Source: Cyanophora paradoxa CCMP329
Lineage: Eukaryota > Plantae > Glaucophyta
Direction: 5' to 3'
Length of the DNA: 64,000 bases
NCBI GenBank assembly: GCA_004431415.1
Contig: QPMI01000059.1
Location: forward strand, 1-64,000
Positions 1 to 64,000 of this stretch are shown piece after piece. Position numbers and translations under genes: made by a program. The number at the start of each line of letters is the position of its first letter. Positions within the stretch are counted from its first letter, which is position 1. The notes under the pieces are model-generated. The model had not been told where the DNA came from. It was given only the letters and a program-made list of their open reading frames with translations, and did not search any database.

Positions 1-142
1 CGTCGCTCGCGGCCGGCCACCTCGCGCGAGGGATCCCGCTAAGGGCTCTGCATGCGGCCTGCGCTACGAGCGAACGGCGGGGATCCCCGCAGCTAAGGCT
101 CGCGGTCGCTGACCGGTACCCTGCCTGCGGCGATGGGCGCAG

Positions 143-2370
143 GCGGAGGACGCGCCCGCGGCCGCAGAGTTTGCGGAGGTCCTCGCGCGCAGGGGACCCG
201 ACTCGCTTCGCTTCGCGGAGCCCGCTGCCGGGCTGACGCTCATCGGAGCGACGCTCCACCTCCGCGGCCCGGCGACGCCGCAGCCGCTCGAGCGCGACGG
301 CAACGCACTCGTGTGGAATGGCGAAGCCTACAGCATCGACGGCCGCGAGCTGCCCGACGGGGCCAACGACACGGCGGTGGGCGCTATGTCGATCGCGCTG
401 GGCTCTGCCGTGGCCTCTGCCCGCCGGCCGCTCACGCGCCTCTGCTCGCGCAGGCGGTCTTCGATATGTTCTGCGCGAGCGAAGGCGCGGAGGGCGTCGC
501 CGACGCGCTGCGGCGCGTCTGGGGGCCTTGGTCCTTCGCCTTCTACCAGGTGACCCAATTTGATCCGCGATTTGATCTCGCCGCGTTATGGCTTTGAACG
601 CGCCGCAGGCGGCCAGCCGCACGCTTTACTTCGGGCGGGACTTTCTCGGTCGTCGCTCGCTCCTCTTTCGCCCCGCCGGCCGCTCCAGCGGCTCCGGAAA
701 CGGCGTACCCCCCTCCGCCGCCTTCCGGGGCCTGCTCCTCTCCAGTACCCCCGTCCGCCCGGACGTGCGCGTGCGTTCCGACGGCGACGGGGACGGCGCG
801 GAGTGGGAGGAGGAGGCCAGCGGGCGGGCGGAGGGGTACGTCGACGTCTCCAAGGCGCGGAGGGGGGTACGGGAGGAGGACATCGGCCGGCGCGAGCGGC
901 GCGCCCGCCAGGCGGAGGGGAGGGGCGGCAAGAGGGTCGAGTTCGGAGGGGAGAAGCCGCAGGGGGGTAGGAGCCGCCCGGCCGAACCCGCCATCGACCC
1001 CTCCCCCACCGAGGGGGGTACCGGCGGCCGCCCCGGCCTCCTCTGGGAAGAGGTGCGCCGTACCCCACCCCCCGCGCACATAAGTACCCCTGAATGGCTA
1101 CCGGCAGCTCCCCACGCACGCCCTTTTTTCGGCGCGGCTTGAGGGGGGTACCTGGATCCTGCGCGAGCACCCCTGGTCCTCCCTCGGGGTACGCGGCTCC
1201 CGCCCCTTTCTTCCATCCGCCCCGCTGATCCCCGTACCCCCGCCCGCCCGCAGCACCCCCTCATCGACGCTTTCTCCCTACCCCCTTGCGCCCCTCCAGT
1301 ACCCCCCTCCGAGCTGCCAGCGGAGCTCCTTTCCCGCCTCGAATCATCCGTATCCCGCCGCGTCCGCTGCGTACCTCCTCCCCAGCGTGCGCCGTACCCC
1401 TCCCCCTTTCCCGTACCCCAATTTTGAAATCCGGTATCGCCGCAGGCCCGGGCGACGCGCGGGTCGCTGTGCTCTTCTCCGGGGGTATAGACAGCATGGT
1501 CGTACGCTCGTCGCTTTCGCTGTACCCCCGGATTAATCCCCCCGCGCCTCGGCCGACATGCGTGTTCCATCCGCAGCTGGCCGCCCTCGCGAGCCGGCAT
1601 CTACCCCCCGACGAGCCTATTGACCTGCTGAACGTTCGCCTGGGCCTACCCCCTTCCGTTCCTCTCTGCTTCTTGTTCTGATCCTCGGGGGGTACAGGTC
1701 GCGTTCGGCGAGCGGCCCCACGCGGCTCCGGATCGGATCACGGCTGTCAACGGCCTCTCGGAGCTGCGGTACCCCCGGCCCCCAGCCGACGCCCCCTTCC
1801 ATTCGATGACGTACCCCCCCTCGCCGCAGATCGCTGTGCCCTGGGCGGCAGTGGCGCCTCGTGCTCATTGACGCGCGGGCCGAGGAGATCGTACCCCACA
1901 AGGCTCGTCCGCCCGCCCCCATCCCGTACCCCCCCCCCTCACGAAGCCATCTGATTCCTGTACCCCCCCCCCTCAGGACCGAATTTACAGCCTCATGCAC
2001 CCGGCCTCCTCCGTCCTCGATTTCAGCATAGGGACCGCCCTCTGGTTCGCGTCCTCCGCAAAAGGTGAGAAGACAGAACAGACGAACGAAGGATCAATTT
2101 GAAAGGGGGGTACGCGCTTCGCGCAGGGCACTTGTACGAGGAGGAGGGGGACCGGAACATTGCCTCCCGCCACGCGCGCTACGCCGAAGTACCCCCCGAG
2201 GCGGCTGCGGCGCTGGGCAGGGTACGCATTTCTCCTCCCTCCCTCCCCGCCCCCCTTACCCCCCGCAACGCTTTCGAAGGAGGAGGAAGACAAGCCTGAG
2301 GGGGAGGAGAAGGAGGAGGAAGGGGGGGGAGAAGGGCCTGCCAAGGCCGGGAAGTGCCCCGCGGTGCGTA

Positions 2371-2401
<31 letters not shown>

Positions 2402-4216
2402 TCCTCCTACGTCCTAGCCTTGCCCCCGCCGCCAAAGTCTTCCCTTCGCTTCCTCCTTTTAAGTCTCGCCCAGTCTTTGCCTTACCGTCCCTGGCCCGCG
2501 CTCCTAGCCTAGCCAGCGCGCGCGGCCTGGCCTCTTATCTTCCTCCTCCTCCTCCTCCTCCTCCTTAGCCCGGCTCGCGCCAGTGCGGTACCTCCTAAGT
2601 TTTAAAAGCCCCTCTCCTAAGCCCGGCGTACCCCCATCTCCTCCTAAGTTTTAAAAGCCTCGCTCTAGCCTCGCTCTAGCCTCGCGGCCTCGCGGCCTTG
2701 CCACTGCCTCTCTGGAGCGCGCCTGACGCGGGGCGGGCGGGCGGGCGGGCGGGCGGCAGTGCCGGTCGTGGACGGCGAAGGCGGCGTGCGGGTGGGGCCT
2801 CTGCCGCTTCTGCTGCGACAAGGCCGCCAACGTCTGCAAGGCGCGCGCGCGCGCCCGCGAGGAGAGGGGCGGGGCGGGGCGGGGCGGGGGCGCGATTCTA
2901 GGTGCATGCGCGCGGCCCTGACTTCGGGTGCGGCCGGGGTACAGGCGCACAGGACGAAGGGGTACATGGCGCAGCGGGCGGAGGCGCACGCCGAGTGGCT
3001 CCGCCAGAAGTACGCCGACCTCTACGGTGCGGTACCCCCATCCCCTTCCCCCCCCCTTCCTCCTCCCTCCCTAACCCTCCCCCCACAGCCGAGGAGATCG
3101 GGCGCGGCGCGCCTTACGCGAGCGCCGCGCGGGTGCTGCTCTCCGGCCTCGGCGCGGACGAGCAGCTCGCGGGGTGCGCCTCTGTCACCTAAAACTCTTT
3201 GTACTAGAGCGCTAGCTTGCTGGGATCTAGATATCTGGATTTATCTCGATGATCTGGACCTAGCTATAGGACCCCTCGTTGCAGACGAGCGGCGCTCAGG
3301 GTGCGCCCCTGAGATCTAGATATCTAAATATATGTAGACCTAAATATCTAAATCTATCTAAATATCTGGGCCTAGCTGTAGAACGCCTCGGCGCAGACGA
3401 GCGGCTTTTCCCTCCCCAGGTCTCACGCCCGGGGCGCGCAGGTACCGGCGGCACCGGGTGCGGCACGGGCGGGAGGGCCCCTCCGGCGTCATGCGGTGCG
3501 CCGCCAGCTTGCTCTCCTCCCCCCTCCCCCTCTTCCCTCCCCCCCCCCCACCTTCGTTCGCAGGGAGCTGGGGGAGGAGGTGCGGCGGCTGTGGCGGCGC
3601 AACCTCGGCCGCGACGACCGCATGGCATCCGACTGGGGCCGCGAGGTGCGCGCGCTCGAGCCGGGCCGTGGGCACCTTAAGATAGATAGATAGATAGATA
3701 GCCTTAAGATAGGACCGAGGACACCTTAAGAAAGATAGATAGATAGCCTTAAGATAGGACCGAGGACACCTTAAGAAAGATAGATAGATAGCCTAAGATA
3801 GGACCGAGGACACCTTAAGAAAGATAGATAGATAGCCTTAAGATAGGACCGAGGACACCTTAAGAAAGATAGATAGATAGCCGCGAGGTCCGCGCGCGAG
3901 GGCCCGACCTCAACATTCGATAGAAATGGAGGCGGCCGTACCCGTCCGCCGCTCACCCGCGCCGCCCCGCGCCCCTCCTCTCGTTCAGCTGCAAAGCGGC
4001 CGCGCAAAGCGGCGCCCCGATAGATGCATACATACTCGAACAGAACGTACTCGATCGAGACTAGGCCGTGGCCACCAGACCCCTCGGCGGCCGCCTCTCA
4101 TGATCACCCGCGCCGCCCCGCGCGTCCTTACACCCTCTCTTCCTCTCAGCTTCGGACGCCATTCCTGGACGACGAGCTGGTGGCCTGGCTCGCCCCGCTA
4201 CCCCTCTCCTGGTCCG

Positions 4217-4248
<32 letters not shown>

Positions 4249-4810
4249 CTGGCCCCGAGTCCTTCTTCTGTTCTAGAAGGGCGTCTAGATAAAACTCGTC
4301 CCTACGGCCCTGCACACTGGCCCAGTCTGGTGCAGTACTCTAGATTTGAGTATAACACGCGCGCGTACCCGCAGCCGAGCCGACCTATCTCTACCCCCCG
4401 GGGTGGGCGACAAGCTCCTCCTGCGCCAGGTGCGCGTACCCCCCTCCTCCTCTTCCCCCCCCTTCCGTATTCTTATACCCCGGCAGGCGGCGAGGCTGCT
4501 GGGGCTGGGCCCCTCCGCCGGACTCGTCAAGCGCGCCATTCAGTTTGGGTCCCGCGCCGCCCGCCAGGTACCCCCCTCGAGCTCTCTTTCTCGTACCCCT
4601 CCCCTCGAATCTGAAACCGTACCCCCCTCCCCGCCAGTTCCACGCGCACGTGAAGCACGCGGACCGTACCCTCGTCTTCGAGTCGGGGCCGGCGGTGCCC
4701 CCCTCCGGTTCTTTCCCTGTAGCTTCCGCCCCCTCCGCCGCCGGCCCCTCTGCCCTCGCCTCGGCGTGAGATTAGTGCGCATGCTGCAGGCCGAGGACAT
4801 CCCAGATTGA
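143..4810 (+). CDS. ASNSD1: Asparagine synthetase domain-containing protein (ASNSD1/YML096W-like), multi-exon; true start not visible, probably upstream of the window; last exon uncertain (stop at 4769 or 4810)
   Basis: Spliced exons give family motifs in the expected order: LARRGPDS, LHLRG, LVWNGEAY, GPWSFAFYQ, LYFGRDFLGRRSLL, VAVLFSGGIDS, IDLLNV, APDRITA, DFSIGTALWFA, ARVLLSGLGADEQLAG, RLWRRNLGRDDR, RTPFLD, GDKLLLR, KRAIQFGSR. Introns are GT..AG with C-rich interiors. Confidence 0.88.
3673..3880. repeat. Intronic minisatellite, ~45-bp unit, about 4.5 copies, containing (GATA)n
   Basis: The unit CCTTAAGATAGGACCGAGGACACCTTAAGAAAGATAGATAGATAG is repeated head to tail inside an ASNSD1 intron. 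Confidence 0.9.
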
Positions 4811-5206
4811 GATTCTGAGATCTAGACTGTAGAGCCGCCAGCTACTCCGCCGTTTTGTTTGGATCCGTTCTAAAGCCGATCCGCCGATCCCGGGTCCGTT
4901 TCATGCCAGCCGCGGCGCCTGACGTCCGATCCGGATCCGACGGTCGACATGCTGTTCTGTGCTCGAGCTTTGATTGAGGCCTGCGCGCGTGCGCACCGAC
5001 GTATACGTAAAATCGTCATTTTTAATTAAACGTACACGTAAACGCTGGCCGCGCACGCTAGCGCTGGCGCCGCATGCGCACGACCGCGAGGGGGTACATG
5101 TACAACGGGATCGTCAGTCTGCAAACTTCGCGAGGCTCAGCGGCTGCAGCTAGCTGCATCGTTCGCTAGGCCTCTCGTCCAGCGACGAGCGACTCGGCGG
5201 TTCTCG

Positions 5207-7388
5207 ATGGGTCGCGACCAGCAGCTGCAGGGAGAACAGCGGAAGCCCGCGCCGTCCGAGAGGCCCTCGAGCGATGCAAGCGGTCTGTCGGGCTCTTCTG
5301 CAGCTGCGGATGTGACGGGGAGCGACGCGCGCGCCGAGAACCCGTTCGACCAGCTGCCGGACTGTCTAGTGCAGCGGATCCTTGGCGAGCTGGAGGCCAC
5401 GGAGGCCTTCGAGACGAGCGAGCTGCACGCCATCGATCGGCGGTTCCGGCGGCTCGTCTGCGGCGTCCATTGGAAGGAGCTGCGCATCGGGTCAGCTGCA
5501 GACCCGCAGCTGGCTGCGGCCGCGGTCGACCAGCAGTTCGAGCAGCTCGCGAGGAGAGCAATTGATCGCCTTCAGCGCGGCGCGCTTCTCGGCGCTGCGC
5601 GAGTGGTGGTTGGCACTCTAGATCTGTGCGGGGGCGCCGGCCGCGGCGCCAGGGGCGAGCAGGCGTATGTGTACACTGCAGACGAAATCGAAGCCTGCCG
5701 TAAAGCCGTATATGCGTTGACGAGTGAGTCCTCGAGATTCGCTCTTCTGTCGAGCTCTTCTAAACTTCGCGCTCGTTTCGCAGAGCTGCTCGGCGCCCTT
5801 GCGACAGGGCCCGTGCCGCTGGAGGAGGTCGTGTTCGACTCTTTTGTTATCAGAAGCTGGCCTGATCATGCCGTTGAAGAGGAGGAAGCGATCGCTTCCC
5901 GGCGCTTGTCGCTGGAGAGCGTCGCGCAGTCCTTTTTGGTAGCCCTCAGCCCGGCCGCCGCTCTGCGATCGCTCGTCTGCTCGGGCTACGGCGAGCCGAT
6001 CGGAAGATCGATTGCAGCGACAGCGGGCGCCCTCTCAGGGGCCGCGCCTCCTTCGCTCCGTTCTCTTGTACTGGAGGACGTCGACCTCTCCCGTGACGAC
6101 GTGGTGCGCTTCAATTTGATCGCGGCGTCATCGCGCTCAGTCTGACCTAGCTATATATGACTTCATGACATGCTCTGACATGCAGGCTCTGACATGACTT
6201 CGTGCGCAGGGCGCTCTCCAAAGAGCCTGGCCCGCTCTGCAGAGGTTCCGCTTCGGATCGCCAACCGAACCCGAAGCTATGCTTCAGCTCGCGGGATTCC
6301 AAGATCTACGCGAACTTGAAGCGAATTTCTCCGAAATTGAAGAGGGCGAAATTGATGGCGCGCTGTGCTTCATCGCATCATCCCCGTGCGCTCTTCGCCT
6401 CCGTGTGCTCGATCTGGGATCCCCTTCCGTGGGACCGGACGGACTGAGCGCGATGCTGCGCCTGCGCGCCCTCGAGCGGGTATCGATAGCCGTGCGCCTC
6501 TCGCGATCGTTCTCTGATCTGGTTCTGATTTTATGATCATGATGAGCCGGATCTAATTATAAGCATCGTCTGCAGGTCGATCACAAGTCGGCGGGCGTCA
6601 TCGGCGGCTTGGCCGACCTACCCGAGCTTCGCTGCCTTAAGCTTATGCTCGACACTCATGTGCCCTTACTTTCGGATTCTATCGACATGTATATATTTGA
6701 AACGTTGATGATCATATCGATACATCTTAATATGCACTTAAATCGTTGAATCTCTTTTGTTTTCTCATTTATACCTGATACAGGTCGACGGCGTACCGGA
6801 CGACGGCTCTGGCATCCCCCGCGCGGCCGCAGCTGCGATTCAGCAGTGCAGGCGACTGGAGCGGTCTGAGATCAGCAGCCTGCAGAGTGTCGACCCGGCA
6901 GAGGCTGCCGCGCTCGTTCGCGCGGCACGCCCGTCGCTTGCGATTCTAGATCTGTACGTTTATGGAGAGAACTCGGCTGCTACGTCTGATTTCATTGCGG
7001 TGCGATTGCTTTTCATTCGCATGCCTCTAAATGCCCATAGCTACATGTACATGTCTCGCCCGCAATGTAAATTGACCGCACGGCGCCTGCACCTGCGCAG
7101 GAGGTCGCGCGGGGCGCGCCTCGTCTCGAGAAAGCCTCCGTCCACCACAGCATCGATGGCGATGGACTGCAAGGCGCTGGAATACCGGCACTAGCGCCCC
7201 TTCTGCGGCTCCGCGGCTGCACGCCGCAGGGCCGGCCCGGGCTTTCTATCACGTTCGCCGTTGTCCCAGGGTGGTCGCCGGTCTCCGACCTGGCGAGGAA
7301 CGTCATCGGGGGCTGGTTCTTCAACGAGACCGAGGGTCCCGTCAAGGTTCAAGTAGGTCCAATTACTCGAGAAATTTGTATTTATTGA
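5207..7388 (+). CDS. F-box protein with C-terminal LRR-like repeats, multi-exon
   Basis: F-box-like PFDQLPDCLVQRILGEL...LHAIDRRFRRLV. Later exons carry LxxLxL patterns (LRSLVLEDVDL, LRELEANF, LRVLDLG, LPELRCLKL). Last exon reads ..GGWFFNETEGPVKVQVGPITREICIY then TGA at 7386-7388. Confidence 0.72.
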
Positions 7389-7619
7389 GTATCATGTGCT
7401 ATGATATTTTATGGGATTAATACAGCCGGGTGTATACCGTTGTAAAAGCAGAACGTTGAATAGCAGTCAATCGATATCCCTCCCCTCCCCTCCCCCCCCT
7501 CCCCGGCACCCTCCTCCGAGGCTCCCCCTTCCCGCCTCCATCCCTTCCCGGCATATATAATCATTGATCACGTTGCACACCGCTGCTTGGCCGTCCTGCG
7601 CATGCCACCTAGCTAGCTA

Positions 7620-8295
7620 GCACTTGGGGGCCCGCCCCCGGCCCCTCCGCCCGGGCTTCCTCCCCCTTCGAACCGGGCGAGCCACGCGGCCCTGACCTGC
7701 CCCCGGCCCCGAAGATCAGATGAGCGGGCCCGGGGGGGGGGGTACGCAAACAGCTCCCCGCACCTGCTCCCGCACCGCCGCTGGGTTCTCGTCGGCCTGC
7801 GCGGGGGAGAGTATAGGGGGGAAAACCAGCTGCAGGGGGGTAGAGCGCAAGCAAGGGGGTACCTGCTTCGCGGAGCTTCAAGGCTTCTTGGGCGCTGCGC
7901 CCTTGCGCTTCGCCGCGCCCTCGCGCGGGGCCGCGGGCGAGGCGGGGGCCGCGGGCGAGGCGGGGGCCGCGGGCGGCGCCGATGCCGGGCGGGGTGCAGA
8001 AGAGGATGCCGCCGCTGTCGCCGCCGCCGCCGCCGCCGCTGTCGCCCCTCCGCCGCCGCTGCTGGGCGCTCCTGCGGCTTCTGCCTCGCCCTCCCCCTTC
8101 CGCTTCTTCCCCTTCCGAAGTTCCCTCCAGCTCTGCGGGGGGTACCGGGTTGAGGAAGGCTTCGCGTACCTGCGGGGGGTACCGGGTTGAGGAAGGCTTC
8201 GCGTGATCTCGTACCCCCTTGAGGCTTCGCGTACCCGCCGCCTGGGTGCGGAAGATCGCCTGCTTGTCCCGGAGAGGAAGATCATGACCCATGTC
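7620..8295 (-). pseudogene. Truncated, diverged copy of the 3' exons and introns of the FN3 gene at 27.9-28.5 kb
   Basis: Shares DKQAIFRxQAAG, VPPAELE, PAAPREGAAKRKGAAPKK and intron sequence with 27890-28510. It lacks the 5' exons and has an internal duplication at 8135-8205. Confidence 0.75.
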
Positions 8296-8392
8296 CTTCG
8301 TTAGATCTGGCGTTAGATCTAGAATAGATCTAGATCTAGATCTGGCGTTAGATCTAGAATAGAAGGGAAGAGATCTAGAATAGAAGGGAAGA

Positions 8393-8550
8393 GATCTGGC
8401 GCGAAGTGTCATAGGGGGCTGGTTCCTCAACGAACCCCAGGGCCCCCTCAAGGTTCAAGTATAAGCACGTGGCTCCAATATTCATTACTTGTGAATTCGG
8501 TTTTTTTTCATTGAGTATCGTGGGCCATCGTACTTGATGAGATTAATATT
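8393..8550 (+). pseudogene. Isolated duplicate of the last codons and 3' UTR of the F-box/LRR gene
   Basis: GATCTGGCGCGAAGTGTCATAGGGGGCTGGTTCCTCAACGAACCCCAGGGCCCCCTCAAGGTTCAAGTA matches 7287-7355 (DLARxVIGGWFxNExxGPxKVQV). The downstream ATTGAGTATC and GATTAATA words also match. Confidence 0.75.
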
Positions 8551-8649
8551 GCATCGAGCTCGAGTTCTTCGGCTACATTAAAATTACATAAGTAGCGGTA
8601 TTCGTAACTGAGTGGTCCCACTACTCCCCCCCCCCCCCCCCCCCACAGG

Positions 8650-9350
8650 CTGGCCCCTCGCTAGCCTACGGCCCCCCCCCACCGGCCCCTCCGTCCGGCC
8701 GGGCTTCCTCCCCCCTCGAACCGCGCAAGCCACGCGGCCCGGACCTGTCCCCAAAATTAGGTGGGCCCCCGGGCGACTCCGAGCGGGGTACACATAAACA
8801 GCTCCCCGCACCTGCTCCCGCACAGCCGCTGGGTTAACGTTCGCGTCGGCCTGTGCGGGGGAGAGGAGGGTCAGATGGCTGAAATAGAAAACCAGGGCGG
8901 TAGAGACTCTGAGAGCAAGCTTGGGGGGTACCTGTTTTGCGGCGAGCTTCTTGGGCGCTGCGTCCTTGCGCTTCGCCGCGCCCTCGCGCGGGGCCGCGGG
9001 CGAGGCGGGGCCCGCGGGCAGAGCCGGCGCCATCGCCGGCTCCGCCGGACCGGGCAGGGTGCATAAAATTAAAGGGGTCTAGCGCTGCCACTGTCGCCGC
9101 TGCTGCTGCAAAGCTGGACGCTCCTGCGGCTTCTGCGGCCTCTGCCTCCCCCTCGAGCTCGAGCTCCCCCTTCCGCTTCTTCCCCTTCTTGTTTTCCAAG
9201 TTCCCTCCAGCTCTAGATCTGCAGGCGGGACCGGGTCGCGTCGGGGCGCGATCTCGTCCCCCATTGACGTTTTGCCTACCCGCCGCCTGTGTGCGGAAGA
9301 TCGCCTGCTTGTCCCGGATCCGGAGTCCTCCTAATTATGACCCATGTCGA
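8650..9350 (-). pseudogene. Second truncated copy of the FN3 gene 3' region
   Basis: Carries PAAPREGAAKRKDAAPKKLAAKQ, ADANVNPAAVREQ, KKGKKRKGE and the same introns as 27890-28510. Confidence 0.75.
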
Positions 9351-11403
9351 CGTCCTTCGAATTCGACGTTAGATCTAGAATATTAATAGGAGGGAAGAGA
9401 GAGGATCGAGGGGGATCGCTTTAAAATTGCTTCGAGCTCGAGGGCCTAGCTCTTTTTCGAGGGCCCTGCATTGATTCTAGCTATATAGCTCGCCCTTTTT
9501 GCGAAATTAAATTGCCCTTTCGCGAATTAATTCTCAGGATCCTCGAGCTCTTCTTCGAATCCAGCTTCGAATTTGGCGCGAAAACGCGTACGCGATCGAC
9601 ATTGACCGCGCGATGCCGCCGAGGAAGCGCGTGCACAAGCAAGCGAATTCGAAGCAGTTGCAGACGACGGAGGCCATCGCGAATGCGGCGACGAACCTTC
9701 CAGGTCTAGAAGCGCTGGCGAATCTTGACCTCGAGCAGCTGCCCGGTGCGTGCGTGCGCGCTTGCCTGTACATGTGCCACGAAATTGACACGAAACTCGC
9801 AGATGACGTTCTTCTCGCCGTTTACCGCGGTGTAGTGCGAACGGAAGGCGTCTGCGGGCTCGTCCGCTCCCTTGGAGCCGCTTCTCGACGCCTTCGGCAT
9901 CTCTGTTGGCAGCCTGAGTTCTTCGAGGAGCCCGAGCTCGCGATCGGGGTGCGGAGTCCTCCTAATTATGACCCATGTCGACGTCCTTCGAATTCGACGT
10001 TAGATCTAGAATATTAATAGGAGGGAAGAGAGAGGATCGAGGGGGATCGCTTTAAAATTGCTTCGAGCTCGAGGGCCTAGCTCTTTTTCGAGGGCCCTGC
10101 ATTGATTCTAGCTATATAGCTCGCCCTTTTTGCGAAATTACATTGCCCTTTCGCGAATTAATTCTCAGGATCCTCGAGCTCTTCTTCGAATCCAGCTTCG
10201 AATTTGGCGCGAAAACGCGTACGCGATCGACATTGACCGCGCGATGCCGCCGAGGAAGCGCGTGCACAAGCAAGCGAATTCGAAGCAGTTGCAGACGACG
10301 GAGGCCATCGCGAATGCGGCGACGAACCTTCCAGGTCTAGAAGCGCTGGCGAATCTTGACCTCGAGCAGCTGCCCGGTGCGTGCGTGCGCGCTTGCCTGT
10401 ACATGTGCCACGAAATTGACACGAAACTCGCAGATGACGTTCTTCTCGCCGTTTACCGCGGTGTAGTGCGAACGGAAGGCGTCTGCGGGCTCGTCCGCTC
10501 CCTTGGAGCCGCTTCTCGACGCCTTCGGCATCTCTGTTGGCAGCCTGAGTTCTTCGAGGAGCCCGAGCTCGCGATCGGGGTGCGGAGTCCTCCTAATTAT
10601 GACCCATGTCGACGTCCTTCGAATTCGACGTTAGATCTAGAATATTAATAGGAGGGAAGAGAGAGGATCGAGGGGATCGCTTTAAAATTGCTTCGAGCTC
10701 GAGGGCCTAGCTCTTTTTCGAGGGCCCTGCATTGATTCTAGCTATATAGCTCGCCCTTTTTGCGAAATTAAATTGCCCTTTCGCGAATTAATTCTCAGGA
10801 TCCTCGAGCTCTTCTTCGAATCCAGCTTCGAATTTGGCGCGAAAACGCGTACGCGATCGACATTGACCGCGCGATGCCGCCGAGGAAGCGCGTGCACAAG
10901 CAAGCGAATTCGAAGCAGTTGCAGACGACGGAGGCCATCGCGAATGCGGCGACGAACCTTCCAGGTCTAGAAGCGCTGGCGAATCTTGACCTCGAGCAGC
11001 TGCCCGGTGCGTGCGTGCGCGCTTGCCTGTACATGTGCCACGAAATTGACACGAAACTCGCAGATGACGTTCTTCTCGCCGTTTACCGCGGTGTAGTGCG
11101 AACGGAAGGCGTCTGCGGGCTCGTCCGCTCCCTTGGAGCCGCTTCTCGACGCCTTCGGCATCTCTGTTGGCAGCCTGAGTTCTTCGAGGAGCCCGAGCTC
11201 GCGATCGGGGTGCGGAGTCCTCCTAATTATGACCCATGTCGACGTCCTTCGAATTCGACGTTAGATCTAGAATATTAATAGGAGGGAAGAGAGAGGATCG
11301 AGGGGGATCGCTTTAAAATTGCTTCGAGCTCGAGGGCCTAGCTCTTTTTCGAGGGCCCTGCATTGATTCTAGCTATATAGCTCGCCCTTTTTGCGAAATT
11401 AAA

Positions 11404-13789
11404 CAAGATCCGTGCTCCTGCGGAGCACTAAGTACGGCGAAGCCTCGCGGACGCCCTCGCGGCTGTCACAGTAGGCCTATAGGGCACTGGCCAGCGGCCT
11501 GGCCGATCGCGAACAGCTTTCTGGTTGGAAGCTGGCCGGCTGACGGCCAGTCCAGCTACCGCTGGCCGGCTAGAGGAATATAACTAGAGGAATATTAATG
11601 TACTGAGGAAATAAAGGGAGGCCGGAGCAGGTTGAGATTAGAGGAGATGAATTATATATAATATTGTTGAGAGGGAGGCCCGGGAGGGGCAAGGTTCTCG
11701 CGGCCAGGCGCATGCACAGAGCTTGCGAATCGCTTAAACAGAATCTTGAATGCATATAGCTATAGCATCGATGTGCGGGGCTGCGGAGGCGAGCGCGTGC
11801 GGAAAGATGTGCAGGTCCATGCAGGATCGAATTTTCGGGGTCGGCTGGGTCCTCGCGGCCCGTCGCATACGCAAAGCGTGCGGAAGACTTTGCCTACATC
11901 TTAAATGCTTATGCTATCGTTCCGCGCATGCGCCGCGGCGTGGGCGCGCGGAAAGATGTCAGGGCGCGTGCAGGATCGAATTTTGGCCGTCGGGTACCTT
12001 CCTGCGCTGTTCCGGCTCCGAAAAGCGGATTTCGGGGGTGCGCAGGCCCTGCTATGTCCATGCGCGCCAGTACGCATCGATTGCGCGCGTCGCGGGACCG
12101 GGCGGGACCGGCTAGCGCTGGATCAAATTTTCGGCCGACTCTTCGCACTGGAGCGTCGACGGCGCTTGAAATCGAGCTTGCGGCGATGCGCTCGCCCTCG
12201 CGCGGCATTCTGTATCGTTCTGGGGCGTCCCTGGCGCGATTTCGTCGCGGGACCGGGCGGGACCGGGTCCCACCTTCTGACTCGGACTGCATTTGTCGGA
12301 GGTTAAGTACCGGAATTGATCCAGAGGGAAATTCGATTTTCGCGCGACGCCCACGGGCGAGCGGTCGTCTTAGGGGAGCCACGACGCTAAAAATGGATCT
12401 AGAGAGGTCTGTGGGGTTAGGGTAGCTGAGTCATTAGCGGCAATCGCGTCCGTGTCGAGGCAGAATTAATAATTCGTCCTCGAGGGAGTGCGACGCGGAA
12501 ATTATTTAGCAGGGGGGATCTTGAGTGGAAAAAAAGGTTAAAAAAGGAATTTATATCGGCGGTTTTTGGGTTTGAGACAAGATCCGTGCTCCTGCGGAGC
12601 ACTAAGTACGGCGAAGCCTCGCGGACGCCCTCGCGGCTGTCACAGTAGGCCTATAGGGCACTGGCCAGCGGCCTGGCCGATCGCGAACAGCTTTCTGGTT
12701 GGAAGCTGGCCGGCTGACGGCCAGTCCAGCTACCGCTGGCCGGCTAGAGGAATATAACTAGAGGAATATTAATGTACTGAGGAAATAAAGGGAGGCCGGA
12801 GCAGGTTGAGATTAGAGGAGATGAATTATATATAATATTGTTGAGAGGGAGGCCCGGGAGGGGCAAGGTTCTCGCGGCCAGGCGCATGCACAGAGCTTGC
12901 GAATCGCTTAAACAGAATCTTGAATGCATATAGCTATAGCATCGATGTGCGGGGCTGCGGAGCTCGAGGCGAGGGCGCGCGGAAAGATGTGCAGGTCCAT
13001 GCAGGATCGAATTTTCGGGGTCGGCTGGGTCCTCGCGGCCCGTCGCATACGCAAAGCGTGCGGAAGACTTTGCCTACATCTTAAATGCTTATGCTATCGT
13101 TCCGCGCATGCGCCGCGGCGTGGGCGCGCGGAAAGATGTCAGGGCGCGTGCAGGATCGAATTTTGGCCGTCGGGTACCTTCCTGCGCTGTTCCGGCTCCG
13201 AAAAGCGGATTTCGGGGGTGCGCAGGCCCTGCTATGTCCATGCGCGCCAGTACGCATCGATTGCGCGCGTCGCGGGACCGGGCGGGACCGGCTAGCGCTG
13301 GATCAAATTTTCGGCCGACTCTTCGCACTGGAGCGTCGACGGCGCTTGAAATCGAGCTTGCGGCGATGCGCTCGCCCTCGCGCGGCATTCTGTATCGTTC
13401 TGGGGCGTCCCTGGCGCGATTTCGTCGCGGGACCGGGCGGGACCGGGTCCCCACTTCTGACTCGGACTGCATTTGTCGGAGGTTAAGTACCGGAATTGAT
13501 CCAGAGGGAAATTCGATTTTCGCGCGACGCCCACGGGCGAGCGGTCGTCTTAGGGAGCCACGACGCTAAAAATGGATCTAGAGAGGTCTGTGGGGGTTAG
13601 GGTAGCTGAGTCATTAGCGGCAATCGCGTCCGTGTCGAGGCAGAATTAATAATTCGTCCTCGAGGGAGTGCGACGCGGAAATTATTTAGCAGGGGGGATC
13701 TTGAGTGGAAAAAAAGGTTAAAAAAGGAATTTATATCGGCGGTTTTTGGGTTTGAGAAAGAGGCTTCGCCTGAAAGAGGCTTCGCCTGA
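11404..13789 (-). mobile_element. Non-autonomous Helentron/Helitron2-like element, dimer (E1; halves join at 12577/12578)
   Basis: The other array copies show the empty site AAATTAAA|TTGCCC, so there is no TSD and no deletion. On the minus strand the element reads 5'-TCA GGCGAAGCCTC ... GAGGCTTCGCC GTACTTA GTGCTCC-GCA-GGAGCAC GGATCTTG-3': 11-bp asymmetric inverted repeats, a 3' hairpin, and insertion at a T-run. Confidence 0.85.
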
Positions 13790-13862
13790 TTGCCCTTTCG
13801 CGAATTAATTCTCAGGATCCTCGAGCTCTTCTTCGAATCCAGCTTCGAATTTGGCGCGAAAA

Positions 13863-16839
13863 CAAGATCCGTGCTCCTGCGGAGCACTAAGTACGGCGAA
13901 GCCTCGCGGACGCCCTCGCGGCTGTCACAGTAGGCGGGCAGCTGCAGCCCCGCCCAGTTGCATGGCCGGGCTTCAAAAGTTTCGCCGGCTTGGCACTGGG
14001 GCAATGGGCTGGCCCGCTATAGCCAGCTCGAGGGAGAGCTCGCTGGCCAGGGAGCAATGTAATGAGGAGAGCGAATATATAATGAACTAGGGGAGGAGTT
14101 GAACCGGTAACTCTTGCTTTTAACTGGTGGAGCAGATTGATAGGAGATTTATTTAATATTAATGTATTGTTGGGGGGGAGGCCCGGGAGGGGCGAGGTTC
14201 TCGCGGCCAGGCGCATGCACAGAGCTTGCGAATCGCTTAAACACAATCTCGAATGCATATAGCATCGATGTGCGGGGCTGCGGAGGCGAGGGCGCGCGGA
14301 AAGACGTGCAGGTCCATGCAGGATCGAATTTTCGGGGTCGGCTGAATTCTCGCGCCCTGTCGCGCCCTTGGGGCTTGCATTACGCTTTGAAAAGCTCTCA
14401 AATGAATATTATAGCGATGCCCATGCATGAGGACGCGAGGGCGCGCGGAACGCGGTTCAGTTCCCTCAAGGATCGAATTTTCGGGTCGGCTGGGTCCCCG
14501 CGGCCCGGCGCATCTGCAAAGCGCGCGGAACGCTTGATCTACATCTCAAATGCTTATGCTATTGTTCCGCGCATGCGCCGTGGCGTGGGCGCGCGGAAAG
14601 ATGTCCAGGCGTGTGCAGGATCGAATTTTTGCCGTCGGCTGGGTTCTCGTGCTCTTTCGCGTCTTCAAAGCTTGTGGAAAACTTTGATAAAATCTCAAAT
14701 GAATATTGCGACGATGCGCATGCGCGAGAATGCGAGGGCGCGCGGAAAGATGTTCAGGTCTGTCAAGGATCGAATTTTCGGGGTCGGCTGGGTGCTCGTG
14801 ACCTGGTGCATTTAGACACCGTGCGGAAGTCTTTCTCTACATCTTAAATGGTTATGCTATCGTTCCGCGCATGCGCCGCGGCGTGGGCGCGCGGAAAGAT
14901 GTCCGGGTCTGTCCAGGATCGGATTTTTGCTGTCCGGTACCTTCCTGCGCTGCTCCGGGTTCGAAAAGCGGATTTCGGGGTGCGCGGGCCCTGGTATGTC
15001 TATGCGCGCCAGTACGCATCGATTGCGCGCGTCGCGGGACCGGCCGGAACCGGCCGGATCAAATTTTCGGCCGACTCTTCGCACTGGAGCGTCGACGGCG
15101 CCCAAAATCGAGCTTGCGGCGATGCGCTCGCCCTCGCGCGTCATTCTGTATCGTTCTGGGCGTCCCTGGCGCGATTTCGTCGCGGGACCGGGCGGGACCG
15201 GGTCCCACCTTCGGACTCGGACTGCATTTGTCGGAGGTTAAGTACCGGAATTGATCCAGAGGGAAATTCGATTTTCGCGGGATGCCTACGGGGGAGCGGT
15301 CGTCTTTGGGCAGCCACGACGCTAAAAATGGATCTAGAGAGGTCTGTGGGGGTTCGTGTGGGTGTGTGACTAGCAGCAATCGCGTCCGTGTCGAGGCAGA
15401 ATTATTAATTCTGCCTCGAGGGAGTGCGACACGGGAATTATTTAGCAGGGGGGATCTTGAGTGGAAAAAAAGGTTAAAAAAGGAATTTAGATCGTCGGTT
15501 TTTGGGTTTGAGACAAGATCCGTGCTCCTGCGGAGCACTAAGTACGGCGAAGCCTCGCGGACGCTCTCGCGGCTGTCACAGTAGGCCCGCGGAAAGGTCT
15601 GCAGGTCTGTAGAGGATCGAATTTTCGGGGTGGGCTGGGTCCTCGCGGCCCGGCGCAGCTATAAAGCGTGCGGAAGGCTTCTTCTACATCTCAAATGCTT
15701 ATGCTATTGTTCCGCGCATGCGCCGCGGCATGAGTGCGCGGAAAGATGTCCAGGCCGGTGCAGGATCAAATTTTTGCCGTCGGGTACCTTCGTGCGCTGT
15801 TCGGCATCCGAAAAGCGGATTTCGTGGGTGCGCAGGCCCTGCTATGTCTATGCGCGCCAGTGCGCATGGATTGCGCGCGTCGCGGGACCGGGTGGGACCG
15901 GCCGGATCAAATTTTCGGCCGACTCTTCGCACTGGAGCGTCGACGGCGCCCGAAATCGAGCTTGCGGCGATGCGCTCGCCCTCGCGCGTCACTCCGTATC
16001 GTTCTGGGGCGTCCCTGGCGCGATTTCGTCGCGGGACCGCGGAAAGGTCTGCAGGTCTGTAGAGGATCGAATTTTCGGGGTCGGCTAGGTCCTCGCGGCC
16101 TGGTGCATTTATAAAGCGTGCGGAAGTCTTCTTGTACATCTTAAATGCTTATGCTATCGTTCCGCGCGTGCGCCGCGGCGCGGGCGCGCGGAAAGATGTC
16201 CGGGCCTGTGCAGGATCGAATTTTTGCTGTCGGGTACCTTCCTGCGCTGTTCGGCCTCTGAAAAGCGGATTTCGGGGTGCGCAGGCCCTGCTATTTCTAT
16301 GCGCGCTCGTACGCATCGTTTGTGCGCTTCGCGGGACCGGCCGGAACCGGCCGGATCAAATTTTCGGGCGACTGTTCGCACTGGAGCGTCGAGGGCGCCC
16401 GAAATCGAGCTTGCGGCGATGCGCTCGCCCTCGCGCGTCATTCTGTATCGCTCTGGGCGTCCCTGGCGCGATTTCGTCGCGGGACCGGGCGGGACCGGTC
16501 CCACCTTCTGACTCGGACTGCATTTGTCGGAGGTTAAGTACCGGAATTGATCCAGAGGGAAATTCGATTTTCGCGGGACGCCCACGGGGAGCGGTCGTCT
16601 TAGGGAGCCAGGACGCTAAAAATGGATCTAGAGAGGTCTGTGGGGGTTCGGGTGGGTGTGTGACTAGCGGCAATCGCGTCCGTGTCGAGGCAGAATTAAT
16701 AATTCTGGCTCGAGGGAGTGCGACACGGAAATTATTTAGCAGGGGGGATCTCGAGTGGAAAAAAAGGTTAAAAAAGGAATTTAGATCGTCGGTTTTTGGG
16801 TTTGAGAAAGAGGCTTCGCCTGAAAGAGGCTTCGCCTGA
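13863..16839 (-). mobile_element. Non-autonomous Helentron/Helitron2-like element, dimer (E2; halves join at 15513/15514), with ~149-bp internal tandem repeats
   Basis: Same termini as E1. Empty site GGCGCGAAAA|CGCGTAC in the sister array copies, no TSD. AGGATCGAATTTT-like motif recurs near 14320, 14469, 14617, 14767 and 14915. Confidence 0.85.
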
Positions 16840-19800
16840 CGCGTACGCGATCGACATTGACCGCGCGATGCCGCCGAGGAAGCGCGTGCACAAGCAAGCG
16901 AATTCGAAGCAGTTGCAGACGACGGAGGCCATCGCGAATGCGGCGACGAACCTTCCAGGTCTAGAAGCGCTGGCGAATCTTGACCTCGAGCAGCTGCCCG
17001 GTGCGTGCGTGCGCGCTTGCCTGTACATGTGCCACGAAATTGACACGAAACTCGCAGATGACGTTCTTCTCGCCGTTTACCGCGGTGTAGTGCGAACGGA
17101 AGGCGTCTGCGGGCTCGTCCGCTCCCTTGGAGCCGCTTCTCGACGCCTTCGGCATCTCTGTTGGCAGCCTGAGTTCTTCGAGGAGCCCGAGCTCGCGATC
17201 GGGTGCGGAGTCCTCCTAATTATGACCCATGTCGACGTCCTTCGAATTCGACGTTAGATCTAGAATATTAATAGGAGGGAAGAGAGAGGATCGAGGGGAT
17301 CGCTTTAAAATTGCTTCGAGCTCGAGGGCCTAGCTCTTTTTCGAGGGCCCTGCATTGATTCTAGCTATATAGCTCGCCTTTTTGCGAAATTAAATTGCCC
17401 TTTCGCGAATTAATTCTCAGGATCCTCGAGCTCTTCTTCGAATCCAGCTTCGAATTTGGCGCGAAAACGCGTACGCGATCGACATTGACCGCGCGATGCC
17501 GCCGAGGAAGCGCGTGCACAAGCAAGCGAATTCGAAGCAGTTGCAGACGACGGAGGCCATCGCGAATGCGGCGACGAACCTTCCAGGTCTAGAAGCGCTG
17601 GCGAATCTTGACCTCGAGCAGCTGCCCGGTGCGTGCGTGCGCGCTTGCCTGTACATGTGCCACGAAATTGACACGAAACTCGCAGATGACGTTCTTCTCG
17701 CCGTTTACCGCGGTGTAGTGCGAACGGAAGGCGTCTGCGGGCTCGTCCGCTCCCTTGGAGCCGCTTCTCGACGCCTTCGGCATCTCTGTTGGCAGCCTGA
17801 GTTCTTCGAGGAGCCCGAGCTCGCGATCGGGTGCGGAGTCCTCCTAATTATGACCCATGTCGACGTCCTTCGAATTCGACGTTAGATCTAGAATATTAAT
17901 AGGAGGAAGAGAGAGGATCGAGGGGGATCGCTTTAAAATTGCTTCGAGCTCGAGGCCTAGCTCTTTTTCGAGGGCCCTGCATTGATTCTAGCTATATAGC
18001 TCGCCCTTTTTGCGAAATTAAATTGCCCTTTCGCGAATTAATTCTCAGGATCCTCGAGCTCTTCTTCGAATCCAGCTTCGAATTTGGCGCGAAAACGCGT
18101 ACGCGATCGACATTGACCGCGCGATGCCGCCGAGGAAGCGCGTGCACAAGCAAGCGAATTCGAAGCAGTTGCAGACGACGGAGGCCATCGCGAATGCGGC
18201 GACGAACCTTCCAGGTCTAGAAGCGCTGGCGAATCTTGACCTCGAGCAGCTGCCCGGTGCGTGCGTGCGCGCTTGCCTGTACATGTGCCACGAAATTGAC
18301 ACGAAACTCGCAGATGACGTTCTTCTCGCCGTTTACCGCGGTGTAGTGCGAACGGAAGGCGTCTGCGGGCTCGTCCGCTCCCTTGGAGCCGCTTCTCGAC
18401 GCCTTCGGCATCTCTGTTGGCAGCCTGAGTTCTTCGAGGAGCCCGAGCTCGCGATCGGGGTGCGGAGTCCTCCTAATTATGACCCATGTCGACGTCCTTC
18501 GAATTCGACGTTAGATCTAGAATATTAATAGGAGGGAAGAGAGAGGATCGAGGGGGATCGCTTTAAAATTGCTTCGAGCTCGAGGGCCTAGCTCTTTTTC
18601 GAGGGCCCTGCATTGATTCTAGCTATATAGCTCGCCCTTTTTGCGAAATTAAATTGCCCTTTCGCGAATTAATTCTCAGGATCCTCGAGCTCTTCTTCGA
18701 ATCCAGCTTCGAATTTGGCGCGAAAACGCGTACGCGATCGACATTGACCGCGCGATGCCGCCGAGGAAGCGCGTGCACAAGCAAGCGAATTCGAAGCAGT
18801 TGCAGACGACGGAGGCCATCGCGAATGCGGCGACGAACCTTCCAGGTCTAGAAGCGCTGGCGAATCTTGACCTCGAGCAGCTGCCCGGTGCGTGCGTGCG
18901 CGCTTGCCTGTACATGTGCCACGAAATTGACACGAAACTCGCAGATGACGTTCTTCTCGCCGTTTACCGCGGTGTAGTGCGAACGGAAGGCGTCTGCGGG
19001 CTCGTCCGCTCCCTTGGAGCCGCTTCTCGACGCCTTCGGCATCTCTGTTGGCAGCCTGAGTTCTTCGAGGAGCCCGAGCTCGCGATCGGGGTGCGGAGTC
19101 CTCCTAATTATGACCCATGTCGACGTCCTTCGAATTCGACGTTAGATCTAGAATATTAATAGGAGGGAAGAGAGAGGATCGAGGGGGATCGCTTTAAAAT
19201 TGCTTCGAGCTCGAGGGCCTAGCTCTTTTTCGAGGGCCCTGCATTGATTCTAGCTATATAGCTCGCCCTTTTTGCGAAATTAAATTGCCCTTTCGCGAAT
19301 TAATTCTCAGGATCCTCGAGCTCTTCTTCGAATCCAGCTTCGAATTTGGCGCGAAAACGCGTACGCGATCGACATTGACCGCGCGATGCCGCCGAGGAAG
19401 CGCGTGCACAAGCAAGCGAATTCGAAGCAGTTGCAGACGACGGAGGCCATCGCGAATGCGGCGACGAACCTTCCAGGTCTAGAAGCGCTGGCGAATCTTG
19501 ACCTCGAGCAGCTGCCCGGTGCGTGCGTGCGCGCTTGCCTGTACATGTGCCACGAAATTGACACGAAACTCGCAGATGACGTTCTTCTCGCCGTTTACCG
19601 CGGTGTAGTGCGAACGGAAGGCGTCTGCGGGCTCGTCCGCTCCTTGGAGCCGCTTCTCGACGCCTTCGGCATCTCTGTTGGCAGCCTGAGTTCTTCGAGG
19701 AGCCCGAGCTCGCGATCGGGGTGCGGAGTCCTCCTAATTATGACCCATGTCGACGTCCTTCGAATTCGACGTTAGATCTAGAATATTAATAGGAGGGAAG

Positions 19801-21272
19801 AGAGAGGATCGAGGGGGATCGCTTTAAAATTGCTTCGAGCTCGAGGGCCTAGCTCTTTTTCGAGGGCCCTGCATTGATTCTAGCTATATAGCTCGCCCTT
19901 TTTGCGAAATTAAATTGCCCTTTCGCGAATTAATTCTCAGGATCCTCGAGCTCTTCTTCGAATCCAGCTTCGAATTTGGCGCGAAAACGCGTACGCGATC
20001 GACATTGACCGCGCGATGCCGCCGAGGAAGCGCGTGCACAAGCAAGCGAATTCGAAGCAGTTGCAGACGACGGAGGCCATCGCGAATGCGGCGACGAACC
20101 TTCCAGGTCTAGAAGCGCTGGCGAATCTTGACCTCGAGCAGCTGCCCGGTGCGTGCGTGCGCGCTTGCCTGTACATGTGCCACGAAATTGACACGAAACT
20201 CGCAGATGACGTTCTTCTCGCCGTTTACCGCGGTGTAGTGCGAACGGAAGGCGTCTGCGGGCTCGTCCGCTCCCTTGGAGCCGCTTCTCGACGCCTTCGG
20301 CATCTCTGTTGGCAGCCTGAGTTCTTCGAGGAGCCCGAGCTCGCGATCGGGTGCGGAGTCCTCCTAATTATGACCCATGTCGACGTCCTTCGAATTCGAC
20401 GTTAGATCTAGAATATTAATAGGAGGGAAGAGAGAGGATCGAGGGGATCGCTTTAAAATTGCTTCGAGCTCGAGGGCCTAGCTCTTTTTCGAGGGCCCTG
20501 CATTGATTCTAGCTATATAGCTCGCCCTTTTTGCGAAATTAAATTGCCCTTTCGCGAATTAATTCTCAGGATCCTCGAGCTCTTCTTCGAATCCAGCTTC
20601 GAATTTGGCGCGAAAACGCGTACGCGATCGACATTGACCGCGCGATGCCGCCGAGGAAGCGCGTGCACAAGCAAGCGAATTCGAAGCAGTTGCAGACGAC
20701 GGAGGCCATCGCGAATGCGGCGACGAACCTTCCAGGTCTAGAAGCGCTGGCGAATCTTGACCTCGAGCAGCTGCCCGGTGCGTGCGTGCGCGCTTGCCTG
20801 TACATGTGCCACGAAATTGACACGAAACTCGCAGATGACGTTCTTCTCGCCGTTTACCGCGGTGTAGTGCGAACGGAAGGCGTCTGCGGGCTCGTCCGCT
20901 CCCTTGGAGCCGCTTCTCGACGCCTTCGGCATCTCTGTTGGCAGCCTGAGTTCTTCGAGGAGCCCGAGCTCGCGATCGGGTGCGGAGTCCTCCTAATTAT
21001 GACCCATGTCGACGTCCTTCGAATTCGACGTTAGATCTAGAATATTAATAGGAGGGAAGAGAGAGGATCGAGGGGATCGCTTTAAAATTGCTTCGAGCTC
21101 GAGGGCCTAGCTCTTTTTCGAGGGCCCTGCATTGATTCTAGCTATATAGCTCGCCCTTTTGCGAAATTAAATTGCCCTTTCGCGAATTAATTCTCAGGAT
21201 CCTCGAGCTCTTCTTCGAATCCAGCTTCGAATTTGGCGCGAAAACGCGTACGCGATCGACATTGACCGCGCG

Positions 21273-24200
21273 ATGCCGCCGAGGAAGCGCGTGCACAAGC
21301 AAGCGAATTCGAAGCAGTTGCAGACGACGGAGGCCATCGCGAATGCGGCGACGAACCTTCCAGGTCTAGAAGCGCTGGCGAATCTTGACCTCGAGCAGCT
21401 GCCCGGTGCGTGCGTGCGCGCTTGCCTGTACATGTGCCACGAAATTGACACGAAACTCGCAGATGACGTTCTTCTCGCCGTTTACCGCGGTGTAGTGCGA
21501 ACGGAAGGCGTCTGCGGGCTCGTCCGCTCCCTTGGAGCCGCTTCTCGACGCCTTCGGCATCTCTGTTGGCAGCCTGAGTTCTTCGAGGAGCCCGAGCTCG
21601 CGATCGGGGTGCGCTCGCACGCATGCACGCGGGGCTCGGGCTCACGTACACGCTGATCGCGCTCGCGACGTCGCAGCCCGCGCATTCGATAAGCATTCCC
21701 CTCCTCGAATCGTGTTTCAAGCACGCAGGAGTGCACGTCCGAAAGCTCTGCCTCAGCGGCGTTACCGTCGACGCGAAAAATGCGGAGAGCCATGAGTTCT
21801 TGTCGAACGTGCGCGCATATGAGATCGATCGGCTTGCGAATACTTTAATTTGCTTGCAGCTGCTGTGTCGGACGCCTGCGCTTACGCATCTCTCACTGGC
21901 GCACATGAACAGCCCGTTACCTTTGTCTCCAGCTGCAGCTGCGCATGCAGCATCTGCTGCGAGGAGGATCCAGACTGCTGCAGCGAATTCGAACAGGTCC
22001 GGGTCCGAATTCGAAGACGACTCCGCAGGATCCGATCCCGATTACTCCTCCGACGATGATTTCGGCGGCGTAAAGAGCACTGCGAGCTGGAAGCCGGTTT
22101 GACTATATATTATTTATTCAATACTGCGAAATATACATTCGCCCCGAAATCGAAGTGCGAACATTAATCTTCATGGTGCACGCGCATTCGCAAGCGCAGC
22201 TCGTTGCTTGGAAGCTGCCTGTGCCTCCTCTCAAGTCCCTCCACACTCTGAATCTTTCGGACATCATCCTTCCGTCGGATGCGCTGCGCGACGCCATCTC
22301 AGCCACCTGCGCAACCTTGCAATGTCTGATTCTCTCGTGCGCTATGTATTGCAATATAAGTATACGTAGACTCTGAGTCTCTGAGATCTGGAAGCTATCA
22401 AGTATACGTATAATTATAAATTATCTTCTAACTCTGACCGCGTCTTCGGCACGACAGCAACACCCTTGTCAGCCGACCACTCCGCACAAGCAGGGGGTTC
22501 ATGGGCTACGACGACGAGGACGAGGAGGGGACGCACTGGTCATCGGTCCTCTTTCCCCTTTCCAAGATGAAGCGCAAGTGAGCCATATATGCATTCTAAA
22601 TGCTTCAATATTATATAGTACTAGTGTTGCATTGTTTGACCTGCGCCTTGCAGGTTGCCGAATTTGCGCGTCTTGGACTTATCGCACGCGATCGTGGATG
22701 CCGACGCACTCGTCTCTTTCGTGAATAAGCACGCATCGCTCTCCGAACTCTATCTGGTGCTCCTGGGTTGCTCGAATTCGAAGCTGGCAACAGCATTCAA
22801 CTGTCAATATATATACAATTCAATTGCATAAGCTTAAGATGACGCCGACCGGCCCGGCACGCGCAGGCCGAGCTCCGACAACCTCCGGACGATGATGATA
22901 TGGGACCCGAGGACTGGGCCGAGTCCGTCTTATATTTCGCTAGCGCTGAAATATTAATTGCAATTGGGAATTCGAGGAATTCGAGAGCGGTAATGATTAT
23001 GACCGCAGTTTTGTGTGCCTGGAGTCCTGGTACTCGTCCGAGTACTCGTCCACCTTCGCACGCTTCAAGAAGAGAGCCGCGCTCACGATATTCGACAGCG
23101 ACATGTACAGCCAGGCCCGTACTTTGCGCTTGCAATTGTATATATAATTATAACTATAATATATAATTGAATTCGAATTCTAACCGTTGAACGATCACCG
23201 CAGGCAAACGCGCTTTTCGGGGTCTCTGGCCGTCCGGAGACGTCGGCGCAGCCGCTGGAGAAGGCCGGGTCGCTTCTCACCGCTCTATCGCGCGTTTCCG
23301 GCGGCGCCTGCGCGGGTCTCGAAGCGCCGAATCGTGAAGGCCGGACCCCTTTTCTCAGTCCGTTTATACCCAATCGTGATCATTCGTCTGCTCTTATCTA
23401 AATTAAAATGCTTAGTAATGCTCCCCGTGCCCGCTCAGCTGCCGTCGAGAACGGGAACCTGGAGCTCGCCCGCCGCCTCAAAGAAGCCGGCGCCGACCCC
23501 TTGGCCACGTGTCGCCCGTATCCGCACTCCGCCGCCAGCTCCGCCAAGCGCTGGGTGCCATCGTTCTTGTTTTTAAATAGCTAATGTTGAACGCCGTTAA
23601 TAGCTGTAATATATATTGATTGCTCTAATCCGCCAATCCCTTTCAGGGCAGCCCGTTTCCGTTCTTCGCACCCCGCTTCGACACTCAAGATCGCAGCTAC
23701 TCCAAAAGTTCACGATCCATATCCATGTGTGCTTAAAGCTTAAGCTTGCGCCTTGGAGCGATTATTGTTCTTCCTTTGACAAATTCTGCATGCGCAGCTC
23801 TGAGACGCAAAAAGAGAGAGGCGCTTCGGCGTTGCACATTCTTGCAATGCGAGATCCGACCGCGGGGAACATCGATATCAACCCCACTGAGATCGCCGAG
23901 GTTCGAAGTGCTGGCCGCCATGGCCGGTCGGGAAGTCGTATATTGTATAAATTTATAATTAACGTTAGCTACATATATGGTCATCAAGCTTTGCATGACT
24001 TTCGCTGCTGCAGGAGCTCCGTTCTCTGGGGCTTGCTCGCCTCGCGAACGCGCGGACGCAGGCCGGGCAAGGCCCCCTGCACGTGCACGCCGCCCGCGGT
24101 TCCGCCTCCAAATTCGTCATCACTGCTCTTCTCGAACTCGGCTCCGATCCATTTCTGAAGGCACAAGCCCTTGAATTCATTTGAATATCGATCTCGCCTT

Positions 24201-27200
24201 GAGCGGCCTGTGCAGGATGCCGGTGGCGACAATGCCCTGTTTACTACCCTGCGCGAGTGCAGCGTCGACGTTGTCAAAGCACTGTTGAATGCACACCCGA
24301 GCCTTGTGCACACTACAGGTTCAATACGATTGAAATTTACGTTTAATTCGATGTCGACGTCTGACTCGAGCTCGGCGCTCGAGCTCGCGATCGGCTTTAA
24401 TTCGATGTCGACGTCTGACTCGGGTCGCGATTGCAGACGGGAGTGACCGCAGTCCGCTGACCTTCGAGCTGGCGAAGTCCGCTCCCAGCATGACAGCTCT
24501 AGCGGCCCTCGTCGATGCGGGGGCAGTCGAGTGGGGCGAGGATGCGGAATTCCTGCTTCGGCTCGCAACGGCGCCGGCGACACCGGGCGCTCCGTACCCC
24601 GAAGGCTGCGGGACCCTCGCCCGATCCATTCTGGCCCTCCCCGGCGCCGACCCTACGTCCATCTTTACAGCCCCGGAAGCCGGCCCGAACGCCCGTGACG
24701 CTAACGGCTGCACGCCGCTCATGACTGCCATTGCCGACGGCAACGAGGGCGCCTGGCGAACCCTTCTGGCGGCCCCGGGGGTCGACCTCGCCGCCCGCGA
24801 TCCAGCCGGCTTCACCGCCCTTCACTATCTGTTCTTTAATCTTTTTAATAATAATATGGATAGGTCTCTTAATGAAACGTTTTTTGTTATTTTGAGTATC
24901 CGTATTGTGTTGACAACGGGTAATAGTATTGTTATGATCTAAATGGTTCATATATTCCCTCCAAGGAAAATAAGTGATCAGATAAAAGTTCTTCACTACG
25001 CCGCCGAGTATGGCCTGAACAACGACAATGCCTCCGGGCCCCTTGCTTTCGGTGCCCTCCTTGATCTTGGCGTCGACGTCGACGTGAATGCCGTCACCCG
25101 AGCGGGGGAAACGGTCCTGCACCTCCTCCTCCAGAAAGAGACCACTGACACCTCGTTTGCAATGCTATCGAAACTCGTCGGTGCTTATAATTATATACAT
25201 ACGTTTAATCGATTCTCAGCGGTCCGTGCTTTGGTGAGCTGATCGGCCGCGGCCGCGACAGAGCGGAAGAAACTTGACCCCAACTTTGCGGACCCCCTCG
25301 GCCGCTCCCCGCTCTTCCTCGCCGCCAAGAACAGCAAGCGGTGGCTCTCCGTGGTAAAGGTTCGACTTTCTCAAGTATTACTCGACTGCGATATATATTA
25401 ATCGACGTCGACGTAAATATGCGCAGCTCCTCCTCAGTCTCCCCGACATCGATGTCAATGCAATTGCGGAGGGCGGACAGTGCGCATGCGCATGCGCTGC
25501 CTCGCATTTAATTTACTCCGCTGCTTGGTTAACGAAAACGCTTGCGCAGGACGCCGCTGTGGCACGCGTGTGCGGTGAGAGACTGGGAATTGGCGGAGCT
25601 GCTCCTGGGGGCCCCTGGGATCGACGTGCACCGCTCTCCGCCCGGCCATGTGTCCCCTATCTTTGTCGCCCTTCGTCCCACCACCACGGACGCCGCCGAT
25701 GCACATGCGTACGCCGATCGCGATAATTCAAATATTCCGGTGCTATATGCTGACGCCGACGTAATTATAAGCGTCGGCCACGGCCAGTGGCGATAGCGCG
25801 CATTCGTGAAGGCGCTTGTCGCTCGCGGCGTCCGTGCAGAAGAAGTCGACGAGTTCGGCGAGGGCGTCCTCCACTACGTGAGCTTAGCCAAAGCTTTTAA
25901 TTTTATGCGTATAATTTCGCTGCACAATCAATATTCGATTTTGCTGTCGCGGCTCTAATATAAGTGGGGCGGACGGCAGGCGGCGATGACACTGCGGGAG
26001 GACGCTCTGCCCGACGCCCTCGCCGCCGTCGGCGATATTCGCGCTGCATGCGCTTCAGGCACCGGGCAAGGCTCGCACCATGTTTCATTCGCGCCGGGGG
26101 TGCACGTGCCAGCCGCAGGCTCTTACTGCAAACGAACAGCTCAAACCCCCCTCATGCTCGCCTGCCATTGGGGGCGTTTCGAAGTCGCAAGACAGCTTCT
26201 TCCATTCTCAAATGCGGTTATGCAGGCGAGTCGGCGAGTCGAATGATGTCGATCTTAAGCTATAACTTTTTATTCGAAGTAATTAGATATTCGCCCTTCA
26301 ATTTATAGTATTTATGATCACCTTCACAGGACGTGGAAGGGAACGGGGCGCTGCACCTGAGCGCTGACTTCACAGGTGATGGCCTCGTTTTCCTGCGCGA
26401 GCTGCTGGGGGCCTGCCCCGCCGCCGCCCTCGCGCAAAATTGTGCACATGGGGCGAATAGCACGCCGCTCCACGTGCACGCGCTCCGGCAGCCGTGGACT
26501 TCGACGTCGACCGCCGCCGCCGAGCCTGATCCGGAAGTCGAGGAGGCGGCGCGGGCCTTTGTGGCCGTGTCCGACCTGCTCACCCTCGACGCCGCCGGCC
26601 GCACGCCCGTGCGCGCGCGCGCGCGCGAGCCTCCCCCCCCCCCCCCCCCCTCCCCCTCCCCCCGCCCCTCTCCCCCCCTCTCCCCGCCCCACGCCGTCGA
26701 CGTCGACGTCGACGTTGACGTCTGTCCATGTCCGCTCTGCAGCTGCACATCGCGGCAAAGGCGGCGGGGGTCGGCCCGCTCCTCCGCGCCATGCTGGAGT
26801 CTCCGAAGGCGGCTGCGGCGCTCTGCACGCAGGACACGCTCGGGGCGACGCCCCTCCAAGTCGGCTGCAGGGTGCATCAAAGCACATTAATCGTTGAACA
26901 TAATCCTTAAACTAATCTTTCTTTTGCAGCTCGGCCGGGCGGACGTTGTGGATGCGCTGCTGGAGGCGACCTACAGGACGGGGCGACGGCGGCCCTGGAG
27001 ATGCGCGACGCCTGGCCGTGGGAGATGAGCCCGAGGAGAGCGCCCCCGCCGCCCTCCGCCGCCTCTTCCGCGAGCGGGCGGCGGCCGCGGCGAACGCGCC
27101 GGCCGCGGCGCGCGGCCGGCCTGCAGAGCCAGACGAGGGCCCGGGTGTGGGCCCGGGGTCGGAAGGCCTAGCTATAGGCACGCTACCGAGCCTCGGCATC

Positions 27201-27236
27201 CCTTCGCCGGATGCGGTCCCCAATCCCAATCCCTAA
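21273..27236 (+). CDS. F-box + LRR + multiple ankyrin repeat protein, multi-exon (probably one gene; a split near 23.1 kb cannot be excluded)
   Basis: Spliced F-box LEQLP/DDVLLAVYRGV..LVRSLGAASRRLRHLC. LRR-like LTHLSLAHM, LKSLHTLNLSDI, LPNLRVLDLSHA. Ankyrin motifs NREGRTPFL/AVENGNLELARRLKEAGAD, NARDANGCTPLMTAI, DPAGFTALHY, GETVLHLL, GRSPLFLAA, TPLWHAC, QTPLMLAC, GNGALHL, GATPLQV. Stop after PNPNP at 27236, with AATAAA at 27243. Confidence 0.75.
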
Positions 27237-27544
27237 TCATTGAATAAAGCTGTTGATATCGATCGCGATCACGTGCACGATGTTGTATGCTTGTAGCTGA
27301 AGACGCAAATCAGCTCTCGCGGTCCTGCAGCTGGAGACGCGAGGCCGGGACTTGCAGTTGCAATTGCCGGCCGCAGCTAGCGCACAACTCACCCTCGACT
27401 ATACTCGATCACAAAATCGATACAGTTTACTTCCGAAGTTCAGGAATTTAAATTGCATTCAACTCGCCGCGAAAGCTGGGGCCTGGGCCCGGCGGCCGGG
27501 CCAGGCCCCACAGGCCCCAGCTGCTGAACTGCGCACGCGCGCTA

Positions 27545-27710
27545 ATTATATATAATTCATGATCATGCATTCATTAGCAATAGGGCCTGAGTGTTCATTC
27601 ATGCATGCATTCATTAGCAATAGGGCCTAATTATATATAATTCATGATCATGCATTCATTAGCATGATATATGATCAGGGTGTTCGAATTCATTAGCAAT
27701 AGGGCCTGAG
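27545..27710. repeat. Short AT-rich degenerate direct repeats between convergent genes
   Basis: ATTCATTAGCAATAGGGCCT occurs three times and TAATTATATATAATTCATGATCATGCATTCATTAGCA twice. Confidence 0.8.
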
Positions 27711-27888
27711 CTCCGGATTTCGCACTGCGGCACGCGCATTGCCGTGTCAGCTGGTGCCGGCGCAATTAACTCTTCTACGCAGCTGCTTCTATCCCCAACG
27801 CAGCTGCCCCGTACTTCATTGATATTACAAGACAGGGCGCAGTCCGCCACCTCGTGCCACTTCGCTGCCAGGCTGTCCCTTCGCTAGC

Positions 27889-29684
27889 CTACGGCCCGCC
27901 CCCGGCCCCTCCTGCCGGGCTTCCTCCCCCCTCGAATCGCGCAAGCCACGCGGCCCGGACCTGCCCCGGCCCCGAAGATCAGGTGAGCGGGCCCGGGAGG
28001 GGGGTACAAACAAACAGCTCCCCGCACCTGCTCCCGCACCGCCGCAGGGTTCGCGTCGGCCTGCGCGGGGAGAGGAAAGTCAGATGGCTCGGATAGGAAA
28101 CCAGGGGGGTAGAGAGCAAGCAAGGGGGTACCTGCTTCGCGGCGAGCTTCTTGGGCGCTGCGCCCTTGCGCTTCGCCGCGCCCTCGCGCGGGGCCGCGGG
28201 CGTGGCGGGGACCGCGGCTGGAGGCTGAGCCGGTGCCGGCGCCGGCGCCGGGCGGGGTACAGAAGAGGACGCCGCCGCTGGCGCAGGCGCCGCCGCTGCC
28301 GCCGCCGTTCCTCCGCGGGTAACGCTTTCGGACGCTCCTGCGGCCTCTGCCTCCCCCTCCCCCTTCCGCTTCTTCCCCTTCTTCTTGGCCTCCAGCTCTG
28401 CGGGGGGTACCAGGTCGCGTCGGCGCGCAATCTCGTACCCCCCTCTGAGGTTTCGCGTACCCGCCGCCTGGGCGCGGAAGATCGCCTGCTTGTCCTCCTG
28501 CCCCATGTCCCCGAACGCAGCCTGTGAGGGACACCGTGCGTTAGAATCAGGGTAGGGGGGTAGAGGGGGAGGGGGGTACGGGCTCGCCTCGAGCAGGGCG
28601 TCCTCGCGGTCGCCCTTCCGCTTAGCCGCGCGCCGTCTCGCCGCCGCCGGCTTAGCCTCCTCTTCCTCCTGCCACAGGCGTTCTCCAGTTAGATCCGAGG
28701 GGGGTACGCGCGCTCTCTCCGCACCTTTTCCTCCCCCTCCCCCTCCCCCTCCGCCTCCGCTTCGGCTGCCGCTTCCGCCTCCGCCTCCGCCTCCGCCTCC
28801 GCGGCGGTCCCCAGGCGGTGCCCTTGCCCCTTGAACTTGCCTGCGGACGCGGGACGCGCGCGTCAAGACGGGCGAGGAAAAAAACAGCAGAGCGGCGTCG
28901 GGCGGGCAGGCGCACCCTTTCCCTTGCCCTTGCCCTTGCCCTTTCCTTTCTCCTTCTCCGCCTGCTCCTCCTTGGGCTTCATGGTGGTCATCCGCTCGCT
29001 CTGGGCAGCGGCGGCGGCCTCAGCTAGCGGCGGCTGCTGGGCGGGCGCTCGGGCTCGGGTTCGCGCGGGCGGGCGGCGCACGGGTTTACTGAAGGCGCCC
29101 CACCCGACTGCATTCTGCGGCGTCGATGCTCAGCGGCGGCGGCGCGGGACGCGCGGCGCGTGCCGCTCTCGACGACCTTTGCTCTGCGGACGGCGGCGAG
29201 GAGCGTGTCGGTGCGCTCTCGGCGGGCGCTGGGCGGGCGGCGCACTTGATGCGGAAGCGCATCTTCGACTGCGGCGGGAGCCCTTCCAACCTGTGGTACA
29301 TCGAGTAGGCCCCGCCGTGCTGGAGCTGCTTCTCTGCGGGGCGGGCCGGTGCTCGCGGAGCGCAAGCGGAGGCCGATCGAGGAGGCCCGAGCGAGCCGCG
29401 CATCGCATCGCACCGTCCACGATGTGCTCGACGATCGCAATCTCGCTCCAGTCGGCTTCGGACTGCGACGGCTCCAGGCGCATTTCCACCGCGTACTCCT
29501 GCAGCGGGTTCCCGTAGCATCGCCGCGGCGGCACCCACTGCGGCCGCGCGTCGGGCCGGGGCAGTCGGGCGAGAGAGGCGCGTACGTGGAGCTCGAGCCA
29601 CGTGGGGCCGCGCCGGTGGCACTGCGGCGGATCTGGAGGGTCGGGCGCCCGCCGGATGCGCATGTCTCGGTCCTCGGCGGCCAT
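27889..29684 (-). CDS. Fibronectin type III domain protein with a Lys/Ala-rich low-complexity C-terminus, multi-exon
   Basis: FN3 hallmarks: APDPPDPPQ..GPTWLEL/WVPP..GNPLQEYAVE, YHRLEGLPPQSKMRFRIK, NAVGWGAFSKP. The intron motif appears as GGGGTAC on the plus strand, consistent with minus-strand transcription. Predicted last exon VRAAWLARFEGGGSPAGGAGGGP then TAG. Confidence 0.75.
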
Positions 29685-29738
29685 CCCTCGCCCGCGTTGG
29701 ATTCGTCGCTGTACCCGGGCGAGTCAGACCAACTTCGC

Positions 29739-31644
29739 ATGAGCGCAGTCCTACGGCCTCGGGCCGCGTTCTCCGCCTCGCTGCTGCCACTCTCGACCAG
29801 CCGCAAGCGTCCGCCCGCCCTCCGCAGCCAGCAGCGCGAGAAGAGCACAGAGACCATCCGCCGGCGTACGCAGAGGATCCTGGACGCGTCGCGGTCGCCC
29901 GCCCGTCTCAGCTTTTCGTCGCGCGTCTCGAGCATGTCCGGCCGCGAGCCCGTCGATCTGGAGGCCGAGCCCGCCGAGCCCGGCGCGGGCTTTGCCTCGG
30001 CGGCGTCCGCGTCGGCTCCGAACTCCGGCGAAAGCTGGTCGAAGGTGCACACAAGCGGTGCGTCTTGCAGCCCCGCGCCGGCGTGCCCTGGGAGCGTGAA
30101 TTCGAACTGACCGGGGAGCAGCGCTGTGCATCATCCCGCCAGAAGAGCTGTGGGAGCCGATCCAGTCGATCCGCCGCACGCACGACAAGCAGATCAACCG
30201 GTTCGACATTCGTTTGCGCTCGACCTCTAATCCCGGACCCGACCGACCTCGCTAGCGGGTCTTGCGTCTCCTACACCTAGGATTGCACTTTGACGCAATC
30301 TTTGCCCTGCCCTAACGATCCGTCTTCGTTCGCGGCCCCGCGCAGCTGGATGCCGCACATCAATGTCGCGTACCCCTTCTGCGGAGCCCGCTCCTTCCCC
30401 CGCGCGGCGGAGGCCCTCGCCACCGAGCTCGCATCCGTACCCCCCTTCCGCGTCCGCCTCGAGGCATTCGGCTACTTCGAGCACGGCGCGCGGTGAGCCG
30501 GGGCCGTACCCCCCCCCTCCCCCCTCAAGCATCTCCTCTAACCTGTACCCCTCAGGTCCAGCACCGTCTGGCTGCGCCCCGATGCGGACCCCCCCGGCTC
30601 CCTCCAGGCCCTGCAGGTCCCTTTCCGTACTCGCTACTCTGTTGTACCCCTACCCCTCCCTGATTCCTCCCCCCCCTGTCCAGGCCGCGGTCGTGCGGGC
30701 GATACCCCCCATGGACGATCTCTCGGCGCGCTTCGGGGAGTTCAGGCCGCACCTCTCCGTCGGCCAGTTCCGGGGCCGGGTGCCCTCCTTCCCCTTCGCG
30801 AATCCTGTACCCCCCCTCTCTTCTCATCCCCCCCTCTCCCAGCGGGACGCTGAGCAGGCGGCGGAGGGCTTCGCGCAGGGCTGGGGCGCCCTCGAGTGGG
30901 AGGTGCGATAATAAGATAAGACGTTTAGAACCACCGCCTTTATGAGCGGTTATTTCTACCTTTTTTACAATGTTTTAACGGCCCGAAGCCAGATTCGTCT
31001 AGACACCCGGGTCGGGCTTCGAATCCGAACGGGGACTATTTAGCTTTAGACTCCTTCCCCCGCTCCGCTCTCGATCCGAGGCCAGATTCATCGATATATA
31101 GCTAGACACCCGGGCTAGCCTTCGAATCCGAACGGGGACTGGATCTTTTGGTATGCATATGCAGCTTTAGACCCCTTTTGCTACGCTCTTGATCCGGGGC
31201 TCCAGCCTAGGGGCTCCGCCCCGCTCTCCATTCGCGCCGCCGTTACCTCTTTCTGCCCCCCTTCCCCCTTCCCCCCCTCCCCTCCCCCCCCCCCAACACA
31301 CCTCGAGATCTCCGCTCTAGATATGCGCTCTAGACTCAGTCCGAGATCGATGATTCCTCCCCCTAGCCTGCTTATCAAGATCTAAACTCATCCGAGATCG
31401 ATGATCCCTTTTTGTGCTAAGGGATGCATGCCTGAGGGCTCCAAGATTGCGCCATTGAAGCTCGCCCCGGCCCGCCCGGGCCACTCGCCGGGCCCTGCTC
31501 GTGCTCATGCTCATCTGATCTGATCTCTCCCCCCCCCAGGTGCGGGAGCTGCACATGATCGCTCGGGACGGGCCCGACGTCCCTTTCTCCGTCCGCGCCG
31601 CCGCGCCCCTGGGCGGGCGGGCCGCGCCGGCGCCCCGGCCCTAG
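29739..31644 (+). CDS. 2H phosphoesterase / 2'-5' RNA ligase-like protein; start at ATG 29739 or the in-frame ATG 29934
   Basis: Spliced KVHTSALCIIPPEELWEPIQSIRRTHDKQINRWMPHINVAYPF ... PPFRVRLEAFGYF..STVWLRP ... EFRPHLSVGQF ... WEVRELHMIAR. The two HxS/T-type motifs appear as PHIN and PHLS. Confidence 0.82.
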
Positions 31645-33925
31645 CTAGAGCCGGCTCGAGCTCCCTTACTAGTCAAGCTTCAGGGAGAACGCTCAGCGTA
31701 GTCCGATGGTCTAGGGACCGCTATAAGAAAGAATGCTTCTCGCTAGCTTCGCAAGCTTCACTTCTTCGAGGGGCGGAGGGAGGGGTGGGCCCCGTGGCCA
31801 GTGGGGAGGGACGAGTACTAGTGGCCATAGAGTCTCCAGAGTAAGCAGCGAAGGTCTTCACTTCGAATTCGCTTCTGGCCTCCGACCAAGCAATTGCAAT
31901 CAGCCCCGCCGACCTTTTTGATAGTTTGATTGCCTAAGCTTCATTGCCTAAGCTTCACTTTCTTCGAGGGGCCGGGGGGGAGGGGGGGGGAGGAGGGGGA
32001 GGAGGAGGAGGAGGGGGGCGAGCTCGGGGAGGGGGAGGGCGAACGGGGAGGAGCTCGATATCAATCGCGAGGGGGTGCACGTGAGGGGGCTTGGGGTACC
32101 GCACTGCGGAACCCCCTGTACACCATGTCATGTACCTGCCTTCTGAAGCTTGAGCTTCAAATTAAATCCAAATCATTTCAGATTTTATTACGCCCTCTAG
32201 AATCTAGATCGATCTAGACCTCGAGCTCGATCGATTGATATCCGCGCCCTCCGAAGGCTTCGATCCAATGATCCCGGGTCCGTCCGTATTACCGTATCTG
32301 TAGTACATAGTACTACGCGTACAGAAGGCTGGCATATGCATGCGCAGCAGCTACCTGGTAGCTGAGGCTGGTACGTAAATATAAGTACACGATCAGCGGC
32401 CCGTGAGTCCCGTGGCTCTAGATCTGGCGGCTAGCCCAGTAGCCTCTGTATAGGGCGAGTTCCGCGATCGCGCGCGAGGACCGTATACGGGCCGGGCGCC
32501 CCCGGCCCCCCGCCGCCCCGCCGGCCCGGCGCCGGGCCGCCGGGCCAGGCCAACGTCGACTGAGCCTCGGCCGCGGAGCCTGACTCTGCCTGAGTCGACG
32601 TCGGAGGCCGTAGGGCCGGCGTAGGCCCAAGCTACCCGGTATTTAAGGCCGCCGGCGGCCCGGCGGCCGGCCGCGGGCCGCGGGCCGCCGCGCCGGGCAG
32701 CGCCGGCGCGCGCGCGCGCGCCTGTACTTCTCGCCTCCGGCGGCTCACTTTGCGTAGGATGGGCCCGGGGCAATGATACTAGTTCAAAAACAGTTTCAAA
32801 AGTTTCCCGTGGCTATATATTATCCAGGCTATACCGTAGTACCGTAGTACCAGGCCAATACCAGCCCATACGTAAACCGATGTACGAAATTACTACGAAT
32901 CCTAGTAATTAAATATGTGACGTCCAAGTTACCCGAATACGAGGCAAAAAGACCTCTTTGGAAAAGAAAAGAAGAAAAACAGAAGCGTCCTACCAAGTAC
33001 AATGGTGGTCGCGGACTCCGATCGCGATTTGCGTGTTTTCGCGACTCCTAGGACCCCGAATTCGATTCGATCCCGAGTGGCACGAATTCGAACTTGGGAA
33101 GTTCCACGAAGTTAACGTTGGCACGAAGTTGCCACGAACTCGTGGATGCCGCAGACTCCGCAGTGCGCACGGGGCAGCGCACCGCAGACTCCGCATGCGC
33201 GCGCAGCGCTAGCTGCAGGCTGCAGCCTGCAGTCCGCGGACGTCGCGATCGACTCTCCGGGACTCCATGGCCACCAGTGGACCACCACTGGACCAGCCTG
33301 GCAGGCCACCAGCCTGGCAGTGGCACCACTGGCACGGTGGCCGTCGGTTGGACGTCGGCGCCGTCGCCGCCGACTTGCCGCGGCCGGCCGGCGCCCCTCG
33401 GTGGCACGCCGATATCGATCGCGATCGATCCCGGCGATCCGGAATTTTCTAAGTTAATGCATATGCGGATTCCCGCGGAACTTCGGAACGACCCCGGAAC
33501 CCGGGACCCGGGTACCCCCGTCAGGCCGGGCCAGCCGCTGTCAGCTACCGGGTAGCCGCTGAGCAGCCCGCTGACCTCTAGCAGCCCCTAGCAGCAGGCT
33601 CAGTGCATGCGCAGCCTCGCAGCCCTCGCTACCGTAGTAATACGCGTACTGCTTGCAGCTGCTGCTGATCGGGACCGAGATCGCTGCGCGCCCGCCGGGC
33701 CGTGACTCCCGGAGCTTCGCGGCTAAGCTGAGATAAACACATCGGCGCTTCTCTCCCTGGGCCTCGCGACCGCCGAGTCGAGCGCAGCCGTCAGCGCCCG
33801 GTGTACATGTGCGCGAAGCTTCAGCTTGAGCGCGCGCCGATGCCAGCGGCCCGGCGGATTCGCATGCGCATTCGGAGCCCCCGAGGGCCCATGCATATGG
33901 CCGGGAGCCACTGCAGGCGCTGACC

Positions 33926-36900
33926 ATGACTGGCAATATCAATGCACCCGCGGCCGGCCGCGGCCGGCCCCAGCTTGGCGGCAGCGCGCCAGGCCTAGGC
34001 CTGAACGTTAACGTCGACGAGCCCTCGGCTGCAGCGATGGGTCCCGTGCGCATCACACCATTGCCAGATTCGGCGGATGATCATGATGGTGGGATGGATT
34101 CGGCCGCGGATCCTGCAGCTAGATCTGGCCAGGCCCACGTGCACGTGCGCTCGCCAGAGCCGAGCTCGACGTCCACGGCCGCGGCCGCGAGCGCCGCGCC
34201 GTCGGACCTGCCGCCCATCCGCGTGCTTTCCATCGGTGCAGCTCCGCGCGCCCGGCCCGAGAATCACTTGCTCGGCCCGCGCTGACCGCGCCGCGCGCTC
34301 GCGCGCGCACGCGCGCGCAGACGGCGGGGGCGGTTCGAATCCCCAGGCTCCGCTCGCGCCGGCGCCGGCGCCGGCCGCGCGCTGCAGCTGACGCCCCGCG
34401 CGAACCGCAGCGGAGGGCCTAGCGGCAGCAAAGATACTGCAGTGCGCCCTGCACATGCCCCGCCAGCCCGCCCCTCGCCCACCGCTGATCGTGAGCGCCC
34501 GCCCTGCCCGCAGGCACATCGCGGCTCAGACCGGCAAGGTACAAATCAAATTACTCTGCCCTCGCTTTTTCCGAAACCATGCCCGTGCCGAACCATCCAC
34601 AATTCCGCCCCCTCCACCGCGCCGGCGCCCTCCGCGCAGGCCGTGCACGAGCTCTTCGACGTCGTTACGGGTTCGAGACGCCGCGGGGCCAGATCCGCGC
34701 CCCCGCGCGCACGTGGCCGGACGTCGACGATGCTGATCATATGAGGCGCGCGCGCGCATGCACGTGCAGGGACGGGTATGGGATCGCTGGTCACGTGCGT
34801 CCTGTTCGGAATCCGCCCCGACGGCCGGCCCCTCGTCCCCGCCGCTCAGATCGTCTCCGCTCTCCTGACCAGGCGCCCCCCTCCTCCCCTCCTGACCCCC
34901 CCGCCTCCCCTGATCATGACCCAAACCCTCAGCTTGCCTCTCGTCTTTTCCAAGAAAAAGCGGTACCCACTCGTCTTCCACGGCTCCCCTGTAACGTCCA
35001 TCCTCACGGGGTACGACGCAGGGGGCCCGCTGCGCACCCCAGCGCCGCGCCCACGCCGCCTCGCTACAGCGAGGTACCCGGGCCCCGTAGACGTACCCCC
35101 CGCGCCGTCCCCTCCGATACCCCCCCCGGCCAGGGCCCGCTCGAGGGGGTACTGCGGGAAGCGGTGGGGGACCTGCGGCTCAGCGATCTCGCCGCCTTCG
35201 TGCGCATTTTTCGAACCCCAGGACCCCAGCATTTGTTTTTTTACCCCTCCAAACGCCCTCTACCCCCCATTCAAGGCGGTCTTTCCTGCATACGATCTGG
35301 AGGAAAGGAGTCCCGTGTTCTTTTCCTCGGTACGCCCTTTCGCTTAAGCTTCCGCCCCCCGCGGCCGACGCCCGGCGCCAGGCGCAGGCGCTCGCCTCGC
35401 CTGCGACCCACAACCTACTCCTCCGTGACGTCACGAGGGCGCGCCCGCCCCGCCCCGCCCCGCCCCGCCCCGCCCCGCCCTGCCGTCCATAACCAAGCTC
35501 AGCCGCGCGATGCTCTCATTTTCTAGATCTTGTATAGAAATTTTGCAAGTTTTAGAAGCCCGCACCGCCCACCCGCCCCGCCCGCTCCCGTTTTGAATTT
35601 GATCCGGGGCCGGGCAGGCGGTTGCGATCTCGGGGTCGCTCTTTAAGCCGGCACGGCTGAAGGCACCCGGCCTGTACGAGCACAAGGACGCCTCGTCCCT
35701 CCAGTTCTGGTACCCCCCCCCAGCCCCGCGCCACCACTACCCGTCCCGAATCCTTTCTTTCGCCTCGCAGGACCCTTCAGCGCAACCCGGCCGTCTTCGC
35801 CCATGCCGAGGCCGCGCGCCTCTTCCCGGGTACCTAATTTTCCCCCGCCCGTGACGTCACGGCGTCCCCGCAAACGCCGCCTGAAGCCGAGCCATCCCGG
35901 CTCGCGTCCCGCTCCCCCCCTCCCCAGGCCGCAGTCTGCTCATGCTGTCCATCGGGGCCGGTACCCATGAGAAATCGCTCGAGTGCGTACCCCCCCCCCT
36001 CCCGTGCTGCCTAGACTCGCGGAGCACTCTGATGGGCGCACGTACCACCCGCAGCCAGCGACAGGCCACCTTCTTGAAGGACCTGGGGTACCCCCCACGG
36101 CTTCCCCCCCCCCCCCCAAAGCTGAGCCTGGGTGCAGGTGGCTGGCGCCGTCCCTCGCCTCTGCCCTCGTCTCAGAGCGCACGGCGACCGCGAGCGAGGT
36201 GCGGGCGTACGCGTGCCGCACCAATACGTATACCCCCCGCTTCTCCCCCCGGGTCCGAACGCGTACCCCATGCCAGCTCCTCTCGGGAGCGCTGGGGGAT
36301 GACTTCGTGCGCTGCGCGCCGGCGCTGGCGCCCGGCATCGAATCGTGCGCCACGCTCGGCCGCAGCCCGCTAGCGCTGTACCCCTCCGCACTCCTTCCCC
36401 TCTGCGGTCCTATAATTAGCGGTCGTACGCGTACCCAGGCTGGACGGCTGGCGCCTGGCGGACATCGGTCAGGTGAACTCGTTCCTCCGAACCGTCGGCG
36501 AGCAGGTGCCCCTCCCTTTCGGCCCGGCCCGGCCCCTTCCTTGTAATTACGCGTACCCCTCCCTCCAACCGCAGTTGTCCGGCGGGGAGCTGCGGGAGCG
36601 GTTGGACGCGTTCGTCGCGCGTCTCGCGCGAGCCAGGCGCGTTCGTTTCGCTGCAGCCGTCGACATCGCTAAATAAAGCCAAATTCGAACCGTATGCGAT
36701 CGCAGCGAGCACCCGCGGGCGCTGGGCCGGCCCCACGCCGCCCTCCTCCCCACAGGCTACGCAGTGGCCCCCCTCCCGCCCGCCCCTCCGACCCAGGCGA
36801 GGGATTCGGTACCCCGCCGGTACCCCCGCGTTCGCTGAGGAGGGGTACGCAGGCGGCGGAGGTGCTCTCTGACACGCGACTCTTCGGCTCCTCGCGCCTT

Positions 36901-39900
36901 CGATTCGGTCCGCGCTACACGTCTACCCCGCGGCGCAATTGCAATTGCAATCCTCCTTTCGCTCGTACATATGAGGACCGCAGAAGGCGTCTCGTTCTCG
37001 GTCCCAGCGAATGGCGCCTTCTTCGGCGGCGACGATCGCGAACGAAGGCACGTCCTCCGCCCCATCTCAGGCGAGATCAGGGTGCGTACCCGGCCCCGGC
37101 CCCGCCCCCAGCTCCGTACCCCCGAGCGGCCCTTCCCCCCTTTCCAACTTGGTAACCATCAAGCTTCGACCCAGCCGGGCACGATGACCTGCGTCCTGGG
37201 CTCCGCCTTCTCGGGAAAGGTGCTTGCTCCCTGTACCCCCCCCCGGCCCTTAGGAAAGAAACCGGTCCCAGAGAGCCGAGAGGCTGCGCTGCAACTGGTC
37301 GAGAATCCTTAGAAAGCCCGACCCTTTAGAAAGCTGGCCGAGAACCGAACTGAGTGACTTTAAGGCTGTACATGTGCTGCAGACCGCGCTGCTTCGGGTG
37401 CTGGCGGACCGGCTAGCGCTGGTCGAGAACCCTTAGTTAGATTTAGAAAGCCCGACCCGTAGAAGGAAGAGAGGACAGAAAGCTCCCTGCTCCCTGCCCT
37501 CAGGGCCTCCCGGCCCTTAGGAAACCGGTCCCAAAGATCTAGAGCCGACCATGCTGCTGCGCGCGCTGGCGCGTGCTTAGGAGAGCCGAGGCGCGTGCTT
37601 AGGAAACTGGTGTCCGCCCGCAGACCGCGCTGCTTCGGGTGCTCGCGGACCAGTGCGGGGAACTGAGGAGGGCCGGCCACGTCGCCGGCCACGTCGCCCT
37701 GGACGGCAGGCCGTGCGCCCGCTTCATTCACCACCTCCTAGACTTCCTCTTGGCTTCCTTTCGTTTAAGCTTCCTCTTAAGCTTCCGCTCAAGATGGCAG
37801 GCCGTCCTCTTAAGCTTCCGCTCAAGACGGCTTAACATTAACATTAAGCTTCCTTATTAGTAAATGTCCAGGGCGCATTGGAACCTTAAGCCTCCTTTTT
37901 AGTAAATGAAAGGCCGGCCACGTCCCCCGTCGACGGCAGGCCGTCCGCGCCCTTTCATTCACTTCCTCTTAGACTTCCTTTCTTTTGAATGCAACTCTAT
38001 CTGATCTGATCTGATCTAATCCATATATTATACTTGTGTATCCAGCCCGTCCTTTCCTTGTTATATATATCCAATCATTAAGCTTCCACTTCACTCAAGC
38101 CTCCTTTCTTATTATATCCAAATACGTTTCTAATCCAAATACGTGTCCAGGCCGTCGGACGGGGGCGTCTTCGCGCGGCGGGTCGTCTTCGTCGCGCAAG
38201 AGGACTCCGACCACTACGGTACCCCCTCTTCGTTTTTCCTTCTCATACCCTCTACTTTCTTTTCGAATTCGCGCTCGCCCGCGATGACCCGCGATCTCCC
38301 GCCCGCCCGCCCCGCAGCTATGCTGACGGGTGCGCATGCGTATGCGCGGTGCGATCGAATCGAAATCGGTGTACGTGTTAAACGCGCCGGCGCCGCAGTG
38401 GAGGAGACGCTGCGCTTTGCGGCGCGGGTGAAGGCGCTTGCGGGGTCCGAGCGCGGCGACGGCGAAGGCGAAGGCGGCGGGGGCGATCGCGAGGGCGCCG
38501 GTGGCGCTGCGGCCGCGACCGACGCCGCCGCTCGCGTCCAGTCCGCCGCGCGGGTACCCCCCTTCCCTCCCCTTCCCCTCTCTCTTGCCCCCCCCCTTCC
38601 CTCTACTTCCCTTCTCAGACTCACGCCGTGCGCACGAAAACAAAAAGGCTCTGGGGCTCCTGCACGTGATGCGCAGCCGAGTGGGGAACCAGGCCGCGCG
38701 GGGCATCTCCGGCGGTGCGCGCGCGTTCGGGATCGACGGCTTCGGCTTCGGGATCGACGGGCCGTCGATCCCGACGCCGTCGATCCCGACTCGGCGATCC
38801 GGCCGACTGACTGATGGCGGGCCGCGCGCGTGCGCAGGCGAGAAGCGGCGCCTGACAGTCGCCGTGGCCCTCGTCGGGGTGCGTGCCAAGAAAGACGTGC
38901 ACATAATTATAAGAACTGTTATTGTTTGGAAGGGGCTTTATATGTAGAAGAGAAGATAGCAACTGAAATGAACAACGCGCCCTTATTATAAGGAGCCTCG
39001 GAGGCGATAAAAGCCGCGCTAGCGCTCGCTCGCCGGCGTGCGCGCTGCAGTGCCCGCCCGCCCGCCCTCGCGCCCGCGACCGCAGCCGCGGCCGCCGCCC
39101 CTGATTCGGCTGCGCGAGCGCAGGGCGGCAAGTCGGTCGTGCTGCTCGACCAGCCCACCGACGGTACGTTCACGATCGCGATATCGATGGCGGGCTCGGG
39201 ATCGACGTGTACGCTTAAAGCTAAGCTGAAGATAAGCTGATCGGGGCCATAAACTGAAGGCGTAAGCTTGAAGGCCATAAGCTTTATATATATATATAGT
39301 TAATTATAAGCGCTAAAGCTCGACCGGCGCGCTCTGCTCGGGATCGACGGGCCGTCGATCCCGACGGGGCTTTCGGGATCGACGGGCCGTCGATCCCGAC
39401 GGGGCTTTCGGGATCGACGGGCCGTCGATCCCGACGGGGCTTTCGGGATCGACGGGCCGTCGATCCCGACGGGGCTTTCGGGATCGACGGGCCGTCGATC
39501 CCGACGTCGACGCGGCTTTGTAAATCTGTGCGCAGGGCTGGACGCGCCGGCCTCTCTGGACCTCGTGCGCTGCCTGCGCGGCATGGCCGCCTCGGGCCTC
39601 TCCGTCGTCTGCTCCCTCCTGCAGCCGTCCTGGCGCGCGCGCCCGCCCGTCGATCCCGACGCCGTCGATCCCGAAAGATCCGTCGGGATCGACGGCCCGT
39701 CGATATCGATCCCGACTGATTTCCGTGCGATTTCCGCAGGGAGCTGTACGACCAGTTCGACCGGGCGATCGTGCTGGCGGCCGGGCGCTGCGTCTACCAG
39801 GGACCCGGCCGCGACGAGGCACCGCGCGCCCTCGAGGCCCTGGGGTACAAGAACGAGGATTCCCTCTCCCCCCCGGACTTCCTCGTCGCGGCTCGCCCCC

Positions 39901-42900
39901 CCCCTACCGCCCTGTCCCCTCACACCCTTCCACTCTCTAACAGGCCGCGGGCAGGCGGCGTCGCAGGCGGCGGAGTCGCCCCGCGCCGGCACCCGCGCAC
40001 CGGCCCCGGCGAGCCGCGAAATGCTTTCCGATGGGGGAGCGAGCAGCAGCGGCCGCGGCAGCGGCACTGGCGGCGCCGCTGCAGAGGTGCGACCTCGAAT
40101 TCCTTTTTCGGGATCGACGGCCTTGTCGGGATCGACGGCCCGTCGATCCCGACGTCGCCGAGTCGCTGAGGCGGTCCTGTACATGTCCCGCAGCGGTTTC
40201 TGTCTGGAGCCTACGCCAGGAACGCCGCCGCTCAGGCGCGCCGCCCCGCGCCGCCCCGCCCGCGCCGCCCCGCCCCGCCCGCCCCGCACCGCCCCGTCCT
40301 GCCCCGTTCTGCCGCCCCCCGAATTCAAACCAAGCGCCAGCGTGGCCGCACGGAGCTCTCATTTTCTTTGTGTAGAAAAGTTGCTAGTTCTTGCTGAACG
40401 CCCCTGACGAGAAAAGCTCTAGTTACTAGACGAGAAGTTACCTTCTTACTCGCTAAGCTGTTCTTGATGTTCTTGATGACCACTCTTAAAGCTTGACTAG
40501 TACTATAAAATTCTTTCTCAGTTGACGTTGTCATCGTACTCTGTGTCCTTTCGACTTCATATGACTTCGTTCGCAGTTCGCGCTGCTGTACGCGCGCTTC
40601 TCGCTCCTCGTCCTCCGCAACCGGCGACCCCTCCGGTCCCGCCTCATCCAGGTACCCCCGGTTACCGTTCGATCTATTTATAGTTCTTCTTTCGGCGCCG
40701 TTGCCCTTGTTACTCGCGATCGCGATCGATTTCACTGCCCTTTACGTTCTACACTTCACATTTCCCCGTGTACCCCCCCGACGGCCCGCGTCGTCTTCGA
40801 TTCGCAGGTTACGGTCATGGGCACCATCCTGGGCACGCTGCACTTCCAGCTCCCGGAGAGCGTCGAGGGCGTCCGCGCCCGCGTCGCCTACCTCCAGGTG
40901 GGAATATTCATAAGCTTAAGAGAAGGCTTTATATAGGAAGAAAGGGTCTATATATATATATATATATAGGGTCTCAGGGACGTATAAGGGTTTATATATA
41001 AAGTTCTAGACCCCTGCGGGTAGGAAAAGAATGATTTCTTTGAGCTTGCATGAGGCTCTAGGGGAGAGGATTATTACAAGGGCCGCCGCTCTGCCCTAGG
41101 AACCCGCGTTGCGTACCTCCTGGCCGCCTGGCCGTCAAGCCGTTCTGACGGCTTGACGGCTAAGAGTCTAAGGACCTTACAAGGGTTTATATAAGGGTCT
41201 AGACCCTGGCGGGTAGCTGGAGGAAGAGCCTCGGAGCCCCGCCCCGCCCCGCCCCGATCCGACAGGCTCTGACGGCTTGACGGCTCGCAGTCGGTCCTCC
41301 TTATGGCCGCGTTCATTGCGCTGTCAAAGGCGCGTCGGCCGTCCCTACGCCTCCGCTCGCTCGCGCCGCCTTAGCCGCCTCTCTCCGCCTTGGGTGTGGA
41401 GATAAACTACGAGCACCGCCTCCGTCTCCGCGCCTCCGTCTCGTCGGGATCGGGGGCCGCCCCTCTGACCCGAAAAAAGCTTAGCTTTAGGCTTTAAGCT
41501 TTAAGACTCGACCGGCGCGCTCTGCTTACAGCTGAGCTTAAACCGATGGCCTTAAACCTTAGCTTAGCTTTAAGACTCGAGCGCGCGGGCGCCCGTTCGC
41601 CCTCGACAGCTCTCACCCTAAGCTCTAAGGCCTCTGTTCGGGATCGACGGCCCGTCGATCCCGACGCCTTCGATCCCGACGGGGGCTGCTCTTCTGACCC
41701 GCGGCCGCCCCCCCGCCTCAGGTGGAGATGAACTACGAGCACCGGCGGGTGATGCACCGGCAGACGGAGGAGCGCATGTACCGTCCCGCCATCGTGCGCC
41801 GGCGCCCTGGCCCGCCCATAAAAAACTTAAAGCTTAAGCTTAAGCTAGCTTTCAATCTTTATTGAGGTCGTCCGCCCGCCCCCGCCGCCCGCCCGCGCCG
41901 CCCGCCCGCGTGCCCGCGCCGTCAGCGGCCAGCCGCCGACTGCAGCTGACGGCGGGCCCCGGGGCAGTGGGTGGCGGCCTACGTCGCATCCGAGCTCCCC
42001 CGCATCTTCATCGAGGTCCGCCCCCGTCCGCTTTGATTTCCCGCCGGGCCGCTCCGAGGCTCGGTGGCCGGTCACGGCCGCGGCCGCGGCCGCGCGCCAG
42101 ATGCTGCATCTGCGCTCTAACAATCTTCTTTTAGCGATCTTCTGCTCTTCTCCAGCGATGGTCTCTGTGTGTACCTGATGTCGTCTCGTTGCGCAGATGC
42201 TGATCTTCTCCGTGTCGGTATACTTCTGGGCCGGGCTGCAAACGGGCGGCGGGGCCTACCGCTTCGGCCGCTTCCTCCTCGTCGTGTTCCAGGCCCGCCC
42301 CCCGCGCCCTCTCCTATTCTAGATGTTTCTCTTTCTCTTTCTTTTATATATATATACCTTTTCATCATCTTGATTCGCACTTGATTCGTACTCGTCGTGT
42401 ACCAGGCCCGCCCCCGCCCTGCCCCCTTTCCTCTCCTTCTTCTTCTGTCTCTTATTCCTTGATTTGCTTGATTCGCACTTCGTTCTGATTGTTTCTTCGT
42501 CCGCCCTGCGCATCCGCTTCCGCAGCTCGCCGTGATTTCGGACGCGACCGTCTTGTGCGTCGCGACTTCTAAGCGAGGGGCCGGGGGCAGTCCGGCGCTA
42601 GCAACGCTAGTTCTGCGACATCGGGCTCGGCAAGCTCGAGCTTGAGCTTGAGCGCGGCTCCGGATCGGGCGCCGCGCCGATCATGTGACTGACCTGACCT
42701 GGCCCGCCCTCCGCCCTCCGCGCAGCACCATGAGCCAGCTCATCCCGACGAAGGAAGTGCGATCGAAGCTCCGGCGCCGACGCCGGCGCCGGCGCCGGCC
42801 CACATGTACAGATCCCACGGATCCCTCTAATCGTGATCGCGATCGCGCGTTCGCAGGTCTGCGCCACGCTGGCCCCTATTCTACCCGCCATATTCTTCAT

Positions 42901-45900
42901 TTTCGGCGGTTCGCGCGCATTTCACAGACTTGCGATGCCTTGCTTTATATATCCGCTCGCGCGCCCACGCCCACTGGGCCACGCCGGCTTTAAATTTCCT
43001 CCGCGCAGGGCTGCTGGTGCCTCGGTCCGACCTGCCACCCTGGTGGCGTTGGGCGCCGTACGCCTCCTACTTCTCCTACGCCCACGAGGCCCTCTGCATA
43101 AACGGTACCCCCTCGCCCTCTTCCCCCCCCCACGCCCCGCTTGGCCGCCCGCTGAGGACGGGTTCGGGCAGAACTGTGGGACTTCGAAATCCCGGGCGCG
43201 CCTCCTCCTCTCGATCCTGGGCCGGGACCCGGCCCGGGCCCGGGCCCGGGCCCGGGGGGCCGCCCTGCGCCCGGGTTCCCGCCCCAAGAGCCCCCGAATT
43301 TCCAGGGCCCGGCCGTACCCCCCAGCTTCGGAGCGCGTACCCTCGAGGGCTTCGGCATGCACGCCACCGAGGACTGGTAAGGCCCCCTCCCGTACCCCCC
43401 ACCCCACCTCGGAAGAACGTAGGGATCTCGGCCCCTCCACCCCCCCCCCCCGCCCCCCACCTCTCCCCCCTTACCCTCCCCCCCCGCCTCCCCACCCCAC
43501 CCACCCACCTCCTCCCCCCGGCCGGAAAGAACGTGGCTGCTGGGGCGTTGTGCTCCCCTTCCCCCCTCCCCTCCCACCCCCCCTCTCCCCTAGGCCTTCC
43601 CCCTCTACCACGCCCCCCCCTCCCTTCGCCCTGCAAAAACCCTCCTTCCGACGCCTCTACCCCCCTTCGTCCTCCTAGGTACTGGAAGAACGTGGCGATC
43701 TCGGTCTGCTACTGGGTCGTCACGCTTACCTTCGCCGCCCTCGCGGCGTCCTTTGTTCGCCCGAGGCGGGCATTCCCGCGCATGCTTAAGCTTCGAATTC
43801 CTGCCCCGTCTTCCCTCGACGGCGCCCGCCGCCGCTCTGTATCCGCCTCCGTCGGCCCCGTCGTCGGCGCCGGTGTCGGCGTAGGCGGCGCCGGGGCGGC
43901 GAAGGGGGGAACATTAGCCGTGAAGAGGCCCCCGACCTCCCGGTCGGGGTCGCGCTCGCGTCTGGGCGTCGCGGGGCCCCTCCCGGCCCTCACCTTCACC
44001 GGCGTCAGCTACGAGATCGACGGCCCCCGCCAGGGTGCGCGGTTCTTATTTATAACTAGTTTGTTAACTAGTTGACTATTCAACTAGTTAACTGGCTAGT
44101 TACTCGCTAGTGAACTAGTTAGTTAGTTCCCGGCTGGCCGGTCGGATCGAGCGTTGCGTCACGCAGGGGCGGCGCGGCGGCGGCTGCTGGCGGGAGTGAC
44201 GGGCTTCGTGCGTGGCGGCTCCCTCACAGCCCTCATGGGCTCTTCCGGGGCCGGCAAGACGTGCGCTTCCCCCTACCCCCGCCCCCCCCCCCCCCCCCCT
44301 TTTTAGAAGCAGCTTAGAGACGCTTGTCCCCCCCCCCCCCCCCCCTTCCCCGCCCCCTTTAGAAGCCGCTTAGAAACGCTTGAAAGCCGTTGCACATGTA
44401 AAGCTCTTCATATATATGCCGGTGCCGTCCGATCCAGGCCCAGGCCCAGTCAGCCCCCCGTGCTAGCGCTCTTAGAGGTCAAACCGTCAAACAGAAAAGC
44501 ATGATGCCAACCGTTCCGCACTTCCGCAGGACACTGCTGGACGCGCTGGCTGGGCGGAAGACGGTGGGGTCCCTGACCGGGGAGATCCGTCTCAACGGGC
44601 GGCCCGTCGATCCCCGTACCCTCCCCCGCGTCTCCTCCTACGTCGAGCAGGCCCGTACCCCCCCCCCCCCCCCGCCCCCCCCCCCCTCTCAACCTCTGAC
44701 GCCGACGCCCGCTCCGCAGTTCGACCTGCTGTACCCCTCCATGGTGCGTTCTTCGACCTCCCCCCCCCCCTCCCCCCCTCCCCGACTCCCACCCCGCCCG
44801 CCCCGCCTGGATCGAGCCGGGGCGGCCGGGGCGGCCCGCGCAGACGGTGCGGGAGGCGGTGGTGATGTCGGCGCTGACGCGGCTAGACGCCGGCCTCCCC
44901 CGCGCCGCCAAGCTCGAGGCGGTGCGCTTTGAATTAGATCCCTAGATTCTAGATTCCTCTAGATTAAATAGATTCCTCTAGGTTCCTAGATTCGATTGCC
45001 TCTAGGTTCTTAGATAGGTTCCTCGAGCTCTAGGTCCCTGCCTTCTTGAACGATCTAGATTAGATTCCTCTAGATTCCTTGCTTAAGCTTCCTTCCTGGC
45101 GGCGCGCACCTCGTTTCTCCTCCTACTCTTCGCTCTCTTACCTTGTTTGTTTGCTTCCCCTACCTAGGCGGAGGCGGCGCTGGCGGAGCTGGAGCTGGCC
45201 CCCTTCGGGGAGCTCGTCATCGGCACCCTCGAGGGCGGCGGCATCCCCGTCGAGGTGCGCCCTCGCCGAGTCGCCGAGTCGCCTGAACGTTGTGAAACGT
45301 GACTATAGCTGCGAGCATTATAATAACAGTGGCTATGTCCTTTGTATGGATCAGACATTCGGTAATGATCACACATCTGCAGCTGGGCCTCTAGATCTCC
45401 ATGGGATTCTGAGGGCCTCTATAGATCTAGATCTGTATGGGCGATCAAATCAAAGGAAACACTGCGGCATCCCTTCTCTTCGCTTCCCCTCCTCCCTCTG
45501 AGTCTCTTTTTCCTTCAGATGCGGAAGCGGACGTGCATCGCCATGGAACTCGTACCCCGCCCGCCCCTCCTGTTCCTGGACGAGGTGCGGTCGCACTGGA
45601 CCGGGCCGGGGCCCTCTAGATCTCTCCCGCAAAGCTCAACTGCAAGCTTAAGCGCCCTTGCCTTTTAAATAGAAGCCTCTTAATTGATTTGTCGGCCGGT
45701 TGGCCGGCTCGACTCAGAGCTAAATATAACGCGCCCGCAGCCGACGACGGGGCTCGACTCGTCGGCAGCGCTCCGCATCGGGCGGGTGCGCATGCGCGCG
45801 CGGCCGCGTCCTGGCGGGGGCGGGGCGGGGCGGGGCGGGACCTGGGGCAGAGCGGGGCGGGGCGCGCGCCCCCTCCCCCTCCGCCCCAACGCCCCCCCCC

Positions 45901-48900
45901 CCCCCCCCCCCCCCTTCCCCTCCTCCTTCCCCTCCCATCCCCCGGGCCCCACCCGTCCTGCCTGCGAAACCGACGTGCCTGCTGCGGCTGACGCGCCTGC
46001 GCGCGCAGCTGCTGCGTCGGATCGCGTCGGGCGGGCGCGCGGTGGTCGCCACCGTCCACCAGCCCTCCCAGGCACGCCCGCCTCCCCGCCCGCCCGCCCT
46101 CCTTTCCCCGTACCCCTCGCCTCCGCCTTGCTCGCAATGAGCCGTCGTGCGCAGCCGCTCTTCTTCCTGTTCGACTACCTGATCCTCCTGGGCTCCGGCG
46201 GCCTCCCCGTCTTCTGCGGTGCGTACCCCCCCCCCCCCCCCCCCGCCAGCCTCCCCGCTCCGCCTACGCTAACAAATTCGATCTGTTTGTAGGGGAGCTG
46301 GGGGAGCGCTCCTCCTCGGTGCTCTCCTTCTTCGCGTCGCTGGGCTACGCGATGCCGCCCCTCCGCAACCCCGCCGACTTCATCATCGAGGCGCGTGCAT
46401 ATATTCTGTTAGTTTGAGCGTGCCCCAAGCTTAAACGCGGCGGCTCTCAACATCTAGATCAGCTCTCAGAGTTTTTGAGCGGCGGCGGATCTAGATAGCT
46501 TAAGGTTGAGCGCCGGCTCTTTACTAAGTAAGATCGTTCTAAGTCTGTCGTCGTTTCAGAGTCTGACCGGGTCGGAGCCGCGCCTGCGCAGGTGGCGGGC
46601 GGGCGCGTGCGGAAGGGATCGCGATCGGGGGCGGCCGGGGCGGACGGGGCGGACTCCGCGGGCGGGCGGGGGCGCCGGCCGCGGCCGTGGATCGCGAGGG
46701 GGCGCCGCCGGCGCCGGCGCCGGCCGCGAAAAACCTGCGCGCCGCGACGGAGGTCGCGGCCGCGTTCCGCGTGCGTTTTCCCTATAAGATTTCTATAAGA
46801 TTTCTACAAAGTTTCTAATAGAAAGGCTTTTATAGCTATAAGGTTTCTATAGGGTTTCTATAGGGTCTCTGTGAGGCGGCCGAGGTCGCGGCCGCGTTCC
46901 GCGTGCGTTTTGGTCTAGAAATTCTCTATAAGATTTCCTACAAAGTCTCCACAAGGTTTAAGGTTCCTATAAGGTTTCTGTAAGGCGGCGGAGGCCGTCG
47001 CCCCTCCGCCCCCGGCCCGTCCCGCCGCGCCCTCGGCCTTTACCGACCGGACGGCCGACCGGACGGCCGGCGCCAGGCGCCTTTACCGACTTGAGGGTTT
47101 CTAATAGGTTTCTATAAGGGTTCTTCTATAAGGTGTATATAAGGTCGCCGCCGTGTTCCGCGTGCGCTTTGGACTAGAACGTTTCTGTAAGGTTCTATAA
47201 GCTTAAGGTTTTTATAAGGTTCCTATAAGGTTTCTATGAGGCGGCGGAGCCTCAAGAGGTCGCGGCCCCTCCGTCCTCGGCCCGGCCCGCCGCGCCCTCG
47301 GCCTTTAATTTACCGACCGGACGGCCGGCGCCGGCCGCGCAGGCGAGCCCGCTGGCCGAGGCCGCCGCGTTCCGCTTGCATTTTAATCTAGAGCGTTTCT
47401 GTAGGGTTCTTATAAGGTTCTTATAAGGTTTCTATATGAGCGTTCTTATATGGTTTCTATAGCGTTCTTATATGGTTTCTAAGGCGGCCGCGCAGGCGAG
47501 CCCGCTGGCCGAGGCGGTGGCGAAGACGATCCGCGAGCTGGACGTGTCCCGTGCGCCCCGTCCCGCCCCCGCCCCTATAGCGTTTCTGTCACTTCTATAA
47601 GGCCTAGGTCTATAAGGTTCTATATCTATACGGTTCGGTTCACTGTGGCCGGCCGCTCACGATCCCGATCACGCTTCACAGTACTAGTGCTGGCGGGCGA
47701 GGCGCTTATATAGACGTTTTCTAATATAAATTAAAGTTTCTATAACGTCTGTAAGGTCTATAAGATTTCTAAAAGGTTTCTATCTATAAGGTGCTCACGC
47801 TCAGAGGCTTCGCTCGCAGTGCTGGCGGCGGAGGCGCCGCGGCCGCCCCGGCGGCTGGGCCTCCTTCGGGAGACGCTCCTCCTCGCCGACCGGCGCCGCC
47901 GCTGGCTCTGGCGCATGCGCGCCGCCCCCCTCGCCCGCCTCCTCAGGCGCGCGCCCTCCCCTCTAATTTTCCCGCCCCCGCCCCCGCCATGCCCCGGCCC
48001 GTCGACGTCGCCGCGCCTGAGACGCTAGCGCTGGGGCCGGCCCTCTCCCCGCCCCGCCCCACTCCCGCCCTGCCCTGTCGCTGCGCCTGAGACGCTATCG
48101 CTGGGGCCGGCCCTCTCCCCGCCCCGCCCCACTCCCGCCCTGCCCTGTCCTGAGACGCTAGCTAGCCCGGCCCGCTAGCAACCGCGCCCGCCCCTTCGCC
48201 TCGCCTGATTATGAGACGCCGCTTGCAATCGTGTGCAGCACCGTCGGCATGGCCCTCGTCGCCGGAACGACCTGGTGCGCCCCTTCCAAATATTTTGAGC
48301 ATGTCCTGCCGCCGTCCGCAACGTCGATGGGCGGTCGCGGCCGTCGGCTGAGCTTTATATAATTAATTTACAATCTGGGCTGTTTCCCTTTCGATTATAA
48401 ATGGACCTTAGCACCCGCAATCCGTCTGCTTTATATTTGCTTACGTATTATGAGTTTAACGCGGGCGGGGCAACCAGGTACGGGCTGGGGCTCTCTCAGC
48501 CCCAAGCCCGCCTCCGCCTCTCGGTCGTCTACGTCCTCACCCTCTTCGGCCACATGCGGTCCGCCCTCTCGCCCGCCCGCCTCGCCCCGCCCGCTATAAA
48601 TACTACTAGCTGTACTATAGAGGGCTCCTAGCTATAGCTATAAATATATACTATATCTCGCTCTTTGTGCATATGCGGTCGGCTCGCCCTCCCCGCCCCG
48701 CCCCGCCCGCCCCGCCCCGCCCGCCCCGCCCCGCCCCGCCCGCCCTGGCTGAGCAGGGGCCGGGCCGCAGCGGCATTGCCGACATTTCGAGCTACTTTTC
48801 CCTTCGCGAGGTCCGACCCGCTCGAGCTCGCCCCCTTTCCTCAATTGAAGGCTCCCCCCCCCCCCCCCCCCCCCCCCCCAGGTGTACTACCGGGAAAGGG

Positions 48901-50387
48901 CACAGGGTGCGATGCTCCGCCCTTCGCTAAGCGTCCGCCCCGCCCGGCCCGGCCCGGCCCGGCCCGGCCGGGCCGGGCCGGCCGGGGCCGCCCGCCCGCG
49001 CCATGCCAGCGCCCGCGGCCGCGTCCTGGCGTGACTCACCGTGGCACGTCCGCGTCCGCCCGCAGGCATCGTCAGACCCGCCGCGTGGCACGCCGCGAAC
49101 TTCGTGGTGCGCACTCGTACCCCCCGCCTCTCTTCCACCCCCCGCCCAGTAACGGCGTACCCCCCCCCCGCAGGTGAACGGGCTGTTCAACATGTCGACC
49201 ATCACCCTCTTCGTTCTCATCGCGTTCCCCCTCTGCGGCTTCCGGCTCGAGGAGGGGTACAGCCCCTTTCGCCATCGGTTTGGGCCATTCCCAACGACCC
49301 CGAACCGCCCCGGAACCGCCGCAGGCGGCTGGGGTACGCGATCGTCCTCATGTGCGTCTGGACGCTCTTCGTGACGTCATTCACCGAGTACCTCGCCATG
49401 GCCCTCCCGGTACCCCCCGTCTCTTCCTATCCTGTACCCCCTCCTTTCGGGCGAGCGGGCGGGGCGGGGGCGGCAGGTGGCGCCCGTGGCGATGTCGATT
49501 GGGGCCACGGCCCTCGCCCTGGGGGCCTTCTTCGCGGGATTCATGGTACCCCCACCCACCCCCCTACCCCCCCAGCCCTTCCGTTCCCTCTGGTCGACGC
49601 TGACGGGGCGGGGGGGGCAGATCCCGGCGCCGGACATCCCGGCCGCCTGGAGCTGGCTATACTACATCCTCTGGTTCAAGTGCGCCGCTAATAGAAACCT
49701 TAGAATAAATTGTATCGAACCTTATAGGAAACTGTATAGAAAAGTTATAGAAACCAAACTTATTGCTCACATCCCCGACATCCTATGGTTCAAGTGCGCC
49801 GCTTATATCAGGGCCTCGGATTCGCCACATCCTTCAGTAGAATGAACCTTACAGAGCCTTATAGAAACCTTATAGATAGATACCTTATATAGAGGCCTGC
49901 AGCTGCGGCTTTAGGCGGGGCCGGCCTAACAGACTTCCCTCGCGCTCTCTCTCTTTCGCAGGTACCCCCTGGAGGGACTGGCCGGCAACGAGCTCGGGGG
50001 CCTGATCCTCCCCGACTGCCCGCCCCCGTGCGCCCGTCCCTGTCCCTGGATTTATTTATGGGCAGCTAGATTCTTCGATCCAGCTCCCCGGCCCGGGCCA
50101 GCCCGGCGGGCCGGGCGCGGCCTTCTCGGGATGGGGCCGGGCTCTCATAGTCTGGCAGACAGGAAACCTTGTAGAAACCTTAAGCTTACTCCCCGGGCCG
50201 GACGCCTGGTCTGCGCAGGCAAGCGTCCCGGGGGCTGTGCGCCCCCGACGGGGACGCGATGCTGGCCCGGTACGGCCTGGACGCCGGCCGCCGCTGGCAG
50301 AACGTGGGCGTCCTCCTCGCCTACCTCGCGTTCTTCGAGCTGCTGAAGGCCCACGCCCTCCGCCGCATCACCTGGCTCCGCCGCTGA
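33926..50387 (+). CDS. Patatin-like (catalytically degenerate) domain fused to a full-size ABCG/PDR-type transporter (NBD1-TMD1-NBD2-TMD2), dozens of exons
   Basis: Patatin part: RVLSIDGGGAEG, HELFDVVTGTGMGSL, VFPAYDL, RNPAVFAHAEAARLFP, LLMLSIGAG. NBD1: VLGSAFSGKT, VFVAQED, ISGGEKRRLTVA, LLDQPTDGLD, SLLQPSWELYDQFD. NBD2: LTALMGSSGAGKTTLLDALAGRK, YVEQFD, GIPVEMRKRTCIAMEL, LFLDEPTTGLDS, TVHQPS, NPADFIIE. TMD motifs LPPWWRWAPY and IPAAWSWLYY..KYPLEGLAGNEL. TGA at 50385-50387. The ABCG identity is firm; the fusion is less so. Confidence 0.8.
39338..39504. repeat. Five tandem copies of a 27-bp palindrome (35-bp period) inside an ABCG intron
   Basis: TCGGGATCGACGG-G-CCGTCGATCCCGA separated by an invariant CGGGGCTT; copies start at 39338, 39373, 39408, 39443, 39478. 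Confidence 0.93.
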
Positions 50388-52849
50388 CGCCCGCGGCCGG
50401 CGGGATCGACGGCTTCGGCGTCGGGATCGACGGCCCGTCGATCCCGAACGTCGCGATCGGTTGGTTCGATCCCGAACGTCGCGTCATCTCCGCTGACGTC
50501 CCCGCCCCGCCCCCAACCCGGCGGCCTTCGGATTCCCCGAGTCTACCGCCCACGCCCCCCCTCGGGACCTCGCCCCCATCCCTCGGGCTCGCTTTGATTC
50601 CTTCCGGCCGCTGAGCGAGAGCGGCCGGTCCGGGCCTCCTCGCCCTCTTCGCAACCGCCTTCCCCTCCGCCCCGGCCGGGCCCCACGTGCACCCCGGCCC
50701 ACGTGCACCGCGGGCATTTAATTTATCGCACGTTCTGCATTGTTCCATCCCTGTATATTTATCTTACTTATCGTGCTGTACATGCGATCCGCCTGATATA
50801 TAGCAGGCGCATGCACCCATTCGGGGCGGCGTTCAACGTTAACGGGTCGACCGTAAGGAGCTGCAGGCTTGCAGCCGGTGTTTGTTTTCTCCTGCGGGTA
50901 CGCGTACGCGTGCTGTACCGTAATGTACGTCGCGATAAATCTCCGAATCCATAATTTCCATGGCATGCATATGGTCCAGCATGGACGCGTGCTGACTGCC
51001 GCGATCGATGTCGAAACCGAATAATTAAGGCGGTCCCCGACGTTGAATGGATTCCGAAGTTCGACCATTGCATGCTGGTTAAATAAATACGGCTTCTTCG
51101 CTGCGGGAGCCGGAGAGCTGTGATAACGCAGAAGCCGGCCGCGGCGGGAGTGAGCTCGACGCTTTAACGTTAACGCCGCTGTTGCTGCTAAATCTAGAGG
51201 CGGGTTTGATTGCAATTGGGGGATTTCGCGGTCGGCCTGAGCTCGAAGGCGGCATCTGCGAGGCCGTCCGAGCCTGCATAAGCATATAAGCATTTGTATA
51301 AATCGGTCAGACATTGATACATGTGCCGTGGTGTATCAATGCGACGTCCACTTTTGCAAAAAAAAAATTTGTATAAATCGGTCAGCAATCATATGATGAT
51401 TACAAAGTAAGCTTGAAGCAGTCTTCCATCTGTTTGCTTGCAATTGCCTTCAAAGATCGATCAACTGCAACCTCGCCCTGCTTCTCCGATCCAAGCTTGA
51501 TGTGAAGCCCGCGGCCTGCAGTCGAGGCGCCGAAGTCCGACTTGCACAGCCGGCGCCCACGGGCGCGTCCCGCGTGGCTGATTTCGAACTCGAATTCGAG
51601 GCTACGATCTTCGATTCGGATCCGGAACTTCGATTGTGAACAGCGGAGGTCATTGCAAGTGGCGGGTCGACGTCGACGTCGACGTCGCGATCGGCTGCAG
51701 CTGCGCATGCACACGCGCGCGCGAACTCACATCAGGCGGCCCGGCGGGGTCTGCGCAACAAATCCCTTCAAAGTTATAATTGATGTTTAATTTCACCCGT
51801 CGCGATCGCGTCCTTATATAATTAGGCAACTTGTACATAAACGTTTGCGGTTTTGTCGCTGGCCATGGGCGGGAAGGTGGAATTTGAATTTCTGACGTCA
51901 TTCGAAGAAACGGGGCCCTGGCCTGCAGCTGCGACTAGTACTACGGTACTTGGAGCTGCCCGCCGATCGCGACGCCGCCGATGGAGCCTGATCGTGAGGC
52001 CTACAGGTGCGCAGCGCCGATCGAATGCGCTGGCGCCGCAGCAGAGGACATCGATGGCGTCGAAGTCGGTGGAGGTCTGCTGGCCATGGGGACCACTGTT
52101 GCAGCACGCGCAGCAGCAGCTGGCGGCGCCGGCGCCATCACGGCGTCCTCGGATTGGAACCGAGGATGCCTGGGCGATTGTTCGAAGCTCCAACTCGACC
52201 GCTTAATTTCCGCTTTAATTCGCTTAATTTCCGCTATTCCGAGCAGGAGACGGACGCGCGTTCCAACGCAGTGTGCGCCAGCGTATATGCTGGCGCTACC
52301 GTAGTACGCGACCGCTTTCTTCCTAATATGCGTCGTTGTCGCCGTCAACTTTGCCGTCGCGCGTTGCCAACAATGCCAAGTCGCTGACATGTACAGTCGG
52401 CCAATTTGGTGACTCAATCGAGTCAGTCAGACACTCATGACTCAGCGTCATGAGTCATGATCGATATGACTAGTACTCAGTGACGACTCTCACTGACGAG
52501 TCACTGACGACGATATCAGATCTAGATCTAGACCCTCTGACTTCGGCTGTCAGTGGCGACTCAGTGCACGTGCCAACGTACTACGGTACTGGCAAGCCTT
52601 GAAGGTGACCGTCGCCGGTCCGTCGGACAAGTCCTGAGTCCTGAGTCCTGACTCCCCGAGCCTATAGGCTATAGCTAGCGGTATATATAGCACATAATAC
52701 TGTGCATACAGACTCCAGTAGTAGTACTACGGTTACTACGGTTACTACGGTAGCAGGCGCGCGGAAGTCTAGATCTGGCGCCGGCGCATCGCCGCGCATG
52801 GCAGGCCGGGCCTCAGTGGCCTGATCATGAATATAATTCAATATATACT

Positions 52850-53295
52850 AGTATCGCCGCAAGCTGCACGGTCTGTACTGGTAGGCTAGCGCTGTAGCCT
52901 GTAGGCTGTAGCCTGTAAGTTGCTGTAACCCCCGGGGCCCGGCGCGGCGGGCCCGCAAGCATATGAAACCGTTGAACTTTGCGCATGCGCATGCTAGGCA
53001 TTGCTAGCCAGGGTAGTAGGCTAGTACTAGTAGCCCCCCGGGCCCGCGGCCCGGCGCCGGGGCCGGCGGCCCCCGCTATACGGTCTATACCTTGGTACTA
53101 GCCTAGTAGGTTGGTAGCCTAGCCTATATGCATACTTCAGGATTGCTTAAATTGCGGAATTCGACTGATTGCTTAAATTGCCGCGTAGTTAAATTGCCGC
53201 GTAGTTTTGAAGCGTTTTGGCTGCGGACCTGCGGTACATACCACAGGCTACAGCGCTAGCCTACCAGTACAGACCGTGCAGCTTGCGGCGATACT
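52850..53295. repeat. Perfect 53-bp inverted repeat with a 340-bp spacer
   Basis: 52850-52902 (AGTATCGCCGCAAGCTGCACGGTCTGTACTGGTAGGCTAGCGCTGTAGCCTGT) is the exact reverse complement of 53243-53295. Confidence 0.9.
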
Positions 53296-53788
53296 GCAAC
53301 GGGCCGGAGGGGTACATACAGTTTCTTAGCGTTTCGATATTAATGCTGTACGTATACCAAATTAATGCGTTTTCGTTGCATGCAGAAAACGCATTAATTA
53401 GGTACCACATTAATTAAGTGCGGGCATTAATAAAGTGCTTACGATAAGCCTATAAGCATGCACTGTGGCAATGCAGCGGCATATGCTGCGATGATATGCA
53501 TGCTGCCATGGCCAATGCCTGCCATATGGGGGCGCCGGCGCCGGCAGGGTTGGCAACTTGCTGCCAAATTAAAGTTAACGTTGCATGCTGGCACTGCGGC
53601 AACGTTAACGTGCTGCCAGCACAGCTACAGGCTGCACTGCGCACTGCGCAGTCTGCAGCTGCAGCCTGCAGCTGCCAGCCGCGCTGCCTGCCGCAGTGCG
53701 CATGCATGCTGGTTGGCTGACCAGGGCCTGACCCTGCATTTGACTGGTAGCTGACTAAGAACCAATCAGAAGTCATGGAATAATAAAA

Positions 53789-56354
53789 CAAGATCCGTGC
53801 TCCTGCGGAGCACTAAGTACGGCGAAGCCTCGCGGACGCCCTCGCGGCTGTCACAGTAGGCCTATAGGGCACTGGCCAGCGGCCTGGCCGATCGCGAACA
53901 GCTTTCTGGTTGGAAGCTGGCCGGCTGACGGCCAGTCCAGCTACCGCTGGCCGGCTAGAGGAATATAACTAGAGGAATATTAATGTACTGAGGAAATAAA
54001 GGGAGGCCGGAGCAGGTTGAGATTAGAGGAGATGAATTATATATAATATTGTTGAGAGGGAGGCCCGGGAGGGGCAAGGTTCTCGCGGCCAGGCGCATGC
54101 ACAGAGCTTGCGAATCGCTTAAACAGAATCTTGAATGCATATAGCTATAGCATCGATGTGCGGGGCTGCGGAGCTCGAGGCGAGGGCGCGCGGAAAGATG
54201 TGCAGGTCCATGCAGGATCGAATTTTCGGGGTCGGCTGGGTCCTCGCGGCCCGTCGCATACGCAAAGCGTGCGGAAGACTTTGCCTACATCTTAAATGCT
54301 TATGCTATCGTTCCGCGCATGCGCCGCGGCGTGGGCGCGCGGAAAGATGTCAGGGCGCGTGCAGGATCGAATTTTGGCCGTCGGGTACCTTCCTGCGCTG
54401 TTCCGGCTCCGAAAAGCGGATTTCGGGGGTGCGCAGGCCCTGCTATGTCCATGCGCGCCAGTACGCATCGATTGCGCGCGTCGCGGGACCGGGCGGGACC
54501 GGCTAGCGCTGGATCAAATTTTCGGCCGACTCTTCGCACTGGAGCGTCGACGGCGCTTGAAATCGAGCTTGCGGCGATGCGCTCGCCCTCGCGCGGCATT
54601 CTGTATCGTTCTGGGGCGTCCCTGGCGCGATTTCGTCGCGGGACCGGGCGGGACCGGGTCCCACCTTCTGACTCGGACTGCATTTGTCGGAGGTTAAGTA
54701 CCGGAATTGATCCAGAGGGAAATTCGATTTTCGCGCGACGCCCACGGGCGAGCGGTCGTCTTAGGGGAGCCACGACGCTAAAAATGGATCTAGAGAGGTC
54801 TGTGGGGGTTAGGGTAGCTGAGTCATTAGCGGCAATCGCGTCCGTGTCGAGGCAGAATTAATAATTCGTCCTCGAGGGAGTGCGACGCGGAAATTATTTA
54901 GCAGGGGGATCTTGAGTGGAAAAAAGGTTAAAAAAGGAATTTATATCGGCGGTTTTTGGGTTTGAGACAAGATCCGTGCTCCTGCGGAGCACTAAGTACG
55001 GCGAAGCCTCGCGGACGCCCTCGCGGCTGTCACAGTAGGAGGCCAGCTGGACCCGGCCCGCCCAGCTGCATGGCCGGGTTTCGCCGGCTTGGCACCGGCC
55101 ATGGGCTGGCCCGCTTTAGCCAGCTCGAGGGAGAGCTGGCTGGCCAGAGAGCAATGTAATGAGGAGAGGGAATATATAATTAACTAGGGGAGACCGGAGT
55201 TGAACCGGTAACGCTTGCTTTTAACTGGTGGAGCAGATTGAGAGGAGATTAACTATATAATATTGTTGGGAGGGAGGCCGCCGGGCCTGGGAGGGGCGAG
55301 GTTCTCGCGGCCAGGCGCATGCACAGAGCTTGGGAATCGCTTAAACAGAATCTAGAATGCATATAGCATCGATGTGCAGGGGTGCGGAGGCAAGGGCACA
55401 CGGAAAGCTTTGCAGGCCTGGCCAGGATCGAATTTTCGGGGTCGGCTGGATTCTCGCGCCCTGTCGCATCTCTAGAGTTCGCGAAAAGCTTGACAAAGAT
55501 CTCAAACTACTGTTGTAGGGATGCGCACGCGTGAGGATGCGAGGGCGCGCGGAAAGCTGTGCAGGTCCGTCCAGGATCGAATTTTCGGCGTCGGCTGGGT
55601 CCTCGCGGCCCGGCGCATTTAGAGACCGTGCGGAATGCTTTGTCTACATCTCAAATGCTTATGCTATCGTTCCGCGCATGCGCCGCGGCGTTGGCGCGCG
55701 GAAAGCTGTCCAGGTTTGTGCAGGATCGAATTTTTGATGTCCGGTACCTTCTTGCGCTATTCCGGCTCCGAAAAGCAGATTTCGGGGGTGCGCAGGCCCT
55801 GCTATGTCTATGCGCGCCAGTACGCATCGAATGCGCGCCTCGCGGAACCGGCCGGAACCGGCCGGATCAAATTTTCGGCCTACTGTTCGGACTGGAGCGT
55901 TGACGGCGCCCGAAATCGAGCTTGCGTCGATGCGCTCGCCCTCGCCCGTCACTCTTTATCGTTCTGGGGCGTCCCTGGCGCGATTTCGTCGCGGGACCGG
56001 GCGGGACCGGGTCCCACCTTCTGACCTGGACTGCATTTGTCGGAGGTTAAGGACCGGATTTGATCCAGAGGGAAATTTGATATTCGCGCGACGCCCACGG
56101 GGGAGCGGTCGTCTTAGGGGAGCCAGGACGCTAAAAATGGATCTAGAGAGGTGTGTGGGGGTTAGGGTAGCTGAGTCATTAGCGGCAATCGTGACCGTGT
56201 CGAGGCAGAATTAATAATTCTGCCTCGAGGGAGTGCGACACGGAAATTATTTATCAGGGGGGATCTCGAGTGGAAAAAAAGGTTAAAAAAGGAATTTATA
56301 TCGGCGGTTTTTGGGTTTGAGAAAGAGGCTTCGCCTGAAAGAGGCTTCGCCTGA
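53789..56354 (-). mobile_element. Non-autonomous Helentron/Helitron2-like element, dimer (E3; halves join at 54967/54968)
   Basis: Same termini as E1 and E2 (CAAGATCCGTGCTCCTGCGGAGCAC ... GAGGCTTCGCCTGAAAGAGGCTTCGCCTGA on plus). The left half is almost identical to the E1 halves; the right half is a different variant. Confidence 0.85.
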
Positions 56355-56550
56355 TGGAGCAGGCGGAAAATATTTATAGTTTTTTGTTTTAGTGAATTAC
56401 TGATGGAGTAGTCTCCCGAGTAGATCGCCCAAAAACTATAGCTAGTACTTTTAATTAGTACTATAAGTTAAATATGCAGCATACTAAATATTTCCGACGG
56501 TAACTTGGCAGTAAGTACTAAGTAATGCGCGCACTCAAGTAATGCATATG

Positions 56551-59500
56551 TAGGGGTGCGGCTTGCCGGCCAAAAAGTCGGCTTAAGCCAAGCCAAGCCC
56601 CGGGCGCTCGCGGTCAAGCCAAGCCAAGCCGGTCGAGTGGCCGGCCCAAGGGCTTGGGCTCCCGGCGGGGTCAAGCCCTTGGCCGGGCTTGCGGCAAGCC
56701 GAGGGGGGGTACTCTTTCGCAGGCCCTTAGCGCCGCCGCAAAATCAGGCGAAGCCTCTTTCAGGCCAAGCCTCTTTCTCAAACCCAAAAACCGACGATCT
56801 AAATTCCTTTTTTAACCTTTTTTTCCACTCGAGATCCCCCCTGCTAAATAATTTCCGTGTCGCACTCCCTCGAGGCAGAATTATTAATTTTGCCTCGACA
56901 CAGACGCGATTGCTGCTAGTCACACAGCCACCCGAACCCCCACAGACCTCTCTAGAGCCAATTTTAGCGTCCTGGCTCCCCTAAGACGACCGCTCTCCCG
57001 TGGGCGTCGCGCGAATATCGAATATTCCTCTGGATCAATTCCGGTTCTTAACCTCCGACAAATCCAGTCCGAGTCAGAAGGTGGGACCCGGTCCCGCCCG
57101 GTCCCGCGACAAAATCGCGCCAGGAACGCCCCAGAACGATACAGAATGACGCGCGAGGGCGAGCGCATCGCCGCAAACCCGATTTCGCGCGCCGTCGACG
57201 CTCCAGTGCGAAGAGTCGGCCGAAAATTTGATCCGGCCGGTTCCGGCCGGTCCCGCGACGCGCGCAATCGATGCGTACGGGCGCGCATAGACATAGCAGC
57301 GCCTGCGCACCCCCGAAATCCGCTTTTCGGAGCCGGAAGAGCGCAGGAAGGTACCCGACGGCAAAAATTCGATCCTAGACAGGCCCGGAGATCTTTCCGC
57401 GCGCCCGCGCCGCGGCGCATGCGCGGAACGATAGCATAAGCATTTGAGATGTAGAAGAAGCCTTCCGCACGGTCTCTAAATGCGCCGGGCCGCGAGGACC
57501 CAGCCGACCCCGGAAATTCGATCCTGGACGGACCTGCACAACTTTCCGCGCGCCCTCGCATCCTCACGCGAGCGCATCGCTACAATTTTCAGTTGACTCC
57601 TTTTTAAAGCTTTTCGCAAGCTCTGCAGGCGCGACAGGGCACGAGAACCCAGCCGACGCAAAAATTCGATCCTGGACATACCCGACGGCAAGAATTCGAT
57701 CCTAGACAGGCCCGGAGATCTTTCCGCGCGCCCACGCCGCGGCGCATGCGCGGAACGATAGCATATGCATTTTAGATGTAGAAGAAGACTTCCGCACGGT
57801 CTCTAAATGCACCAGGCCGCGAGGACCCAGCCGACCCCGAAAATTCGATCCTGTACGGACCTGAACATCTTTCCGCACGCCCTCGCATTCTCGCGCATGC
57901 GCATCGCTACAATATTCATTTGAGATTTTATCAAAGCCTTCCACAAGCTTCGAAGACGCGAAAGAGCACGAGAACCCAGCCGACGGCAAAAATTCGATCC
58001 TGCACGGACCCGGACATCTTTCCGCGCGCCCACGCCGCGGCGCATGCGCGGAACAATAGCATAAGCATTTGAGATGTAGGCAAAGACTTCCGCACGCTTT
58101 GCGTATGCGCCGAGCCGCGAGGACCCAGCCGACCCCGAAAATTCGATCCTGTACGTATACGGACCTGCACAGCTTTCCGCGCGCCCTCGCATCCTCGCGC
58201 GTGCGCATCGCTACAATAGTAATTTGAGATCTTTGTTAAGCTTTTCGCGAGCTCCGAGGACGCGACAGGGCGCGAGAATCCAGCCGACCCCGAAAATTCG
58301 ATCCTGCATGGACCTGCACGTCTTTCCGCGCGCCCTCGCCTCCGCAGCCCCGCACATCGATGCTATATACATTCGATCGCGAGATTCTGTTTAAGCGATT
58401 CGCAAGCTCTGTGCATGCGCCTGGCCGCGAGAACCTCGCCCTCCCGGGCCTCCTTCCAACAATATTATAATTAATCTCTTCTCAATCTGCTCCACCCTTT
58501 AGTTCCTCAGTAAATTAATATTCCTCTAGCCGGCCAGCGCTAGCTGGACTGGCCGTCAGCCAGCCAGCTTCCAGCCAGCTGCAGAAAGCTGTTCGCGATC
58601 GGCCAGGCCGCTGGCCAGTCGCTGAGTGCCCTATATATATAGGCCTACTGTAACAGCGGCGAGGGCGTCCGCGAGGCTTCGCCGTACTTAGTGCTCCGCA
58701 GGAGCACGGATCTTGTCTCAAACCCAAAAACCGACGATCTAAATTCCTTTTTTAACCTTTTTTTCCACTCGAGATCCCCCCTGCTAAATAATTTCCGTGT
58801 CGCACTCCCTCGAGGCAGAATTATTAATTTTGCCTCGACACAGACGCGATTGCTGCTAGTCACACAGCCACCCGAACCCCCACAGACCTCTCTAGAGCCA
58901 ATTTTAGCGTCCTGGCTCCCTAAGACGACCGCTCTCCCGTGGGCGTCGCGCGAATATCGAATATTCCTCTGGATCAATTCCGGTTCTTAACCTCCGACAA
59001 ATCCAGTCCGAGTCAGAAGGTGGGACCCGGTCCCGCCCGGTCCCGCGACAAAATCGCGCCAGGAACGCCCCAGAACGATACAGAATGACGCGCGAGGGCG
59101 AGCGCATCGCCGCAAACCCGATTTCGCGCGCCGTCGACGCTCCAGTGCGAAGAGTCGGCCGAAAATTTGATCCGGCCGGTTCCGGCCGGTCCCGCGACGC
59201 GCGCAATCGATGCGTACGGGCGCGCATAGACATAGCAGCGCCTGCGCACCCCCGAAATCCGCTTTTCGGAGCCGGAAGAGCGCAGGAAGGTACCCGACGG
59301 CAAAAATTCGATCCTAGACAGGCCCGGAGATCTTTCCGCGCGCCCGCGCCGCGGCGCATGCGCGGAACGATAGTATAAGCATTTGAGATGTAGAAGAAGC
59401 CTTCCGCACGGTCTCTAAATGCGCCGGGCCGCGAGGACCCAGCCGACCCCGAAAATTCGATCCTGGACAGATCTGCGCATCTTTCCGTGCGCCCTCGCAT

Positions 59501-60811
59501 CGTCACGCGAGCGCATCGCTACAATATGCATTTGAGATCGTTTTAAAGCTTTCCGCAAGCTCTGCGGGCGCGACAGCGCACGACAACCCAGCCGACGCCA
59601 AAAATTCGATCCTGGCCACGCCTGCACATCTTTCCGCGCGCGCTCGCCTCCGCAGCCCCGCACATCGATGCTATATGCATTCGAGATTCTGTTTAAGCGA
59701 TTGGCAAGCTCTGTGCATGCGCCTGGCCGCGAGAACCTCGCCCCTCCCGGGCCTCCTTCCCAACAATATTATAAAAATAAACTCCTCAAATTAGATTCGA
59801 TCCTGGACGGACCTGCACAGCTTTCCGCGCGCCCTCGCATCCTCACACGAGCGCATCGCTACAATATTCAGATGAGATTAAAGCTTTTCGCAAGCTCTGC
59901 GGGCGCGACAAGGCACGAGAATTCGAACCCAGCCAACGCAAAAATTCGATCCTGAACGGGCCTGCACAGCTTTCCGCGCGCCCTCGCCTCCGCAGCCCTG
60001 CACATTGATACTATATGCATTCGACGTTCTGTTTAAGCGATTCGCAAGCTCTGCGCATGCGCCTGGCTGCGAGAACCTCGCCCCTCCCGGGCCTAGGCCT
60101 CCCCCCCAACAATATATTAATAATACTAAATTAATCCGGTTCGACTCCTCCCCTAGCGTTACCGGTTCAACTCCTCCCCTAGTTATAATTAATTATATAT
60201 TCCCTCTCCTCATTACATTGCTCCCTGGCCAGCGAGCTCTCCATCGAGCTGGCTATCGCGGGCCAGCCCATTGCCGCAGTACCACGGTGCCAAGCCGGCG
60301 AAACCCGGCCATGCAGCTGGGCGCGCGCCGGCGGGGCTGCACCTGGCCGCCTACTGTGACAGCCGCGCGGGCGTCCGCGAGGCTTCGCCGTACTTAGTGC
60401 TCCGCAGGAGCACGGATCTTGTTTTAAATGCATATCATAGTATTAATTTAGCCAGTCCTCAGGGCCTCCTCTGGCATGGGGCGGAACTCCGCCGCCGCCG
60501 CTGCTAGCGCTGACGAGTCGCCCTCATCGCTTTCGCTGGGCGGAGGGCTCGAAGAGCTCGCTACAACGCTAGCGCTAGCTGCAGGCTGCCGTTGAAACGA
60601 GATGTTGCCGTCGGCCCCCTTGCCGATGGTCGTCTGCACGCTCTTGCTCTTGGGCGGCATGCCGGATGATGCCGCTGGCCTTATGATTGCGAACGCAGGC
60701 GTCGGCCCCCCCCCTCCTCCCCCCCCCCGCCAGGGCTTGAGCCGGCTTGAGCCGGCCAAAAGCCGGGCACAAGCCCTTGGCTCAAGGGCTTGACCGCAAG
60801 CCGCAGGCCTA
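56551..60811. mobile_element. Non-autonomous hAT-type element (~580 bp without the nested E4)
   Basis: 8-bp TSD TGCATATG at 56543-56550 and 60812-60819. TIRs TAGGGGTGCGGCTTGC and TAGGCCTGCGGCTTGC (14/16 match). Dense subterminal CAAGCC/GGCTTG motifs at both ends. An 8-bp TSD with YAGG-starting TIRs is typical of hAT. Confidence 0.85.
56744..60421 (+). mobile_element. Non-autonomous Helentron/Helitron2-like element, dimer (E4; halves join at 58715/58716), opposite orientation, nested in the hAT element
   Basis: Begins TCAGGCGAAGCCTCTT TCAGGCCAAGCCTCTT TCTCAAACCC and ends GAGGCTTCGCCGTACTTAGTGCTCCGCAGGAGCACGGATCTTG followed by TTTT. Inferred site GCAAAA|TTTTAA. Many ~150-bp internal repeats marked by AAAATTCGATCCT. 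Confidence 0.85.
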
Positions 60812-60911
60812 TGCATATGCGCCCCCTAATCAACGCATTAATTCGGGACCGGCTGACCGCATTAAATATCGAAACGCTAACAAAACTGCGGTCTAGTATA
60901 CTAGTACTGGG

Positions 60912-61110
60912 CTTAAATTGCCGTGGAGTAAAATTGCCGAATTCCGAGTTCGCCTAAAACCGAAATTGCCGTGGCGATAAATTGCCGAATCCAGTTCCGC
61001 TCTATGGCGCGCTAAGGAAATACCTACCCCCGAGCGATTGCCGCGGTGCTAAATTGCCGAGTTAAATTCGGCCTCTCGGCAATTTACGGCAACTTAAACA
61101 AATACGGCTA
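60912..61110. repeat. Cluster of AAATTGCCG motifs (also at 53145-53205), possibly subterminal repeats of a still older element
   Basis: AAATTGCCG-like words occur about six times, then in inverted form (CGGCAATTT, CGGCAACTT) near 61077-61096. The same words occur left of the nested pile. Confidence 0.5.
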
Positions 61111-61822
61111 CATTAAAAAAGATCCGGATCCGGACTCCGGAAATCGATCAGGGAATCATCCGACGCCGCCGAGTCGATCGCGATCCGAAATTCCGAATCG
61201 CCTTCAATCGCAAATTTGCAATCCGGGATCGATATCCGATGATCGTTCAACGGTTCGAATCCGGGATCCGAACTTCGATTCCGAAGTGTTAACTTAGTAA
61301 CGTTCTCCGAGGTTCAGCACTACCGATTAGTTTTTCGCAAGTGAATCCAAGGTTTTTTGCCCGAGGCGCAGCCAACGGGCGCTTTGGGGCGGCCCTGTGT
61401 CATTGGCCTGTGATGAAGGCCCGGCCCGGGCCGCCCGGCCCTGTCACAGGCTGTCATCTTAGACTCATCTACAGCGCTAGCCTACAGGCTACAGGCTACA
61501 TGTACAGCCTACAGCTTCTACAGCCTGTGGGCCCTAGACCCCAAGCCTAGTACCGGTAGGCGGCTGTAGGCCTGGCTGTTCGCCTGGCTATATCGCAACG
61601 CGTACGGTACCGGTATCGCCTCGCGCCGCGAGTCGCCGAGTCGCGCGACTCGCGCCGCGTCGGCGTCGACTCGCGATCGGCGTCCGACGGTCGAGTCGGC
61701 GATCGCCTCGTGAGTCGCGAACTTCAGACTCTCTGAGAACTCGGAACTTTTTCGGAATGTCTCACGGTCTCTGACTCGAGCTCGCGATGATCGGTTTTCA
61801 TTACGCATGGTCGCGCCGTGGC

Positions 61823-63602
61823 ATGCGCATGCGCGGCTGCAGCAGCAGCAGCAGCAGTCGCTGCCGCGCCGAGTGCAAAGGCGCTTCCGAAGTTCGCAAT
61901 TGCGAGATGCATATGCGCATGCCCGTCGATGCGGAGGCGCTGCGCCGGGCGCTCATGAACAGCGGGGGGACCTCTACGTATACGTCTAGATCTCGGCCTC
62001 GGCGCCCCCCGCGGCGCCTTTCGAGCGACGACCGCGAGGATGAAACCGAAGGCGATTGCGAGGCTGAGGGCGTCGACCCGCCGAGCCTGGAGACAGCGTC
62101 GACCAGCCCCAGCTGCAGCAGCGAAGAGTGCGAGACGGCGCCGGCACCGGACGCGTGGACGCCCGCGCGCTCCAGCTGCTACCATATGCATGGCCATATG
62201 CATGGCCAGCCCCCCTCCGACGAGCTGATCATGTGCATGATCATGAGGCGCGATCGATATCGCGACGTGCGCTTCCAAGCCATGCCCGCAGTCTGCGGTC
62301 GCCTCGTCGACATGGTTTGCCCCCCTCGCGAGCGGCGGGTTCCGATCACGAATCTTTAAGCCACTAGCCTAGTAGCGTTTTAGTTTATTCCAACTCCTGA
62401 TGTTGACGTTGGTTGGACGTGATTCAGATTTGGAGGGCAATCGTGGCGACGCCGACAGCGAAGCAGCCGACGTCGCGTGGGCTGTTCGGGCGTGTTCGGG
62501 GCACACAAGCGGCCTGTGGCGTGGGGCGGATTGTGGGGGCAGCCCTCGGGATTGCAGGGACGGGTCGTATGCATCCAACCGCCGTCAGTTTTGCCCAGTA
62601 CGAGGTGCCATATGCATCAGTGCTGTGTCCCTGCTTCAAACGTTGCGTCGAGTTTTATTTTCTGATCATGAGCGTTTGCCTCATGATCAGCTTCTTCACA
62701 ACGCCCTTCACCGGGCCGTTACCATGGATGATGTCTGGTCCCTGGGCGACGCTAGCGCCCTTGCGAAAGCGAATTTCGAGGTGGACGCGCGCGGCACCGG
62801 CGCTTTTTCTCGCCCTACATTCGAGAAATCGATCCTCGACCTCGTTTACGCTTTGATTGCCGCAACCGCCCGCACACCGCCCCTCATTCTCTCCATCCGC
62901 TGCATCGCCGCCGGCGCCGGCCTCCCCGACGACCTCCCCACCGCCTTCCTCTTCTGCATTGCCCAGGTTTGAATTCTCTGTTAACGTTGGCTTACGTGCA
63001 ACCCCTCATGATCACCTAACAATATTCTATCAGACAATCACGACGGGTTCTCCGCCGTGGCCCGCGGCCGCTCTCCGCGCCTCTTCGAATCTCTCGGGAT
63101 TCAGCCGCGCGCACGAGACCGACACCGCTTCCGTTGACGTCGATCCTTCGAATCCCCCGCTCCGCCTTCGTTCGATATTCGGTGCGTGTACATTTACGCC
63201 ACGTTTTTATTCGATTTCTGAGTAACTTCGAACCGAACAATTGTTTTTGGCTCCTTCGGCCTCTCACCGGTGTTTGTCCACGCAGGCGTACCCGTCGGGG
63301 CCTGCTCCCCGCGGGGCGTTCCGCGCATTTTGAGCGAGCACCAGCTCCCAGCTACTACGTACCCCGGCGCCGGCCTTCGTCCCGCCTCCATCGATATCGC
63401 GCCTCTGGAGCAGTCCCCTCGCTCCGGACCCGGAATCGTCTCCTCTTCCGCCTGCAACGGGCGGGTCGGCCTGCAGCGAGCGGCCCTCGAGAACCGTCTC
63501 AGGGGCCTCCTGCGTGGCCCGGCCCCGCGCAAGCCCCGCTCCCCCTCCAGCCCCCACGTACACGATGTCCATGCCATGGCAATGATGTATACTTTGCAGT
63601 AA
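61823..63602 (+). CDS. Hypothetical protein, about 5 exons; start uncertain
   Basis: Four long plus-strand ORF segments are separated by AT-richer GT..AG intron-like gaps (about 62340-62428, 62604-62690, 62967-63033, 63182-63285). Stop at 63602, followed by AT-rich UTR-like sequence. No domain recognised with confidence. Confidence 0.55.
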
Positions 63603-64000
63603 TTTGAGGCAGATCTAGATCTAGCTATAGATATCGATTTACGTAGCAATGTATAGCTAACTTCAAGGCTTAGTAAATCGTCGTGTCTATTTGTTCACGG
63701 TCAAGTTTCGTATACGTAGCTCTACATCATACACAGCTCATACACGTCGTACAGAGTATCTTCCGTTTTTTCGCATTGTGTCTGCATCTGAATCAGTCCA
63801 TAATCAGTCCACAATTATATAATCGCGTCCTTTGTTCTTCGCGTCCATAATCAGTATTTCCAACGGTCTCCAGTTCTCAGTTTAGCCCTTTTGAATCGCA
63901 CCTTAAGTACTAGTACTGCGATGTATCAAGGGCATCAATCGCGATGTATATGGAAGCTGCTCGAGCTCGCTGAGTCATTGATCGCGACGTGCCTCGGTTC

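Follow-up and report, generated by a model that had tools for sequence, protein, structure and literature searches.

Layout of the four loci

Four loci (E1 to E4) in the window, by which we mean the whole 64-kb stretch of DNA analysed here, share one layout, in which two 16-bp heads are followed by a body A and a body B (Table 1). The head occurs eight times in the window (0.06 expected by chance), always in adjoining pairs and at these four loci; only one copy, the second head of E4, carries a mismatch (G to C). Where body A meets body B, an 18-nt joint links the 3' end of the former to the beginning of the latter, and its sequence is likewise exact at every locus (0.02 expected). At every locus, the inner unit is placed exactly between base 16 and base 17 of the outer unit, and no bases were gained or lost. 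The rest of the window holds no solo head, no solo body and no other fragment of the family.

E1 to E4 are complete nests, i.e. one unit lies inside another of the same family. The order of two heads and then two bodies points to the nesting of a complete unit after base 16 and not to a head-to-tail concatemer, and such nesting is the simplest origin of the layout. A preliminary description had already read the loci as dimers with two stacked 16-bp heads and two bodies, which the paired heads and the exact joints confirm. It had also set them apart from a simple head-to-tail concatemer, and we agree, as the heads stand stacked at the 5' end with the bodies behind them, just as nesting gives. 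Since no monomer was seen in the window, the mobile unit is one that we infer and do not observe. TRF calls the heads as a 2.1-copy tandem repeat.

Table 1. Positions of the nested dimers, their bodies and the surrounding host array in the window
Feature	Position	Strand	Remarks
Host tandem array, left part	9315..11403		period 630 bp, ~99.6% identity among units
E1, nested dimer	11404..13789	-	heads 13774-13789 and 13758-13773
E1 inner body A	12578-13757	-	1180 nt, type I variant
E1 outer body B	11404-12577	-	1174 nt, type I variant
Array piece between E2 3' end and E1 5' end	13790..13862		73 bp, same array unit, in phase
E2, nested dimer	13863..16839	-	heads 16824-16839 and 16808-16823
E2 inner body A	15514-16807	-	1294 nt; internal duplication; of the 3' part, the last 74 nt alone retained
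E2 outer body B	13863-15513	-	1651 nt
Host tandem array, right part	16840..21613		7.6 units
E3, nested dimer	53789..56354	-	heads 56339-56354 and 56323-56338
E3 inner body A	54968-56322	-	1355 nt, type II variant
E3 outer body B	53789-54967	-	1179 nt, type I, 99.6% identity to E1A
E4, nested dimer	56744..60421	+	heads 56744-56759 and 56760-56775; head-to-head with E3, 389 bp apart
E4 inner body A	56776-58715	+	1940 nt
E4 outer body B	58716-60421	+	1706 nt

Empty sites in the host array

Two of the dimers, E1 and E2, interrupt a tandem array of the host. The three parts of this array add up to 11.0 units, and both dimers lie inside one and the same unit. The empty site of E1, GGGCAA^TTTAATTT, is present in nine other array units and that of E2, GTACGCG^TTTTCGCG, in ten; the empty-site joints (11402>13789 and 13861>16839) were found in all four short-read-contig runs. 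Compared with these sites, each of the two dimers as a whole was inserted precisely and immediately 5' of a T run, and the target was not duplicated. Indeed, neither the empty sites nor the flanks revealed a target duplication at any of E1 to E4; variable target duplications are known from one-ended Helitron2 events (PMC3627910). Because the 73 bp between E1 and E2 are the array's own sequence in phase, the two dimers represent separate insertions, and the same 73 bp rule out that E2, the spacer and E1 form a single read-through element.

Twenty runs cover the stretch, all as short-read contigs, which on the repeat measure ~110-160 nt and are too short to span a dimer or to count monomers. A contig with at least three heads is found in three independent runs (X17, X5 and X2), and slippage of the 16-bp repeat, instead of a trimer, could be its source. 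Such slippage is one part of an explanation by two unrelated events, in which the head slipped and the body was duplicated by unequal exchange; the tandem-repeat call for the heads and the contig with at least three heads are in line with it. However, the body duplication must then begin at base 17 and stop at the 3' terminus, four times and with unlike halves. Assembly collapse or a chimera is unlikely, as no two of the loci have the same sequence and each is bordered by flanks of its own. We regard both two unrelated events and an assembly artefact as hardly credible.

Termini and class of the element

One unit consists of the 16-nt head and a body of 1.2-1.9 kb. The head begins with TC and contains the hairpin AGGC-GAA-GCCT, which doubles as the 5' arm of an asymmetric inverted repeat of 11 bp (GGCGAAGCCTC and its complement) that is identical across the eight units. 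Three nt precede the 5' arm, which begins at base 4. The 3' arm is followed after 7 nt by the 3' hairpin, and 32 nt separate the arm from the 3' terminus; DNA folding predicts for this hairpin, located 8 nt before the terminus, a 7-bp stem with a GCA loop. Each body closes with the 3' arm of the repeat, the hairpin with its 7-bp stem and GGATCTTG, and the element ends in CTTG. Both terminal hairpins are short-stemmed, with fold energies no better than those of shuffles (z about -1). In addition, every body contains a variable 149-bp minisatellite.

The bodies hold only overlapping, GC-driven ORFs, without an Rfam family or a tRNA. An exact look-up of twelve element ORFs returned no record, a profile search with the 235-aa element ORF gave one weak match (E 1e-4) that we take as unrelated, and none of the gene models in the collections overlaps the family. 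No match to Rep or Pif1 was found in 10 of the 12 window ORFs of at least 250 aa, and no autonomous partner lies within the 64-kb window. Exact-pattern scans for the head-body joint in metagenome, viral and prokaryote-genome contigs, and scans for the 3' terminus in metagenome contigs, gave no match either.

Judged from these sequence features, the family is best explained as a non-autonomous member of the Helitron2 branch of rolling-circle transposons with a HINE or DINE-1-like build. The termini, the hairpins and the empty sites also support the earlier assignment of Helitron2/HINE-type ends without target duplication. Canonical Helitrons (Helitron1) start with 5' TC, end with 3' CTRR, insert at A^T and are without terminal inverted repeats. 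The present family differs from them by its CTTG end, its inverted repeats and its insertion between a G or A and a following T. The 5' TC is the sole feature that it has in common with them.

Insertion sites and the nest point

Is the nest point simply one more target site of the family? The 3' flanks read TTT[TA] at all four loci, a motif with a per-position frequency of 0.006, whereas the last genomic base before the element is G once and A three times, never T. In the genome, the insertions occupy the 5' border of a T run (N^TTT or NT^TT). An insertion at TT, as proposed in the preliminary description, holds only when the ends are shifted by one ambiguous base. The nest point, taken there as the usual TTT target of the family, lies at the opposite, 3' edge of a T run (TT^TC or TTT^C), which argues against an ordinary target choice.

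The dimers are also unevenly placed: with 73 bp between E1 and E2 and 389 bp between E3 and E4, they form two tight pairs (p = 0.003 versus random TTT[TA] sites). Local hopping from a neighbour was rejected as the cause, since the members of a pair are different variants.

Composition of the dimers

The two halves of a dimer are related to a very different degree from locus to locus. Bodies A and B of E1 share 99.0% identity over 1180 nt, those of E2 share 92.6% over the first 780 nt and are rearranged beyond, those of E3 share 90.9% over 790 nt and ~72% beyond, and those of E4 show 2 differences in the first 737 nt and diverge beyond. These pairwise identities agree with the first impression of near-identical halves in E1, different variants in E2 and E3 and partly different halves in E4.

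It is very improbable that the dimers stem from rolling-circle read-through or re-initiation in which a single template was copied a second time after a restart at the TCTC opening the body. The clean joint from the 3' end to the start of the body would fit such a re-initiation, as would the 99% likeness of the E1 halves and the nearly identical first 737 nt in E4. However, more than one lap of a circle would give head-body-head-body and not two heads followed by two bodies. Moreover, the halves of E2 and E3 differ by 6-9% as well as in structure, yet E3B is 99.6% identical to E1A, so that the halves do not come from one template. This is clearest in E3, whose young outer half (99.6% to E1A) is combined with an inner half that differs by ~7%, which rules out a single template for both.

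The four dimers are four different combinations of variants. E1A, E1B and E3B, which represent the 1.18-kb variant, are 99-100% alike, and each carries 2-4 private changes, none of them common to just two; this variant thus occurs once as an inner and twice as an outer half, with different partners. The inner halves do not form a clade (p-AU 2e-6). Taken together, the different combinations, the lack of an inner clade and the recurrence of one variant with different partners suggest that nests formed repeatedly. We conclude from these sequence comparisons that the nests probably arose by at least three or four separate joinings of different members and are not copies of one ancestral dimer. 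Between the two options raised at the outset, recurrent targeting and a composite mobile dimer, the four combinations and the inner halves without a common lineage favour recurrent formation. The 5' and 3' parts of the halves support conflicting groupings, which indicates that recombination or conversion is active and could blur any history.

Alternatively, one ancestral nest may have become the transposing unit, which would start at the outer head, be read past the inner 3' end and stop at the outer 3' end, and whose halves would later be swapped by gene conversion or template switching. The inner 3' end would perhaps be read past owing to the TCTC, and not a T run, that lies downstream of it. 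This would account for four exact dimers that are each a precise insertion and for the lack of a two-head, one-body copy, which the Fusarium model expects after remobilisation (PMC5148889); the mosaic halves, with E4A equal to E4B over the first 737 nt, indicate that exchange between halves does occur. However, no two dimers share their composition, the inner halves are no lineage, and type I is found both inside and outside with star-like private changes. Even this reading would need no fewer than three or four independent events of joining or conversion. We consider an ancestral nest unlikely, although it deserves to be kept in mind.

Origin of the nests

We hold it to be reasonably probable that the dimers arose by recurrent nesting of complete units in a non-autonomous family of the Helitron2 branch, at a nest point selected by the transposase. 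The nest point lies two bases past the 5' hairpin and repeat arm and would be chosen through recognition by the family's putative Rep-helicase transposase. We speculate that this enzyme would treat the nest point like the site 5' of the TC at its own left end, cutting it and pasting in a circular single-stranded copy. The same attraction to the 5' end would explain insertions within 73 and 389 bp of resident copies.

If nesting struck resident copies independently, one would expect a mixture of monomers, dimers and trimers, but each of the four loci is exactly a dimer. With a Poisson number of hits, such an outcome has a probability of at most ~0.02, a figure that overstates the case because the window was picked for its regularity.

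It is also conceivable, if rather doubtful, that the family has a second, site-specific mode of integration at its own 5' hairpin and that nesting takes place between transposition intermediates. A single-stranded circle would then enter another circle or a peeling strand two bases past the paired 5' arm, and new genomic insertions would already be dimers from two different donors. If true, this would explain why each copy is a dimer of different composition, and it would provide a handle on how the Helitron2 transposase chooses and cuts DNA.

For recurrent nesting of complete units in general, E1 to E4 provide direct sequence evidence of self-insertion, as full nests are kept at a fixed position by the 5' hairpin with exact empty sites alongside (E1 and E2). 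So far, target choice and multiplied 5' ends have been inferred from a few fungal copies that retain extra 5' ends alone. To our knowledge, Helitron2/Helentron transposition has never been reconstituted, and the nest point offers a specific candidate site of cleavage, open to assay with purified Rep domain. Furthermore, a rolling-circle element is seen here to build hierarchical repeats of 16 bp, 149 bp and 1.2-1.9 kb, and the family clusters in AT-rich patches near genes, which bears on the origin of satellite-like DNA.

Comparison with known systems

The Helitron2 group was described from Chlamydomonas reinhardtii and others (Bao and Jurka 2013, PMC3627910) and is mobilised by a Rep-helicase element (Y2 HUH plus Pif1-like) with matching ends. 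Like this group, the family analysed here has short asymmetric repeats, a 5' hairpin that includes the 5' arm and a 3' arm just before the 3' hairpin; both the asymmetric repeats and the hairpins at the two ends are present in E1 to E4. A T start, a normal lack of target duplication and plentiful non-autonomous derivatives are further common points (PMC3627910). The published Helitron2 repeats of 8-15 bp have their 5' arm at or near the end (0-2 nt) and their 3' arm ~20-30 nt from the end, whereas the distances are 3 nt and 32 nt here. The target differs as well: Helitron2 inserts at TTTT^T/C, with the T run 5' (PMC3627910), while the genomic T run of E1 to E4 lies 3' and only the nest point comes near the published register.

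HINE or DINE-1 elements are non-autonomous Helentrons (Thomas et al. [quoted passage not shown] In that study, HINE elements have palindromic subterminal repeats that begin a few nt inside the 5' end, tandem repeats in the centre and, 8-35 nt before the 3' end, a short palindrome; their target is T-rich and, as paralogous empty sites show, left unmodified. The present family resembles them in these points. The HINE subterminal repeats given there measure 12-15 bp, at distances of 2-4 nt (5' end) and 38-60 nt (3' end), so that our repeat, with 11 bp and 32 nt from the 3' end, falls just beyond the published ranges. Regular nesting into the own 5' end is not described in the accessible sections of PMC4067079. 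Satellites borne by Helentrons are known from oyster (PMC7492417).

Tandem Helitron arrays formed by rolling-circle amplification have been reported for plant centromeres, bats and Xenopus (cited in PMC5148889; PMC12001565). They also contain several units of the same family that are directly joined with a precise 3'-end joint. However, those arrays are head-to-tail or truncated, whereas E1 to E4 have their heads stacked at the 5' end and the bodies behind, which is the mark of nesting.

The preliminary description knew of no family with such a structure, a statement that needs correction in view of the Helitron2-type elements FoHeli1 and FoHeli2 of Fusarium oxysporum, in which the 5' terminus is present two to five times, a multiplication attributed to self-insertion close to the 5' end (Chellapan et al. 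2016, PMC5148889; TR4 study 2026, PMC13342296). The same two papers report a three-copy case in Metarhizium acridum and the detection of joined-end circles for FoHeli. As in FoHeli1/2 (PMC5148889), the 5' end analysed here starts with TCAG and forms a GAA-loop hairpin that doubles as the asymmetric inverted repeat. Stacked 5' termini, the sign of a self-insertion composite, are present as two 16-nt termini at each of the four loci. In the Fusarium model, a remobilised copy begins at the outer 5' terminus, stops where the first 3' terminus is reached and is left with that one alone (PMC5148889), whereas all four of our loci have two complete 3' termini. Indeed, the Fusarium copies, with a duplicated 5' piece of 31, 65, 73 or 85 nt and a single 3' terminus, are derived, while in E1 to E4 nesting always took place after 16 nt and the two complete units persist, each with its 3' terminus. 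FoHeli further differs by its ATTTT end and its insertion at TNAT^A, compared with the CTTG end and the position 5' of a genomic T run here, and the present family is non-coding and resides in a GC-rich, apparently non-fungal eukaryote with viral insertions. E1 to E4 show with great regularity a habit, self-insertion, that was known before from fungal Helitrons; they extend a known behaviour and do not represent a new kind of element.

Results

Eight copies of the 16-nt head TCAGGCGAAGCCTCTT are found in the window, against 0.06 expected by chance; they lie at four loci (E1-E4), every one in an adjacent pair. With element limits taken from sequence reading and from comparison of one body against the whole window, the order is alike in E1-E4: head, head, inner body (A), outer body (B). 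The 18-nt joint between the bodies, i.e. the 3' end GGATCTTG followed by the next body start TCTCAAACCC, is exact at 4/4 loci. The preliminary description of two heads and two bodies, four times over, was right on all points that could be checked. Comparison of the body against the whole window revealed no further pieces of the family elsewhere. The inner body of E2 carries a direct duplication and has lost its 3' region save for a terminal 74 nt that includes the repeat arm and the hairpin; thus, a unit can lack the greater part of its 3' half and yet be the inner member of a nest.

Coordinates of the elements, their host array and other features of the window
Feature	Position	Strand	Remarks
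E1	11404-13789	-	body A 1180 nt, body B 1174 nt
E2	13863-16839	-	body A 1294 nt, body B 1651 nt
E3	53789-56354	-	body A 1355 nt, body B 1179 nt
E4	56744-60421	+	body A 1940 nt, body B 1706 nt
630-bp tandem array	9315-11403, 13790-13862, 16840-21613		11 units
Duplication in E2 inner body	15584-16039 vs 16034-16487		~455 nt; body positions 324-778 again at 769-1224
E3-E4 spacer	56355-56743		389 bp, between the facing 5' ends; AT-rich first half, then a GC-rich part in which CAAGCC motifs recur
Adjacent segments just upstream of the array	7629-8326, 8646-9382		70-79% identical mutually and to 27869-28495
ORF	42930-44072	+	weak ABC2_membrane match, E 2e-5, below Pfam cut-off
Short local tandem duplications	3663-3882, 46842-47345, 47976-48189		unrelated to the Helitron2 family

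The head contains a small hairpin, AGGC-GAA-GCCT. Reverse-complemented, head bases 4-14 recur as an 11-nt stretch ending 32 nt from the 3' end, where the order is 11-nt arm, 7 nt, hairpin with a 7-bp stem, 8 nt and end. Within the bodies, 149-bp repeats form a variable array, and higher periods of 297-340 bp occur as well; minisatellites within Helitron2 elements were known before (PMC12001565, PMC7492417). No credible coding or RNA content was found in the bodies, and no Rep or Pif1 match in 10 of the 12 window ORFs of at least 250 aa. A canonical Helitron is ruled out by the CTTG end, the inverted repeats and insertion that is not at A^T. The termini follow the design of Helitron2 (PMC3627910) and, in overall build, that of HINE/DINE-1, non-coding derivatives of Helentrons (PMC4067079). 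The partner of E1-E4 may be either an endonuclease-bearing Helentron or a plain Rep-helicase element.

E1 and E2 both lie, 73 bp apart, inside one and the same unit of a host array of 11 tandem units (period 630 bp, between-unit identity ~99.6%), and the remaining units served as paralogous empty sites. In the empty site of E2, GTACGCG directly abuts TTTTCGCG, and in that of E1, GGGCAA directly abuts TTTAATTT; in the filled sites the whole element stands between the two, with no base duplicated and none lost. A 9-bp target duplication is absent from the four loci. Both empty-site joints were found in short-read contigs from four independent public runs. The 73-bp spacer is array sequence in phase with the array, so that E1 and E2 represent two separate insertions. 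The two segments just upstream of the array resemble a dispersed family of genes or repeats beside it.

The 3' flank starts with TTT[TA] at all four elements (motif frequency 0.006 per position), and the last bases of the 5' flanks are G, A, A and A. Because element and 3' flank both start with T, the cut is ambiguous by one base and can be written as N^TTT (ends T...G) or NT^TT (ends C...GT), further shifts being impossible. The insertions fall into two tight pairs, spaced 73 and 389 bp (p = 0.003 when sites are drawn at random from the 539 TTT[TA] motifs left in the window after taking the elements out). This pairing fits an attraction of incoming copies by resident ones; since the partners are different variants in each pair, the neighbour was not the donor. 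E3 and E4 lie in an AT-rich patch (GC 0.55-0.59; genome 60-72% GC).

Were the halves of each dimer copied from one template? Over the first 560-580 nt, E1A, E1B and E3B (type I) are 99.6-100% alike, E4A equals E4B, E2A and E2B are reciprocal best matches (94.8%), and E3A (type II) is set apart from the other halves. The final 250 nt group differently, as {E1A, E1B, E3B, E4A} vs {E2B, E3A, E4B}, with E2A represented by its terminal 74 nt; the units are therefore mosaics. The inner halves are not a clade: forcing them into one lowers the log-likelihood by 161 units (p-AU 2e-6), and inner/outer labels cluster no more than in shuffles. Each type I half carries 2-4 private changes and none is common to just two, which makes them three separate copies of one source, used once as inner and twice as outer half with differing partners. 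E3 joins a young outer half to an inner half that is ~7% different and built differently. Taken together, these comparisons mean that halves were joined on at least three or four separate occasions, and rule out both copying of the two halves from one template and a single ancestral dimer whose halves merely diverged.

Discussion

A head-head-body-body order is exactly the product expected when a complete unit, comprising head and body, is placed between bases 16 and 17 of another. Rolling-circle replication of more than one lap would instead yield head-body-head-body, unlike E1-E4, and chance duplication would need to have its limits precisely at base 17 and at the 3' end four times. Nest depth is exactly a dimer at 4/4 loci; independent hits on resident monomers would predict a range of nest depths. 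Two accounts remain. Dimers, once formed, could be mobile as units by read-past of the inner 3' end, directly downstream of which stands TCTC and not a T run. Alternatively, nesting could take place between single-stranded intermediates, such that insertions arrive already dimeric. Contigs of three runs contain a form with three or more heads, the 16-nt period being continued by a loose end at 16806; slippage could be another source of it. Taking the empty-site contig as about ten array units, relative contig depth gives rough figures of very roughly 50-60 copies for the type I 3' region and ~10 for E2B-specific segments.

In genomic insertions the element enters a T run at its 5' edge, whereas the nest lies at the opposite edge of the head-body TTT (TT^TC or TTT^C) and thus departs from the register of ordinary targets. 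The nest point is two bases past the 5' repeat arm; the normal left-end cut lies 16 nt upstream of it, and both cuts are 5' of TC. Transposase docked on the left end, or on the repeat arms when these are paired, would presumably cut at the nest point and use it as a target.

The head design is very near the 5' ends of FoHeli1 and FoHeli2 of Fusarium, which start with TCAG and carry a GAA-loop hairpin doubling as inverted repeat (PMC5148889). Chellapan et al. reported FoHeli copies that repeat the first 31-85 nt with one 3' terminus, and proposed that elements insert into themselves close to the 5' end and are then remobilised; in Metarhizium acridum they described a three-copy case, ascribed either to two insertions into the 5' end or to rolling-circle replication (PMC5148889). 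According to a 2026 study, many FoHeli1 copies of the TR4 lineage have two, three or five 5' termini (PMC13342296). The nested layout of E1-E4 is in substance already described in fungi. The papers cited do not report nests that are complete and undegraded, one fixed nest point for all copies, exact empty sites alongside nests, or nests as the sole form across a 64-kb stretch.

In summary, the feature first noted is real and its first reading was right in outline. E1-E4 are of use mainly as clean, natural material for working out how Helitron2 elements recognise their ends and choose targets, and their nesting is an unusually regular form of known Helitron2-type behaviour.

Follow-up and report, generated by a model that had tools for sequence, protein, structure and literature searches.

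A catalytically dead patatin-like domain possibly fused to a full-size ABCG transporter in Cyanophora paradoxa

The window analysed here (64,000 nucleotides of Cyanophora paradoxa, contig tig00000227) carries a multi-exon patatin-like open reading frame and, 3' of it on the same strand, a full-size ABCG gene, and we lean, if only slightly, towards the view that the two encode one fused protein. In the product of such a single gene of ~16.5 kb (33926-50387, + strand), a dead patatin-like domain would be connected by a linker of some 50 residues, rich in Pro and Ala, to NBD1 of a full-size (NBD-TMD)x2 ABCG transporter. The features of the locus are collected in Table 1.

Table 1. Features of the patatin-like and ABCG coding regions (positions in the window)
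Feature	Position	Strand	Remarks
Patatin-like ORF	ATG 33926 to 36636	+	multi-exon
Exon 1	33926-34235	+	low-complexity N-terminus, ends in beta-strand IRVLSI
Candidate starts in exon 1	ATG 33926; 34037; 34094		33926 is the first in the ORF
12-nt microexon	34321-34332	+	encodes DGGG; spacing same as in homologues' DGGGIRG
Two following exons	34411-34441, 34514-34538	+	...KIL, then QHIAAQTGK
Nucleophile elbow GTGMG	34769-34783	+	opens exon 34770-34872
GC-AG intron	34873-34932	+	donor CAG/GCGCCC; join gap-free against homologues
Second GC-AG intron	35439-35617	+	donor AGG/GCGCGC; join RDVTR/AVAISG gap-free against homologues
Catalytic-Asp block exons	35618-35709, 35771-35829	+	homologue alignment
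Last patatin exon	36575-36636	+	C-terminal helix ...ARLARA
Candidate GC-AG intron	36637-36705	+	CAG/GCGCGT...GATCGCAG/C
Elements inside this intron	TAA 36674-36676; AATAAA 36672-36677; ATG 36694
Pro/Ala-rich linker exon	36706-36808	+	frame 2: SEHPRALGRPH...QARDS
44-nt candidate intron	36809-36852	+	donor TCG/GTACCC, acceptor GTACGCAG/G
Exon path across the junction	36575-36636, 36706-36808, 36853-36907, 36984-37081, 37175-37219	+	last exon with Walker A
NBD1 start, three exons	36853-37219	+	36853-36907 ends ...SRLRF
NBD1 exon	36984-37081	+	EGVSFSV...GEIR
NBD1 Walker A exon	37175-37219	+	PGTMTCVLGSAFSGK; Walker A at 37199
Rest of full-size ABCG gene	37220-50387	+	motif order
NBD1 motifs	38191; 38837; 39136	+	Q-loop exon; degenerate signature; Walker B VVLLDQPT
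TMD1 last helix to NBD2 first strand	43680-44018	+	single exon
NBD2 motifs	44238; 45567; 46051	+	Walker A; Walker B LLFLDE; H-loop
TMD2, then stop TGA	50385-50387	+	position of the stop

The patatin affiliation of the upstream part is supported by the match of the spliced public AUGUSTUS/BRAKER1 model (P0001, 387 aa) to Pfam PF01734 (35.2 bits against a cut-off of 27.7, E=1.9e-8), by the match of the domain to Pat17 in the PDB (1oxw, E=8.4e-12) and by the end-to-end alignment of P0001 with stand-alone patatins of ~320 aa. The Pfam match and the full-length alignment bear out the first-pass annotation, which had described a complete patatin-like motif series with altered sites. In the public model, exon 3 (34411-34490) is demonstrably an error and should be replaced by the two exons that follow the microexon; the structure corrected in this way over 34411-34538 agrees with the paralogue P0002 and with the ungapped spacing of the homologues. 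The annotation authors themselves state that Cyanophora gene models need manual curation (PMC6704402). As to the start codon, ATG 34037 corresponds to the start of the paralogue (MGPVR), and 34094 is the start chosen by the annotators.

Three catalytic motifs are lost. The oxyanion box DGGGxRG reads DGGGAEG, encoded by the microexon and the exon 34411-34441, with Arg replaced by Glu, and the elbow GxSxG reads GTGMG, with Gly in place of the Ser of the homologues (GTSTG); both had been noticed before. The DGG region had been sought at the residues KDAS, but the alignment of the homologue block L-[IV]-D-G-G-V-x-A-N-N-P with S-L-Q-F-W-T-L-Q-R-N-P puts Q-F-W (35699-35710 region) at the position of the dyad motif, so that the catalytic Asp is lost as well, being replaced by Gln. 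The pseudo-enzyme reading therefore comes out stronger than originally claimed, as not one of Ser, Asp and the oxyanion Arg is retained, and the sequence predicts that the domain is catalytically dead. These losses, together with the very low expression in two possible RNA runs, would also suit a pseudogene in decay, or an untranslated leader, 5' of a normal ABCG gene; we regard this as highly improbable, considering that the reading frame is intact over some 19 exons, the phases being correct and the codon bias normal (GC3 0.83), that the non-catalytic patatin blocks are conserved, and that the 58%-identical paralogue P0002 has the same substitutions (GTGMG and AAEG, the box being DGGAAEG).

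The fusion would be accomplished by splicing out the GC-AG intron 36637-36705, and with it the stop codon of the public annotation, by reading the 103-nt linker exon in frame 2, and by removing the 44-nt GT-AG intron 36809-36852. The splice arithmetic of this path, as proposed by the first-pass annotation, is exactly in frame, and on this reading the first intron would be removed in most transcripts. Its donor CAG/GCGCGT belongs to the same class as those of the two homology-validated GC-AG introns of the gene (AG/GCGC), while the donor TCG/GTACCC of the 44-nt intron represents the commonest donor class in the gene. The stand-alone homologues terminate exactly at the candidate donor, after the exon 36575-36636. 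On the other side of the junction, the first strand of NBD1 needs an exon ending in ...RLRF, as its NBD2 counterpart shows (RLRF+EGVSFSV mirrors ALTFTGVSYEI). A second in-frame path, absent from the earlier description, uses a canonical GT donor at 36641 and does without the 44-nt intron. Since frame 2 of the linker is free of ATG codons from the TAA to 36808, the linker exon in this frame is translatable only as part of a fusion. The fusion is made plausible by the class of its splice sites, the position of the domain boundary, the frame favoured by codon usage and a linker frame devoid of ATG codons. However, with its 44 nt the second intron would be shorter than any other of the gene (at least 50 nt), and the fusion, as it had been proposed, stands as a plausible in-frame path against which counts the public model P0001, ending the patatin at TAA 36674.

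The public model would be right if there were two separate genes, one for a stand-alone dead patatin-like protein ending in ...VDIAK at this TAA and one for an ABCG transporter starting at ATG 36694, 17 nt past the stop, and reading 36694-36907 in frame 1 with the 44-nt intron kept. The positions of the TAA and of the surrounding AATAAA are as previously reported; the ATG, claimed to be in frame with the ABC part, is so if the 44-nt intron is kept and is not if it is removed. The earlier observations are confirmed in good part, namely for the patatin ORF, the junction arithmetic and the TAA, and are corrected for the Asp site and the frame of the ATG. We consider separate genes a possible but rather doubtful arrangement. 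Frame 1 has no stops from ATG 36694 to 36907, into NBD1, all relatives of the patatin domain outside Cyanophora are stand-alone proteins of ~320 aa, and the segment 36637-36705 has a GC content of 54%, below the 70% of the other introns of the gene. The tight spacing could represent dense end-to-end packing, with the 5' UTR of the transporter overlapping the patatin gene, and Cyanophora genes are indeed densely packed, with overlapping UTRs (PMC6704402). Nevertheless, 17 nt are too short for a 3' UTR and a promoter, and the consensus donor GTACCC and acceptor GCAG would have to stay unused within a coding N-terminus. The AATAAA at 36672 carries no weight, because the motif occurs in the window at chance frequency (20 found, 16.3 expected); the nearest copy on the + strand lies ~700 nt beyond the stop of the ABC gene.

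Codon usage also argues against separate genes. In a leave-one-out test, the right frame was assigned in 13 of 14 exons. For the exon 36706-36808, frame 2 was ahead by 0.39 bits per codon, a lead that none of 14 introns reached (maximum 0.28) and that only 18 of 300 non-coding windows attained. What weakens the test is its training set of ~700 codons, the low complexity of this exon and the 6-11% of non-coding windows with the same margin. For the linker, the log-likelihood is -5.71 in frame 1 and -5.31 in frame 2, and the GC3 of 0.69 in frame 1, lower than its GC2 of 0.84, is a non-coding codon pattern. The tail of 12 codons after the donor does not look coding either (GC3 5/12 against 0.83 in the CDS, P=0.0015).

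It is also conceivable, though quite improbable in our view, that both products are made, removal of the 69-nt intron giving the fusion and its retention the free dead patatin, so that splicing, possibly with polyadenylation inside the intron, would decide whether the domain is tethered or free. Each of the two readings is viable alone, the in-frame TAA within the intron means that retention yields exactly the annotated 387-aa product, and GC splice donors may be weaker than GT donors. On the other hand, the AATAAA is without statistical support, and there is no sign of regulated retention. Against this switch, and against the fusion as such, it also counts that in the two possible RNA runs the locus is represented by one 303-nt contig only (33817-34119, over exon 1), that no contig contains spliced RNA across the 36636/36706 junction, and that a collection of 5.8 billion proteins contains no fragment of the patatin C-terminus derived from a transcript. 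The fusion is further weakened by sequence and literature searches, which found neither a fused patatin-ABCG homologue nor a paper on one.

The downstream part is a full-size ABCG transporter: it comprises two NBD-TMD halves, each with the NBD first, in one reading frame. In the Walker B motif of NBD1 Gln replaces the catalytic Glu (D-Q), whereas NBD2 has D-E. One short exon piece scored 24.3 bits with ABC2_membrane (cut-off 26.9); searches with single short exon pieces gave no other Pfam matches for the ABC part, and PDB searches gave no match.

Substrates of full-size ABCG/PDR transporters include lipids, sterols, cuticle precursors and xenobiotics. Assuming the fusion, the dead patatin domain may have kept the ability to bind a lipid or an acyl chain on the cytosolic side of the membrane, either passing it on to the exporter or regulating the exporter, in which the first ATP site is degenerate (Walker B D-Q); a role in lipid sensing or substrate feeding is, for the present, pure conjecture. 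A more elaborate proposal, which we consider unlikely, is that a pseudo-enzyme derived from CapV/patatin has become part of the cytosolic N-terminus of the ABCG protein and senses a ligand there, be it a lipid, an acyl chain or a nucleotide messenger, and that the 69-nt stop-containing GC-AG intron, retained or removed, switches it between the free and the tethered state. The questions touched upon are how ABCG/PDR proteins take up substrates from the cytosolic leaflet and how a degenerate first ATP site is regulated. The fusion, if true, would offer a tractable model for a built-in substrate-recruiting or regulatory module and would add to the examples of pseudo-enzymes put to new use in binding; should the two genes prove separate, a more modest result is left, a dead patatin paralogue pair beside a transporter. 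As to annotation, the public Cyanophora models split (possibly mis-split) the locus and misplace at least one exon; therefore, architecture surveys built on them would miss the fusion.

Among known systems, plant pPLAIII patatins have an esterase box GxGxG instead of GxSxG (PMC4253999, PMC7031755), so the GxGxG box alone is not unprecedented; most members retain the Asp of DGG, and lipase activity is reported to be kept (PMC7031755). These proteins (e.g., Arabidopsis PLP9, 'probable inactive patatin-like protein 9') share with the Cyanophora domain the patatin fold and a box like its GTGMG, and the pPLAIII family is the closest ESM-Atlas cluster by language-model features (score 0.96). However, they are stand-alone, and the Cyanophora domain has in addition Gln for Asp and Glu for the oxyanion Arg; homology searches with it returned no significant match to pPLAIII sequences. 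Outside Cyanophora, the relatives nearest to it in sequence (P0006-P0008, ~320 aa, 27-31% identical) have the same domain boundaries and length, and they score 160-207 bits with NF041079, the model of bacterial CapV-like patatin phospholipases (CBASS cGAMP-activated lipase). P0001 itself was rejected as a CapV equivalog (57.3 bits against the cut-off of 200); unlike CapV, it lacks all the catalytic residues and is encoded by an intron-rich eukaryotic gene with no cyclase or CBASS context. With the full-size (PDR-type) ABCG proteins of plants, fungi and protists the transporter part shares the reverse topology (NBD before TMD, twice), the ABCG-type Walker A, a putative ABC2-type membrane domain and the asymmetric ATP sites. 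In contrast to the candidate fusion, the known members have a short unstructured N-terminus ahead of NBD1, and none with a patatin domain is described in the literature searched. ABHD5/CGI-58, a lipase-fold protein without the nucleophile, regulates a patatin lipase. As an analogy only (its fold is that of an alpha/beta hydrolase, and it acts in trans on ATGL, unfused to a transporter), it is an established precedent for the retention of a dead lipid-hydrolase fold in a regulator that binds lipids (see also PMC9694394).

The locus is better read as a fusion, in which a patatin-like domain (exons between 33.9 and 36.6 kb) is spliced in frame to the full-size ABCG transporter downstream, than as two separate genes. 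The observation behind this proposal in the first-pass annotation was essentially right; our analysis corrects the position of the catalytic Asp and adds a further path that is in frame.

As to the patatin part, a HMMER scan of 1.84 billion representative proteins, with the stop-free stretch containing three patatin exons (34745-35344) as the query, gave only two real matches, P0001 and P0002, while the hits P0003-P0005 were low-complexity matches. P0001 (387 aa; EukProt Cyanophora paradoxa tig00000227_g19796.t1) is the annotators' AUGUSTUS model of the patatin locus in the window, and P0002 is a truncated paralogue of 261 aa on tig00000788 (gene g4092); the window is nuclear DNA of the glaucophyte. 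Single patatin exons had no Pfam match, and when patatin and ABC exons were run one by one against Pfam and PDB, at most sub-threshold hits came back, owing to an exon size of only 4-35 codons. The patatin-like domain claimed from the sequence is borne out by the spliced P0001, which passes Pfam Patatin (35.2 bits, cut-off 27.7), matches potato Pat17 (1oxw, E=8e-12) as well as CapV structures, and can be aligned from end to end with three stand-alone patatins (315-336 aa, 27-31% identity), which NCBIfam scores as CapV-like lipases. Among ESM-Atlas clusters, "probable inactive patatin-like protein 9" comes closest; a metagenome scan returned no match, and an AlphaFold prediction for P0001, which drew on an alignment of 5 sequences, was too poor for fold comparison (mean pLDDT 50.7).

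According to the genome paper (PMC6704402), introns in the Cyanophora genome average 86 bp and number 9.2 per gene, genes follow one another end to end, and the gene models "will require additional manual curation". Mapped onto the DNA, P0001 comprises 18 exons and 17 introns, and its exon 3 is wrong: 34411-34490 should be replaced by 34411-34441 and 34514-34538, since this two-exon version gives the sequence of the paralogue and an ungapped spacing relative to the homologues. The error (at 34411-34639) puts 16 spurious residues into the patatin domain. A 12-nt microexon (34321-34332), flanked by introns of 85 and 78 nt, encodes only the DGGG of the glycine-rich box. Many introns between 34963 and 36574 begin with GTACCC and have GTAC or ACGCGTAC 5-25 nt ahead of the acceptor; complementarity of the intron ends, considered as an intron signature, was not significant (the observed value was reached by 57 of 500 shuffles).

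Downstream of the patatin exons, transporter motifs follow on the same strand and in order. Tool support from single exons was weak: the profile search gave a sub-threshold ABC2_membrane score (24.3 bits) on one of the short exon pieces, and tblastx of the two ABC halves yielded two short matches that are real, amid chiefly low-complexity noise. That the gene encodes a full-size ABCG transporter of reverse topology is therefore predicted mainly from motifs read directly.

Features of the ABCG transporter in the window
Feature	Position	Strand	Basis
NBD1 Walker A (split)	37175-37219 and next exon	+	motif reading
Q-loop exon	38191	+	motif reading
NBD1 signature, degenerate	38837	+	motif reading
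NBD1 Walker B VVLLDQPT, Gln replacing catalytic Glu	39136	+	motif reading
TMD1	between NBD1 Walker B and exon 43680-44018	+	motif reading
Single exon running from TMD1 helix through inter-half linker to NBD2 first strand	43680-44018	+	
NBD2, canonical: Walker A, LLFLDE, H-loop	44238, 45567, 46051	+	motif reading
TMD2, then stop	stop 50385-50387	+	

There are two copies, some 240 nt apart, of the exon after Walker A (TALLRVLAD...): the upstream one (37383-37420) meets a stop after approximately 17 codons, and the downstream one (approximately 37623-37720) reads on as an ABCG NBD would (...GHVALDGRP). The pair may represent either a decoy duplicate or alternative exons. Between 38752 and 50443, a near-palindromic 19-mer (GATCGACGGCCCGTCGATC) recurs at 10 sites, with 0 expected by chance. 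All copies lie within ABCG introns or the 3' UTR (e.g., 39342-39500, 40130, 41642, 50425), five of them forming a tandem array with a 35-bp period at 39342-39500; the sequence looks like a hairpin-forming repeat or a MITE-like element. Elsewhere in the window, long ORFs on both strands (14100-16900, 54300-54900, 56900-59600) have near-identical translations (e.g., ...SNAYAIVPRMRRGAGARKDV...PPSDSDCICRRLSTGIDPEGNSIFA...), which indicates a dispersed repeat family in the window's lower-GC parts.

At the junction, the splice path proposed initially (Model A) consists of the exon 36575-36636, a candidate GC-AG intron (36637-36705), a linker exon (36706-36808) and a candidate intron of 44 nt (36809-36852), and junction arithmetic places it exactly in frame. 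The only other viable in-frame combination, Model B, uses a GT donor at 36641 and the same acceptor, is read in frame 1 and dispenses with the 44-nt intron. Two introns of P0001 (34873-34932 and 35439-35617) are likewise GC-AG, with AG/GCGC donors; the joins across both are ungapped relative to the homologues, which validates this class of donor for the gene, and the junction donor CAG/GCGCGT belongs to it. GC donors in at least 2 of 17-19 introns constitute an unusually high share for one gene. Since the stand-alone homologues terminate in the alignment at the residue of the junction donor, the patatin domain is complete at 36636.

The coding evidence bears on the alternative, according to which there are two separate genes, as annotated. 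The public model reads through the junction donor and ends at TAA 36674, which speaks against the fusion; the 12 codons that it adds in this way have a GC3 of 5/12, as against 0.83 in the CDS (P=0.0015). A simple leave-one-out codon-usage test, trained on the small sample of P0001 and one other ORF, got the frame right for 13 of 14 exons. For 36706-36808 it chose frame 2, that of Model A, by 0.39 bits per codon; this margin exceeds that of every one of 14 introns (maximum 0.28) and was reached by only 18 of 300 presumed non-coding windows and, among GC-rich ones, by 5 of 45. The small training sample and the low complexity of the exon weigh against the fusion. Frame 1, to which the ATG at 36694 belongs, has a positional GC pattern that is wrong for coding. 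Frame 2 contains no ATG from the TAA to 36808, so that, if the linker is coding in this frame, translation of the transporter has to begin in the patatin ORF, for lack of an independent start. Moreover, the exon ending in ...RLRF is needed for the first strand of NBD1 (compare the NBD2 counterpart ALTFTGVSYEI). The AATAAA, considered as a poly(A) signal, occurs at chance frequency and argues neither for nor against the fusion.

Also on the side of two genes, no other intron of the gene would be as short as the 44-nt one, and a spliced fusion transcript was found neither in the possible RNA runs nor among transcript-derived protein fragments (query P0001:250-387). Among the sequencing runs listed, none recorded as RNA carries the locus; the possible RNA runs X1 and X7 gave a single 303-nt contig over exon 1 (33817-34119), the runs X2 and X3 contain colinear genomic DNA, and the reported "joints" are low-complexity matches of 20-22 nt rather than splices. 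Protein searches, with a reach of up to 677-721 aa from stop-free references of at most 412 aa, found no fused homologue, and no description of a patatin-ABCG fusion was found in the literature. On balance, we consider two separate genes rather unlikely; that the fusion is the main product is somewhat favoured, and its production at all, mixed isoforms included, is fairly probable.

As for the catalytic function of the patatin part, DGGGIRG of the homologues is DGGGAEG here (DGGAAEG in the paralogue), with Arg changed to Glu, and GTSTG is GTGMG in both Cyanophora paralogues, with Ser changed to Gly, in agreement with the altered sites initially reported. The dyad Asp is also lost in the homologue alignment, at a different position from that reported: DGG of L-[IV]-D-G-G-V-x-A-N-N-P corresponds to QFW of S-L-Q-F-W-T-L-Q-R-N-P (Asp to Gln), and the "KDAS" taken for the dyad lies five residues upstream. 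With Arg, Ser and Asp all replaced, the domain is probably non-catalytic. Such a pseudo-enzyme might bind a lipid or another ligand, and could tether substrate to, or regulate, an ABCG exporter whose first ATP site is degenerate. The identical Ser-to-Gly change is known from the pPLAIII proteins of plants, for which retained activity has been reported (PMC4253999, PMC7031755). If the fusion is true, it would represent a variant within a known kind of transporter, and not a novel kind of system.
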